Source: Pocillopora damicornis (lineage: Eukaryota). From it: a stretch of DNA of 64,000 bases. Shown piece by piece: positions 1-64,000 of the stretch; the first letter of the stretch is position 1; every line of letters starts with the position of its first letter. The position numbers were made by a program, and so were the translations under genes. The stretch is from NCBI RefSeq assembly GCF_003704095.1, contig NW_020843646.1, positions 1-64,000 of the forward strand, given 5' to 3'. The notes beneath the pieces were generated by a model. That model searched no databases, had not been told where the DNA came from, and saw only the letters and a list, made by a program, of their open reading frames with translations.

Positions 1-84
1 GACATTGTTTTAGAAACATTCTCTTGACTTGAAGTTTGTTTGGATATAATCAAATATTTAATTAATTTTATTTTTCAATGTTAG

Positions 85-3000
85 CGCCCGTTAAGTTAAT
101 CGGTGCACCAAGTAACCAGACCATCAATGAAACAGACACAGTAACATTTGTCTGTAATATTAGTGGTAATCCAGCCCCTGTAATCAAGTGGTATAAGGAT
201 GAACTCACTGTTGGTACAGGAGACACACTCAGCTTTCCAGTATTCAGGAATCAATCAGGATACTACTGGTGCTCAGCTGATAATGGCTTAAATGTGACTG
301 TCAATGCCAGCACTTACCTTAATGTGCATTGTGAGTATAAAATCAATTCAAAAGAATTTTTGAAATGATACAAATGTAAATGCAAAACATTCCAGGGACA
401 ATCATTGAATACTAATGGTCTATGATAGATTTTGTTTATTTGTCAAAACGATAGCTTAAATATCACAATGTACCCCAGAGCTGCTATTATTTCAGTATAT
501 GTGGTGTTGATTGTAAAATGTTGATTGTGAAAAGGTCCCAAGTTGATTATGTATTGGTAACTTGCCAAGAATTTATTTTGCTGACCTTTCGTTATATAAT
601 GTTATTTTAATAGCCGTATAAATATATTCCATTGTCCATGTTATTTTAGTTAGGTTGAGTCAATAATTGTTGTGAGTCTAGTGATTAAAGTTTATTTCAC
701 AGTTCATTGCTCAAGCATAAGAGCTTACCCAAGTTATTTCAAAACATTATTCATGATGATACAAAGCAGAGGCCAGGAACACAGCGGCCAAATGTCTACT
801 CTTGTGGGAACATTGTAATGACTAGGCTACATGCTCTCAGGCTGTCAGAGCCAAGTTATCTCACACTAGTTATAAAAAAAAAAACCACTTAACCCTGTGA
901 AGTTACAGTGTTTTAAAAGCATACAACTTTTTTCGGTAAAGCTCAAAAGGAATGTTAAATCATCAGGATACCCATACTTAAATTTTCTGAAGAAAAAAGT
1001 GTAGTTAAGTATTATCAACTGAGTTGATAATGGAAATTGGCAACTGTGTAGAGTTTGAAAGCTGACGTTTCGAGCGTTACCCTTAGTCAGAGGGAAGGGC
1101 TAATGCTCAGCTTTCAAACTCTTCATGGTGGCCAATTTACATTATCAACTCAGTTGATAACACTAATTCACCTTGCTATACATGTACTCTCCCACTGACA
1201 CCACCACAGTTTCTTTAAAAACCTACTCCCTTTATTCATTTGTGTCCCAAAAGTCTGATATTTTTTGTGGATAGCACACCACTGGAAGTTATTCACAAGC
1301 AGTAACCTTGGTCTTTTGAATAAAAATTTCAGTTAAAACTTCGCACAATAATATTTCCAATTCATCAGCCAGTGTTAAGAAAAGTAGAGTCGGCAAAGCT
1401 ATCAACCAATTGTTGTCATCTGGATATTAACTCAAGATTCTCTTAAAATTAGTGAACATGGAAATTGTTTCTAATTAGCCTGAGGTGTAATTACCAGCTG
1501 GATCATAGGAGGTTGAAGGGTTTAATAACTAGGACCATGCTTCCTTTACCTGCCATGGGTGATAGGAAATAAAATGGGAAAGAAGTGGTTCTTAAATGTT
1601 ATGATGCTATCTCAACCTTATTTGGCAAATCACTGGGAACTAAGATATCACTTATGAAAAAAGTTTGATGATTTCAATGGTAAGAGGACCAGTGAAAAAA
1701 CCTTTTCAGTTCCTTTTTTTTTTTCTTTTTTTGCAGACAAGCCAACTGGAACAAGTATTACATCCAGCCCAACCAATAATACTGTGTTACGTAACAGTAG
1801 CTTGGTGTTAAGTTGCAGAACAGATGCCAACCCTGCAGCACATATTTATAATTTTTATTTTAATGGTACCTTTATTGGTGTGAACAACTTGGGTAGGTAT
1901 CTTGTCGCAGTTCAAGCAGATGGAGAGTACACTTGTGTACCTTTGAACACAGTCGGCATAGGTGACAATGCCACCTTTACTGTCATAGCAGTTGGTAAGT
2001 GATAACAGTTTACAATAAACTTGTTTTTGTTTTTTTAGCTACCCAAAACTAAAGAAATATGAAATTTAACAGGTATCAATTATGGTAAAATACTGATTGA
2101 ATAAATTAATCTTTGTATTTTTAATCGAAACTAGCCTTTATGCACATTAAAGGTAGCACAAACATGATTGAAAACCACTTTTTCCTTTGGATATACCTCC
2201 ATACTCTTATATGGTTGTTTTTGATCAGAAGGAGCACTCAATGTACTATTAATAATGTCATGTGCTTTGCAAAGCAAGATCTGAAAAGCTTAGGGAGACC
2301 CCCTTTTTTTACTTTTAAAACCAATTCCATGGAAGCAAGATACTATTTTAGCCACAGAAATAATAACAACTGTTGTGTTACACATAAGCATCAATCCGGC
2401 AATACTACATTTATAGCATGTAGAATTGTGTTTAAAAAAACTTATCATTATTTTGCCTATAATCTCTTTCAGATGCACCTTTAGTAGATGTTTTCCCTGC
2501 CATGACCTCTGTCCAAGAAGGAAACAATATCACATTGTCATGCAATGCATCTGGGAAACCAGGACCTGTTATAGCATGGACAAAAGTTGGATCATCACAA
2601 GTTCTCTCTCACACTTCTTTGCTGTCAGTTGTCAATGTAAGCAGACCTGAGACAGCAGACAACATGATCCAGTATCAATGTAAAGCCAGTAATGGAGTGA
2701 AGACACCTGCTACAGCTACAGTCAATGTTACTGTTCACTGTGAGTTGCAGTCAGAATTTCTCTCACCCATGGAATTTATTCTATTTTTTCATGAAATGTC
2801 TGTCATATTAAAAGTAGATCTAGCCATTTGACAGTTTGATTGTGCAGCGCATATCCACTTTTCAGTGGGAATACTGTATGGATACTCTAGCACAGAAGGT
2901 TAGCAGAGTTACATTATTGTAGAACTAAATAGGCCAGGTTGATAATAAGGCCAGAGGAATGGAAGCCAGGTATACAGTGTTAATCCATCCACAAAACCAA

Positions 3001-6000
3001 CTTCTCAAATACTTATTCAAGGAAAGCCACCTGGTGGAGTGTTCACTGCTAAGCATGATATGATCACACAAGCTGTTGCATTTTGTAGTCTAAGAAGTTA
3101 TTTATCTATTATTTCAAGGGAACCTAGCAAACAAGACTTCAAGTAAATACACAGCTTTGACTTATTTTTGCTGATGAATTTTGAATGCGACTATTATTAT
3201 AACTTATTATATTGAGTAATGATCAATTAAAAGCAGCCTTTGTAGTACAGCTGTAACTTATTACTGAATGAGTGTACTGTGAGCAGTTAAAGGAGTGGTA
3301 TAATTTTCAATTCTAAAGATTCTCAATGGGGTTATTGCAGGGTACCTGTACATGTTGTAAGTAGTGAGATGCACATTGAACTTGATTCAAACATTTTGTC
3401 CCTGTGATCTTGGTGTAATTTTTTGTTCCCGTAATCATGGTGTTGCTTGTTTTATTTCTACAGTCCCCCCTGATATTGACCATGCCCTATCAGCTTATCA
3501 AGTTGTAGAAGGAAGTGGGTTGATCCTGTTCTGTAATGCCACTGGAAATCCAAAGCCCAACATTACTTGGACCAAACAAGGAAACAACAGTGAACTGTCA
3601 ACATCAGAGACTCTTACTTTGTCAAAGCTGACAAGAGAAGATGATGGATCTGTTTTTGAATGTACAGCACAAAACTACATCACTTCAGTGAAAGTTATGG
3701 CAGTTCTTACTGTTTGGTGTAAGTATTGGGAGTTTTTCCCTGTCTTCAGCTTACAGTAAAATGGTCAATAACTTTAAAAATATACCCTGCATGTTCCCGT
3801 ATACTGTATATGGGGGGGATGATGTTCTGTAGAGTAGAATCTTCTCTCAAGGTGCCTAGTCTTTACCCAGGGGTATAAACAGAGGAAGGAGGAGTACTTT
3901 AAGTCACTTTGTTACATGTTTGGAACTGGGATGATTTAATTAATAGGTTCATTTAATTCAATCAGCAAAAACTTCATACCTTTACTTTCAAAAGTGTTAC
4001 TCCAGACTTGATGGCATCTTCTGTGCTCTCCAGAATTGAAGAAAGATAATTTTTGACCTCGGTATGGGACAAAGAAAAAATCCTCAGTCCCCTTGGGAAA
4101 TGGAACCTCAGACCTTTGTATTCCATGCTCTGATGCTCTACCACTTCTTTCCTGTGCACATGAAAATTGTACATGTGCATCTGATGACCCTGCACCTGAG
4201 CATATAAAATTAATCTGTGCAGTAACATACATCTAAGCATTACTGTTTTAAAATAACTATAATGTTAATGTAATTGGAAAATTTTCAGTTTGAATTGATT
4301 GTTTCCAACAGGCAATGGGTAGTATTGATATTTCCATACAGCTGAGTTCTACTAAAAAGGTCTTAAAAGTAAAAGCTATTCCTGTGAAAAATTCAGTTGG
4401 GCTTTAATTGATATCTTAAAATGTGCATTATTTAGTCAGTATTCATTTTTAAGGACATGGTCACCAACATGAGATTGATGTCATCAAGACATGCCCAATG
4501 TCGTAGGACTGAAAAAGAAAGATAACTGTGCAATTAAAGGACATTGTTAAGAAATTTTCAGTTGTATCCAAAGAGGCATGCAGGTTGTATTCTGAAGCAC
4601 TACTCTGATCTCTTACCAATCATTTGAAAATATTATTTACAGATGAACCGAGTGTAACATCACAGCAGTGTCCCAGTCCCATAACTGAGGGTGACAATGT
4701 GACACTTCATTGCAGTGCCATTGGTAACCCTGTGCCCAGCATTGCATGGATCAGAGCAAGATCTAGGGCGATACTGACATACAACAAGACTTTGATTTTT
4801 AGGAGTATCGCACGCAGTGAGTCTGGGGGATATGAGTGCCTTGCTTGGAATGGAATTGGAAACAACAGCACCAACTCTTGTTCAATTGATGTACATTGTA
4901 AGTGCATGCAGGATACCTTACTTTACAAGTGTAAGATTTATGTAAAATGCTAGGAATTTCAGTTCATATGTAAGATCATATTCTTTGAGATTATTTAAAT
5001 TCAAAGTAATAATTAGTTAAAGGAATATTATTTCTTGATAGAAGATTTGTACCATAAAATGTCTCTTTAATTAGCTTTCAAAAATTTCAGTGGTCATTCA
5101 CAATTGTTTCCTCTGGTCAACTACAACATTACTTACAATAATAATTCTTTACAGGTATTCACACTGTTTCTGCTTTGGTATATACTTTAGAGTATTTACC
5201 TACCCCTACCTACTAAATCTTGACTGAACATTTCATTCTCCATTTGACTGTTTTTACTCACCAACAAAAATACACTGTAGAACCCTTTGTGATTCTTTCT
5301 TGGGAAGCATGTAAGTCTATGGCAAAAATATACTTGAATTTTATTTTCATAGATTTACCAAAGGCCTTAGCTCTGTTGACTACTCCAANNNNNNNNNNNN
5401 NNNNNNNNNNNNNNNNNNNNNNNNNNNNNNNNNNNNNNNNNNNNNNNNNNNNNNNNNNNNNNNAGATGGAGAGTACACTTGTGTTCCTGTCAACAGTTTA
5501 GGCGCAGGAAGTAATGCTAGTGTGAGCATCACTTCTGTTGGTGAGTGTAATGTCTGATCTTTTGGTTGAAATAAGTCATTATGAAGTTGAGATAAATGGT
5601 GGTCATAAATTATTTTCATATGAGGTTATTAGTTTGTCTAAGCCACTAAGGTTCATGCGAATACTTAGTTTGGGATACATGTTGTTGGTGAAATTATTAG
5701 GGCAAATTTTGAGTGAACCCTTTTGTTTTCAAAACCAAGGATGTTCTCGAGGTACAAAGGTGACGTAAAGGAACTTTTAAATTTTTTTTATACCATATCC
5801 TAAGAATGATCTTATTTAGTTTCCATTTAAAGGATTTGGGGATTTTAAACATACAAGGTTTACTAAAAGGGTATGGGTAACAACTGGTTAGGGTTTACAT
5901 CAGTGCATTACTGATATATAAGTACTGTGGTTTGGGTTTTGGTTGTAGTGGTGTGTTTATTGCAAAAAACATTTTAAAGATGATGTGTACTTTGACATAT

Positions 6001-9000
6001 CCTAATTTACTTGTAAGTTCTAATGTCATGTTTGTAGTAATTGCAAAAGATCAATGTACTCATTAACACTCCCAAACCGATGTTTGAAAGGTTTGCTGGC
6101 TTTCAGAGGCTAATTGTGCATCCCTAAAAGTCAAGAAACAAAATTTGTAAAGTCACAAAACAAGGCAAATTTTTTATTGAAATTCCTGCTAAAACCCACA
6201 CTCTAACATTTGTCAACTGGCTTATTCAGTAGCTAGCTAAATTATGAATCCTCTGAGCTACAGATTCACCATTTTGTAGATAGAAATTGAGGAACTCGCA
6301 TTCATTTGCCATTTGATAATGGCTGACATTGTGCCTTTAATATGTCTTGAATTCATGGATGAAGATGCAGCCATGTCTCCTAAGTTGCATTATTCTAGAG
6401 CAGTATGAGATGATTGTATGCATTACGTTACAATTTTAGTGGCTCCATCAGTGGATGTGTCAATCTCTGTGATGGTTACAAAAGAAGGCAATAATATTTC
6501 ATTGAAGTGTAATGTATCTGGTAAACCTGAACCCAGCATATCATGGACAAGAATTGGTAGTTTGGATGTTCTCTCTGTTTCACCATCACTAACTATTGTG
6601 AATGTGAGCAGACCTGGGACAGCAGACAACATGATCCAGTATCAATGCACAGCTAGTAATGGAGTGGAGACACCTGCTACAGCTACAGTCAATGTTACTG
6701 TAGAATGTAAGTGGAAATTGCAGTGAAGAGGGAATTTTATATTAGAAATGAAAAGAACACTATATGGCTTGAAATTGATATTTGTGTTAAGCATTCTGAT
6801 CTCTGGGAAGACAATTTGTGATTGAAAATGTATCTGAAATCAGCTTGCTCTGTATTTGTTCCAAACTCAAACTCTCCAACACTATGTACAAATATACAAG
6901 TTATGGTTAGTAAAAGCATTCATATATGATAATAGAAGGGGGGGGGGGAGGAGGGAAGTAGCAGGATGGTTCACTGTGACAAACTTGGTGGCTAATCTCA
7001 CTATTTCGAAAGCAATTTTACTCTGAAGCATTTTCACTTGGTGTTTTTTCACATTATATTTTGACTCCCACTCATACATGTGGGACAGTTGGGATCCTGC
7101 TTAGCTTGCCTGAAATCTCAGGTGGGAGATGGAATTTATGTTGGATAACCTTGAGTCTGGCATGAGGGAAATAGAATCATGTAGTTGCATATGCTCATTA
7201 GTACTTAAATTTAGAAGATGAAACAGAATGATACCTGATGAAATGATAATTCACTGACTTGTTCAAGGAAGAGTCAAAACATGAAACAAAGACATAAACT
7301 TAGATAATATTTTTGGTTTACATGTATCTTTGAGTTTACAGCTTTGTTTGCATAAATTCTTCAACAACCTAATTTAAGGATTTATATTGCAATTCCTTTT
7401 CTGATAGGAATAGTAATAAGGTTATACTACTCTGTAATATATAGATGAACATGTCTTTGCAGATCCACCGCAGCCTTTTATACAACATTGCCCCAGTCCA
7501 GTAACTGAAGGAGATAATGTGACATTATACTGCAATGCAACTGGTAATCCATCACCTCAAACAGCCTGGATAAAGTCTGGAAAGGTACTGGTGACAGACA
7601 GTGTTCATGTTATTAGAGGAATTAACAGAAGTCAGGCTGGAATATACCAGTGTATGGCTTGGAATGGAATCATGAGAAATGAGACTTCGAACTGTACCAT
7701 TGATGTTTACTGTAAGTTTATTGACTACCTTGAATTTAATATGAGAGTCTATTTCTGCACATATACTTTGCTGAATGTTAAAGTTTTGCTAGTCTACATT
7801 AACTCATTTGTGATTTGATTTTGCTGTCCAAAAGATCCTCAAACATCAACCATGATTACAACTGCTCCAACAAACACTACAGTGCTACGTGACAGTGCTG
7901 TGTTACTGACCTGTAATGCAGATGCCAACCCCAGTGTCCATACTTATCATTTGTACTTTAATGGCAACCTTATTGGTAACAGCAGCTCTGGTGTGTTTAA
8001 CATCAGTGTGAAGGAAGATGGAGAGTACACTTGTGTTCCTGTCAACAGTTTAGGNNNNNNNNNNNNNNNNNNNNNNNNNNNNNNNNNNNNNNNNNNNNNN
8101 NNNNNNNNNNNNNNNNNNNNNNNNNNNNNNNNNNNNNNNNNNNNNNNNNNNNNNGGGAATTTTATATTAGAAATGAAAAGAACACTATATGGCTTGAAAT
8201 TGTTATTTGTGTTAAGCATTCTGATCTCTGGGAGGAAAATCTGTGATTGGAAATGTATCTGTAATCTGCTTGCTATGTACTTGTTCCAAACTCAAACTCT
8301 CTAACACTATGTACAAATATACAACTCATGGTTATTAAAAGCATATATATATGATAATGGGAGGGGGAGGGGGGGGGGCAAGGGAAGTGGCAGGATGGCT
8401 TACTGTGACCAACTTGGTGGCTAATTTCACTATTTTGAGAGCAGTTTTGCTTACAAGCACTTTCACTCGGTGATTTTTCACATTACATTTAGAGTTGATA
8501 ACTAGAACTCTTATAAATGTTCATGCTTATGAAACTCACAGATGAGGTTCACATATGTAGTTTCCCATGGTAAATTTTCACATGTCTTAAACTATCACAC
8601 ATGTGGGATAGATGGGATCCTGCTAAGTCTGCCTGAAATCTCAGGTGGGAGATGGGATCCATGTTGGGATTGCCTTGAGTCTGGCATGAGGGAAATAGAA
8701 TCCTGTAGTTGCATATGCTCATTATTAATTAAATTTAGAAGAATAAACAGAATGATACCTGATGAAATGATAATTCACTGACTTGTTCAAGGAAGAGTCA
8801 AGACATGAAACAAAGACATAAACTTAGATAATATTTTTGGTTTACATGTCTCTTTGTGTTTACAGCTTTGTTTGCCTGAATTCTTTAACGAGCTTATTTG
8901 AGGATTTCTATTGCAATTCCTTCCAGATCCACCACAGTCTTTTATACAACATTGCCCCAGTCCAGTAACTGAAGGAGATAATGTGAGATTATACTGCAAT

Positions 9001-12000
9001 GCAACTGGTAATCCATTACCTCAAACAGCCTGGATAAAGTCTGGAAAGGTTCTGGTGACAGACAGTGTTTATGTTATAAGAGCAATTAACAGAAGTCAGG
9101 CTGGAATATACCAGTGTATGGCTTGGAATGGAATCAGAGGGAATAATACTGCTAATTGTACCATTGATGTTCAATGTAAGTTAATTTTCTACCTTGTGAA
9201 GTTCATGGCAAAGTCTTATACTGTATAAATACATCTAAATAGCTAAATCATAAACTTTTGCCAGAATACAAATACTCATTATCAATCTTTTTTTTTGGTC
9301 TAAAAGATCATCCAACATCAACTTTGATTACAATACTTCCCACAAATACTACAGTGCTGCATGATCGTACTGTGTCACTGAATTGTAGTACAGATGCCAA
9401 CCCTGATGCTCATACTTATCACTGGTACTTTAATGGCAACCTTACTGGTAATAGCAACTCTGGTGTGTTTAACATCACTGTGAAGGAAGATGGAGAGTAC
9501 ACCTGTGTTCCTGAAAACAAAGTGGGCACTGGAAGCAATGCGAGTGTTGGCATCACTGCTGTTTGTGAGTTTCATATCAGATTCAGCCCTATACTATGCA
9601 GTCAATATAAAGATTCAACCTCACCCCACCACCCCTTCTAGGGCAACCCAGGGGCTGGGCATTTAAATCTTGCATGGATGGGGTTGAGTAAATTTGAACC
9701 TTTAGAATATACATGTTCTAAGTTCTAAGTTAAGTATGGAGGAGTTCAAAGATGAAGAGTCTGCTTTGTGAGCAAATGGCCAAGAAGAAAATTTTTTTAC
9801 ATAGATTGATGTTTACTTGTGAAAAACCAAGCAGTAGCACTAATAGCTCATATGTGACTTTGCCACAACATTTGTTGATCACACCAGCAAACAATGACTG
9901 TGAATATATAAAAATCATACATGGGAACCGGCTGCAGTGTGAGAAATCAATGTGAAAGCAATCTTTGCAGTGATGAACACCACTTAAGCAGGAGTTAAAA
10001 TAAGGCCTGAAAAAATTAAAGTGAAAAAAACCATTAAAAAGTGAAGTGGTTGAGTGGGGTAATTGAATGCCTCAAATTAATTGATGCATTAAGACTGAGG
10101 ATAAAAAAGTGAATATATAGTTAATAGTTATAGTTAGCTCAAACTTGTCTGGTAAAATACATTATCTTGATTCAACACCAAATTCTTGACACTTATTTAC
10201 AAGGAGATATGTAGCAGCAAGAGGGGAGAATCGACAATCAGACCTTGGGAGCTAAAGGGTTATAGGCACCTCATCTTTACCTGATGCATTCTTTTCCTCG
10301 TATTTGTGATATTTTATTTCAGTGGCCCCAGTTACTGAGGTGGTTCCTCAAACTGGCACTGTCATTGAAGGTGGAAACATCACCTTGATTTGTAATGCCA
10401 GTGGTGTTCCTTCTCCATCTGTTGTCTGGACTGAAGTTGGCAGCCCGGTCATTTTGTCTCAAAACATTTCACTGACTGTTGCAAATGTAACCAGACCAGG
10501 GACAAGAGATAACCTGATCCAGTATCAGTGTACAGCCAGGAATGGAGTGGGCACATCTAGTACAACTACAGTCAGCATTGCTGTTCACTGTGAGTTTATG
10601 GTAATCTATTTTTAATCAATGGCCACTAGGGTAGCTGTAAACTGTAACAGTGTAGCATAACAATGAGTAAAGTTTCACTACATGTGTATGGAAATGGAAT
10701 GCAGATCTCTAGCGATAGAATGCTAATACATGTACATGGTAAAAAGATAACAATTCTGCATGAAAAAATCACCTCTTAGAGAAAGATACAGTCTAACCTT
10801 GACTATCTGGACCCACAATTAACCAGACCATTCAACAACTGGAGATTGAATATATTGAATCATTTATTAGGTACAATATGCATTATGTAATTTTTGCCCT
10901 CTTGCACAGTGGATAGGCAATGTGCATGCACCAACTATTTTGCATTTGAGTTTCATATTATATCTTTTTATCTGTTCATTGCTTTCCAGTATGCTTATTA
11001 TTCTAATTATCCCATTGACTTGCCTGTTTTAGCTTTGCAACTATTTCTATAGCTCTAGGGAATTCATTACATCTAATAATTCCTCATGCTAAATCATACC
11101 TGTCTAAGTACTGAATATGTATATTTTTTTACTTTAAAGATCTTCCAGAGATAGCAAGATATCCATTCACTTCACCCATCATTGAAGGTGGCAACACCAA
11201 GCCTCTGGAAACCCTCGGCCAAACATAACTTGGACTAAGAGAGGAAGCAATAAAACTCTGTCCTATTCAGATGAACTTTCCTTGTCTAATTTAACCAGAT
11301 TTGATGATAAAACAGAATACAAATGCAAAGCCATGAACTATTTAGGATTTGTTGAAGCTTCAGCTTCAGTTACCATCCACTGTAAGTGAATGTGGTATAG
11401 GTTTTTATTATTATATAAACTCTATGTACAGTGAATTTTTTTGTCTTATTGCTGTAAATTCATGGTATCTGTTTACTTGCACTCTGTTGTTCCTAAAGAA
11501 AAGAAGTGGTTGTTTGGTTGTTTTTGTTTTGGCTAAGGCATTCATTTTCTTCTCATAATCATGTACAGTTGAAATGTTTGATTTTAGTCTCAATCTGCAC
11601 AATTATATCTTCTTATTTAGATCCATCTTTGATTGAGTCTGCCTCAGGCAGTCAAGTTGTCCTTGAAGGAAACAACTTGACTTTACATTGCAATGCAAGA
11701 GGCAATCCTACACCAAACATCACTTGGACTAAAGATTACAGCTCATCAGTGCTAAATCAAGGAATTACTTACAGTATTGTGAACATAGGAAGAAATGCTT
11801 CAGGGAATTACACTTGTACCGTTTGGAATGGAATTGGTGGACAAAAGAAAGCTATTGCTGCTATCACTGTACACTGTGAGTTTTCTCGCTGTATCAGTAA
11901 TCATTATTCATGTGAGAAAAAAGCATTTTACAGAACTTTTGTCTACACGAAGGTTAACAATTCAACTGAATAGTGTTTTATCCAGATCAAAATGTTATAA

Positions 12001-15000
12001 TCTGCAAGCCTCCTTTTATGAACACTGGTAGAGATAATCCACAGTACAGTTTTGAAGAATTAATGAGCAAGGGTTGTCTTCTAATTCTTCAGAACAATTT
12101 TTTACTTCATGAATTATTTTTGTTGGCTTCTCTTTCAGATGCGGCTGAAATTGTCTCTGCTCCCAGAAACAGGACAGTCCTGGAATATGACAATGTTACT
12201 TTCTTTTGCAATGCATCAAGTAATCCACCCTCACAGATCATCTGGACCCAAGAAGGAAGCAGTACAGTTTTACATGCAGGAGAAACCTTTGTAATTGAAA
12301 ATGTTTCAAGAAAACTTAATGGACAGCAATACAAATGCAGGACATGGAACAATGTCACCAAAGATGTGGAGGCATATGCTCAGCTCACCGTTCATTGTGA
12401 GTATTCAAAGACTCTTTCATGAAAACCAAGAATCACAAAGGAAATAAGTTGGTACACTGCAAAAACAAGAGCAACATCTACAAAAAGAAAACTGTTAAAT
12501 TCAGGTTGCTTTTCCCTTTATATGCCAACATCACTTTGCAAGTTCTCCATACTGTTGTCTACACATTAATATGGTACTTACTTTTTAAGGAGAATTTGTC
12601 TAATGATCAAGAGCATTTTGACTTTTTCGACATGTTCATAATTATGTAAGAGAAATCTTAAAATTAAGATTCACAAACCTAAATGTAAAGGCATGATGAT
12701 ATTATCACTCACTGTCTTGCCCAAAGACCAGTTGAAATACTAAACCATATTTCGGTCCATCTTTGTTTGCCTGAATTCTATTTGACTAAGGTTAATACAA
12801 TTCCTTTTCTAATGGTGTTGGTATTACTGTGCCAATACTTTTCTGTGATGTAAGGATATACATGTCTCTACAGACCCATTAAACTAGATAAAATGCTCCA
12901 ACTGGTTAAAATGGTCTAATTGGTAAAAACTATCTATGTTTTATTAATAGTTAATATTTGAGATAAAATGGTTTAAACATTTATAAAGGTCCAGCCAGGT
13001 AAAATGGTTCTATTAGCTAAAATTGTCTAAACATCTAAAAAGGTCTAACTAGATAATGGGGTCCAACCACCTGAAGTGGTGTAACTAGATAAAACGTTCC
13101 AACTGGTGGAAATGGTCAAACTCGGTGTAACTGGTCAAAGTAAATGGTCAAACTGTTTAAAATAGCTTAATCAGCTAAGATGGTCTAAGACAAAATGATC
13201 CACTGGTCAAAGTCGTCTAGCTAAATAAAATGGTCAAACAAGATATACTGGTCCAACAAGCAGAAATTGCCCAACAAGAGAAAATGTTCCTACTGGTTAA
13301 AATAATCTTACTAGATGTAGTAGGTTAACCACTTAAAATGGTCTAACAGGTTATATTGGCCCAATGGTTAGAATTATGCAACCAGTAAATATGGTCCAAC
13401 TGGTTCAACTGAATCCAACCAGTCTACATCTATAAAATGATCAAAATGCTAAAAATGGTCTTACTAGGTAACATGGTCCAACCGGTTAAAATGATCATCC
13501 AGTTGAAATGGTCCTTTTATTTAGGTAGACCATGTATACCGGTGGGTCCATTTTTTAAAATTAGACCATTTGTAACTGTTGAATCATTCTATGTTTATAC
13601 ACCACAACTACAACAACAACTTCTACTTAACTGTGTATCCTTTGATGAAATTATGATGAACAATTTCCTTTTTCCCAATATTCATGCAAGTAATCACTAT
13701 CGATTTTTATTCTCTGTCTAAAAGATCCTCCAACATCAACCATGATTACAGCACTTCCCACAAACACGACAGTGCTGCATAATACTGTCATGATGCTAAA
13801 CTGTAGTACAGATGCCAACCCTGCTGCTCATACTTATCACTTCTACTTTAATGGCAACCTTATTGGTAACAGCAGTTCTGGGATGTTTAATATCCCCGTA
13901 AAGGAAGATGGAGAGTACACCTGTGTTCCTGTTAACATAGTAGGCACGGGAAACAATGCTAGTGTCAACATTACTGCTGTTGGTGAGTTCAGTGTAGAGC
14001 TGACTGCAATTTAGAATAGCTAATTTATCGCATCAAGTCCGTTGTTGTGTGCTCTACCAATTTCTTTAAAATATTAAAGATTCACCTTAGATATAGATGT
14101 ACAATTTAACTGACTCAATAGACCTTAATACCGCCATACTATGATGTGTTTCTGTGCACAGGGTAGGCACAGTAATGCTGCAGTCCACACTAAGGGTTTT
14201 GGTATGCATCTGGTCAGAAAGTTTGCATGCGACGAGTGACGAACAATAAATTCACCATTTTGTTGTTTTAGTTAGTTAATAATTGTGTGCTTAGTGATTT
14301 GATGGGAAGGTGATCAGATGAGCAATTATTATGTCAAATTAGATGGCTAGGAAATTAGTTATTGTGTTCTGTCCTTTATTTTTGTGGATTTGGCATTTCA
14401 TCATCAAGGAAGGCTGTCAGAGTTTTTTTAATTCCAGGGACTTACATATAATCGGGATTTGCCGACCAGAATTAATATTGGTGCAATATTAGCAACCTTA
14501 ACTGATAACACAAACAACTGCATTCATGATATTTTATTTCAGTGGCCCCAGTTGCTGAGGTGGTTCCTCAAACTGGCGTAGTTGTGGAAGGTGGAAACAT
14601 TACCTTGATCTGTAACAGCAGTGGTGTTCCTTCTCCATCGGTTGTCTGGACTCAAGTTGGAACCACAAACGTTTTGTCTCAAAACAAGTTACTTATTGTG
14701 GTAAATGTTACCAGACCAGAGACACCAGATAACTTGATCCAGTATCAATGTACAGCCAGTAATGGAGTAGGTACACCTGGTACCGCTGCAGTTAACATAA
14801 CTGTTCAATGTGAGTTACTAATTGTACATATTTTAACCAGTAGGAACATTTTCTCTTGTTAGGCAGTCGTTTGTTGCATGTTTAGTTGTAAATTTTACCA
14901 GTGTATCTTTACAATACGAAAAGGCTCTGTACTTGAATAAGAAGGAAAACAAGAGAAGACCAGATCTGTTGCTCGATGTTAATCTTGCCTGAAGGCGTTT

Positions 15001-18000
15001 TAGTTTCCTGCTTACGTATACTTGTTTCACACAGTAAGTAATTTTTTTACTTTTAAGATCCTCCGGAGATAGTCAGATATCCATCCACTTCACCCATCAT
15101 TGAAGGTGGCAACATCACACTTGTCTGCCAGGCTATTGGAAATCCACAGCCAAACATAACTTGGACCAAGAGAGGAAGCGATAAAATTTTGTCCCATTCA
15201 AAGGCACTCGTCTTGGCTAATTTAACTAGATTAGACAACGAAACAGAATACAAATGCAAAGCCATGAACTATTTAGGATTCGTTGAAGCCTCGACTTTAG
15301 TTACCATCCACTGTAAGTACAATGTAGAATTGCTTATGCATGTAACGTGTTCCCTCTATGTAAATTGAAACCTCAGCTAAGTTACCTATCGATGAGCAAT
15401 TGTGGTTCAATTTTATCCTTGGTTCAAATTTTATTGTCTTTTGTTTTTGGGTATTGTCATATATGATAACGAGTTTGAAACAAAGAAAACAACATTTGAA
15501 CCAAGGATGAAATGAACCACAACATATACATGTAGGTCCCCTTTAGGTAGAAAAACCTGGTGACCCTAAAAGAGAATAGCCTTGTCTGCTCGTTTTGTTT
15601 AGCTATTTGTGAACAGTCTAAATGACTGATTTTAGATTAGATCTGTACACATTATATATATTTCCTTATTTAGATTCATCCTTGATTGAGTCTTCCCCAA
15701 TCAATCAAGTTGTCCTTGAAGGAAACAACTTGACTCTACGCTGCAGTGCTTCTGGAAATCCTACACCAAACATCACGTGGACTAAAGATAAAAGTTCATT
15801 AGTGCTACATCAAGGAGATACTTACAGCATTGTGGACATAGACAGAAATGCTGCAGGGAATTACACATGTACAGCTTGGAATGGAGTGGGAGAACCAAAA
15901 AAAGCCATTGCTGCAGTATCTGTACACTGTAAGTTGTGTTACATTTACATTTGGTGAATCAACTCTTCAATCTAAAAAAATTACCCCATGTTTGATAGCG
16001 ACAACTTTATTATTGCACCATTTCTATAGAAATTCACTTGAAAATCTTTGTTGAATATATTTATATATTTTGACATTGTATAGCAAGCGTTTGGTAGCTG
16101 ACAAAAAGGAGACACTAACTCATAAAATTCAGTGACAAATGGACACTTAAACTATCTTTTTCTCCCTCCCCCTGTGGACTTAAAACTGTAATGTCAACAG
16201 TAATCGTTGTAGTCTTGAGGTACCCTTGGTTACATCGAAGATGATCACCATCAGAGCTGTTGTGTTCTCTTATCCAGACAAAATTGACACAAACATAACG
16301 TATCATTAGATTAATTGTAAAGCCCGGTATCGATATGATCGTCCAGATTTCCGCGATCACCCTCAGTGATGCTTCAGGGTTCTGGACGGTTAGAAAGAAA
16401 TTAGGCCCAAATATCGCGAGGACCACGACCGTCTGGATAGAATTCAGTGTATAGCCTGTTTTTACCATGATATCACAGATTGCGCTAATCCTATCGAAAA
16501 CTGAGGCGAGCAGGACGTGTGGAAATTAGGCGTCGGGGGAAATATTACTTTTGAAATTTTTTTACAATATCCAAATGTTATCCAAATCTCCGACAAAAAC
16601 TCCGTCATTGAAATATGAGAGTCGTAGACCGTAGGCTTGTGTTTGAATTGTCACTATTCCTTTTATCTGATCAGATCCTGCTGCGATAGTCACTCGTCCT
16701 AAAGACCAAGTGTTGTGGTTGGGGGAGAACACAACTCTAGTGTGTGACGCTGTTGGTAACCCTGTGCCAAACATAACTTACTCTGTGCTTGGAGAGAATG
16801 CCTCAGTCGTTTACAGCAAGACACTTGTTATTAAGAGTTCCAGCGTAACTTATGTTAAGATGTACACATGCACGGCATTTAATGGAGTACAGCCACCAGT
16901 GTCTGTCAATGCTACTGTTACAGTGTTGGGTAAGTGTTTTACTTCACACATTTGTTTCCCTTGGTTCTTTGGAGGAGATTGTTTCGTTTGTGTAATTCAA
17001 TGGAAATAAATTTCTTTGAAGCGAAACTAAAGGCTACAGTTCAGACAATTGATTTTAATTTTCACCATGAGTCACCACTAGATATGATTACATATTGTTG
17101 ACGCGTGGTCTAAACAAGTCATTTTTTTCTTCCTTTCAAACGTACATTCAAAACTAGAGAGAATGAAGTGAACAAAAGATAAAATTGTGCACTTCAATTG
17201 GTATATCATCGGGTATGCAACACCTTCTATTTAGACGCATTTGTGATCTTGCATTCATCAAGGAAAGTTGGCGTTTCTAGAATTTTATTAAGAATAATTG
17301 CAATATGCCCTGATTAACAACAACAAGGATATAGAAGACTCTTTTTAACATGGAAATTACCTTTCCTGGGAGATACGAAGTGTAGTGACTTAGAGAGTGC
17401 TTTATGAACAATTAAGCGGAGGATTCTGTTTATTAACGTCTCACGAGTTCGCTTTTCTCTCTCCCCATCGGTAGCATACTCATGATGTAACCTGCCCTTT
17501 ATTTAATAAGAAATCCCGTTTAAAACTATGTATTGTGTGTATACGAGAGTTGTATCTTCTTTTTCCAACAGTAAGACCTTGTTCTCGTTCCCCCTGTGCT
17601 AATGGAAATTGTACGGACATAAAGACGCCGCCATCTTACCGTTGCACTTGTCCTTCTGGTTATCAGGGAAGACGCTGTATTCAGCAAAGTAAGTCTTCTT
17701 GCCCCTTTTTAAATATACGTGCCATTTTCTTCACGATGGTTATTATTATCGTTGTTAGTTTTATCATCATCAACATCACAAGAACATCATGAACCCTTTC
17801 AGTTCCAACGGTGCTGATCTGGTGTGGCTTTTATACTTCTGAGCCGTTTATTCAAAGTCCATCAACAGCCATCCTTAAACCCATAATTTTCAGCGTTCAC
17901 TTTTGCTCTCAGCGCCTATCGATCATCATGTGGTCTATTTGTGTTGCTGTGGACTCTAGATTGTCATAGTTGTCCCAATCTTTTACAATGATTCATGCTT

Positions 18001-21000
18001 GTACTGCTTTTTTGCTATTTATTTTAGTTACAAAAGAAACTGATAGAGTGAGGGGGAGAGTAAAACTTGAAAGGTGTCCATACAAGTATCACCCAGACTA
18101 CAATAACCATAGCAGTGAGATGTACAAGGAGCTCAGCAACGACTTCATAAAGAATGTAAGTTGTTTGAAGTTTACCTTTCAGGTGAATATTTGAAAGGCT
18201 CTGTAGTAAATGTTGATATGAATTTCCATCTGGTTTCTGTCTAGGCAGTACACTCCCTGCAAAGCAGAATAGTTACAGTGCTCAAAGGTGGTCCCTTTCC
18301 CTTTTTTGTTGCTTCTTTTGTTGAAGACAAACTGAGGGGTGTCTTGTCTCCCTCTTGAAGCGGCGTCCACAGCACTGTTGAGATAAATTAATGTCACGAG
18401 GAAAGTTGCTGTGTATAATACAGTCAATTCCCAGTAAGAGGGTGTCAACCTGTGTGAGTAGTAGTTGCAAAGAATACTTATAAAGAGAATGATTGAATTG
18501 TGAAAATGCTTTTGTCGGTCTAAAGAAACATTGTTGGGCCTGTTCAAAATTTCCGTGGGTCAAAAACTTCATGATTTGCTTCAATATTGAACGATAAAAG
18601 TTCACGGCATTGATTGCCTCTCTGAACGGTATGAACCGTTACCTACTTTGAAAGGGCCCTTTTTTGTCCTAAAAAGTTTGTGATCACTCGCTGTCGCAGT
18701 CATTGGTTTCTATCTTTACTTTCAATCATGACTTTTGCGCCGTGGGGTAAAATCTTCCCCAAGAAGTTGCGACTTTCTATGCGATGCGAAAACTATCTCT
18801 TTACCTGGGCAAGAGACAAAGCGAGACATGGATGTTGAGTTAACACACTCTCCATGTTCGCCATCTGTTTGCTCTATAGCTTTTTATCAGGCCCGGTGAT
18901 TTGGTAGGTTCCACTGTTAATATCGCATGACTGAACTGAGAGATCGGAACAGCTTGTTAGATCTCGTCTATCTTCTAATACTGGCATCGACACGGTTCAT
19001 ATCCTTGAACAATTCTATTAAAGTAGTATGTTTTCCTAAATTACAATTAATCTTTGTTTCTCTTTTTGTAGATGACTGCATTATACGAAAATGAGAAACA
19101 ATTTGGTCTAGTCACAGTTAACGACATTTAGTAAGAGTAAAGTATTATTATCATTATAACTATTATCATTATCATTATTGTTGTTATTATTATTATCATC
19201 CTAATTATTATTTCTGTCGTTGTTGTTTCTCTTTTTTTTTTTGGCACTTGTATGGCACCAAAAGAACAAATGCATTAATGAAGGGAATAATGAGGATAAT
19301 TGGAATGTTGCCAAAACTTACGGTGATATCTAAATTGTTTGGACGCAGTGTAAGTCACGCGCGAGGAGAGGAGCGCGATAAAATGACATTTTGTTCCTCG
19401 CGCTTTGCGCTCTCCTCGCGCTTGTCTCCGTTCGCCTGAAAAACGGTCACAACAGAAAACGCTTGTTCGGCTGGCTATCTTCCGAATGGAATACCATGAA
19501 TCCGAGAAAAATGCCAATTGATTTCTGTTTTGCTCTATGCTTTCCCTTTTGTTATATTTTCCCCCTCACTTTTGACTTGTTTTAATGTCATTGGCAAAGA
19601 CGTCATTCGTCGTGGCACAGATACGTGTTTCCATCAAACATTTTTTTGACGTCAATTAGACCACTTGTTCATAACTTACTTATCAGAGGGTTTCTACTGT
19701 TTTGACAGCAGTGACGCAAGTGACAACGTTATGGTGAACTTCACCTTAGTTTTCTTCAAAGGAAATAAGACTGTTGATGAGCTTCATCAGGTCCTGGAAA
19801 AATCCGTGGAAAATGGCAGTGTTTATTCGTTACCAGTGCAGAGAGGCACGCTCCGGCTGACTCTAATAAGTGAGTTCACCATTCTTTGTTGTACAGAGCG
19901 CTGTCCGATCAATTACTGTAAAACCAAAACCTAAGTACTACCCTAACAAGTCGTAGTAAGGCTAAATATCACAAGTGTCAGTGAGGCTCTTAACTGAACA
20001 CATTTAAAGGACGCGGGAAAAGCTTTTGTCAAAGTTTAGGCTCTGTTTTTAAACTGATTTATTTCATTTGGGTGATTTTCACGCTCTCTATATAAAAGCA
20101 TAAAAATCAGGCCTGGGAAAGTAACGGGAGACGCCGAATTTTCAAGGAATGAAGTTGAATGAATCCGGGGTTGATGGTCAGGCCTAAATCGCATCCGGCA
20201 TTGATGCCATCAATACAGTGTATTATTTGTTAGAAAATGATCCTCTGTTTCTTCTCCGTTATACCTTAGCGACTCCAGCACCCGCTACAGCTATTCCACC
20301 GGCTGTAGCCGCACGGAGCAAGAAAATTGAACCGTGGATTATTGTCGTGGTTGTAGCTATTGGTGGACTGGTGTTCTTGGTGCTGGTTTGCGCCATTATC
20401 GCCTGCTGTGGCAGGAGGAGGAAGAAGAAAAAAGGTGAGAAACGGAGTGCGCAGGCTGTACTCAGCTATGGTACATGTAATGAAAAGACTATTACCAGAA
20501 TTATACCATTTGCGTCAAACAATATCACAAAGAGACGTAGGTAAGATGTTAGTGAACAGTGCCGCTTTATAGTGTGCCCTTCTGGAATGGTGAGAGAGCT
20601 TAATTAGCAACCACTTAGCTAACAAGAAAAATGTAAGGTTGCTTATTGGAACGTCGCATGGAAGGTATGAAATTACTGATAATCACGTTTATGTTTTTGA
20701 CCACTGGACATCTTAATAACGGTGCGGACTGTATGCTGAAAAATTCTAGAACTTCAGTGGCTCACTGTTCATGCGGTTTTGTCTTCCTACCCTTTTTGTA
20801 AGAATTTTTTAAACTTTTGAACAGTATTTTTATTAGTTTATATCTCGTCGATTTTCTCGCTAAAGGACAATTTTGACTCGTATGCAATAAACTTTGGTAA
20901 AGTGATGGTTGATTTTACTTTTTCGTAAGGCGTTATTACTATTGAAAACACAGTGTTTTAAGTAGCTACTTCAAGGCTGCTTGATGCAACATATATATGT

Positions 21001-22512
21001 TTATGAATTTCCCACATCATTCTGAAAAGTGTTTGTGTCATGACAGTTTTAATCTTTGTTTCTCCATAGATGTATCCCAAGGATACGAAGACCACACGTG
21101 AGTTGTACGCTTGACTTCTTAATTAATTGGAAATTCTCTTTTGGGGAAGTTGTTATAAGCACTGGAAAACAAACATCGAAATAAGCATGTGTTTCAGGTG
21201 TAAACGCAGCCATGAGATCATCCAGGTGTGATTGCTTCAAACGCTCATGGTTAAATACCTGAAATGTTATCAGTGAAATTTGCTACAGTGCACTGTTGTA
21301 AGAACATAACGATTTTGATGTAACAACAGATCTGTATGGCAAAGAACGAGTTCTAGATATTAGTGTTGTTTTGGTGCTCAGTGTGTTTTCATCGTCTCTG
21401 TTGGCAGTGGAAATTGGATTGATCTACCTCATGGTGAAAACGGAAATAAGCCATCAAAAGAGGAGTATGCAATGACCAATTCTGTGGCTTACATGGAGGG
21501 TGGACCTTACCAGGTGCGAAAACCAGCGAATGATTACTTTGTTAATAGAAGTGCCTGTGCTGAAATAGTACCAATAACACAACTAGGGACAAGAAATCTC
21601 TAGCTCTGTAGTTCCCAATCTCTCCTGGTTAATTTGTTATTCGGATGAAAGTATCAACATGCGACGTCACCTTTAACAGTTTGTGTCTTGATTGTAATCG
21701 ATGTAACTGAGGACTGTGCAAGGGGTGATCTTTTCAAAGGGTAGATAGCCGAAGGGGCCTCGTGCTCTCATTTGTTTCTCGATATTTGGACACCACGATG
21801 AAACCCTCGCACTCGTTTTTTATATACTGTGTATCGATGGGACAGTCGAGCGTCCTCTTCAGAGGAGCCATCCACTCTCTGGAAAATTGCGACCCTTTGT
21901 TGGTCAGTGGCATGTATTTGACCCAAATTGTTATGGTGGCAATGCACATGATGAGTACCCTTCCTATGTTAACAAAACGGCTGTTGTTACATTTAATCCA
22001 CGAAACATGGACGTAATCGCGATGAGGACTTTTATTGCAACACGTCTTTACACCTCACTTGGGGCACAACTTGAATCGATAACTAATGCTGTCAGTTAAA
22101 TCTTTTGTACTTGGTTGAGAGCGTTTTTAATGTGTGGATTATTTGATTGAACTGTGAATGGTATTTCTGTAGGAACGCGCTGTTGAAGAGAAAGAACCCG
22201 AGAGCAATGGTGAGTTAGACGTAGGTCATTTAGTTTACCGATAACGAAAGTCATTGAAGGCGTTCTCTGCGCATAAAAACACCGAAATGAACAAGTTCCT
22301 TGTTAAGGCTGCAAAAATAACGGGGTTGAAGTGAAGTCCCTGTTCTTGGTCACGAAATGCACGTGACAATTTAAGGTCTGGGTACCAGGAAAAAAAAATG
22401 ATTGAAATAGATGTAGATGTTCCCTGTTCGAATACAAACAAAATGTACTGACAAGAAGTTAAACTGAAGTGACGGAACTGCTATGTTTTCAGGCAACAAC
22501 ACCCATATGTAG
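85..22512 (+). CDS. G1: multi-Ig (hemicentin/CEACAM-like array) - EGF - SEA-like - TM type I membrane protein, 5'-partial
   Basis: Phase-1/1 AG..GT Ig exons: 85-330, 1737-1994, 2473-2739, 3464-3718, 4643-4897, 5353-5540 (spans gap), 6440-6706, 7463-7711, 7835-gap, 8927-9175, 9307-9564, 10323-10589, [11140-11381 frameshifted], 11621-11875, 12139-12396, 13725-13982, 14543-14809, 15058-15312, 15674-15928, 16675-16929. EGF 17572-17688. SEA-like 18028-18155, 19072-19130, 19709-19869. TM 20270-20434 (WIIVVVVAIGGLVFLVLVCAIIACC then RRRKKKK). Tail 21070-21097, 21408-21513, 22173-22209, 22493-22512 (TAG). Phases chain consistently; tail exons are the least certain. Confidence 0.85.
1005..1230. mobile_element. 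Second, more degenerate copy of the same palindromic hammerhead-like repeat
   Basis: ATTATCAACTGAGTTGATAA..GCTGACGTTTCGAGCGTTACCCTTAGTCAG..ATTATCAACTCAGTTGATAA. The flank CCACAGTTTCTTTA is the reverse complement of TAAAGAAACTGTGG near 42420. Confidence 0.7.
4060..4150 (-). mobile_element. tRNA-derived SINE-like head, degenerate
   Basis: Minus strand agtggtagagcatc...ggtctgaggttccatttc has A/B-box-like motifs followed by attttttctttgtcc; a related fragment lies near 52830-52895. Confidence 0.5.
6730..9564 (+). repeat. Recent tandem duplication of an intron plus two Ig exons (6730-8054 vs 8155-9564)
   Basis: Intron beginning gggaattttatattagaaatgaaaagaacac is near-identical in both copies; exons 7463-7711 and 8927-9175 are near-identical. 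Confidence 0.9.
8055..8154. other. Assembly gap (100 N, probably unknown size); other gaps at 5389-5463, 35462-35824 and 47926-48025
   Basis: N runs; all four begin inside duplicated or paralogous exons. Confidence 0.98.
11140..11381 (+). pseudogene. Frameshifted Ig pseudo-exon within G1
   Basis: 242 nt versus 255 nt for paralogous exon 15058-15312. A 13-nt deletion (tcacacttgtctg) removes the first Ig Cys, and inclusion gives TAA at 11226-11228. Splice sites are intact. Confidence 0.85.
12879..13570. repeat. Degenerate 18-bp (9-bp sub-period) minisatellite, consensus approximately AACTGGTTAAAATGGTCC
   Basis: aactagataaaatgctcc / aactggttaaaatggtct / aattggtaaaaactatct and similar units over about 650 bp. 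Confidence 0.8.
15400..15522. repeat. MITE-like palindrome
   Basis: Terminal inverted repeats ttgtggttca.ttt.atccttggttcaaat / atttgaaccaaggatgaaatgaaccacaa. Confidence 0.7.
17572..17688 (+). CDS. G1 EGF-like domain exon
   Basis: RPCSRSPCANGNCTDIKTPPSYRCTCPSGYQGRRC, six-Cys EGF spacing; 117-nt phase-1/1 exon. Confidence 0.9.
18028..19869 (+). CDS. G1 SEA-like domain (3 exons)
   Basis: YHPDYNNHSSEMYKELSNDFIKN / MTALYENEKQFGLVTVNDIY / SDASDNVMVNFTLVF resembles the SEA pattern; phases 1-0-2-1 chain correctly. Confidence 0.7.
19144..19225. repeat. (ATT/ATC/GTT)n microsatellite
   Basis: attattatcattataactattatcattatcattattgttgttattattattatcatc. Confidence 0.8.
19358..19421. repeat. GC-rich hairpin repeat in a G1 intron
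   Basis: gcgcgaggagag.agcgcga ... tgcgctctcctcgcgc imperfect inverted repeat. Confidence 0.6.
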
Positions 22513-23055
22513 CGTGGGATTCAGGAAAGGAAGGAACGACAAGGACAGGAAACCAAGAACAAGAACCATTTAAAGCACAAGCTAACTTTTTAATGAAATT
22601 TACGCTGACGTGATGTTTGATATATACTTTGACAGCGAAATTGAAAGTGGTTTCTTGAGGAGATATGTCTTGTCTTATTATCGTCTTGTTTTGGATTTCA
22701 AAAGGACGGCTTCCTGTTTTTATAAGCTTGCCAACCGGGTGTTCAAAATCTCCCATCATTTTTATACTCATGCGACTCAAACTACTTTTAAGTCGAGTTC
22801 GTTGCATTTATTCCCATAATGAATCTTGGGTTATAAAATTGTTCATGCAATTTAAAAGGTAAAGAGGATGAAGCCACTAGAACCTCATCCTCACCCACAT
22901 TAAAGCTTAGATTGCACAAGAAAACGTAAATGTTTTTCTGCAGAATGCAGCTGGTTTGCATGAAATTATTCACCAATATTTATTGCACATCCATTTATTC
23001 AGTTTATTTATATTAATTTCAGCTATTTTTGTTACTCTGCTCACTGAAACTTTGC

Positions 23056-23061
23056 AATAAA
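23056..23061 (+). promoter_or_regulatory. Candidate polyadenylation signal of G1
   Basis: AATAAA about 540 nt after the stop codon. Confidence 0.45.
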
Positions 23062-23857
23062 ATCGCGTACAAAAATCTGTGGCTCTTTTCGTCTTGTAAA
23101 CCAACTCATACGAGTACCGACTGAACAAAGCATTTTCAGTAAGAAGTGCTTGGAGGGTACTGGTCACAATTCACGTTGAAGGAGAGAGGGGGCTGGAGTA
23201 TCTTGCAAGATAAATATTTAACTTCTGATCCCAAACTTCGTTTGATCGATGAATTAGTCTCATCCTTTTCCCCCTCGCTATTTCCAGCTATTCATGAAGT
23301 ACTTTCGTATTTAGGAATTGGAAATGCCAAGCCGTGCACATTATACACAACGCGAGACTGCACATTACAAGCTGCGACGTATCGTATCGTTTCTTTTTAT
23401 GTCATGGGACTAACACTGCTTTAAGGTCACATTCGTGTACAAAAGCCTCCCGTTCTTCACCCACTTCTGACTTCATGGCCAGTTTACAAAGAGAGATATT
23501 TTTAAGGTTGAAATGAGTATATCGGTTTAAGATAGCATTGAAACTGAAAGCTCAGAGGACCATTACTACCAGCACCTATTGAACCTCGAAGTTCTTATGC
23601 ATTTACAGAACTTGGCGTCTTTAACACAAGCAGAACTAACATTATGATGGTCAGCTGTTTATGGAGGTGATAGATCCCCCTCCATCCAATAAACCGACTC
23701 ATCCCCTTTATTTTCTATCCCTTCTCCAAACTTCTAGGCAAATGCTGATTGTCTCCCCCTCTTAATTACAAAATGTCACAAAACCAAAATACCAAGCATC
23801 AGTACAAACCTGCTACAGAAAGATAGCTAAGAGAACATCAGTTAGTTACTTTCAAAC

Positions 23858-23863
23858 TTTATT
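23858..23863 (-). promoter_or_regulatory. Candidate polyadenylation signal of G2
   Basis: AATAAA on the minus strand about 490 nt after the stop codon. Confidence 0.45.
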
Positions 23864-24351
23864 GGCTAAAAAGAATACAAATCACACGAATCTGTCAAAA
23901 ACATTTTCCTAGAACGGACAAGAATCTTTAATATATTTGACTATTTTGTACAATGAAAACACCTTGAATTGACCCTGAATAATTCATGTACACATTCCTT
24001 TATCAACGCTAAATAAATTTCGATTGCTTTCATTTTGTTTGGTTTTTTCTTTCTTTCATGTTCTGTATTAAATACATTGACAGCCAACAGTAAAAATTCA
24101 ATTCGCTACAAAATACAAAAGTAAAAAAGTTTTGAAAATGATTAAAACTGTGACAGTTACAAATAGCGACGACTGTGGTGGTAATTAATAAATAATTTTA
24201 GTTTGAATATAAAAATTTTTAAGTGGAACCCTTCCACTGTAGGTTGTCTGTTGACTGTAAAACAGAACATTACAGGTGATGCAATATCCAGCAATGTGGG
24301 AGCTGCTCACATCTGTCGTCATCTTGGATGAGCGTCTTGTGTTCTGTTGCA

Positions 24352-27300
24352 TTAAATTCTAGAGTCTACTTCTCCTTCAGCCTCAATCAGTTGAATAACA
24401 GATCGGGTAGGGTAGGCTCCACCAACTGTGGAGCGTTGGTCCTGGTTTCAGTAAAGGAAGAATTCAACTTTAACAGGGAACACTGAACTACCAAGCAACA
24501 TTATGATCATAAGTACCTTGAAATGAATGAAAGTTGAGCGAATGTCACTGCTTCTTGTGGATGAATTTTGTGCTTAAGGTTACCTCCTATGCATTAACCA
24601 AAATTGTTAGGGAACATGGTGTCTCACAAATGATTTGGTTGAGAATAAGCCCAATGACACGAATACCTTGCAGGAAAGGTGGACTATCGCTCTCCTGCAC
24701 ATGTAAACTCAGGAAAGGAGACCATAGTAACTCTTAATTCACCTCTACATACATTACACCCTGAACCTGTTAACAAGTGTATTTCTTGCTAAAGCATCAA
24801 ATTAGGCATGTATTTACAAACTGTGTGCATGAAAACTCTAATGAATACTCACCTCTGCCAATCTAATATCATTTGCACTCATGGCCCCCTTCATTACATC
24901 AGGCATCTAAGAGACAAAAATATCATTATTGTAATGAGTAAGAAAATTGACAAAGTGATAGAACCAAAACAAATGAAAGAGTTCAAAAACAACAGTTTGG
25001 CAGCTTAGAATGCACTTGCTGGTAAGATGATAACAATCTGAGCACAAGTGACGATGCTATGACAATAACAGTGGGATCAAATGAGACTATGCTAGCTGAT
25101 AGACTGAAAACTGAGGGACACAAACCTCGCGACTCATTCTAACATCAGTCAGACTTATGGCTCCGTTCATATAACCAAACTATAAGAAAAAGTAACATCA
25201 AACATTAATTACAGAAACAAAAAAAACATGCATGTAGAACCATTGATGACATATTTTTAAATTGGTGGGAACACTTTCTGCCAATTGCTACATTCAATGT
25301 ATCATTCCAGGTAATGATATTTGAAAATTTCTTTGACATTGGCATCTAGGAGATGAAAATACTATTTTCACAATTAGTAAGAAAATTGACAAACTAATAG
25401 GAAACAAAATAAATGAAAGTTTTCAAAGACAGGAGTTTGTCGTCGGGCTTATAATGCACTTGCTGGTAGGATGACAACCACCTGGGTACAACAAGTGACA
25501 ACAGTATGACAAAATCATTGGGATCGACAGACTCCACAAAAAATACATTGAAAACAAAGGAATACAAACCTCACGACTCATTCTAACATCATTTAGGCTC
25601 AAGGCTCCATTCGGATAACCAATCTAGGAGAAAAAGAAAAATCATGCAAATGAAACAACATGTCCATAGGATCAACCAATGACTATAGGTAGGAACACTT
25701 CCACCAATAACTAAGTTCATTTTGAATGATACTTGAAAAATTTCTTTATCTCCCCCCCCCCCAAAAAAAAAATTACACAATATAGGGCAAAATTCTGAAC
25801 GAATGTTTGTTTCAGAGGTGCAAAACTATTCACTGCACTTAAATCAAAATGTATGACACGTTTGCGCACAAAGATCGCTCACCTCCATTCCCCCATTCGT
25901 CTGATCTCCATAGAGAGTAGGACCAATGTGAGAGCCTCTCTTGGTTCCTTGTCTGAGAGAGCAAAAGATAAATACAACTTCAAGTAAGAAAATGATGATT
26001 TAAGTTTTACACTGGTCTAAGGTACAATATGTGCTTCTGTTTCATGATAATTTAAGTAGTATGAAATCATGATTATTGTACCTGGAAATGTTATTCTGTG
26101 ATCCCATCTCCCTCTTATCTGTTTAAATCAAAATCAAAGAAAAGGATAATAAAATTTGTTAAAACAAAGCTCTTTTATCCATTTTAGCTCCTGTTGTGTG
26201 TATAATTAAAATTGTAACTCTCAGGACTAGCTATTTTCCAACATTTTTTCAACAGCTTGGAATACTTCCACATGTTAAGCATGTGACACTTTACAAGACT
26301 ACACAGTATAGTTAACTGACAAAAGCATTTACCTTTCTTATTGTGCTTCTTTGAACGGCAAAATACAACGATCGAGGAGGCAATTAAAAGGACAAATAAA
26401 ACACTTCCACCAATGGCAGCATATGCCCAAACTGGGAATTCCTCTTTATCTACATGAAACAATCATAAGTTGACATATTTTAGATCACAAACACATGATA
26501 AAAAGTAGCTGAATCAGGTTCAGTCCTTTCAGTAACTCCACTAAATTATTTAAATATGCCAAATCCTCTTTGGAATAGTTTTTGGACATGTTGAATAAAA
26601 ATGGGGTAAAATACATTGCATGCAAGGGTGTTTTTTTTTCTAGAATGGCATGATGGTATTTATAAAAACTTTACTAATAAAATCAAAATGTACAACCAGG
26701 TGTGGTCACATACCTTCAACGGTCACCGTGAGAGTTGCTTCTGGGCCGTGACCCAGTTTATTAGAAGGAACACAGCGATAAGTTCCTTGGTCCTCTTTCT
26801 TGACACTAACAAAAGTAAGTACACCTGTGCTGGATGAGCTGATCAAATTGTTGTTGCGGTAAAATTTATATTCTGCTGAGGGATTGGCACGGGCTGTACA
26901 GGTGAGCACTAAGAGTTTCCCTTCTTGTGCTGGCTCCACCGAACTACTGAGCAGAGTGTCTGTGGGTTTGTCTGGAGAATCAAAATACATAATAAGAAAA
27001 ACAACAATGAGAACAGCTTCTCTCAAGGCACTTCAAAATTACTAATTTACTCATGGAGAAATTAAACATCCAGCAATCTAGTTACTATTCACTTCTCCTA
27101 ACTGGTGGACGCCAGTGAGAGAGAGAAAGAATTCATGGCAAAATCAATTAAGTGGGAATAAATGTGAAATATGTATACATGAAGCACAGGAACTGTTGAT
27201 GACTACCTTCACACATCTTAATTTATTGATTTCATCAAGTTTACAATCCATTTGATCCATTTTTTGAAGATGAGAAACACTTCACTTTCTGAAGTTTCCA

Positions 27301-29309
27301 GGAAACTTTGCCTGTTGCCTGGCAGCCAACATGTCACATGTCTTTGATATTCACCAAATCTTTTTATCACACTTGCTAATCAACAAAGATAAAGACAGCC
27401 AATAACCTAAGATAGCCTAATAACAGCCTTATCAGAATGTCAACCTTAGCACTTGGGATTTAGGACTGATTACCTTTTACACCAAAAGGAAGCTCAAACG
27501 GATAATTATACTATTCCACAGACTAGCAGGCTTCTAGTGCGGTAAGTGTCAATGTACTATTTCTCTCTTATGGGAAAATCAAGGCAGTCTGTGAAATAAT
27601 TTTTAGTTAGGGCAGAAAATCGAATCTTGCTGGCAAAATCTTTGAGTGTTTCAATTAAAAGCCAGAATACATATAAAGAAAATTGTACTACAATACTTTT
27701 ACAGTTTCTACCTCTTAGAAATGGCAGAGATGTGACTCACAATGAGATAAGTTATAACAATTTTTTTTATAATTTTCATTTAAATGCAAATCAATATAGA
27801 AAGTGTAAATTTGTTTTTTAAAAACACCATGCAGCGAAAATGTCCCAATGAAATTTCCTTGTTCACCACAATAGTGTGCAAAATTTTGCATTTCTCCTAT
27901 TCGATGCTTTCTGATATGCAAATCGATAATACTTATGGTAACACCTGCTTATAATTGCCATCATACAAGTTTGCTTGGCTCTTTTGAAATTTTCATCTAA
28001 TATATGTATTTGAACTGTTATTTTCACTCAAAGGGTCTAATATAGTTTGGTTGAAATGTGGAAAGAGAAAGCATTCTCTCTTAAACATATCACATTGGCC
28101 AAAGCATGTGTGATTTGGAAACAGATCTTGACAATCTTCATGTGCCCAAACATAAGCAAGTGTCCTTCCTTTTTTCCTAAGAATGGCTCCTGAATAATAA
28201 GTTTGAAAAAGCAGCAAATGACCAGACAGGAAAAGGGAACATAGAATTGTAAAAACAAATACAAATGGTTCTTCTGCAAAGCCAATTAAGATTAATTTCT
28301 TGTTGACAACGAATGATCTGACATGTGTCTATCTAATTTATACATTTTTTTATCACCATTGACAAGTCTTATGTGTGAATAACAAACTTATTGACAACCG
28401 AAAGCTACAAATCGAAAGAAATGGCGTCGACCGATCGTCGAAAGGAACCATTCAGTTTTAATCATTGTAAATCTACCGTTAGCCTTCGAAGTTGTTTGAG
28501 TCGCGCTACGTGACGAAATCTGATACTCTTTCCTAAAGCCAACCACATCATTTTGGAGGTACATTTACAACGAGATTCTGCTTTGAGAATGTTCTATGAA
28601 CAATAATGATCAGAGTTACGTCGCAGAGGTGACAAGAGAGAACGTTTACTTAGCGAGTCGTAAGGTAGGATAACCCCTAACTTTCAGAACACCTTAAAGT
28701 TATGTAATACTTACATTGTACGTTTAACTCGATAATACTTGGTGATGTGAAGAAACTACTTCGAAATGAGCATTGGTAACGAGTGTGATCTTCTTCGGCT
28801 ACGTTCATAACATTCAAAGTCCTGTCCGAAATGAAAATATGTTGGGGATGATCGTAAATGACTTTGCTTCCAATCAATGTTGAGTTGATGGCTAATCCAG
28901 CCCATTCATCACTGTTGTAAGGTTGTTCTCTGGACCAGGTCAGCAAATGAAATATATTAGCTTGTTGTTCTTCTTGAGGAGTCAGCACATAATCGCATGG
29001 CAGTGAAACATTTGAGCCGGCGACTACGTTAATTACATGGTTTGCCTGTTGCTGATAAGACCATTGAAATCCCTCTGAAATCGAAACCATAAAGGCTATG
29101 AGTCAGACATATTCAAACTCGACTACTAAAAGAGGACCGTTTTCATGCGGCAAACATTTCAGTATTGGCGACATGGTTTGTAACCGCCGCTCGCGTAATT
29201 GATACAATCAAACCAAACTATTTCAAAACTAATTTCAACATCACTTGCCCAGTAAAATTACACAGTTCAGAAAAAATAGTAGCACCCAGGTGGTATTGGA
29301 ACCCTCCAT
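24352..29309 (-). CDS. G2: V-set + I-set Ig, TM, cytoplasmic tail (CTX/JAM/nectin-like architecture)
   Basis: Signal exon 29309-29249 (MEGSNTTWVLLFFLNCVILL, GC donor). V 29074-28715 (VSLPC..LLTW..YQC). Ig 26971-26714. TM 26449-26333. Tail 26118-26082, 25952-25883, 25623-25570, 25179-25126, 24906-24853, 24694-24667, 24572-24517, 24441-24352, ending EVDSRI*. The last three exons are less certain. Confidence 0.8.
24853..25745 (-). repeat. About 444-bp tandem duplication carrying 54-nt cytoplasmic exons of G2
   Basis: agtaagaaaattgacaaa..aaatgaaag..aatgcacttgctggta..acaaacctc..gactcattctaacatca occurs twice. Confidence 0.85.
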
Positions 29310-31257
29310 TCTTCACGCAATCTTCTCGAAGAGGAAGTCCGACATAACTCTTTGTATATTTATTTGTGTTAGTGACAAACTCTCTAGTCCCTCCTCCACT
29401 GACGTCAAACACTTTCGCCGAGCTATTGTTTAAAAAAATTCAATCATGCATAGAATAGACAGGAAATGACAACATTCCGAGGATGACTGATACAGCTTTT
29501 TCTTTATTTGTCACTCCATGTCTAATTTTAGTCCCAGCTTCATTTGAGACGAACTAAACATTTGAGAAGCCAACTCATGTGACTTTTTAATTTTACTTTT
29601 TATTCCTAATTATTTTTTAATAGTTATCGTTTGCAATGTTCAGCAGGTGATATTCAAAAGGAGTAAAAGTTATTTTTCTCAAAGATACCTGCTCGCTCGA
29701 AAAAAGATTTCAGGCCGTACAGATTTTCTGAATACTATATGTAAAATATACGAGGCCGATATTGATTCATGTTTGTCAAGGATCAAGGTAGATAACGTTT
29801 TGATTGGAAAAATATAAGGTATAAAGGTTGTCAGTCCAAACAAAATAATAATTGCGGTGGACTTTGTAACATTCAGGGGTAATTTTAATTGGAAGCTAAT
29901 AGACAACGCTGTGTTGTGCAGATGTCTTACTTTTGCTCGACGACGGAAAGCGACAGAACCGTCTACAGAAAAGCGTTGTAACATCTAACAGTATGCCTAG
30001 CTGGGAAATTGAATGCAAGTTTCAAATTTTGCGGATTTTGCTTGATCTGCAAATATGGGTACACGCTGAAAAAAATACGCAGTGGAATATAACGCCGCAA
30101 AAAAATCATTCTTAGTCCAATACAAAAGTCGAGGGAAATAACGCGGATAAGAGGTTATTCATTCAGTATTCTGATTTCTTTGTCAAATATTTTGCGAAGT
30201 GGTTGTTTACCTTCCTAGATTATCCAGAATTCAGTTAACTTTCCAAAAAAACGTTCCGCGAATCTTAAAATCTCCAATTTGCGATATGAAATTACTGCAA
30301 AGCTAAGCAGCTTTTTCAGCCTTTCCACATGTTTTCCATTTATGTTTTCCCTTTATGTTTTCCCTCTTGGAACAATAGCAATACTGTGTGCTTTGTCTGT
30401 AAGAGATTTTAGCACATGTACGACATCTTTGTGCCTGATTATTTATCTTGTAGCTGTGTCAGTGCGATTGTAAAACTGTGAGTTTTAGATGGCGTTGTCA
30501 GATCGGCCATGTCGTGTCGACGACTGACTGAGACGTATAACAAAGTCCTTTATTCCATTTGCAATAATAAGAACTGAGATTTAACCGGTAGGTTAGACAA
30601 TGTTATGCAGGGTGTTTGGGCCTTTTAATTTAACAAAAAAAATAGACCGTTGTCGAAGATTTGAAGTCTGTAAATAAAAAATGCATTTTAAATTTGCGCG
30701 TTGAAAAAAATCAACGGAGTTGAGTCGAAAGAAAGTGACTCATTTTATGAAAATTATTTGTGTAATTCGTGTTCACAACTTAAATCTGTTGTTAGCATTT
30801 TATTCTATTTCCGCCAGCTAAGGAAATATAATGTGGCTTAATATTGATTCCGCATAATGCTAATGAGTTTTAATGTATTCCGCAGTCTTGTGTTACAAGT
30901 CATCATGAGGTGTTTCCGTCTGGAAATAACACTAAAGGTGTGGTATAAAAGAATTTGATATTTCCGGGTAGAACTTTGAATACTTCACGCGCGTGAGATA
31001 GTCCACGTTAGTCACGCACTTAAAATTCGTGACGCTCTCTTTAAAGAAAAACAAAGAAAGGGTGCATTCACAAGTACCCAAGTTTAATTGTAGCAAAAGA
31101 CACGAGCGTGCACCGAATTGAAGAGGCCTCGTCGCAGTGGGAACGGAGATTAATTAGATCGTGAAAAGATGGTTAATCAGCATGTTTCTTATGTTATTAA
31201 GGTGAACTGGAACTACTGCCACAAGTTTAAATAAGAACCTCCAGGGCATTGTTGATC

Positions 31258-34200
31258 ATGGATAACTCCCTGACAGTTTGGTCGTTTTTTTCGCTGTTTT
31301 GGCTTTCAGGTAAGCCAGGGTGTTATAACTCTCAAAACATATTTTTATATATAAGAATCAGTTTTTTCCTTTTACTCACTTTTTATTCTCTCTCATTTTT
31401 CGAAGAATCTCTGTCTTGGACCATTAAACAGCCCGACAGTGTATACAGAGGATCACCGATCACACTGGAATGGACAATATCACTAACAAAAGAAGAAAAG
31501 AAAAGAGCCGATCGCTTTTCTTTGATTCTCTTGGAACGTGAGAAGTTTCTATATAGCAATCAGTGGCAGATCATGGCTGTTAAACAATATTATAATGGTA
31601 TTTATCAGGAAATCGATGATGAGGACACTTTTGATGTGATTCCTGGAAAGGACATGGCGCTCAAATTGAACAATGTTACTGACACTGATGCTTCTCGATT
31701 TCGCTGCACATTTCTGAGCTCATTTGCTTCTCCGAAGAGTATCATTGAGGTAGAAATAGAAGGTGAGTCCCTGTCGTTTGTGGACGTCTCTATTCTTTAG
31801 ATGTAATACGTAATCTTTTAGGCGCATCCCTGACCTTCTGGGAAGGCATATCACAATTTCAACGTGTCTCTGAATTTACCCAGCGGTTTATCTGGTTCCA
31901 GGAAGCTAACATCAGCACTGCTTTTCAAGGAACATTTGCATAATGTTTGTCTGTGGAGTACGTTCAATATGTATAGTCAGCCAGTGGAAATCTCCAAGCG
32001 TCAATAACCTGCCCTGCACCATCATTTTCCAACAGGGCAGCGGAGTACTCTGTACACTTTTAATAAGGGATGATACTTATGTTATTTCTTTTTTGTTTTA
32101 GATTCTCCGGTATACGTACGTCTTATGGACGGAACTACTCCCAATAAAGGCCGAGTAGAAGTGTACCGAAATGGATTTTGGGGCACCATCTGTAGAGACG
32201 GTTGGGATATCCTGGATGCCTCAGTTGTTTGTCGGATGTTGGGTTATGCGGGAGCCTGGAAAGCTGGCTGTTGTGAGGATTATCGGGGAGGGACTGGTCC
32301 AGTGTGGCTAAGTGAAATTTCATGTACAGGAAGAGAGAAGTCTCTATTAGAATGTGATCACAGTGGTTGGGGTGTCAATAACTGTGATCATAGAAAAGAT
32401 GCTGAGATCGTATGTTACAGTCCACCGACAGAAAAACCGTCGCACTATGTCAGTTTAAAAATCGTGTCAACAAGAACACAGAAATCTCTTTTCTCTAGTA
32501 CAAAAGCAGTTACATCCACAACGGCTCAGTCCATTTTGACACAGGTGTCCCCACCAACACCCTTCAGCCCAACATCAATAGAATTCCAGAAATCGTCAAC
32601 CCACACTGTTCGTGTAACAGAAGCTATAGTAGTATCTCCAAGTTCATCGTCATTGGCCGTCATGTCCAGCTCTGTTATTGCCCCCTTAAATCCCAGTAAG
32701 TAGCCTCCAGTCATATTTGCAGCCTGTTAACAATTGTTGATATGCAATCACTGTCCAAGGCTTTGGCATGATTATAGACGTTCAGGTGTGTTAGCATTCT
32801 GTTGTCAGATGTGGCGATCAAGTTCTGTTTAATTAAACTCGGCTCCCGATTAGAAAAGTAATTAAGACTGAGATCAATCAGGAACTTCTATAGGTGTGTG
32901 CTTAGTGTAGAGATTAACGTCTAGAAAGCACATTTTTCAAACCCATTTGAAGATGATAGGATACAAAAGAACGTTTTTAGGCAGACACTCACCATGCAGT
33001 TCTCTTTTACAGACATGTACACCATAAAATGAAAAATGAGTCGCTCTGTTATGACATAATTGTACAGCTCAACACTGACTGCGTGTAGGTAAGTGCGTAT
33101 TCAACAGTCACGATCACAATTTTGATTTCTTTAAACAGTTTTATATATTGAGCTGTTGAATGGTGGTGGTCACCCAAATCAAGGTCGTGTTTCACTTTAC
33201 TACAATGGCCAGTGGGGAACAATATGCCAAGATCATTGGGACATGAATGATGCGAACGTAGTGTGTCGAATGCTGGGATACCCAGGAGCTTTTGACTTTA
33301 CTAACAGGACAGTTTTTGGCAGTGCTAGCGATGGGCCAATATGGCTTGATGACGTCAACTGCACGGGAATTGAGAGCACGCTTGCAGCTTGTCCACATGC
33401 TGGCTGGGGAAAAAGTAACTGTGATCACACGAAAGATGTGGGGGTGAAATGTGACTTTAATTACACTGTAAAGGCAAAAGGTAAGGCAGAAAATATTTGC
33501 AAACTCTGCAAATTCATCAATTCCCTGTATGTCAGCTTGTGTGTCAAGTAATCGATTTGTACTTCGAAAGAAGCAAAGAAGAAGAAATATCTGAAACTCT
33601 CTCTGCAGATGCAAGCTGCTCATTTGACACTTGGTATTGCGGCTGGGAGAATGGACCAGGCAGCAAGGGGTTAACGTGGACTAGGAAGTTTGGCCCAACG
33701 ATATCACATGAAACCGGACCATCCCAAGATCACACCTCTGGTAGTGGTAAGGAAAGCTTCATACCGAGGAATGTGACTGAGTGATAATGATACAATCGAA
33801 CTTTTTCGTGAAGTATTTTACTGATAGAAAAAGCTCTTACTCTTTAAGCTCACGCCCAAATAAAATGATTAAAATTCTTTTATTTGTCGACCGAACTGAA
33901 AATCAACCTTTTTTCCTGGTGTTTTTGTTTCATTATTAAATGTTCATGCATTTGTTAAATTAACTCTGTCATTAAGTATCACTAACATTATTAATCGCCC
34001 AAGGGATGTCACGCAACACTCTTGTGTTACATCCAAGAGTAAACATAATTACCCTTATTTCATTGTAGTTCTTTCCCCAATGCAGGTTTTTACTTTTACA
34101 TTGAGGCATCTGGACGAAGCAGGGGTGAAGTTGCTTCACTCGTGTCTCCACACATACGAAGTGATGAAAACACCACGTGTATGGTATTCTTCTATCATAT

Positions 34201-37200
34201 GTATGGACAGTCCATTGCTACACTCACAGTGAAGGTTGAAGATCAAGTTTTGTGGCAGTTGTCAGGCAACCAGGGAAATGCTTGGTACAGAGCAACTGTG
34301 CCCCTTAATTTCAATGCAACTTACAGGGTACGGTATAGCTGATCTTTTCACAACCATTCGTCACCTGTATGAAGTAAAGTATTTCAAGACGAACGTGTGT
34401 GTGTTTGTTTTTTTTGTTGTTGTGTTTTCACCTCTTTTCACTCTATTCTTGTTTGTTTTAGGTGATGTTTGAGGGTGTTGTTGGTAGCACTGCACGTAGT
34501 GATATTGCTATCGACGATGTCGAGTTCCAGGAAAATACAGAATGCGAAAAGACAGCTGAAACGTTAGGTAAGTAGACCGCTGAATTTCGAAATTATGCCA
34601 TGCTTAGGGTTAGCAAATAATGAAATAATTGAAATAATTAAGTTGAAATAATTTTTGGTATTACCAGGTACGATGTAAATATAAAAAGAGTTGCAGTTGC
34701 AATCGAACTTGCTGTTCCCGTTAGCAGTTCCCGCCAAGTGCTTCTGTCATTTCCTTCCCTCCTAGAGGAAGTATGGTCGAATGAAGAACGCCTTGCACTA
34801 GCTCTAAATCCAGAGATCCCCGGGCTCGAGAATCACTCTGATCGTTAGATCGTTAGATGGGATTGTTCCTTGCCAGTTTAAATCTACGACCACGCTTGCT
34901 AACGTCAACTAGTATGCCTCTTACTAGTTGGGGTTTTCAATCGTGTCACGCTTGAATACTATTAATAATTTTTTAGTTATTTGAGTGCGTTTAATTAGTG
35001 GACCACGATGAAAACTACAGGGTCATCAGTAGTTGTATCACCCTTAAAAATTATTTTAATCAGTGATAGTGTGAATGACGGTCAATTTGATGGAACCATA
35101 CTTGTAAGACCCTTGGACATTACCTTTCTTGATAACGATCCACGATCTATAATTCGGGAAACTCGATTGAACGATTTTAACCACTTTAGTTCCTCTTTCG
35201 AAGCATACATTTGCTCATACTCTCATACTTTTTCCTTATTTTCAGTTCCGCCAAAAATCATTTGGATTTCCCCAAATCGAACAGCTGAACTTGGTAGTGA
35301 GGTTACATTAGTGTGTACCGTAACTGGTCTCCCCACACCACTTGTAGTATGGAAAAAAAATGGAAAACTTGTTTCGGAGAGTCAGGTGACTGGTAACGTC
35401 ACTCTATTGAACATCACTCAGTCAGATATTGGCAGTTATGAGTGCTGGGCAATTAATGATGNNNNNNNNNNNNNNNNNNNNNNNNNNNNNNNNNNNNNNN
35501 NNNNNNNNNNNNNNNNNNNNNNNNNNNNNNNNNNNNNNNNNNNNNNNNNNNNNNNNNNNNNNNNNNNNNNNNNNNNNNNNNNNNNNNNNNNNNNNNNNNN
35601 NNNNNNNNNNNNNNNNNNNNNNNNNNNNNNNNNNNNNNNNNNNNNNNNNNNNNNNNNNNNNNNNNNNNNNNNNNNNNNNNNNNNNNNNNNNNNNNNNNNN
35701 NNNNNNNNNNNNNNNNNNNNNNNNNNNNNNNNNNNNNNNNNNNNNNNNNNNNNNNNNNNNNNNNNNNNNNNNNNNNNNNNNNNNNNNNNNNNNNNNNNNN
35801 NNNNNNNNNNNNNNNNNNNNNNNNAATGCAAATGACTGTCTAGTCTTTTGGAATGACCTCCGAAAAATACTGAAACTGTGAGTGTGAGAAGCGCAATCTG
35901 GACCAGATATCTTCTAGTAATTGTGCCCCCAATCAAAGACTTAGCTTGTATCAAATTAATCAACTTGTTTCATTCTCTGAAGGATCTCCGAGGAAAATAG
36001 TAATCACCACGAACGTGTCTTGTAACGCGGCCATCCTGGGTGACTCTGTTGCCATACGGTGCTGGTCTCGTGGCTACCCTGCTCCACTCTGTGGCATATA
36101 TCGCGATGGTAACTTACTAAGCGCCAATGGAGGTGTTTATGTAATTGAAAACTTCACTTCTTTGGACCAAGGAGTCTACATTTGCAACTGCTCAAATGTT
36201 GCTGGTGCAGCGCAGGCAAACTTTTCCCTCACACTCTATGGTAAGTGGGTCTGTGATTATATTCTTGTCTTAGAACCAACAAGTGGGAGAATAGTTGACT
36301 TCAAATGGGATATAGTTGTTTGGTAGTATGTGTAAACGACGATCGTGTGATTACCCGAGTCTTAAATGTTAACCAATGATGATAATCAACTTATTTCCAG
36401 AGGGTAACCGTCAACAGTATTTCAACTGATGAACAAGTGGTCCTCTATCCTATATTTGAAATACACTATACAATGTGGAACTAGACAGGAAGGGTCTAAG
36501 AATTGCTTTTTACTCTACAGAGTCCCCAGCTATCCACACCATTCATCCAGCCTATCAACTTGTGAACGAAACAGATACATTTGAGTTTTTTTGTAATGCG
36601 ACGGGAAATCCACCCCCGGCAATAACATGGCGGAAAGTTGGCGACACTAGAAAAGTGCATTCCATAGGACAAACACTGATAATACACAATGCTTACAAAT
36701 CAGACTTTGGCAGCTACCGATGTACCGCAATGAGTGTTCGCGGTGAGAATGTGTCAGCTGTTGCTCGAGTGGAGATGGATAACTGTGAGTCGAATTCCTT
36801 TTTGTATTGTAGTTGGTCACATGAAATAAAATGTTCCAGCTTTGACGGAGGCGACAAATCAATGTCAGCCTTACTTCAGCTAGATTTTGTCGTTCTCCTC
36901 GATTTATTCAGGAAAACAAAATAAGAAGAAATAAACAAGAGTGATTCTCCAGAATGACTTACACGGCATCGTTTAGGCTGGGCCCAAAGTATTAGCACCT
37001 CCAACGGTGTTTGTCAGGTAATGCCCTTCCTCACCCCCCACACTCTCCCAACGATCCATTTCGTATGAGAGCGACTGACAATGTTGTTTGTAAAGAAGGC
37101 TTTTCACGCCGCTGTATTATGATGTGATACTCAAGATTTGTGTTTTTATATATTTTTAGTTTCGCCGACGATCGAGTACATTTGCTGCAACGTTACCGTT

Positions 37201-40200
37201 TTGGAAAAAGAAAGAAGAAATGTTACAATGTCCTGTAATGCAACAGGAAGACCAGCGGCACAGCTGTCCTGGATAAGAGCTGCAGATGGTAAAACTTTGG
37301 TCGCTGGGAACACTCTAGTAATCTCAGCTGCTGGTCGGTCGCATCGCGGTGAATACAGATGCGTCGGTGATAATGGAGTGCGAAGTCCTGTTTCTAAGTC
37401 GGCATATGTGAACGTGCTTTGTAAGTTCAGAATGTTTTTTATGGAAGTCACCAAGGCAATAATTGTTAGAGATATATAATCGTGAGTCCAGCTCCACTTC
37501 AAATTTACAAAGACCCCGGCATGAAAAGAAAAATTGATGCTATCCACAGCATCATCGCGGAATATTTTTCCTATTTTGCTGTTATCAAGAATGCTGTATC
37601 TTTTTCCCATATTTTGTCCATTCTATGTTAGTATGCTACAAGTGCATTGAGATCTATCTGAGATCGAGAATCGTTTTTATCATATTAAGTCCAAATGCTA
37701 GCGAGAAGGTGGAAGACTACACGACAATTCGTGTTGTCCGTACTTTACAATTCAGCAAGTTCTTTGAAATTAATTAAGACGATTTCTCAGGAGTCTCGAA
37801 TTTCATATTCGTCACAAAAACAGCGTCTATTAAAGGGGGTGTGTTGCATGGTTAATATCAAAATCTCAAATGGATGTCTTTCTTTTCCTATAGATAATCC
37901 AATAACTACAAGATTAACAACCGATAAATTAAATGCAGTGGTACTAGGAAATGGTCGCATTGCAATGACTTGCATAACTGATGCCAACCCACCGCCAAGT
38001 CAATACCAGTTTTATCGTAATGGTGTCTACTTAAGAACTAGTTTTACAGGAGTGCATGTTATTCACAAGGCCAGATATTTTGACGCAGGAATCTATCTAT
38101 GCGTACCACTCAACAGGCTTGGCTCTGGTTCAAACGGCTCTGTCAAGGTTTCGGTAGTTGGTAAGTAAGACGCACTCTTGTACCCTAAGTCACCGCAACT
38201 TTATGCGACTTGAAGCAAACTAAGCCTCAGCAAAATTTGATAAAAAAAACACTCTAGAAGGCCTCCAGCAACAAGCACAACATCACACAAGTGATCAACC
38301 TGGCGTTTTTAATATAGTCTTCTGATTTGTGCCGAAATAAAGAGAAACTAGTACGAGGCTTGTGCTTTATTTGACTGTCTTTTTTTTCCATAAGTTTTCA
38401 CTAAAATTAAATGAAATGCAATCTAAATTCCTTCACTTTTTGTCTACAGGTGCTTTTTCTATCATGTACTTTCCACAGAACATGACCGTCAACGAAAGTG
38501 CAAGTGTTTTATTCTTTTGTAATGCTACTTCATATGCCCCATATGACAAATTTGTTCCTCAAATTTCTTGGAGTAAGCTTAGAGACAACAGTAAAGTGTT
38601 ACCACCAGGTCAACAGCTTGTTATAAGGAATGTGAGTCGATACGATGGAGGTACATACATCTGCACAGCAAAGAACGGACTGGGGCTTCCTGATACTAAA
38701 GCGGCGGTGCTAAATGTTCTACGTGAGTAAAAACATTTGACATTATGTGAAAATTAGGATTGTCTTCAGTAACCAACCAATTTGATTGACTTGCAGACCC
38801 GGTTGTTATTATATTCTGCAGATAAACCATACGACACCAAGCTTGGGGCATCAGTTCCAGACAATATTGCAGTATTAAACTCATCTGTAATAATAACTTG
38901 TAGAGCAAAAGCCAACCCACCGGTCATAACCTATAATATTTACCACAATGGCATCCTAGTGTCCAATGCATCTAGTGGAATTTACAACATCACACACGCT
39001 CTGACTGAAGATAATGGATCATATGTCTGTATACCTTACAACGAGTTTGGTGAAGGCGAAAAGGCAGCTTTGAAGGTGTCTTTTGTGGGTATGTAATTGT
39101 GTAAGACTCTCAGCCATGAATCCTTCTTATTTTTTCCAAAGATTTTTGGTGGTTTTCATTGTGTACTTGATTTAGTTTATCATTGTCATCGTCATCTTTT
39201 ATTTGCCTTATTTGCACAATACAAAAAATTTATTTACAGCGGTTATAGCTAGAAGGCGAGGAGAGCCAGGAAGCCACCGAGCTTATGGGAGAGCCACCTC
39301 ACTTACATTAATAAATAAAGAAAAGAAAAAGTGCTGCGAATTTGCGGCTAGGCCAATTCAGTGATTATTTAAATAAAAACTCTTGCATCTTCGTCTTAAA
39401 ACTAGGACGGTTTGACGAACGAGTGACTGAAACAGGAAGAGAGTTCCAAAATTTTAGGACCTTGGTAGAGAATTGTAAATTGCTTGAGATTTGTACGGCA
39501 CAAATGCGTTAGATAATTACTGGCTGTTCTGGTACCATAGTTGTGAATTTGGCTATTCGTTACAAAAAGATTGAGAAGCAATGGAGGCAATAAGTTATTT
39601 CTAAAATAAAACATGAATTTGGCGATTTCAAACGTATTGACTTGGAAAATATCTAAAATTCCTAGTTTGGAGAATAAAGGAGCGGAATGGGCTCGATAGT
39701 CTGAGTTGGTGATAGCCCGCACAGCTCGCTTTTGCAAGAAATAAATTCTATTTAAGTTAGATATGTATGTGGACGACCAGGCGCAGTTACAGTAGACGAT
39801 GTAAGGATAAATTAAGGTGTAGTACAAAGTGAGTTTGGTTGTAGAGGATAGGAAAAAGCGAGACCTGAAAATATAATACCTATTGATTTAGCGATTTGTA
39901 GATACATAGTTGATATGATGTTTCCAGGTGAGATGATCGTCAATATAGACCCCAAGGAATTTAGTTATGTTAGATTGTTGAAGGGGTTTATCTCCAAAGG
40001 AGAGAGAAATGCTGGAGTTAAATTTCTTCTGTCTGGGTTTAAAAATTACGTAGTTAGTTTTCTTTATATTAGTTACAATTTGGTTGCGCTTTATTAGCGG
40101 AGGAATCTCCCTCTGCAAGATATTTTCAGATTCATAACGTTCTTCAAGAGAAGAAGGTAATGATGATATGACCAATATTACTGGAGACAGTAATCTTCAA

Positions 40201-41579
40201 GAATGATATTAATTTTGAACAGTCCGATCGACAAAGCTAATACTTAGAAATAGTCCATACACAGAAAGATAACTTGTGTTTGGCTGGTTGTACTTGACAG
40301 GACCCTGTGGTGTTAAACGTGTGCATCATACCTGGTCGCCTCAGATTGTGGGTGGAGCTTATGCTAAACCAGGTGAATGGCCATGGCAGATCCAGCTGGG
40401 ATACTTTGACAACACCGAAAGCATCCCTCATCTTTGTGGTGGCTCCATCTTGGATCACTATTGGATTGTTACGGCAGCACACTGTGTGAAAAGTGAATTT
40501 GGTAAAAAAGTCCCCGCCAACTTTAATGTCACTGCTGGTAAGTCATGTTTTGTTGGTGCCGTTTTCATCCATTCGGTAGAACTTAGCCATTGGCCCGCAT
40601 CAAAATTGCAATCTCTTGTTATTTTATAATAGAAAGCTTGGTATTTTCATTAAGGCCGAGACACAGTTATGTCGCAGTGTACTTACAGTGATAATATAGC
40701 TTCCATTGGTCTAGTATTATTACGTATGTACGGTAATAACGTCAGTTTTGTTGACATGATTAACGAAGACAGTTATGACGACGAAATTTTATGGCTGAAC
40801 CATACCTCCTCTGTACGTTTAGTCCGTATAAGAATGTAATAAAATATTGCATACAAGATTATCAAAGGATCGAAGTTTTGTATTAGGATGGGTTTGGGGT
40901 GAGTAAGGTACAGGAGGGGATTTTTAACATGCCTTATGCCTTTTGAAAATTTCCATTGAGGAGGTTCTAGTTTACATGCTCATAGGTATGACTGCTGGAC
41001 TGTTTCCTTTCATCGTCAGGTGAACTCCACAGAGGGGTCAGTGAAGGAAGAGAGCAAACTGTTCCGGTAAAGAAGATAATTTTACACCAAAACTTCGACC
41101 AGAAAACCTTACGAAATGATATTGCTTTGATGAAGCTCCAAAGACCAATCTTCTTTGATGTGCATGTGTCACCAATATGCCTTCCGGACTTTGATTTTGA
41201 CGACGGTACTAAGTGTTACGTCACTGGCTGGGGTCGTTCTGGACCTCTTAGTTCGACGCCAGACATTCTTCAGGAGACTTCAATTCCTCTTGTAGCTCAC
41301 AGAGTTTGTCAACTGTATTACAAACAGAAAAGAGTTAACAATGTGACGTCAGACATGCGCTGTGCTGGGACCCTGGGTCAGAGTCGAGGCACATGTAAAG
41401 GTGACAGTGGCGGACCGCTGGCCTGTGAGAGAGACGACCGCTGGTATTTGATGGGTGTTACCAGTTGGGCAAATGAAGGCTGTATGCATAACGGTGATCT
41501 AGGTGTATTTTCAGATGTTTTGTACTTTAGGAGCTGGATTGAAGAAGTCATGAAGAACAATACAAAGACAGCAGAGTAG
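31258..41579 (+). CDS. G3: secreted mosaic serine protease (V-Ig, SRCR, mucin stalk, SRCR, MAM, 7 Ig, S1 peptidase)
   Basis: Exons 31258-31309 (signal), 31406-31762 (V), 32102-32695 (SRCR + S/T-rich), 33139-33480 (SRCR), 33609-33746, 34086-34327, 34462-34567 (MAM). Ig 35246-gap, 35983-36240, 36521-36784, 37160-37420, 37894-38160, 38450-38722, 38822-39088. Protease 40301-40537 and 41020-41579 with TAAHC, NDIAL, GDSGG. No TM segment seen. Confidence 0.88.
34770..34970 (+). mobile_element. Degenerate tRNA-derived SINE-like repeat
   Basis: tggtcgaatg...aaatccagagatccccgggctcgag tRNA-like head, then a body resembling anthozoan SINEs (recognised by eye only). Confidence 0.4.
39190..40085 (-). mobile_element. 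5'-truncated, frameshifted non-LTR retrotransposon (RT C-terminal region plus 3' UTR; CR1/L2-like)
   Basis: ORF pieces NIKKTNYVIF..TKFLGVYIDDHLTWKHHINYV and YYTLIYPYIVYCNCAW..LQKRAVRAI..HSAPLFSKLGIL are typical LINE ORF2 C-terminal motifs; antisense in the G3 intron before the protease exons. Confidence 0.85.
40301..41579 (+). CDS. G3 chymotrypsin-family (S1A) protease domain, 2 exons
   Basis: CG..SPQ|[49 protein letters not shown]. Confidence 0.95.
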
Positions 41580-42404
41580 AGCGGGTTGCATAAGAACGTT
41601 GGATTTAAGTTACAGAAATAACACTAGTGGATGAGAGGACAGATAAAAGTTTTGAAGGTTTTAGTCATTTCATATTCAAATGAATGCTATGTTTTCAGAA
41701 AATTATCACAGAATTTCAATTATATTTGGAACTCTCTTGAATATTTTTTAACAAAGCTGTGGTAGCATTTCATATGAGAACCAGAAAACAGATTCTTTGG
41801 TGGTAAAAACTCGAACAATGATTTGCTGTGATTATCCTCGGAACATTTTAATATACAGGAGAACTTGAACTAATTTTTAGCGCCAGCTTTTATTTGGGAT
41901 GCATGCCTTTTTTACATAGATATATTAAAGCAGCATGTGTTTGTAAATATACTTTTATAAATTTTTCCATGCAATAGTCAGAGCGAAATGATCAAAATTG
42001 AGGAAAATATATCGTAATAAAAGTTTTTTTAAAGATATAAATATGAACTGTTTTTACGACACAGTGTGGGATTAATTATCGACTATGAGGTGCTATGCGG
42101 AATGGTACCTGTATAAGGTGATTTCTTTTCTCGATCGATTCTCTCGGCTGCAGAGTTCAGACGTCAATAAGCCCTAATTCAGATAACCATTTTTCGGTTC
42201 AAGTTGAGTGTTAAGAGGCTAGGGTTATTGTTAGAGTTTGAGGCTGGCTTAAGGGTTAGGGTTACGACTCCACAAAAGAAAATGCACGCGTTGGCATACC
42301 TTTTTGGTTGTTGTGGTTTGTAATCTATACGTTGGAGATTCAACCGCAGCAACATAAGTTCATACGTTCCAAGAGGCCTGTTGTATCCTTGGTTTAGTAT
42401 GAGA

Positions 42405-42660
42405 GGGATACGTTTCTAAAGAAACTGTGGTACTGCGTCAGTAGGGGAGTACAACAAGATAATTTAATTTTATCAACTGAGTTGATAATCTAAATTAGCC
42501 ACCGTAAAGAGTGTTAATGCTGACGTTTCGAGCGTTAGCCCTTCGTCAGAGAGAAAGGCGAATCGTTCTGACGAAGGGCTAACGCCCGAAACAGTTTTTA
42601 TGCTCTTTACGTCGGCTCATTTACATTATCAACTCAGTTGATAAAACTAAATGATCTAAA
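42405..42660. mobile_element. Palindromic repeat with inverted minimal hammerhead-like motifs (Penelope-like terminal repeat)
   Basis: Arms TTATCAACTGAGTTGATAA...GCTGACGTTTCGAGCGTTAGCCCTTCGTCAG and CTGACGAAGGGCTAACGCCCGAAAC...TTATCAACTCAGTTGATAA; CTGANGA..GAAA core present. Confidence 0.7.
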
Positions 42661-44465
42661 TATCCATACATGCTTCTAGGCAGGCATAACGTTTGGTGTC
42701 TTGGAGACTATAATTCTATGTGCAGCAGACTATTTGCCGAACGCCTCTCGCGTATCGTTGTCACGTGATTATTTTGCTTTTATGCCGATTGGAAGTTGTA
42801 TCATGTCGTTTTACTGCTATGAGTTTTTGCTTAAAATAGAATGATGTAGTTATCTTCTAGACCAACGTCGGCTTTTTATCATCCTATATCCAAGCAAGCA
42901 CATGGTGAATGACTGCCTATGCCTTGCCTTGTTAAACAAAAGCCAAGGAAATAAGCTCCATCTACGACGAATGATGCAAAAAAAACTCTTCGGTAAAATA
43001 GGTAACAGGTTCTCAGATTAGGTGAAGCTAAGTAACTCTTTAAACAGTTAGTACGTCTAACAGGTTTGGGCTTTTCCGACCTTTATGGGAGCAGGGAATT
43101 ATTCAAAGCAGTAGAAGGCGTAATGCGCTCCTTTTTATCCAAAAACGTATTTATCGTTATATTAATTCCAAAGATAAGTTTTTTCCTTTACATACGTTCC
43201 CTAAAAAATTAGGAAAAAGTTTAGAGTGATCACTTTTTCAGTTTTGCCTGATACACTTTTGTTGTCAGACTGTTGTTGGGTTGCGTCTTTTCTGTTTCTT
43301 TGATCTGTTTCAGTAAGATATTTGGCTGACAGAGAATCACGGAAGGCAATCAATATCCTCCAAAATGGTTCGGTCGCATGGTTCTGATCGTTGAAATTCC
43401 TTAATCAAAAAGAATAACATTTGAAGAAGGTTCTTTCCGGGGTTTTAGGTACATCGCTATATTAGATCTCAGTAATATTGAATCTGCTAGATATCTTTCA
43501 GAGAGCTGGGAGAAACCACAACTTCTCTCGGGGAAAAAGTAAAAGGAACTTGTCACATGACAGTCAAGGAACATTAAGTTTTAAACACTTAACTTTATTT
43601 ATTCATTTTCTTTCTTTAAGCCGGTAAACCCTTACAAGTACAAGGTTATCCAATACTCTCATTTGCATTACAACCAAGTGGAAATAAATTGTTTAAATAA
43701 ATAAATAAATATATCGAGATTTTCTATTTACACTTTAATGTCAGGCCTATGGATCCTGACCATCCCCTGGAAACGACGGATGGTACACTTTCATTAATAG
43801 ATGAAAACTAACAACACTATTTTATCAAAATACTATGATTGTTTCATCTATATTGTTTCATTATAGAATTATAAAAATACAGGTAGCTATATGAAAATTT
43901 TCGTTCATTTGCAGTTGTATCTGTGTAAAACAAAAGAAAAAACTGCGTCGTCCAAACGCCAAGCGTTGAAAAGTAACTATTTTCGTCTTCCTTTATACCA
44001 TGTAATAACACTCATAGAATGACACAATTTTATCAAAGACACATCTGTTAGTGGTTACGTTCCATCTATGTTTTTCTGTTCGACGCCCTCTCATGGGCAC
44101 TCTTGAAGAACGAGCAGTAAACTCAGGGAGCGGTGCATGGGGTGATTTTGAAACATGGCAACATGGCTTATTTGAGATGCACTTAGTTAGATTTTGTAGC
44201 TGTTTAGGTGCGCTAATGAACAGGAACCTCAGCAAAACAATGGAGAGGAGAGACCTGGCTGTTGTGACTCTTAATTTATAAGTAAAACTGCGAAAACAAC
44301 TTCAAAAAGTCAAGACACAAATAAGCCTGAAAAAGGTCGTGAGGTGCCCCTACAAAGTGTCATGGTTCATCAATGACGCCTTTCTTAAAAAAGTCGTAAA
44401 CTGCTCGCACCCGAGTGATTTTTTTAGTACTTAACCCTCTGTAGAAAAACAAAATCTATTGCGTC

Positions 44466-45377
44466 CTAAACAGCTGTCTTGGTATTGTTTTTCATGACTT
44501 CTTCAATCCAAGGTCTGAAATGAAGAGTATCGGAAAATACTCCTGGGTCACCGTTGTGCATACAACCTTCGTTTGTCCAACTTGTAACACCCATTAAATA
44601 CCAGCGGCCGTCTCTTTCACAGGCTAGCGGCCCACCACTGTCTCCTCGACATGTGCCTCGACTCTGACCCAGAGTTCCTGCGCAGCGCATGTCCGGTGTC
44701 ACACTTTGTATACCTACGTAATGGTTTTTGCAGACCGTGTGGTTCATCAGTGGGACAGTGGTTTCTTGAAGAATGTCTGATGGAGAACCCAAAGGTCCCA
44801 GATATCCCCACCCAGTAACATAACAAGAGGTACCGACATCAAAATCAAAATCTGGGAGGCAGATCGGTGACACGTGAGGACCAAACAGAATGGGTTGTTG
44901 CATTTTTATCAGAGCGATGTCGTTTTGTAGGTCAATATCGTCAAAGTTCTCGTGTAAAAATATCTTTTCTACTGGAATGTTCTGTTCACTTCCTTCATTG
45001 ATACCCCTGTGAAGTTCTCCTGAAAATTTAAAAACATCCCGTGAGTGAAAGAACATTGAATACAATTTGAAATATTCCAACTAAACCAGAGGGAGCATTC
45101 GCAGCACCTCTTGAGTAATCTAAGTGACTTGAATGCTTACCAACAGTGACATTAAAATTGGCTGGGGGTTTTTCTTGAAGCTCACGTTTCAGACAGTGAG
45201 CTGCAGTGACAATCCAGTAATGATCCAAGATGGAACCACCGCAAAGATGAGGGATGCTTTCGGTGTTATCAGAGTATCCTAGCTGTACCTGCCACGGCCA
45301 TTCCCCAAGTTTAGCGTAAGCTCCAGCCACAATCTGAGGCGACCAGGTATGATGTACTCGTTTAGCACCACACGGTC
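44466..45377 (-). CDS. G4 S1A protease domain, 2 exons
   Basis: SPQ|[29 protein letters not shown]; catalytic triad intact. Confidence 0.95.
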
Positions 45378-48300
45378 CTGTTTTACAAAAGAGACAAAAT
45401 GAAACAACACCGAAAAAGCCGTTTACAGACTGAGGAAACTTTCCGATATTTAGCAACTAACCTAGTGGTGCGAAAAGTTTCCTTTAGAGCCAAAGTGTCC
45501 CATAATGCAATTCTTCATTTTATTTTTTAAATCTATTTTTTCTCATAATAGATTGGCTTAAAAATCTGTCAGCTACTACTAGATGTTAAAAAGTAAAAAA
45601 ATTACACACCTGTAAAGGTCACGTTTAAAGTTGCCCTTTCGCCTTCACCAAACTCGTTGTAAGGTATACAGACGTAAGATCCATTATGTTCAGCCAGGGC
45701 GTGTGTGATGTTAAGAACGCCGCTGGAAGTATTGGACACAAGGATGCTATCGTGGTAAATTTTATACGATGTAACCGGTGGGTTGGCTTTGGCAGTGCAA
45801 TTCAAGATCAGTGATGAGTTGATTATTGCCACATTATCTGGAATTGATGCCTCCAGTCTGGTGTTGTATGGTTTATCTGTAAAAGAGAGAAAAAATTCAA
45901 CCTCAGTGAGTACGACTCAAACATGTGATAACATTATTATTGACACCGCCTACTCTAAGGCTGTATTCATTGGTATTCATATTGAGTAGTATGGTACAGT
46001 GAAACCCTGTTATAAAGGGGCTTGTGATAGTGAGGTCCCGCGTTTCAGTTGCACTTTATTTAAAGAGGATAGCATCCCATAGAGCTCCAAACTATGTTAA
46101 CTTAGATCTAGATCGTAGCCTGAGCTAGAGAACTAACTGAATATAAATTGATGTATCCCATATCAAATAACAGGTTTGTACTTACACAGCACATTCAAAA
46201 CAGCTCCTGCAGTATCAGGAAGCCCAAGTCCATTATGAGCTGTGCAGATGTACGTTCCTCCGTCGTATCGACTCACATTTTTTATAACAAGCTGTTCGCC
46301 TGATTGATATACTTTACTGTTGTCTCCGAGCTTACTCCATGAGATCATGGTATGGAGATGGTCATATGGAGCATATGAAGTGGCATTACAGAAAAAAGAC
46401 ACACTTGTGCTTTCATTGGCGGTTATATTTCGTGGAGAATAAATAATGGAGAACGCACCTGAATAAAAAAAAAATTAAATCGGATTATATCTTTCTTTAA
46501 GAATAATCAAGTCTCATGAAGCTCAATCCTGTTTTCAGTTTTCTCGCATTGCCATGAGACCGGAAGGCCCTGGAGACATCTTGAATGGAAAGTGATTCTA
46601 ATTCATTTGACGATTACTCACCGATGACAAAAACCTGGATAGTGCCGTTGAAACCGGAGCCAAGAGTGTTAAGTGGTACACATAAGTAGGTTCCCGCATC
46701 AAAATATCTGGCCTTCTGAATGACATATACTCCACTGAGACTCGTTCTGAGGTAGATACCATCGCGATAAAACTGATACTGACTAGGAGGGGGATTGGCA
46801 TCAGTTATGCACGTCAATGCAATGCGACCATTTCCAACGACTACTCCATTTAGTCTGTCGGTGGTTAGTCTTGTCGATGAAGGATGATCTTGAAAAGAAG
46901 GTAAAATTTTAGAACAACAGGAGAGGCATTTATTTTATTTGATGTAAAATGCTCTCAAAAAGTAGACTGTTTTTAACTCTATTGTCTGAACATCACGAAG
47001 GAAATGATTGCGCTGAGTCTCGGGGCTCCAGAGCATGGAGCCACTTTAAATACATCTTCCATTCTTAGCTGTTATGCAAGCCATTCGCCAGCACTGGACG
47101 AAAAGTCTTTAAAATAATATGTAAATACTTATTGATAGTCCTCGAATAAAAAGGAGGACTGCCACGGGAGGGAGGTGTCCTGGAAAAGACACATGGACAC
47201 ACAATCCATAGACCTCTGAGAAGAACCAAAAGCCAAGTATTTAAACGTTTACTGGTTGAAATCAGCGGCGATAAATTTGAGATCAGTGCATTTTGGTCAC
47301 TCAGTTCTGTCCCTGTTAACGACTTTTATATAGGATTCTGCAAACTTGTATGGCAGTAATCCCAGAATCATTACACGTGTGATAAAAAATACTTCATTCT
47401 ACAATTTCAAGATTCCAGAATATTCTTAACTTACAAAGCACGTTCAAATATGCCGATTTAGAGACGGGACTTCGCACTCCGTTATCAGCAACGCATCTGT
47501 ATTCACCCCGATGTGATCTGTCAGCAGATAAGATTACTAGAGTATTTCCGGATGCCACTATTTTTCCATCTCTTTCTCTTATCCAGGACAGCCGTGGAGC
47601 TGGTTTCCCTGTGGCATTACAGTACAGGGTGACATTTTTTCTTTCCTTTTCCATGACAGTAATGTTTTGTGGACTGTGGATAATACTCGCTGCAACTACA
47701 AAAGTAGTTAAACCTTAGGATGATGTTAGTTTCACTCATATACCTTCAAAAACCAATGATGCCTCTGATATAGGTTTGTTTGTCACATTAATATGGCTCA
47801 CTTAATATTAAACTTACAGTTGTCCACCGCCACCATTGCAACGGCTGAAACAATCTCGCCACGCACGCTCACAGCTGTACATTGGTAGCTCCCAAAGTCT
47901 GATATCTCAGCCTTTGTTATCCTCANNNNNNNNNNNNNNNNNNNNNNNNNNNNNNNNNNNNNNNNNNNNNNNNNNNNNNNNNNNNNNNNNNNNNNNNNNN
48001 NNNNNNNNNNNNNNNNNNNNNNNNNTCTTTTCGCACTCTGTATTTTCCTGGAACTCGACATCGTCGATAGCGATATCACTGCGTGGAGTGCTGCCGACGA
48101 CACCTTCAAATATCACCTGCAAAAAAAATTGTTGAAGACATCAAAAATCTAATAATCACATGCGAATGTTTCAAAAACATAAAATGATACTAATCGATCG
48201 GGTGAGGGTAGTCCTGAAAAGGACTGTTGTCGGTAAAAATGACTGACACTGTAACAACCAAGAGCGGAAGTCGTTCGGTTTGGTTTGCTTGCTATGTGAA

Positions 48301-51300
48301 TGTCGCCAACAGCCAGAGGTAATTTTTATGGTGCTGTTAGTTGTTGTTCACATTTTTTGAGGGGAGTCTTCCATAGCCACACCGTAGATGTGTTAACTGC
48401 CTGGTCTGCATACCTGTTTATAGTGCCTTCATAACAAACAAGGGATCCATATCACCTTGCTTTGAATTTTCCGACAAGATTTGTCCAGATGTGCGACGTT
48501 GGATTAACATTCACATTATTAGTCACCAGCGCTAGTAATTAACTAAACTCTCTTACCAAAACCCAATTAAATAGACCATGATATCAGCTAAATATAGGGA
48601 ATCGTTTTAAGTCTTTCAATTTCAAAAGAAGAGTTTCACTAACGATATATTTCTTGCTTGTTTAAATTTTGTGGATCACTGAAAAAGTAAAACTATCTTA
48701 CCCTATAAGTGTCGTTAAAATAAAGAGGCAATGTCGCTTTGTGCCAGTCGTTTCCCTGGTTGCCTGAAAGCTCCCACAAAACTTGATCTCCAACCTTTAC
48801 TCTGAGTGTGTGAATAGCCTGCCCATACATATGATAATAGAACACCATACACGTCGTGTTGCCATTGCTAGCTATGCGTGGAGACTCTATCGTCGAAACG
48901 TCACCGAAGGTTTGTCCAGAAGCTTCTACGTACATGTAAAATCCTGTAATAAAAGCGTTTAGGGTATTGATTTTGTTTCCTTCCAAATTAGGTAATGGAG
49001 TAGTTAATATGGCTAAAATAGATTTTGCCTTCTCTTTAAACATTTACTTTATAGTAGCGACTTTTTTATTTTAAAAATATTTTTAAAATGGTTTAACATT
49101 TTTTGGAAAATTCTGTGAAAAGTTAATTAAAAAAGGACTGCTGGGAAAGAATTGCGATTCTTAGCATAAACCATTGCATGAGAAGTGATAATACCAAATG
49201 CTCTCACCAAATCCAGAGGTGTGATCTTGAGAGGGTCCTGTGTTGCCAGTAACAGTTGGACCAAATTTTCTTGTCCATGCGAGACTCCGGCTGTCTGCTG
49301 AAGTTTCCCAGCCACAATACCAGATGTCAAAATTACAGCTTGCATCTAAAAGAATACATTTCGTTACCAACAAACATTGATTTTATGAGTTAAACGAAAA
49401 TGTAGAACAACCTTATGTAAATTGAGCGAACTAGCTTATTCTTATCCCAAACGGATATATTGGGACGTCACACCACACGCTTTAGAAATGGAAAGAACAT
49501 ATTTTATATTTTATCCTCTAGACTTGAATCAAATTTCTTGGGATAGGGGATAGCACTAGACGTTAACTAACGATTTCCCTCTCAGCTCCGACGCGTACCG
49601 AACATTCCTTTTTTTAACAGCTTGTCATAAATACAGTTGTCAACGAGTGAAAGTTGCCTATTCGTTCCTTTTACATGCTATAGTCGCACCTAAGAAGATA
49701 CTGTAGTGATTACCAACATGACAACCTTACCCTTTGCATTCACAGTGTAATCATAAGCACATTCTACCCCCACATCTTTCGTGTGATCACAGTTACTGTT
49801 TCCCCAACCAGCATGTGGACAAGCTGCGAGCGTGCTCTCATTTCCCGTGCAGTTGACGTCATCTAGCCATATTGGCCCATCAATGGCACTCCCAGAAATT
49901 GTACTGTTGAAGAAGTCAAAAGCTTCCGGGTAGCCCAGCATACGACACACCACGTGGGCATCATTGATATCCCAATGATCTTGACATATCGTACCCCACT
50001 GGCCATTGTAGTAAAGTGAAACACGACCTTCATTTGGAAAGTTTCCATCCAACAGCTCAAGCTCTATCACTGATGATGAGTAATAATAAACCATTGCTTG
50101 TGAAAGTGTTGTTGCCTCAGCCAACTTAAAGCTGTGTCTTTCATCGTCCAAACTTCAGGAAATTGGCTTTTTTATTATAAGAAGTTTGAATAATCAAATG
50201 ACACTTGCTAATATCTAGGAAAATTGTTAAATTCCTGAAGAGATTTAGAGAGAATTATCGTACAGCTCTGCGTGCAGCTGCTTCACACTATTCAATGTAA
50301 ATAAGTGGGGTTGCATGAAGAAATAAGCTTGCTCAAGATTATTCTGTATTTAACAATATTAGAAGATAACAATGCACCTTATGCCACAGCATTTTCCAAA
50401 CTGTAGAATGTGTGTTAATTTTACTGCAGATGTCATTTATGCGTTCCAGTGGCAAACGCAGTTAACGTAATTGTTTCCTCGTTCCTTCTATGAAAAGTGA
50501 CGTTCCCTTTAAATATAAAGCCTACAGTATACGCACGACACATACACATGCCAAACCCTTGTTTATACCTGGATATTTCTCTTTACACACAACACCTGCA
50601 TCATGATCATGGCTGCAGTTATGCGAACCCCATCCTCTGAATGAACACGAAGCCACCGAAGACTCTTTCCCACTGCACCATAAATCATCAAGTAAAATTT
50701 TCTGGCTGGTATTTCCGGCGCCAAATCTTCCTTTCACTTCAGCAGATACAGCCCCGGGAAAACCCGCCATTCGACAAATGACGTCTGCATCTTGAATATC
50801 AAAAAGGTCGCGACACACGGTTCCCCATTCACCGTTGTAGTTGACCTCCACACGACCTTCTCTTTCACTTAACCCATTTACTAATCGAGCATAAACAGCT
50901 GTAGTGATAAAATTTTAAAAAATGTTACTAAAAGGGTAAAGATTCTTCCGCGCGAAAAATTATTACATGTAGCCAGGGAAAACTGCGGTTCTTAGCGTTG
51001 AATCTTTGTAAAGAGGAAAACACAACACAAAGTACCCGTAAGTTTAACCTCTTAACGCGGGTCGTGGTCACCCTTCCTATGATCCCAAAGGATTGCTTTT
51101 ATTTTTCAACTTTTATATAACGACCGTTAAGCGGAAGAAAATATCAGAACTACATGACCATTTTAAGAAAAAGATAAATTCTTCATAAATCCATTCCAAC
51201 GTAGCGGAAGAAAAGGCGTGAAAATTCAAAGAATTCCTAAAATAAAATTTTATTTTCCGCGAGTGACCATGTAATTGAGGTTTCACCGCATAACAGATGG

Positions 51301-54300
51301 CAAAGCATCGACATTTATTAGACAAAGCATACATACTAGGCAGTCCAACTGGTTTGTTAGTATCATTTACTACTGTGGAATCTGGAAATCCGTTTGGCCG
51401 CAGTGAATCACCGCAAATTACTCCTGCGTCTTCCTCATGATCACAGTTATGAGCCAACCAACCATTGTGACCACATTCAATAAGGGAACTTTCATTTCCA
51501 AGGCAATTAACATTGTCGAGCCAGATGGGTCCCGTTCCGTAAAATTCACTTGCGTTCTGTTCTTTCATAAGCACGCCAAACGAGAGTGCTTGCCAAGCAT
51601 CCTTAAAGCCAAGCATTCGACAAACTACAGTGGCGTCATTGATATCCCAATCGTCATCGCAGACCGTGCCCCAGATTCCATTGTGATAGATCTCTACCCG
51701 GCCATACACATCATCTCCATCTCTCAATCGCACAATTGGTGCTATTAAATCAAAATAAAGCAGAGTAGTTCAGTCATTTCATTTCATTTCTTTTTTGTTT
51801 TAATTTTTTTTTTCATTTTATTTGTCTAAAATACCCTCTACAATATTTCTGTACTGACACTACACCGAAAAAAGCATTAGCTAATCTAGGCGGGTAGTGT
51901 TGAGGTACTTAATTATACTAAATACAGAATTTTATTAATTACAAAATCATACTAATTATAAAAATTAATGAAGAGAAAGATGGATAAATTGGAAAAAAAG
52001 TATTAGTAAAGAATGTCACTATAAAATGAATTATCTATTAAAAGTCTGAATGAAAATAATGCTCATGCAACAAACCACGACAGACAGTTATCACCAGGGG
52101 AACTAATTAAACTTCCAAGTACATACAATACAAAGGATACTTTAGACGTCAGTGTTTTGACCTGCTTTTTCTTGAGTCTGCTTCTAATTTCTCACAAGGC
52201 ACTCATATTCATATTTTGAAACTCATTGATTTAGTTGAAGAATTAAATTTCAATAAAACAGTGAAGTGTATTCAGTTGCAAACTGCGCATTAAGGAATTA
52301 CCTTTAATTTTCTCCTTGCAAACTACACCAGCATCTTCACTGTGATTACAGTTACTTGATCCCCATCTTCTGAATGAACAGGTAGCTAATGAGGTCTCCT
52401 GTCCAGTGCACCATAAGTCATCAAGCAAAATCTTCTGAGTGGAATTACCTGGACCGAATCTTCCTCCTACCTCTGCAGATACTGCTCCAGGGAAGCCCAT
52501 CATTCTACATACGACTTCCGCATCTCGAATGTCAAAATCATGGTTGCACACAGTTCCCCATTCTCCATTGTAGAAAACCTCGACCCTACCTTCCCGATCA
52601 CTTGATCCATTGACTAATTGAACTTGAACAGCTAAGTTGAGGAAAAAAATAAACTCAATATTATGATAAATTGGAAATGTATGATAAAAGGATGAAAAAC
52701 AAGCGGGAAAGACTTTGCTCCTGGGTGCACTCTACTTTGGTCTCACGATTTTTTTTCTATGGTGGTAGCACACGAAGTTCTCAAATAGTCTTCAATTGTA
52801 ACACAAAGTGATATTTCTAGTTTTGTTGTGACCGTCCACATGCGATAAAGAAAGAAAATCTGAGCACACTACGAGGAATCGAGCCTCTGACCATCGCTGT
52901 TACACACGAGAGCTAGCCTACACATTGAACATCTAAAGAACGCAAAAATTCTATTAAATAAATGTTATGTCTAAGGACATAAACAAACACGAACAAATAG
53001 AATAGTTCCTTAGGTTTTTCAGTGACATATAAGCACATTCATGATACTTACACGGTGGTCTAACAGGCTTGTTTATGTCAGGGACCACTGTTGATTCAGG
53101 AATATCTGCCCCCCTTGTTTTATTACCACACCAAACTCCAGCATCTTCCAAGTGATCGCAATTGTGAACCAACCAACCACTATGGCCACACTCGTTTAGA
53201 GAACTCTCGTTTCCGAAACAATTAACATCATCGAGCCAAATGGGTCCTGTACCATAAAGATCTAGTTCGTCTTTGGTAATTTCCACAGCAAATGAGATGG
53301 CAGTCCAAGCGTATTTGAAGCCAAGCATTCGACAAACTACAGCAGTATCGTTGATATCCCAACTATCATCGCACACTGTACCCCAAGTACCATTATGATA
53401 GATCTCCACTCGCCCGAAATCAGGAGAGCCACCATCTCTCAAACGCACCATCGGAGCTGTTTAATTGAATGAAAATAGCGCATTCTTTATCTGATTCAAA
53501 TCTACGTACATGTTTTTTTTTAATAGGAAATTCTTTTATAGAAATATAAGAGCATTTTTCTCCTCTCTTTTAAATAACTAGTGTGTAATACTCGACAATG
53601 AAAAGGAGTCTAATCGAATCAGACATAGCACAACTCAAATGCACGCATGTTGAGGGAAAACTAAAAGGGATGTTCAGTCAAAAAGAGTCTGCTAAGGAAA
53701 GAGAACAATGATGATGCTGACATACCGGGCGGAAAAGTTGGAGTGGCTGAGCTCTGCATCACGGTCAGTGAAGGTGAACTTGGCGATATCACTGTGGGAA
53801 CAACTATTGTAAAAGAGCTTCCTGGTGACATTGTCACTTGAGTTGCAGTGGAAGTAGTTGGTGTCGACAAGGCTCCAGCACTCGACAAATGCAATGATGA
53901 AGATTTCTGCCCTTTCAACAAAACAGCGCTAGAAGAAATTGATGATGAAATTGGTTGCGCGGTTGTTTTCACAATTAAGTGTGAAGCTGACTGTTCTGCT
54001 GTGGAGGGAGTCTTTTGTGACTGCCGTGGTTTCACACTGGAAATTCGTAAGGGTTTCTTTGTGGGTTTTTCTGTTGCTGGACTGTGACATATAACTTCAG
54101 CATCTTGGGTATGATCGCACTCATTGACACCCCATCCACTATGGCTGCATTCAGATAACGTGTCTTCTTGACCCGTACACGACAGATCACTTAACCAGAT
54201 CGGATCACGCCCCCCTGAATTCTTAGTGCAACAGCCAGCCGTCCAAGCCCCAGGGAATCCCAACATTCGACAAACAACTGACGCGTCTGGCATATCCCAG

Positions 54301-56715
54301 CCATTCTTACATACAGTTCCCCAACGTCCATTTCGGTATATTTCTACTCTACCCCAGTTAGAAGACGTTCCACCAACAAGACGAACTTTTAAGGGAACAC
54401 CTGAAACGAAAGAGAGATGGTCAACATGAGTGTAGTTATTCCGGTTAACCCACTTTTTAGAGTATCAAACCAACCAAACATTCCATGCTAATGGTTCACG
54501 AAAAAGTATGAAAGTCACAAGTTGTAAGAATGGATTTGGTAGCCAAACGAACACTAATAAAACAACGACATCGTATCAGAGATAGGGACGGCAACTAGAG
54601 ACAAACTAGCAAAGAAACAAACCGAAATGTTCCAAAATATTTATTTTGCAAGAGTTAATAATATATAAAAAAAAAACAAAGGTAAAAAGAAAGGTAAAGC
54701 AGGATATTTTTTCATCAAGTATAAGCTTAATGGATAGAGTGATAGGGAATTTTCTCGGGCCTTTCCTTTTATAGGGGGTGTCATTAGACATACATTTACC
54801 TTTCATTTCCACCTGAATGATACTCTTGGGTGCTGCAAAGGAGCTGAGAAATGTGCAGCGAAAGCGTGTGGCATCGGTGTCTGTGACATTTTTCAATGTG
54901 AATGCCACATCCTTACCAGGAACCATATCAAAAGTGTCCTCATTTCCAACTTTTTGGTGAAAATCATTAGCATACCCTTTAACAGCCATAATCTGCCATT
55001 CGTCGCTGTAAAGAAACTTTTCACGCTCCACAATAATTAAAGAAAAGCGATCTGCATTCGGTCTTTCCTCTTTTGTGAGGGATATTGTCCATTCCAGTGT
55101 GGCGGTTGATCCTTTGCGAACATTACTGGGTGGTGTGATGCCCCATTCAAGAGAATCTACAGGTTTGAAAAGACGGAGAGAGTCAAAAGGAAAATCGGAA
55201 GCTAATCCACGCTTATGAATTTCGTCCAAACCATGGACGTCAATTGAGGCCGTGAACGTTACACATAGACATCGATGTAACAGAGACGTACTTATCTTGT
55301 GTCTCTGTCGACAGACGTTAATACTGGTAAAGAGGTGGAAGACAACGAAATGAGATTGCTAGTGCACGCTGCGTTACAATGTTAATTTGGGGAGCACACA
55401 CTCAGATAACCAAGCGCGAGTTGTGAGGATGCGGGAATACGAAGCGATTCATTTCACTTAACTCGCATGACTTCTCGTTGATGGGCATCTGAGCCCACGT
55501 AACTAAGTTTCTGATCCTTAGGAAATTATTTCACTCTTTGGTCAAAAGTGAGCAAAAAAAAAAGTCCGTTCTCGGGTCAGAACCGAATAATTGGGTAAAC
55601 AAAATATCTTTCATTCGAAAAAGATCTCTCTGACGTACTCAACAGCTCAATGTTAATTAATCTTTAAAACCAACTGCTGTTAGGCAGGGAAGGAAACCAG
55701 ATTCGTGGAGAGTAGCGGAAATCGAGGTTAAATCTTGTGTCCTCTTTCTCGTGTTATCCTGTTGCCTGGATGTAAAGTTCAGCAATATAGTAACAGTGAC
55801 AAATTTTCAGAATTGATGGCCATCATTCCCTCTCATCAATATATTAAGCTGCAGTTGCAATATCAAAATCTTTGTTAACGTTTTAGCATTTTGACCGTTA
55901 TAATGAAGTTCAGAGAGGATTTTATCCTGCACGACAGTGCAAGGCATTTGCTTTACAAATCCGTGTTACCGGCGCAAAGCTGTCTTAAAAAAAATAATTT
56001 GTAAGCAGGATGTGAATCGTGATAAAAATACGTAACAAACAAATTAAGTCACGTAGAATTAAGTATTATTCCGCGAACATTAATTTTCGCATATCAACGC
56101 ATGACTTTGTGCGAGAGTTATCAATAAGTTTCTTGACACTTTATACAGCAGCCCGTAAATTTACAAATGAAAGGAAAGAATCCCAGGTTTTGCGTCGTCG
56201 TTGTGAGTTTGAATACTAAAACAAATGATTTGCATGAACTGGCAACTTGAACCGGTCAGCAAAAAAAATTATGAAAGTTTGTTTTCGGTGTTCATGTCAT
56301 GTTATCGTTGCATGGAATAATGTTGTCAAATTTGCACTTGAAATATTTCCCTGTAGTCGCGTATTTGTCAGCTAAATAAACATCTCTAAGTCTGCATGTA
56401 TTCCAGTTAAGCATTATTAACGGGTATGCAAATTATCTCAAAGGTCTCTTCGACGATAATAATCCCTAAATATATGAAATAGTTTATCGTAGTTTACAAC
56501 GAGTGGCGGCATCATTCGCGAAAAAATCGGCGCTAGTATTTCTAAGTTTATTCAGAACTGAAATAGTCGTTGCTCAGCACCGTTCAAAGTTATGTGGTGG
56601 ATGGTTTGGAGACGATTGTGAAAAGCACGTAAACATTTGCATACGGCATCGAAAACTTACTTGTTAATGAACTCGGTGAATACAGGAACAAAACCAGCAG
56701 GATATATACAACCAT
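44466..56715 (-). CDS. G4: paralog of G3, secreted mosaic serine protease with 6 SRCR domains
   Basis: Exons 56715-56661 (signal [18 protein letters not shown]), 55156-54800 (V), 54400-53726 (SRCR + mucin). SRCR 53456-53052, 52631-52302, 51741-51337, 50898-50569, 50069-49731. MAM 49345-49208, 48943-48702, 48116-gap. Ig gap-47818, 47695-47435, 46888-46622, 46458-46186, 45876-45610. Protease 45377-45141 and 45019-44466. Many exon lengths equal those of G3 (357, 138, 242, 261, 267, 273, 267, 237). Confidence 0.88.
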
Positions 56716-59296
56716 CGTCACTCTCGAAGAGATCGATTAAGATATAAAATCGAACTTGAGTGATAGAGATTGACATGGACAGTTGAACCTTACTTAATTC
56801 GAAATATGTCCGTTTGTGATATAAATGAGACAGTGACGTACTTATTAAGATATGAAAACACACAGGAATGTGCACACCTCTCAACAATAAACAATAGATA
56901 TGCTAAATCAGTCGCTAATGATCTATTTTCGTCACGCCAGTTTGTTTCCGGTTGATGTCGTAATCCGTTACAGATCCTTCTAGAGTAGGCGAAGTTTTCA
57001 AAGACATGGCCAAGTGTCAGTTAACCATTTTGTAAAGTATGGTGTCTTTATTCTGTAAAGTTCGAAAGAAAAAAAAAGAAATCATCGGCGGGGAAGATGT
57101 CCTAGAGTTTAACTGGCTATCACGCGCCCGTAAACTACACAGGTTTTCGCAGAACGGACGGCTTTTAAGCCGGTTGAGGAAGTAGAAAACGAGTTATTAT
57201 GAATAACACGTTAGCTTTGAGTCCGCAATGACGTTACTGGCTTGAGGAAATGGGACTTGGTTTTTAGCTCGATAGGTGATCAGTGTGACTGTATGTACTT
57301 TTTTTTCCTCGAAAACTACTGCTTTTGCTTTCTTTGTTTTTTCTCACCAAATATTGAGTAATATATCATGAAAACGATTAGGGGAAGAAGGTAATTTTTT
57401 TTAGAATGTCGGTTCGATACTACCTGTCAGTCGAAAGTAGTACGAATAATTTCTCCTAGGTTCACACTCTGAAGGAAATTTCCAAAACTCTAGGAATACG
57501 TTATTGCTTGAATGTGTAATTACTGATACATTAAACCTGTAAACAAATCCTAACGCTGCGTCGTAGTCGTTGGTTCAATATCTAAAACTGACATACAGTA
57601 CTTTGTAAAAACATTACATTAATTTTTGGGTTTAATTTGCAATTAATCTCTTATAGTTGCTGACGCAAAAGTGTGGTCTCTTGAAAACGTATCGAAGTCA
57701 CATAAGAATCGAGTTTCATCATTAGGTTTGACGTAAATATAAGGCCGCAACAAGCTTACTCACACATTCTAAATTCTAGAGAGCTAGCAAGGAAGGTTAC
57801 TGTAGGTAAATTCAAAAAACATTTTCATAGCTTTGAGTGTTTCTCTGTAGGTCGGGGTTGTTTACTTTTCGTGTAAGTTGAGGTTTTCAGGAGAAATTCT
57901 TAAGATATTTGGTTCGAACTTCCTCATCGAATTTTTCGGTTTCTCTATTGAAATTTAGACAAAACTTGCACTGCGCGGTAGAAAAATTCAGTTTATCTCT
58001 ATGTAAGCACCTGTGAAGTGTTTCTTTATTTTGTTACTCACTTAAGTTGGCCCTATTGCTGTAACATCAATATTTTCGCTTTTCTCCGTCACCCGTAAAC
58101 GAGACAATTTCTTACACCATCTCGGAGAATTAAGTAATGAAAACAGTGGAAGTAAAACTTATCCCTTGAAGAATTACATTTCCTTATGTTTCATCCCTCT
58201 GAGTTACTCTTTGTGAAGCTTCATGACTTTACGAACGTTTTGCTTGAACATGACAATTTCATAGCTGATTAAAAATCTTTCACATACGCAAGATAATAGC
58301 GAGCGATACCAATTTGCCTTACCACTGGTGTACGCATTTGCTTGAATTCTGAGCGTAAGCTCCAACTAATTTCATAAACGTCTTGCGATTCATATGGAAA
58401 TTCTCTTTCCATTCCTCTTCAGCAACCCTACCAGTAACAAAGTTTTCCCACCATCCATTGCAAAATCCGGGCTAAACAAAATAATCTTGCAGGAGAAGAG
58501 GGTTTATTGCTGAAAATTACACCATTTACCCTCGTACATCGGTTTAATTTCGCACGACCGAACAGCCTAGAAAAAGGCGTTGATGACACATCTCATAACC
58601 TTTGAAACCTATCCGATAAGTAATAATTCCCTTTCAAGATCCACGCGGCGCAGCTCCGGTCCGTTACAACAACTAACCCGGAATCAGCGTGAAAAATTAT
58701 TTGCCAAAAGCTATCAAGTTTATCTTTCTATCTATGAATCTCATTTGATTTGAGTCGTTAAGTCTGAAAGAAGGATCCATCCTTTATGAGGATTTCATAA
58801 TGTCCAAACGCCAAAAATACACAAATTCAGGATGCAATCATTTCGTAAGGAAAAACGCCACTAGTGGGCCAAACGACATTTCCAATAGGAACATACTGAA
58901 GGGACAAGTTTTGTATGGATTATTTCGCCGTCCACTTTCTATAGGGACAGCCAGGTTACACAGACGGGTACCTAGGGATTTAAAAAAAGGCACTTTATGA
59001 AAAGCAGCCTATTCGTGAATTTATACGAACGGCAAAACTCTGTGAAAAGTCTTTTTCCAAAACGTTCCAAAATAAGGGAATGTCACCGTCTAGTTCACCG
59101 CAGACTGTTTGACATTAATAACGCCTGAATTAAAATGTCAAACATTGATTAGAGTCAGAAAAACCCCCCCTTAAAACCCGAGGAGGAAGTATCAAGTAAC
59201 AGTCTGTCTATAACCTCTGCGGATAGAAAGCAAAACGATATCACAACGAACTCATAATTATTTCATTTTGGACGGCGTATAAAGGAAGCCGCTCAG

Positions 59297-62200
59297 ATGG
59301 CGGTCGTCAAACCTGTTAGGTTTTGCATGTTGCAGAATATGTACCGTTGTGTCTCTTTTTGGTTGAGTTTGGCAGCGCTGTGTCCGTCAGTATCAGGTGA
59401 GTGCTCCAGTACCACTGGCACCATGAACTTTGGAATCTTCACTAACAAATAATGAAAGGCCTCTAACAAGAACTCTTTTTCCTTTTTCAGCGATCCACTG
59501 GATAAAAAAACCTCCTGGAAACGTTAAAGGAATACTCGGCGAGAACGTTACACTTGAGTGGAATTTTACCATGTCATCCGCCAACGAAACTTTGGACTAT
59601 TTTGTTTTGTTGCGATCCATGCGATATGATATGATTAAATATAGTCACGGCAAGGGCGAAGTGATATATAAACCCTACGAGGGTAGAGTGGACATTTTGG
59701 TCGATGGAACCCCGAAATTTGTCTTATTCAATCTACAAAGAGAGGACGACAAAGTTGAGTTTTGCTTGAAAGTCTCCACAAAGAGTACAACAAATGGTGG
59801 TGGGCAGATTCATTATCCTGACCCCGAATGTGCTAAAATTGAATTATTGGGTAAGGTTTGTTTGTATCCTCTCCAATAAAACGAATCGCACGTGTAAATT
59901 TACTTACTAATTGTTTTTTCTTCCTTGTGCTGTCTAAATAATACTGTAAAATGGAATTTACTTCTTCATTGGATCGAAAGGAGATATCGTGCACACAAAA
60001 CATCTTTTCTCTTCCATGCATGTATGGACGAAAGGTCAAATTTGATTATTTGCTCCTCTATATCATATCGTTTATATCGAGTCCGTCAGGCCTATTTGTT
60101 TCACAAAAATTCAAAGGAAAAGCATTGTTCATATTCAAAACAGTATAACAAACATCCTGATAGTTTACGAATAGTATCTGATAAATCCAACGTTTTTTAA
60201 CCGGTGAAATGAGGAACAGTTTCCGTATGCTGACCAATGATGCAATAAAACAAAACGGAAGCCATGCTCCAATATTTTGAAAGATCGACTAATTAACGAA
60301 AACCAAAACTAGCAAGAGTAGAAAAAACGGCAGATCTTGGGGATGCCTAAAACGTCATTTACTTGAATTAATATTTCAGATTTCGAAGTCCACATCAAAC
60401 AATCATCATAGGGCAAACGACACAAACAATGATTTTAGAATTTACCTCATGACATTGTGGCAAAAGTGTGTTGCCTATGAGCTTCAGCATACCTTTTATT
60501 CCCTACATGTTGAGCGATGTAATAGATCAGAATACACCGTCAGTCCGATATCAATCTGTAATCGGTATCCTATCACTAGACGTTTGTTTGTTTATCTCAG
60601 GTTTTTTTCTCAACGTTATTTGAAAAATAGTTAGTTCCAGAGCGATTGCTGCACATGTGTCAGAGTTAATGAAATGGAACTCAAAACACAGTATCGGTGA
60701 CAGTCATGAAGCTCTCTTTTCTCTATAAAAATAACTAGTAGAACTGGTTAGCATTCCGAAAAAAGCCCTTTCAAGCAATATTGAAGTTTACGATGTGAAG
60801 GTGATCTTCCCATCTTATCTTATGATGTTAGGCTAAATCTGACAACCTTTCATAATGTTACTAGTGCACGTTTTTAATTTCTCCATGACCATATGGACAT
60901 TGTATGTAACGCCTGCCTGCGTCACCAGCGATAAACTAGTTTTCACGAACGTAACATGAATTCATACGAGAGCTTAGGCGCGTGGAAGTAACAAGGGGAT
61001 GACCATAACGGGCTTTTACAAGGATAAACAAACAAGCAAAAATACTGTGGTTTTAAATAGTCATTGGTAGTCATCGGATTAATTTCTTGTTTAAGTCGCT
61101 TAAGGATTGGCTTAAGCTGCACATAGATAAATTTACGCGTCATGCCAACTTCTTTTGATACACACCCGCCAGGAAGATGCACCTTCTGTTTTCTAAAACT
61201 GTGCAAAACAATGATGTTTTCCGTTTGTTTCGTTTTTTATTATTGTTATTTTTCTTTTTGAAGAACGTCCCGGAATTGTTGACATCCCGGAAAACCACAC
61301 CGTGAAATCTATTGAGGGAGAAAACGTGAGAATCAACTGCAGCACAACTGGCATACCAATTCCTAATGTTACGTGGACAAGATCAGGCAATGAAGCTAAA
61401 AACTTTCCACCATCATCTCCCCTAAAATTGAAGAATATAAGCAGAGAAGAGGACGGCTTATACTGGTGCGTGGCAGAAAATGGACTTGGTAAAGTCACTG
61501 CTTCTGTCAGGATCATTGTTCAATGTAAGTACATTTGGATACGGTAGGAAATTGGACAATTACCCTTCAAATTTAATAAAAAAATGTACAATGACTGACA
61601 TGTCATATCGATATTACATTGCGTGGTTACGACTCTCCAAGATCCACTTTTAAGTAATCAGGGGAAACTTTCAGACGTCTTGCAAACGAGGAAAACAGCG
61701 AAAAAGGACTTAACGTAGTTCAGGTTTTTAATCACAAATATCCAGCCACTAAACGTCATTGATTTTAAAGGTCTAAAAATTAGGCAATCAGGCTAGGTTG
61801 ACTAGGCAAAAAGCGTTATCTATCCAACTTCAAATTATACTGTTTTTTAGATTGCAGCAGTAGTGGCAGATAAAAACTAAAATCATGAATAAGAGTTAAG
61901 TTAACTAATTAGGATATATAAACTATAAACAGAAAATGAAAACAAACAAAGCGACACGGAAAAAATACTTACATTGATAACGCCTAGTATAACTGAAAAA
62001 TTGACTTCTAAAATAAATGACTGCGCCGAGCGCGACTTTAAGTAAACTAGAGAAAATCAATTTTGAGGTAAACTGACTTGAAGAGTGTTTACGCGTAAAA
62101 GTAAGTGGCTTTAAATACGAGAAGACTGCGAAATAACGTGCGATATGAGAAACGTGCGAAAAGGTGTAACTGACGAAGAAAAACGCTAACAAACGTAAAA

Positions 62201-63786
62201 AAAACACTAACGAGGAGGTATGAATAGAATAAAGAACGAAATAAATAAACACGAATTACACGAAAAATAACTAGCGCTTAGATCTTACAAGTCTAAAGAA
62301 GGAAATATAGATCGTAGCGTTTGAACATGACGTTTAATAAGCTTTCAAAGAGAATTCTTGATAGCTATTCTTAAGTTATGGCACCGTCTCAAGTTGTTAC
62401 TTTTTTCTTTAGACATAAGATCCCATATGAAGGCTATGGTGCACTGCTGATCAACATCTGTTAATTGAATTGATGGTGTTTAGGTGTAACGTTCTTCAAT
62501 TAACTATAGCATCTGCTTATGGTCCTTCTTATCATATGTATGATAAGATGTTATAGCCTTGATACAATCTAGACGCCTCTTCGCAGAGACCTATCAGGAA
62601 ATTACAGTAAAAGCGGTCAGATCCACTAATACACGAGGCCTACAGAGATGAAACAAAGGAGGAAGTAAGCCCAAATGCCTCTTCTATCTTTTATTGTATC
62701 TCATATTGATCTTTTAAACTGAAATTTACTCATGTTTTAGTTCCACCGTCAATAGAGGATATTACCCCTGATACCACTGTAAATGAGACTGATAATGTCA
62801 CTTTGGTCTGTAACTCAACTGGAAACCCTGTTCCAAATATTACGTGGGTATTTCTGGATGACTTGGATGCGAAGAGCATTGGAACTCAAGAGTCTTTAAC
62901 CTTGTCTCATGTTAAGAGAAACCAATCAGGAACGTATGGGTGTCGTGCAGACAATGGTGTGATGAGACCAATAAACGCCAGTGTACATGTTACGATAAAC
63001 TGTGAGTCAAAAGAAAACCTTGAATCAACCACTAAAATACATTTGTGAACTAATCTAATACTACTGAAACTTTCAAAGAATTTCATGTAAGTTTGGGGAA
63101 CTACTCGATGAAAGTCAATTGAATATAGTTCATGTTTCTTATAAGTACTTGACGACGTCTAGTGTATAGACGAAGTAACTTGTACTATTGAGAAAAATTT
63201 TTAAAATGTACACAAAAAAGCTCGTAAGTATAAAGATCCGTAACGCTCCATGATTGGTCTAAAAAACTCGCACCATCCTCTCAAGAGTAAAATGCAAAAT
63301 CAAAACCCACGGTGACTTAGTCACAGGCGCTCTTTCGAACTTTGTTTTTCTTAAACTTCTTTGAGGCTCCTTGTTCCCCTTGGTGGTGACTTTCTGTTAT
63401 GAACACTTATCTTGTGGTTTTCGGTTACTCATTCATCTCAAAGCTATGCATTTATTTCACTTCATTTCTGACGCAGGCTGGAAAAGACGGAAAAGAAGAA
63501 CAATATGTTTCTTAACTTCTCTCCGTAGATTCCCCAACTATTGACACCAGACCCATCAGTCAAGCAGTAATTAAGTCTAATAACCTAGAGCTTTTCTGTA
63601 ACGCCACTGGGCATCCAACACCTCAAATCACGTGGTACAAGGTAGCGGGCCCTTCAGTGGCACTCTCAGTTGGCACAATCCTCAACGTGATGAATATGAA
63701 CATGACTGATTCTGGAGTTTACCAGTGCAGAGCCAGTAACGGAATTGGAATTGATGCGTTCGCTTCAGCCAATGTGACAGTCAATA
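59297..63786 (+). CDS. G5: atypical V-Ig plus I-set Ig protein, 3'-partial
   Basis: Signal exon 59297-59396 (start ATG uncertain; two further in-frame ATGs), V 59491-59850, Ig 61264-61524, 62741-63001, 63529-63786. All phase-1; the gene continues beyond the window. Confidence 0.82.
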
Positions 63787-64000
63787 GTGAGTTGAAATTA
63801 ATGCAAGACCTTAAAAAATGTGACAAAGATGTCAACTTTTTTCCCATAAGGAGTCTTGCTAAAATCTGATTGACCAAATTTTTGGTCCTTTTCTTTAACG
63901 ATCCTTTTTTTTCATAATGTCCTTGAGCCCTTCAGTAGTCTCGTCAACAAGAGTAAAAGTAAACCTGGTATTATTTCAAACGAGGTGACCATGGCCTAGT

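What the first reader, a model, noticed from the sequence alone, without database searches (positions are those of the whole stretch)
24352..63786. Candidate immune/allorecognition cluster: Ig receptors head-to-head with secreted V-Ig-SRCR-MAM-Ig proteases
Seen in sequence: the arrangement <G2 G3> <G4 G5> is mirror-like. Each secreted protease gene starts 2-2.6 kb from a divergently transcribed V-Ig gene, and all four begin with a signal exon plus a 357-360 nt V-domain exon. Established: SRCR, V-Ig and MAM are recognition/adhesion modules, and modular S1 proteases start invertebrate immune cascades. Inference: this is a co-regulated recognition system in which surface receptors and soluble recognition-coupled proteases act together. 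I do not recognise V-SRCR-mucin-SRCRn-MAM-Ig7-S1 as a named protein family.
Basis: partly seen in the sequence, partly recalled or inferred. Interest (0 to 1): 0.85.

Follow-up and report, generated by a model that had tools for sequence, protein, structure and literature searches.

The report
Coral protease–Ig receptor gene pairs
A stony-coral genome carries two old, mirror-arranged gene pairs, each a large secreted multi-domain serine protease next to an Ig-family surface protein with the same unusual antibody-like first domain; the layout is real and conserved among corals, but nothing found here points to allorecognition.

Summary
Window 24.3-64 kb holds four genes, G2(-) G3(+) G4(-) G5(+). 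G3 and G4 are paralogous secreted proteases: signal, V-like Ig, SRCR, S/T/P-rich linker, SRCR (1 or 5 more), MAM, I-set Ig x7, S1 protease. Each lies head-to-head with an IgSF gene, and all four start with a signal exon plus a 357-360 nt phase-1 exon.

RNA contigs from four studies confirm the 5' exons of G2 and G3. They also show that G3's 5'UTR exons interleave with G2's first two exons.

The first domains are homologous (G2 vs G3/G4, hhalign E 1e-24) and model as V-set folds. In G3, G4 and G5 the first canonical Cys is replaced by Trp.

G2-G3, G3-G4 (tail-to-tail) and G4-G5 adjacency recur in other coral assemblies, including Desmophyllum pertusum.

SRCRn-MAM-Ig6/7-trypsin was already catalogued in cnidarians in 2016, but never characterised. 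The newly noticed points are the cryptic V domain, its sharing with the neighbour gene, and the conserved four-gene block.

V-exon polymorphism is low and mostly synonymous, and the family is small, which argues against allorecognition determinants. A complex model supports G2-V/G3-V pairing (0.68 vs control 0.01). An immune role was not tested.

The parts
24337..29380 (-). G2: type I membrane IgSF gene. Exon 1 is 29249-29380 (ATG at 29309, 20-codon signal). A GC-AG intron follows. Then V-set exon 28715-29074, I-set Ig exon 26714-26971 and TM exon 26333-26449. Conserved cytoplasmic pieces lie near 25880-25954, 24847-24918 and 24337-24459.
   Evidence: RNA joint 29074>29249 and contig pieces. 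Pfam Ig and weak V-set. Splice candidates. tblastx conservation against Desmophyllum and other loci.
28358..28662 (+). Far-upstream 5'UTR exon of G3. It lies inside G2's second intron on the opposite strand, and its true start may be further upstream. It is spliced to 30884.
   Evidence: Joint 28662>30884 (GT..AG) in all four RNA runs. Contig lengths imply at least 305 nt. A 51-nt block at 28353-28403 is 78% identical in Desmophyllum.
29866..30151 (+). Alternative first exon of G3, starting about 486 bp from the outermost G2 exon-1 base seen (29380).
   Evidence: Contig piece and joint 30151>30884 in run X1 only.
30884..31309 (+). G3 5'UTR exon 30884-30934 and the exon 31199-31309, which carries the ATG (31258) and a 17-codon signal peptide.
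   Evidence: Joints 30934>31199 and 31309>31406 in four runs. Sequence read. The signal exon is conserved in orthologues.
31406..31762 (+). G3 V-like exon: 357 nt, phase 1-1, Trp in place of the first Ig Cys.
   Evidence: RNA joints. No Pfam hit. hhalign against the G2 V family gives E 1e-24. AF2 pLDDT is 91.8 and Foldseek's top hits are VHH/VH/VL at TM 0.65-0.74.
32102..33480 (+). G3 SRCR1 plus S/T/P-rich linker exon (32102-32695) and SRCR2 exon (33139-33480).
   Evidence: Pfam SRCR at 8e-32 and 2e-34. RNA joints.
33609..34567 (+). G3 MAM domain in three exons: 33609-33746, 34086-34327 and 34462-34567.
   Evidence: Pfam MAM at 7.5e-17. RNA joints and the loose end at 34329. Frame check.
35246..39088 (+). 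G3 seven Ig exons: Ig1 35246 to the gap at 35462, Ig2 35983-36240, Ig3 36521-36784, Ig4 37160-37420, Ig5 37894-38160, Ig6 38450-38722, Ig7 38822-39088.
   Evidence: Pfam Ig_3/I-set/Ig_2. Splice candidates, with the open frame checked.
35462..35824 (.). Assembly gap inside G3. It removes the end of the Ig1 exon and part of the following intron.
   Evidence: N run. Orthologues have a single Ig exon between MAM and Ig2.
40301..41579 (+). G3 S1 protease domain in two exons, 40301-40537 and 41020-41579 (stop included). It has the His/Asp/Ser triad, a Gln|IVGG activation site and Gly at position 189.
   Evidence: Pfam Trypsin at 1.4e-13 and 2.3e-43. PDB alignment to crayfish trypsin and kallikrein. 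Translation.
44466..45377 (-). G4 S1 protease domain exons 45141-45377 and 44466-45019.
   Evidence: Pfam Trypsin at 8.6e-14 and 6.9e-45. 73-86% DNA identity to G3.
45610..47914 (-). G4 Ig exons: Ig7 45610-45876, Ig6 46186-46458, Ig5 46622-46888, Ig4 47435-47689, and a remnant of Ig3 at 47812-47914.
   Evidence: Pfam Ig. blastn against G3. Splice candidates.
47926..48025 (.). Assembly gap inside G4. It hides the end of the last MAM exon, Ig1, Ig2 and the first half of Ig3.
   Evidence: N run. Flanking homology to G3 34452-34552 and 36688-36790.
48026..49345 (-). G4 MAM exons 49208-49345, 48702-48943 and 48026-48128 (the last cut by the gap).
   Evidence: Pfam MAM at 2.1e-15. blastn against G3.
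49731..54400 (-). G4 six SRCR exons: SRCR1 plus a 114-aa linker (50% S/T/P) 53726-54400, SRCR2 53052-53456, SRCR3 52302-52631, SRCR4 51337-51741, SRCR5 50569-50898, SRCR6 49731-50069. The lengths 405+330 / 405+330 suggest a duplicated two-SRCR unit.
   Evidence: Pfam SRCR at 1e-30 to 4.5e-34. Splice candidates and open frame.
54800..55156 (-). G4 V-like exon: 357 nt, 65-69% identical to G3's.
56661..56971 (-). Predicted G4 signal exon (56661-56715) and a conserved upstream block (56834-56971).
   Evidence: ATG, hydrophobic stretch and a phase-1 GTAAGT donor. The open frame continues into the V exon. The block is 71% identical in L001 at the same distance from that locus's signal exon. No RNA was laid here.
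59327..64000 (+). G5: signal exon 59327-59396, V-like exon 59491-59850 (360 nt), Ig exons 61264-61524, 62741-63001 and 63529 onward. The gene runs off the window, with at least 13 Ig exons in all and an FN3 exon at contig position 72830-73180.
   Evidence: hhalign of the G5-V family against the G3/G4-V family gives probability 89.7%, E 1.8e-6. AF2 pLDDT is 78 and the top folds are CRIg/VSIG4, CD155 and MPZ V-set at TM 0.74-0.78.

Best explanation
This is an ancient four-gene block of a stony coral. The assembly size matches Pocillopora damicornis. The layout is G2<>G3><G4<>G5.

G3 and G4 are secreted, catalytically competent mosaic S1A proteases of the cnidarian 'SRCR + trypsin / trypsin-MAM' class. 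In front of the catalogued SRCRn-MAM-Ig7-protease body they carry a previously unnoticed V-set-fold domain that lacks the canonical disulfide.

Each protease gene is paired head-to-head with an IgSF surface gene whose first domain is a homologue of that V domain. G2 is V-Ig-TM-tail. G5 is V-Ig(13 or more)-FN3.

Shown:
- the exon structures;
- the homology of the first domains;
- conservation of the three adjacencies in other corals;
- interleaved 5' exons of G2 and G3;
- presence of G2 and G3 in the same RNA samples.

Inferred:
- Each pair shares regulatory DNA and is co-expressed.
- The protease docks through its V domain, on the GFCC' face, onto the neighbour-encoded receptor's V domain. This would place a recognition-rich protease (SRCR, MAM, Ig) at the cell surface.
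- The biological process (microbe or symbiont sensing, adhesion, matrix remodelling) is open.

Hypervariable self/non-self discrimination is unlikely.
For: - Domains: Pfam.
- Active-site triad and IVGG N-terminus.
- RNA joints in four studies.
- G3/G4 similarity is confined to exons.
- Frames are open across all modelled exons.
- V homology: blastp G2 vs G3 at E 5e-14; hhalign at 1e-24 and 1.8e-6.
- V-set folds.
- G2-G3 adjacency in L004, L005 and L007 (Desmophyllum pertusum), and on one contig in ERZ25067868.
- G4-G5 adjacency in L001/L002 and L008.
- Tail-to-tail proteases in L012 and L013.
- Nematostella has V-like-MAM-Ig followed by a trypsin model 214 bp downstream.
- Complex model of G2-V with G3-V: ipSAE median 0.68 (runs 0.82/0.68/0.57), best of 3 controls 0.01. 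The mark was reached by 51 of 78 solved complexes and 2 of 108 mismatched pairs. Runs agree in at least 55% of contacts and partner pLDDT is at least 86.
- The architecture is on record in Neubauer 2016.
Against: - Co-expression rests only on both genes being present in four bulk RNA contig sets. There is no negative sample and no cell-type data.
Only contig ends that look G4-like were seen, at 33174.
- The complex test is not calibrated for Ig V-V pairs, which could score from memory of VH/VL-type dimers, and it cannot say which family member binds.
- Conserved residues are not enriched in the predicted interface: by my count, 5 of 19 conserved positions fall in an interface that covers 23% of the domain.
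- No head-to-head partner was found within 10 kb in Nematostella (L003), L006 or L009.
- G5's V family shows no detectable relation to G2's.
Confidence: 0.6

Rival explanations
1. The pairing is a historical relic with no functional coupling. An inverted duplication once copied a signal+V exon unit. The proteases now act independently, for example as gland-cell, digestive or matrix-processing enzymes, and the neighbours are ordinary IgSF adhesion molecules.
For: In Nematostella most trypsins are gland-cell products, and a trypsin-MAM clade expanded in anthozoans (10.1101/645952). No partner gene lies within 10 kb in Nematostella. G5 is a long CAM-like Ig/FN3 protein. Conserved residues are not enriched at the modelled interface.
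Against: Both adjacencies and the orientation persist across corals whose proteins are only 40-70% identical, despite intron turnover and TE insertions. The 5' exons of G2 and G3 interleave. The complex model passes its controls.
Confidence: 0.28
2. This is an allorecognition or histocompatibility cluster. The V domains would be polymorphic self-markers, as in the Hydractinia ARC.
For: It is a cluster of IgSF genes. In G3, G4 and G5 the first V-set Cys is replaced by Trp. Hydractinia Alr domain 1 shows a similar replacement of that Cys by bulky aromatics (PMC9546547). Colonial corals do show fusion and rejection (my own knowledge).
Against: Among up to 16 distinct public variants per exon, only 9/118 (G3), 11/119 (G2), 3/117 (G4) and 7/93 (G5) residues vary, mostly biallelic. 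RNA-contig differences are mostly synonymous. No clusters lie between 98% and 73% identity for G3-V. There are at most 6 family matches in the genome, against 41 Alr genes. Clear one-to-one counterparts exist in distant corals. The second Cys is retained, unlike in Alr.
Confidence: 0.06
3. The mirror layout is an assembly artefact: a collapsed or inverted duplicate around the gaps.
For: Two N gaps fall inside the two protease genes.
Against: G3 and G4 differ by 12-29% in exons, have unalignable introns and carry different SRCR numbers. G2-G3, G4-G5 and the tail-to-tail arrangement are each found in independent assemblies.
Confidence: 0.02

Closest known systems
Cnidarian 'SRCR + trypsin' mosaic proteins: Aiptasia AIPGENE15640 (SRCRx2-MAM-Ig6-trypsin), Acropora millepora c000899 (SigPep-SRCRx4-MAM-Igx7-trypsin) and A. 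digitifera aug_v2a.02016.t1, from Neubauer et al. 2016, PMC5119243 File S1. Also the anthozoan trypsin-MAM clade of Babonis et al. 2019.
   Same: Same order of SRCR repeats, one MAM, six to seven Ig domains and a C-terminal S1 protease. Secreted. Found in anthozoans.
   Different: Those entries list no N-terminal V domain, which Pfam does not detect. They give no genomic context and no function. The Nematostella relative has no SRCR.
Vertebrate SRCR/MAM-bearing S1 proteases: enteropeptidase, neurotrypsin, hepsin/TMPRSS, complement factor I.
   Same: An S1A catalytic domain preceded by SRCR (and, in enteropeptidase, MAM) modules. Enteropeptidase, TMPRSS2, plasma kallikrein and MASP-1 are among the best PDB sequence matches of the catalytic exon.
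   Different: None of them has a V-set domain, seven Ig domains or a mucin-like linker. There is no TM anchor here. The activation site follows Gln rather than Arg/Lys, and position 189 is Gly rather than Asp.
Recognition-coupled initiator proteases: MBL/ficolin-MASP, C1q-C1r/s, Limulus factor C, insect ModSP/HP14.
   Same: The concept is shared: a modular S1 zymogen brought to a target by recognition modules or by a partner receptor.
   Different: The module sets differ (CUB-EGF-CCP, LDLa). The partnership here is only modelled, and no cascade substrate is known.
Hydractinia Alr proteins of the allorecognition complex (Huene et al. 2022, PMC9546547).
   Same: A cnidarian IgSF cluster. The N-terminal V-set-fold domain escapes Pfam and has an aromatic residue where the first Cys should be.
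   Different: Alr proteins lose both Cys, are highly polymorphic, form a 41-gene family and are transmembrane. Here the second Cys is kept, polymorphism is low and the family is tiny. Two carriers are secreted proteases.

Membership tests
S1A (chymotrypsin-fold) serine protease | Trypsin domain above the Pfam gathering score | tested here: met
   PF00089 scores 149 and 154 bits against a cut-off of 20.6 on the C-terminal exons of G3 and G4.
S1A (chymotrypsin-fold) serine protease | Catalytic His57/Asp102/Ser195 and a new IVGG-type N-terminus after zymogen cleavage | tested here: met
   The motifs TAAHC, DIAL and GDSGGP, and IVGG/IVAG after Gln, are read in the translations and aligned to crayfish trypsin and kallikrein.
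Trypsin-like specificity subgroup | Asp189 at the base of the S1 pocket and an Arg/Lys activation site | tested here: not met
   Gly aligns with Asp189, and the residue before IVGG is Gln.
Cnidarian SRCR+trypsin mosaic class (Neubauer 2016) | Multiple SRCR, then MAM, then several Ig, then a C-terminal trypsin domain in one secreted protein | tested here: met
   Pfam on every exon. RNA joints link signal, V, SRCR1, SRCR2 and MAM. The frame stays open through the remaining exons. Architecture list.
V-set immunoglobulin domain | Pfam V-set above the gathering score | tested here: not met
   G2 scores 23.4 bits against 26. G3, G4 and G5 have no hit. Several G2 orthologues do carry a precomputed PF07686 hit.
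V-set immunoglobulin domain | V-set beta-sandwich fold | tested here: met
   AF2 models have pLDDT 91.8 (G3) and 78.3 (G5). All top Foldseek PDB matches are V-set domains at TM 0.65-0.78. This is evidence from models only.
V-set immunoglobulin domain | Canonical Cys23-Cys104 pair | tested here: not met
   G2 has both Cys. G3, G4, G5 and nearly all their relatives have Trp at the first position and keep the second Cys.
Allorecognition determinant loci (Hydractinia ARC type) | High allelic polymorphism of the distal domain | tested here: not met
   3-11 variable residues per ~118 among sampled variants. Differences are mostly synonymous. Caveat: clusters are cut at 90% identity, and the samples may mix Pocillopora species.
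Allorecognition determinant loci (Hydractinia ARC type) | Large clustered multigene family | tested here: not met
   3 matches with one sequence and 6 with the profile in 234 Mb. The G5-type profile gives 2 matches. These counts are lower bounds.
Allorecognition determinant loci (Hydractinia ARC type) | Genetic linkage to fusion/rejection phenotype | not testable with these tools
   Needs crosses or association data.
Bidirectional (head-to-head) gene pair | Opposite-strand transcription starts within about 1 kb | tested here: inconclusive
   G2 exon 1 reaches 29380. One G3 first exon starts at or before 29866, but in run X1 only. The G3 5' exon seen in all four runs lies at or before 28358-28662, beyond G2's exon 2, so the two units overlap. 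Contigs cannot fix true start sites.

The most novel reading that the evidence does not exclude
Anthozoans have a conserved, Ig-based receptor-protease module. A membrane IgSF receptor captures a co-regulated secreted mosaic S1 protease by V-V pairing of homologous, disulfide-less V-set domains. The genes for the two partners are kept head-to-head, with interleaved 5' exons, so that they stay co-expressed and co-evolve. This would be an Ig-domain analogue of lectin-MASP type initiation complexes.
Probability: 0.2. Interest if true: 0.8.

Novelty: new variant of a known kind. Interest (0 to 1): 0.55.

Why it matters
Corals have many mosaic SRCR proteins of unknown role, and no receptor-protease partnership has been defined in cnidarian immunity or adhesion.

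This locus offers a concrete, testable pair. A small membrane V-Ig protein and a 1,500-2,000-residue secreted protease share a non-canonical V domain, are kept side by side across coral families, and are modelled to bind.

It also shows that current annotations miss or split off the V exon. In Desmophyllum it is a separate 136-aa model, and in Nematostella the gene is split into a V-MAM-Ig model and a trypsin model. The real architecture of this protein class has therefore been under-described.

If the module is real, it would bear on how Ig-domain recognition was coupled to proteolysis before complement-type systems arose.

Tried and rejected
- Pfam on the four first exons gave nothing usable.
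- phmmer of G3-V against 1.84 billion representatives gave only 44 hits. None was a full-length annotated protease. Most were ORF fragments of coral contigs.
- Montipora P0035 could not be located on a contig.
- No partner gene lies within 10 kb in Nematostella L003, L006 or L009.
- There is no DNA similarity between the G2/G3 and G4/G5 intergenic regions.
- Non-coding conservation with other corals is limited to short blocks.
- The first polymorphism count was spoiled by misaligned fragments and was replaced by a pairwise-filtered count.
- hhalign of the G2-V family against the G5-V family found no relation.
- The intronic ORFs at 39405-40196 (-) looked like transposon remains but have no Pfam hit.
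- A words search of earlier scan notes found nothing.
- Conserved residues are not enriched in the modelled interface.
Exons were searched one by one by reference. Exons were concatenated only inside a script, to count stop codons.
- No N gap was filled.


Full report
**What is in the window**

The window is AT-rich eukaryotic DNA (GC 38%) with four N runs. Its genome copy has 234,350,878 bases in 4,393 contigs. That size equals the 234 Mb assembly reported for Pocillopora damicornis (PMC6208414). Near-identical contigs come from runs labelled coral or marine metagenome. I therefore take the source to be a Pocillopora-type stony coral. This is an inference, not a lookup.

Stop-to-stop ORFs and Pfam show four genes in the flagged interval. 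G2 is on the minus strand, G3 on plus, G4 on minus and G5 on plus.

**Gene anatomy**

G3 consists of these exons:
- signal exon 31258-31309;
- V-like exon 31406-31762;
- SRCR plus an S/T/P-rich linker, 32102-32695;
- SRCR 33139-33480;
- MAM in three exons, 33609-34567;
- seven Ig exons between 35246 and 39088;
- an S1 protease domain in two exons, 40301-40537 and 41020-41579.

G4 is its inverted paralogue. It has six SRCR exons, two of them followed by a 25-residue linker. The exon lengths 405+330, 405+330 suggest a duplicated two-SRCR unit.

All module exons except the internal MAM junctions are phase 1-1. When concatenated in a script, the modelled exons keep an open frame on each side of the gaps. 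The pieces are 682 + 794 codons for G3 and 1,092 + 616 codons for G4.

G3 and G4 resemble each other only in exons (71-88% DNA identity) and in colinear inverted order. The mirror is therefore an old duplication and not an assembly artefact.

G2 is signal, V, I-set Ig and TM, plus a cytoplasmic tail whose pieces are conserved in other corals.

G5 starts in the same way but continues beyond the window. It has at least 13 Ig exons and an FN3 exon. It is a long CAM-like molecule rather than a small receptor.

**Assembly gaps**

The gap at 35462-35824 removes the end of G3's Ig1 exon and some intron. Orthologues have one Ig exon at this place, so no further module is expected there. The phase-1 exon design makes the two sides frame-compatible, but continuity is not demonstrated.

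The gap at 47926-48025 lies between G4's truncated last MAM exon and a remnant of Ig3. About 2 kb carrying Ig1, Ig2 and half of Ig3 is missing, so G4 as written is neither continuous nor in frame. I did not fill either gap.

**RNA evidence**

Contigs of four RNA runs from four studies were laid on 28500-34400. Every G3 junction from the ATG exon through the second MAM exon is supported in all four, with GT..AG ends. G2's exon 1 joins its V exon across a GC-AG intron in two runs.

The G3 message has 5'UTR exons at 30884-30934 and, further upstream, at 28662 and below (at least 305 nt). That upstream exon lies past G2's first two exons, on the opposite strand. One run has an alternative G3 first exon at 29866-30151, about 0.5 kb from the outermost base of G2 exon 1.

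Both genes are present in all four runs. Contigs cannot give expression levels, so this is weak evidence of co-expression.

Contig ends that read like G4's last SRCR were seen at 33174.

**The first domain**

The four first exons are 357-360 nt long.
- G3 vs G4: 65% identical.
- G2 vs G3: 28% identical (E 5e-14).
- Profiles built from relatives: G2 family vs G3/G4 family, probability 99.6%, E 1e-24.
- G5 family vs G3/G4 family: probability 89.7%, E 1.8e-6.
- G2 family vs G5 family: nothing.

The AlphaFold2 model of G3-V has pLDDT 91.8, and its best PDB matches are VHH, VH and VL domains. The G5-V model has pLDDT 78, and its best matches are CRIg/VSIG4, CD155 and MPZ V-set domains.

G2 keeps both canonical cysteines. 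G3, G4, G5 and almost all their relatives have Trp where the first cysteine should be, and they keep the second. Hydractinia Alr domain 1 also replaces that cysteine with a bulky aromatic, but it loses the second one too (PMC9546547). Homology with Alr was not tested.

**Conservation elsewhere**

- G2-like and G3-like genes lie head-to-head in three other assemblies: ENA ERZ25073755, ENA ERZ26692694 and Desmophyllum pertusum GCA_029204205.1.
- In a fourth assembly, ERZ25067868, they lie on one contig with transposon insertions between them.
- G4-like and G5-like genes lie head-to-head in ERZ25067872 (two contigs) and ERZ25071797.
- Two protease genes lie tail-to-tail in ERZ25067556 and ERZ25067868.
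- Orthologous signal exons have the same 17-residue pattern and phase.
- Protein identities of 40-88% show that these are different taxa.

In Desmophyllum the annotation splits off signal+V as a 136-residue protein. In Nematostella the old annotation gives a V-like-MAM-Ig protein (EDO38277.1) and a separate trypsin model 214 bp downstream. That locus has no SRCR and no partner gene within 10 kb. Such splits explain why the phmmer search found no full-length annotated protein carrying this domain.

**What is already known**

Neubauer et al. [quoted passage not shown] They tabulated Aiptasia SRCRx2-MAM-Ig6-trypsin and Acropora millepora SigPep-SRCRx4-MAM-Igx7-trypsin. Babonis et al. 2019 found a trypsin-MAM clade expanded in anthozoans.

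The protease body is therefore a catalogued but uncharacterised class. I found no earlier record of three points: the hidden V domain, its sharing with the neighbour gene, and the conserved four-gene block.

**Protease features**

The catalytic exons carry His, Asp and Ser in their usual motifs. Their closest solved relatives by sequence are crayfish trypsin, plasma kallikrein, enteropeptidase, TMPRSS2 and MASP-1. Gly stands at position 189, and the zymogen cleavage site follows Gln. The enzyme should therefore be active, not trypsin-like in specificity, and activated by something other than a trypsin-like protease.

**Allorecognition test**

- Distinct public variants within 90% clusters differ from the window at 9 of 118 (G3), 11 of 119 (G2), 3 of 117 (G4) and 7 of 93 (G5) V-domain residues. 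Most are biallelic or singletons.
- Differences in the RNA contigs are 8 synonymous to 3 non-synonymous in G3-V, and 4 to 2 in G2-V.
- Identity to G3-V drops from 98% straight to 73% and below, with nothing in between.
- The genome has three matches to the single domain and six to the profile, three of them in this window.

This is not the picture of a hypervariable, expanded self-marker family. The sampling is crude, since it mixes species and uses a 90% clustering cut.

**Binding test**

The two V domains are homologous, and the gene pairs are conserved, so I asked whether G2-V and G3-V are modelled to bind. The median ipSAE was 0.68 (runs 0.82, 0.68, 0.57), against 0.01 for the best of three controls. 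The mark was reached by 51 of 78 solved complexes and 2 of 108 mismatched pairs. The runs agree in at least 55% of contacts, and partner pLDDT is at least 86.

The interface uses the C, C', C'' and F-G strands of both domains. From my own knowledge, this is the face that V-V dimers usually use.

The caveats are serious:
- Ig V pairs may score from memory of antibody-like dimers.
- The test cannot tell which family member binds.
- Conserved positions are not enriched at the interface.

**Verdict**

Of the interpretation, the structural and evolutionary half holds: a shared domain, conserved head-to-head pairs and plausible co-regulation. The 'receptor and protease act together' idea gains modest model-level support. 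The immune role is untested, and the allorecognition reading is unlikely.

I rate the locus a new variant of a known kind, with interest 0.55.

Noticed in passing
window 1-21600 (+): G1, a long IgSF gene with about 20 Ig exons, an EGF exon (17475-17789; Pfam EGF at 2.5e-4) and a TM exon (20188-20541). It lies upstream on the same strand as G3. Two N gaps (5389-5463 and 8055-8154) fall inside its Ig array.
   Followed up: partly
G000:C281:79252-79647 (+), beyond the window: Another exon with the W-type V-like pattern (...LRW..., ...YCCQA...) lies about 15 kb past the window end. This suggests a further gene of the G5-like kind on the same contig. It has no Pfam hit.
   Followed up: partly
window 39405-40196 (-): Two long ORFs inside the G3 intron between Ig7 and the protease exons look like the tail of a retroelement. 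They have no Pfam match at 1e-3.
   Followed up: partly
window about 27996-28328 (-): In run X6, a G2 contig continues from the V exon into an alternative exon that reads ...AILRKKGRT..., instead of the Ig exon. This may be alternative splicing of G2.
   Followed up: no
window 40301-40320 and 45360-45377; 41400-41440: Both proteases have Gln before the IVGG/IVAG N-terminus, and Gly at position 189 with Ala at 216. That gives an unusual activation site and a non-trypsin pocket.
   Followed up: partly
L006 1749-5540; L013 1-5195: In ERZ25067868 the G2-G3 interval and the G3 introns carry a polinton-like DNA_pol_B_2 ORF plus RVT and rve ORFs. The linkage has survived large insertions.
   Followed up: no
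G000:C3577:1377948-1378358, C853:64498-64818, C806:10427-10789: Three weak profile matches (E 6e-9 to 6e-7) to the W-type V domain lie elsewhere in the genome. Two of them have an in-frame TGA.
   Followed up: no

Follow-up and report, generated by a model that had tools for sequence, protein, structure and literature searches.

The V exons of a membrane receptor gene (G2) and of two large protease genes (G3 and G4), which lie together in a 64,000-nucleotide stretch of Pocillopora damicornis DNA (the window), proved on sequence comparison to be true homologues. As a whole, the data are best explained by an ancient family of two V clades whose genes have long been kept as neighbors and for which docking of one protein on the other is proposed, an account that we regard as probable.

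By BLASTP, G2-V was 31% identical to G3-V (108 aa, E 3e-15) and also to G4-V (111 aa, E 3e-15), while G3-V and G4-V were 69% identical to each other (118 aa, E 1e-63). A six-frame search of the whole 234-Mb assembly returned G3-V (7e-8) and G4-V (1e-6) as the top non-self matches of G2-V, and G3-V and G2-V as the sole matches of G4-V. The background for this comparison was at least 101 other V-set exons in the 234-Mb genome; against the open frames at its 30 top-ranking Pfam V-set loci, G2-V scored at most 7 bits, compared to 40.7 bits against G3-V and 37.1 bits against G4-V. These genome-wide best matches and bit scores thus showed that G2-V is closer to G3-V and G4-V than to unlinked V domains, and the initial annotation, which had claimed a V domain common to the receptor and the proteases, was correct in this respect. 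The peptide strings that it quoted were all found in the translations, and both ends of the interval that it had marked are exon ends, 28715 being the 3' end of G2-V (minus strand) and 31762 the 3' end of G3-V. The three V exons have phase 1-1 in common, and a signal-peptide exon directly precedes the V exon, as verified by RNA for G2 and G3 and as predicted for G4.

The receptor and the protease genes

Exons were searched singly, RNA contigs were examined for 26700-32699, and the full-length orthologue P0009 served as a guide to the structure of G2. The features are as follows.

29249..29309, minus strand: G2 signal-peptide exon, coding part, read from the sequence, with the ATG at 29309 and the peptide MEGSNTTWVLLFFLNCVILL
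29075-29248, minus strand: G2 intron after the signal exon, of the GC-AG type
28715..29074, minus strand: G2 V exon, V-set domain of the receptor type containing two Cys, phase 1-1 (BLASTP, RNA, model)
26714..26971, minus strand: G2 second Ig exon, Ig_2/Ig_3/I-set (Pfam E 5e-14)
26328..26447, approximate limits, minus strand: G2 transmembrane exon (tblastn of orthologue P0009)
24352..24429, minus strand: G2 last coding exon, C-terminus ...EVDSRI followed by a TAA stop
27220..28664, 5' limit uncertain, plus strand: G3 upstream non-coding exon, inside G2 intron 2
30884..30934, limits +/-3, plus strand: G3 second non-coding exon, with joints 28662|30884 and 30934|31199
31199..31309, plus strand: G3 start-codon exon, start codon at 31258, signal peptide MDNSLTVWSFFSLFWLS
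31406..31762, plus strand: G3 V exon, protease-type V-like with a single Cys, Trp replacing the B-strand Cys
32102..41579, plus strand: rest of G3, namely two SRCR, MAM-like exons, about seven Ig and trypsin (Pfam)
40276-41579, plus strand: G3 trypsin domain (Pfam)
56661..56715, minus strand: candidate G4 signal-peptide exon with a phase 1 donor, predicted by sequence scan
54800..55156, minus strand: G4 V exon, protease-type V-like (BLASTP and genome search)
44466..54293, minus strand: rest of G4, namely six SRCR, MAM, Ig domains and trypsin (Pfam)
44466-45456, minus strand: G4 trypsin domain (Pfam)
59491..59850, plus strand: G5 V-like exon, head-to-head with G4, kinship uncertain (BLAST, hhalign, tree)

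G2 is a membrane receptor composed of a signal peptide, a V domain, an Ig domain, a transmembrane segment (TM) and a tail with S-R-I as its last residues. The order signal-V-Ig-TM was supported by RNA contigs and is the same in P0009. The RNA joint 26971|28715, connecting the Ig exon to the V exon, was present in four of four runs from four studies, and the joint 29074|29249, with ends CT..GC, was seen in runs X1, X5 and X14; at 26714, a loose end of an RNA contig runs on into KEEFPVWAYA. As a putative PDZ-binding motif, such as CTX/CAR-like receptors carry, the C-terminal S-R-I fits the S/T-x-hydrophobic pattern, as do S-Q-L of Montipora P0010 and T-Q-L of Nematostella P0041, while P0036 ends in S-T-T.

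This composition resembles that of CAR (CXADR)/nectin-type V-C2 receptors, which likewise consist of a signal peptide, V, one more Ig, TM and a tail in S-x-I, and the V-distal, C2-type-proximal type I membrane layout of CTX/CAR-like receptors is present in G2 (RNA, Pfam Ig_2/Ig_3). In the CTX/CAR-like family, the C2 domain typically has an additional disulfide of its own; unlike these proteins, G2 has a second Ig domain whose translation contains two Cys only, and the additional intradomain disulfide is absent. G2-V further differs from the CAR/nectin-type structures in its sequence identity of just 15-22% and in a short helix in the B-C region. The likeness of G2 to CAR/nectin lies in fold, layout, the automatic NCBI names of Nematostella relatives ('coxsackievirus and adenovirus receptor', 'cell surface A33 antigen') and a weak match of the family profile to P0057, a CXADR-like V domain (E 8e-5). 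To our knowledge, no vertebrate CAR/nectin-type member shares its V domain with a neighboring protease.

G3 and G4 encode SRCR-MAM-Ig-trypsin proteins with a signal peptide, and the distinction initially drawn between a membrane receptor and two secreted proteases was borne out by domain content. In each of the two genes, the Pfam matches are colinear on one strand, and the motifs TAAHC and GDSGGP are present in both; the MAM-like exons of G3 were assigned by nucleotide likeness to the MAM exon of G4. The 5' part of G3 is covered by RNA: the GT..AG joint 28662|30884 (plus strand) occurred in four runs from four studies, a 2627-nt X1 contig spans from 27220 into the SRCR exon, the joint 31307|31404 (cut +2) from signal to V exon was found in four runs, and the joint 31760|32100 (cut +2) connects the V exon with SRCR1 in RNA from four studies. 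A run of N lies within G3 at about 35.4-35.8 kb. G3 and G4 are colinear exon by exon in inverted order, with 71-88% identity in exons only (blastn), and a later inverted duplication of a whole protease gene may have given rise to both.

Enteropeptidase and neurotrypsin are vertebrate mosaic serine proteases with SRCR modules, accompanied by MAM in enteropeptidase. Like G3 and G4, they carry a C-terminal trypsin-fold catalytic domain behind SRCR and MAM modules, whereas the order of modules differs in G3 and G4, which have an Ig array and an N-terminal V domain; in addition, enteropeptidase is anchored by a membrane segment of its own, while G3 and G4 have a signal peptide only. Pfam order, together with RNA for G3, places both genes among the cnidarian SRCR-Ig-trypsin mosaic proteases, a configuration found in five of six cnidarian resources and considered potentially novel (2016, PMC5119243), in comparison with which the N-terminal V-like domain of G3 and G4 escapes Pfam. 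Our literature search found no description of a V-like domain in these proteases, of its kinship to a neighboring receptor or of conserved linkage, and nothing specific on the family accessions or on CAR-like receptors in cnidarians.

Predicted folds and proposed docking of the V domains

The models of G2-V (pLDDT 89) and G3-V (pLDDT 92) are predicted beta-sandwiches of the V-set type, with 9-10 strands, C' and C'' among them. VHH domains, nectin D1 and CAR D1 were matched by Foldseek with a probability of 1.00 (TM 0.65-0.76); nectin-1 D1, Nav beta4, CAR D1 and MPZL1 were closest to the G2-V model (TM 0.65-0.76), the G3-V model matched V-set folds at a TM of about 0.7, and the atlas neighbors were V-set clusters. 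With Pfam V-set (PF07686), G2-V reached 24.1 bits (E 4.4e-5), below the cut-off of 26, and G3-V and G4-V gave no PF07686 match, just a faint Izumo-Ig match. A search of PDB sequences with the family profile returned only generic matches to Ig strands E-F-G. G2-V keeps the canonical B-F disulfide and the C-strand Trp (LPC..., LLTW, YQC); in G3-V and G4-V, which contain a single Cys, the B-strand Cys site is occupied by Trp and the C-strand Trp site by Leu/Val. Judged from the aligned residues, the canonical disulfide has been lost in the coral G3/G4 group, where Trp substitutes for the B-strand Cys and Leu for the C-strand Trp.

A complex model of G2-V with G3-V scored 0.62, the best of three controls scoring 0.07. 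Of 78 solved complexes, 51 attain the mark set for this score, as do 2 of 108 mismatched pairs (39/65 and 2/126, respectively, on eukaryotes), and the runs agreed in at least 85% of contacts, with a partner pLDDT of at least 85. In both chains, the predicted interface is formed by strands C, C', C'' and F/G. The D1 domains of CAR and nectin-type receptors dimerize through the GFCC' face, and the model uses the same sheet. Of the 21 residues in the predicted interface, 5 are invariant, compared to 30 of 118 overall, and there is thus no enrichment. The modeling check that had been suggested for G2-V and G3-V was passed in silico, and it supports, rather than demonstrates, a front-face V-V heterodimer. 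Since V-V front-face dimers are very common in solved structures, the pass may reflect memory, and it is silent on which family member is the partner.

The two gene types are neighbors elsewhere as well. In the coral ERZ25067556, the G2 orthologue is head-to-head with the G3 orthologue, and in Nematostella a gene of 2026 aa, whose first 8 kb contain an initial protease-type V exon followed by SRCRs and MAM, lies about 2 kb downstream of P0041 on the same strand. Because receptor- and protease-type genes adjoin in both of these genomes, a local origin of the pair is plausible, and the two types may have been kept adjacent since that origin, as a tandem pair in Nematostella and as a head-to-head pair in corals. 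In Nematostella, the P0034 gene (V-MAM-Ig) has a trypsin gene call immediately after it. No partner-type V exon was found within 10 kb of Nematostella P0034 or P0036, and linkage of the two gene types is therefore not obligatory; for Montipora P0010, no contig position was found.

We propose that the N-terminal V domain of the protease pairs with G2-V via the C-C'-C''-F/G face, which would dock the secreted protease at G2-bearing cell surfaces. On the modeling results, such docking is a tentative possibility, and the fuller proposal, in which G2 would be the cognate docking partner or substrate of G3/G4 via the V-V heterodimer and the pair would have been adjacent since before the coral/sea anemone divergence, is slightly more doubtful still. 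It stands close to an even chance that the V domains are instead ancient paralogues whose interaction is gone, their linkage being a passive leftover of tandem duplication; we give a similar, not quite even, chance to the corollary that G2 serves homophilic adhesion like CAR/nectin and that the protease V domain binds another ligand or self-associates. Just 31% identity is left between the types, the core of the protease type has been remodeled (Cys to Trp), Nematostella P0036 and P0034 are unlinked and the complex test does not distinguish family members, all of which favor loss of interaction, but adjacency across so ancient a divergence is unexpected under passive retention, and the heterodimer model beats its controls. 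In the CD2 and CD58/CD48 family, duplication has produced linked pairs of IgSF receptor and ligand. G2 and G3 resemble them in being neighboring genes with paralogous V domains and a proposed front-sheet pairing, and differ in that a secreted serine protease with many domains takes the place of a second membrane IgSF protein and in that binding is predicted only.

If docking is true, the pairing names a candidate surface partner for a class of large cnidarian proteases whose architecture was noted as novel in 2016, and anthozoans could aim extracellular proteolysis at cell contacts, be it at junctions, in tissue fusion/rejection or at the symbiont interface. Nematostella, for which genetic tools exist, would also provide a testable pair.

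Overlapping transcription of the gene pair

RNA placed the start of the G3 transcript inside a G2 intron and the signal and V exons of G2 inside the first intron of G3, the G3 transcription unit overlapping the 5' part of G2 in this coral. What holds the pair together may be shared cis-regulation from a bidirectional or overlapping control region and not protein contact, although we consider this rather unlikely. The nesting of the G3 upstream exon in G2 intron 2 and of the two G2 exons in G3 would fit such control, as would a 1.2-kb block surrounding the V exon of G2 (28231-29407), which aligns at about 73% with the other coral, while other non-coding sequence gave no alignment; however, the Nematostella pair is tandem and non-overlapping, and protein contact is compatible with regulatory coupling. 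Even without binding, the pair represents microsynteny of two functionally different genes over a very deep split and, in corals, overlapping divergent transcription.

Two old clades of V domains

Searched against 1.84 billion proteins, the family profile gave 64 matches, 41 of them below 1e-10, including Nematostella receptor-type P0036 and P0041, Nematostella protease-type P0034 and the Montipora receptor P0010. By profile matching, G2-V, G3-V and G4-V form one small V-set subfamily, the named members of which are anthozoan (corals and Nematostella). Its signature consists of a W near the N-terminus, of L-[TS]-x-x-E, which precedes a short helix in the stretch from strand B to strand C, of an invariant W in C' and of C-x-F-x-S-S-F...S-I-I at strands F-G. 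Even without binding, this defines a V-set subfamily missed by Pfam, with a natural disulfide-to-Trp variant.

A tree on 120 alignment columns separated a receptor clade (support 88/90) from a protease clade (94/93), values of 88-94 being good and short of maximal, and each clade contained coral and Nematostella rows. Holding G2-V, G3-V and G4-V as one clade cost 176 log-likelihood units and was rejected (p-AU 2e-42), as was a single Nematostella clade (p-AU 3e-9). These data showed that there are two old V clades, a receptor type (signal-V-Ig-TM) and a protease type (signal-V-SRCRn-MAM-Ig-trypsin), which would have been born by local duplication or exon shuffle before the coral/sea anemone split.

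The initial annotation had proposed a local inverted duplication that grafted signal and V exons between G2 and a protease. Its local element is plausible, as stated above, while a recent graft in this genome is very improbable and is rejected by the tree: G2 and G3 do lie head-to-head, 2.3 kb apart, and their V exons have equal phase and equal position behind the signal exon, but their identity is just 31%, both V types have Nematostella orthologues and the one-clade constraint fails. The inverted orientation is a feature of corals, the Nematostella pair being in tandem. The signal peptides of G2 (MEGSNTTW...) and G3 (MDNSLTVW...) are alike, which had suggested a homologous signal exon (M[ED]xSxTxW); this candidate was dropped, since the likeness is absent from the orthologues P0009 (MKVYNTAW...) and P0003 (MYRVAIIF...) and therefore gives no support for a common signal exon. 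That the V likeness is due to chance or to generic immunoglobulin-fold similarity, as the sub-threshold or missing Pfam V-set matches and the generic E-F-G type of the PDB matches might suggest, is the least probable reading and was rejected by the reciprocal best matches across the whole genome, by scores of 37-41 bits within the family, where 30 other V-set loci give no more than 7-9 bits, and by the family-specific motif, also found in 40 proteins of other species.

G5-V was considered as a duplicate of G2-V in a palindromic duplication (G2<->G3, G4<->G5), a candidate of uncertain standing. BLAST gave no match of G5-V to G2-V, and its match to G4-V was limited to 41 aa at the N-terminus; hhalign gave a probability of 55%, and the tree put G5-V outside the family, at the end of a very long branch. 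In another coral, a 51% orthologue of G5-V adjoins a protease gene.

Homology and fold of the receptor and protease V domains

The genes of the window and the V exons of three of them, ordered on the basis of open frames and Pfam matches, are as follows.

about 1-21000, forward strand: G1, long Ig array with EGF and TM
24352-29309, reverse strand: G2, small receptor
28715-29074, reverse strand: G2-V, V exon of G2, phase 1-1
31258-41579 (coding), forward strand: G3, SRCR-MAM-Ig-trypsin protease
31406-31762, forward strand: G3-V, V exon of G3, phase 1-1
44466 to about 56715, reverse strand: G4, SRCR-MAM-Ig-trypsin protease, convergent with G3
54800-55156, reverse strand: G4-V, V exon of G4, phase 1-1
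from about 59300, running off the window, forward strand: G5, V-like plus Ig gene

The initial annotation held that the V exons of G2, G3 and G4 are homologous, and both pairwise identity and genome-wide best matches bore this out; every V-domain peptide that it quoted was found in the window translations. G2-V is 31% identical to G3-V and likewise to G4-V over 108 to 111 residues (E = 3e-15 each), and G3-V is 69% identical to G4-V. When the whole assembly (234.35 Mb, 4393 contigs, with the window at C281:1-64000) was searched in six frames, the top non-self matches of G2-V were G3-V (7e-8) and G4-V (1e-6), followed by far weaker ones at C853:64537 (8.6e-4) and C3577:1377978 (0.01), while G4-V matched G3-V and G2-V only. 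A profile of the three V exons added only the distant exons on these two contigs. Homology searches were done with single exons, and N runs were kept unchanged. The genome holds at least 101 Pfam V-set exon matches; against the open frames of the best 30 of these loci G2-V scored at most 7 bits, compared to 40.7 bits for G3-V and 37.1 bits for G4-V, showing that G2-V is closer to the protease V domains than to many unlinked ones. The exons at C853:64516-64824 (L014:1489-1890) and C3577:1377975-1378292 (L015:1537-1887) are unlinked, distant V-like members of the family, and both lack both canonical cysteines (ALKWDYSLTTEEQ...VYKFTVRF and LTWKFTLTADEQ...TYKIVYIV).

Pfam gave a subthreshold V-set match for G2-V (E = 4.4e-5, 24.1 bits versus a cutoff of 26) and nothing useful for G3-V and G4-V. 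AlphaFold models built from a 26-row family alignment (pLDDT of 92 for G3-V and 89 for G2-V) were both sandwiches of the V type, having C' and C'' strands and, at the common L-T-x-x-E-E...A segment between B and C, a short helix. The G2-V model matched adhesion-type V domains (nectin-1 D1, sodium-channel beta4, CAR D1, MPZL1, CD48, and 2B4), and the G3-V model matched VHH and VL domains (TM about 0.7); the ESM Atlas feature neighbors of G3-V were cnidarian hypothetical clusters, followed by nectin-2, CD200R and PD-1 V-set clusters. The canonical pair of cysteines and the Trp of the C strand are retained in G2-V. G3-V and G4-V each have one Cys, with Trp at the B-strand Cys position (LEW versus LPC in G2-V) and Leu or Val at the C-strand Trp position (LILLERE versus LLTWSRE).

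Age and linkage of the two types

A three-exon profile scored against 1.84 billion representative proteins matched 64 proteins at E ≤ 1e-3 and 41 at E ≤ 1e-10, the weaker matches being mainly generic multi-Ig proteins. Receptor-type members include Nematostella XP_032235922.2 (443 aa, named "coxsackievirus and adenovirus receptor") and XP_032218573.2 (342 aa, "cell surface A33 antigen") and Montipora XP_068686507.1 (673 aa, "peroxidasin-like"), which has a V domain, extra Ig repeats, TM and a tail. The protease type is represented by Nematostella EDO38277.1 (668 aa), with a signal, a V domain with LEW, MAM and an Ig array. After it, on the same strand, the adjacent gene call is a trypsin domain.

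A maximum-likelihood tree built from 36 domains separated two clades, one of receptors (12 rows, support 88/90) and one of proteases (18 rows, 94/93), both with coral and Nematostella rows. Forcing G2-V, G3-V and G4-V into one clade was rejected (log-likelihood difference of 176, p-AU = 2e-42), as was forcing the four Nematostella rows into one (p-AU = 3e-9), thus indicating that receptor V and protease V separated before stony corals and sea anemones diverged, on the order of half a billion years ago. The N-terminal V domain on the mosaic protease is as old as this separation. Of the local inverted graft initially proposed to have joined the signal and V exons of G2 to a protease, or the reverse, the homology stands and a local origin is plausible, but an inverted graft of recent date that shared the signal exon is not supported. 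In three Nematostella proteins (P0034, P0036, and P0041) an intron splits the V domain (L017:11857-12027/12821-13009; L020:12777-12989/14247-14348; L021:11103-11357/12480-12602), apparently at different places in the protease and receptor types; the V domain lies in one exon in corals and also in the Nematostella protease-type exon L021:18733-19065.

The exons of G3 align colinearly, in inverted order, with those of G4 (71 to 88% DNA identity); the introns do not align, and four extra SRCR exons of G4 (50522-53451, reverse strand) have no counterpart in G3. The pair stems from an old duplication, inverted, of the entire protease gene and not from a graft derived from G2. At the expected activation site both trypsin domains (G3, 40276-40629, forward; G4, 45028-45456, reverse) read ...TWSPQ|IVGG or IVAG, with Gln before Ile. 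The G3 intron immediately upstream of the trypsin exons holds open frames similar to a non-LTR retrotransposon RT in its C-terminal part (39402-40175, reverse).

Linkage of receptor and protease is conserved, though not universal. On the Nematostella chromosome record OW051993.1, a gene of 2026 aa lies some 2 kb downstream of the receptor gene P0041 (L021:10001-15650, forward), in the same orientation. Its early exon (L021:18733-19065) shares 38% identity with G3-V (E = 1e-25) and precedes an SRCR whose linker is rich in Thr/Pro, like that of G3 and G4, then seven or so further SRCRs and MAM. In the coral assembly ERZ25067556, with exons about 80 to 84% identical in DNA to the window, the orthologues of G2-V (86.6% aa identity) and G3-V (84.7%) lie head-to-head 2.65 kb apart, the latter followed by SRCR, SRCR and MAM. 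In a third assembly, ERZ25067872, a protease gene built like G4 (V, about six SRCRs, MAM) lies head-to-head with a G5-like V exon (L018/L019) 51% identical to G5-V. No partner-type V exon was found within 10 kb of P0036, the other Nematostella receptor, or of P0034. There are two SRCRs in the ERZ25067556 orthologue of G3 and about six in the ERZ25067872 protease.

In the window, G5 (59297-59850 and on to 64000, forward) opens with a signal-like exon (MYRCVSFWLSLAALCPSVS), followed by a V-like exon of 119 aa that has LEW in its B strand and then by Ig exons similar to those of hemicentin. G5 and G4 are arranged head-to-head, giving a [G2<->G3][G4<->G5] layout palindromic in look; the kinship of G5-V to the V family is weak (hhalign probability of 55%).

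Possible docking of the protease on the receptor

Going beyond the observed homology, architecture, age and linkage, we infer that the N-terminal V domain of the protease could be a targeting module. Its most economical target would be G2, the receptor encoded next door, and binding would place the secreted protease on G2-bearing cells. We consider this possible, if on balance doubtful. CAR D1, nectin D1 and similar adhesion-type V domains pair via the G, F, C, C' and C'' sheet, and several PDB entries matched by G2-V are dimers through it. The complex prediction of G2-V with G3-V, proposed in the initial annotation, passed its controls (0.62 versus 0.07 for the best control), which supports binding as a prediction, in a test that does not discriminate between family members. 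Among solved complexes 51 of 78 attained this mark, and among mismatched pairs 2 of 108 did so (39 of 65 and 2 of 126 for eukaryotes). Runs shared at least 85% of contacts, partner pLDDT was at least 85, and in both chains the predicted contacts lay on C, C', C'' and the F/G end, as in a classical front-face dimer. Because solved structures include many dimers of this kind, the pass may reflect examples learned by the model. The main alternative, that receptor V and protease V now function independently, has close to an even chance.

Linked paralogous V-domain partners are a known kind of system; here one of the proposed partners is a protease. The SRCR-Ig-trypsin build was found in five of six cnidarian data sets and called potentially novel (PMC5119243), an account from which the N-terminal V-like domain, missed by Pfam, is absent. 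A literature search found no paper on receptor relatives of G2 or on receptor-protease pairing. We liken G2 to V-C2 receptors of the CAR or nectin type; it differs from the vertebrate CTX family in that its second Ig has only two Cys, so that membership is not established.

Overlapping transcripts of G2 and G3

RNA contigs from four runs of four studies were compared with 26700-32699. In G2, the signal exon ends at 29249 and is spliced over a GC-AG intron (29075-29248, reverse strand, donor GCAAGT; joint in RNA of three runs) to the V exon, which joins the Ig exon at 28715|26971; the latter reads on into the KEEFPVWAYA-encoding sequence, the TM exon. The remaining exons were placed by means of P0009, a full-length orthologue (366 aa, transcript contig), with the C terminus ...EVDSRI before the stop. 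In G3, the start-codon exon joins the V exon at 31309|31406, and this joins the first SRCR exon at 31762|32102. The 5' exons of G3 are the following.

27220-28664, forward strand: upstream exon 1 (GT..AG joints, all four RNA runs; 3' end at 28662 in the contigs, 5' limit approximate)
30884-30934, forward strand: upstream exon 2 (GT..AG joints, all four RNA runs)
31199-31309, forward strand: exon with start codon (RNA contigs)

The G3 transcript thus begins within G2 intron 2, and G3 intron 1 (about 28665-30883) encloses the V exon, signal exon and promoter region of G2, so that the two genes are overlapping divergent transcription units. Retention of the pair through shared regulation is possible, if less likely than not, and would fit docking and independence alike.

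The cytoplasmic tail of G2 includes short exons (25567-25623, 25123-25176, and 24853-24906, reverse strand) with a repeated motif, (A/G)-x-S-x-[ND]-D-[VI]-R-[ML], of which Montipora P0010 has more copies. The first two exons, which are adjacent, align to the same part of the orthologue and may be alternative exons or a tandem repeat.
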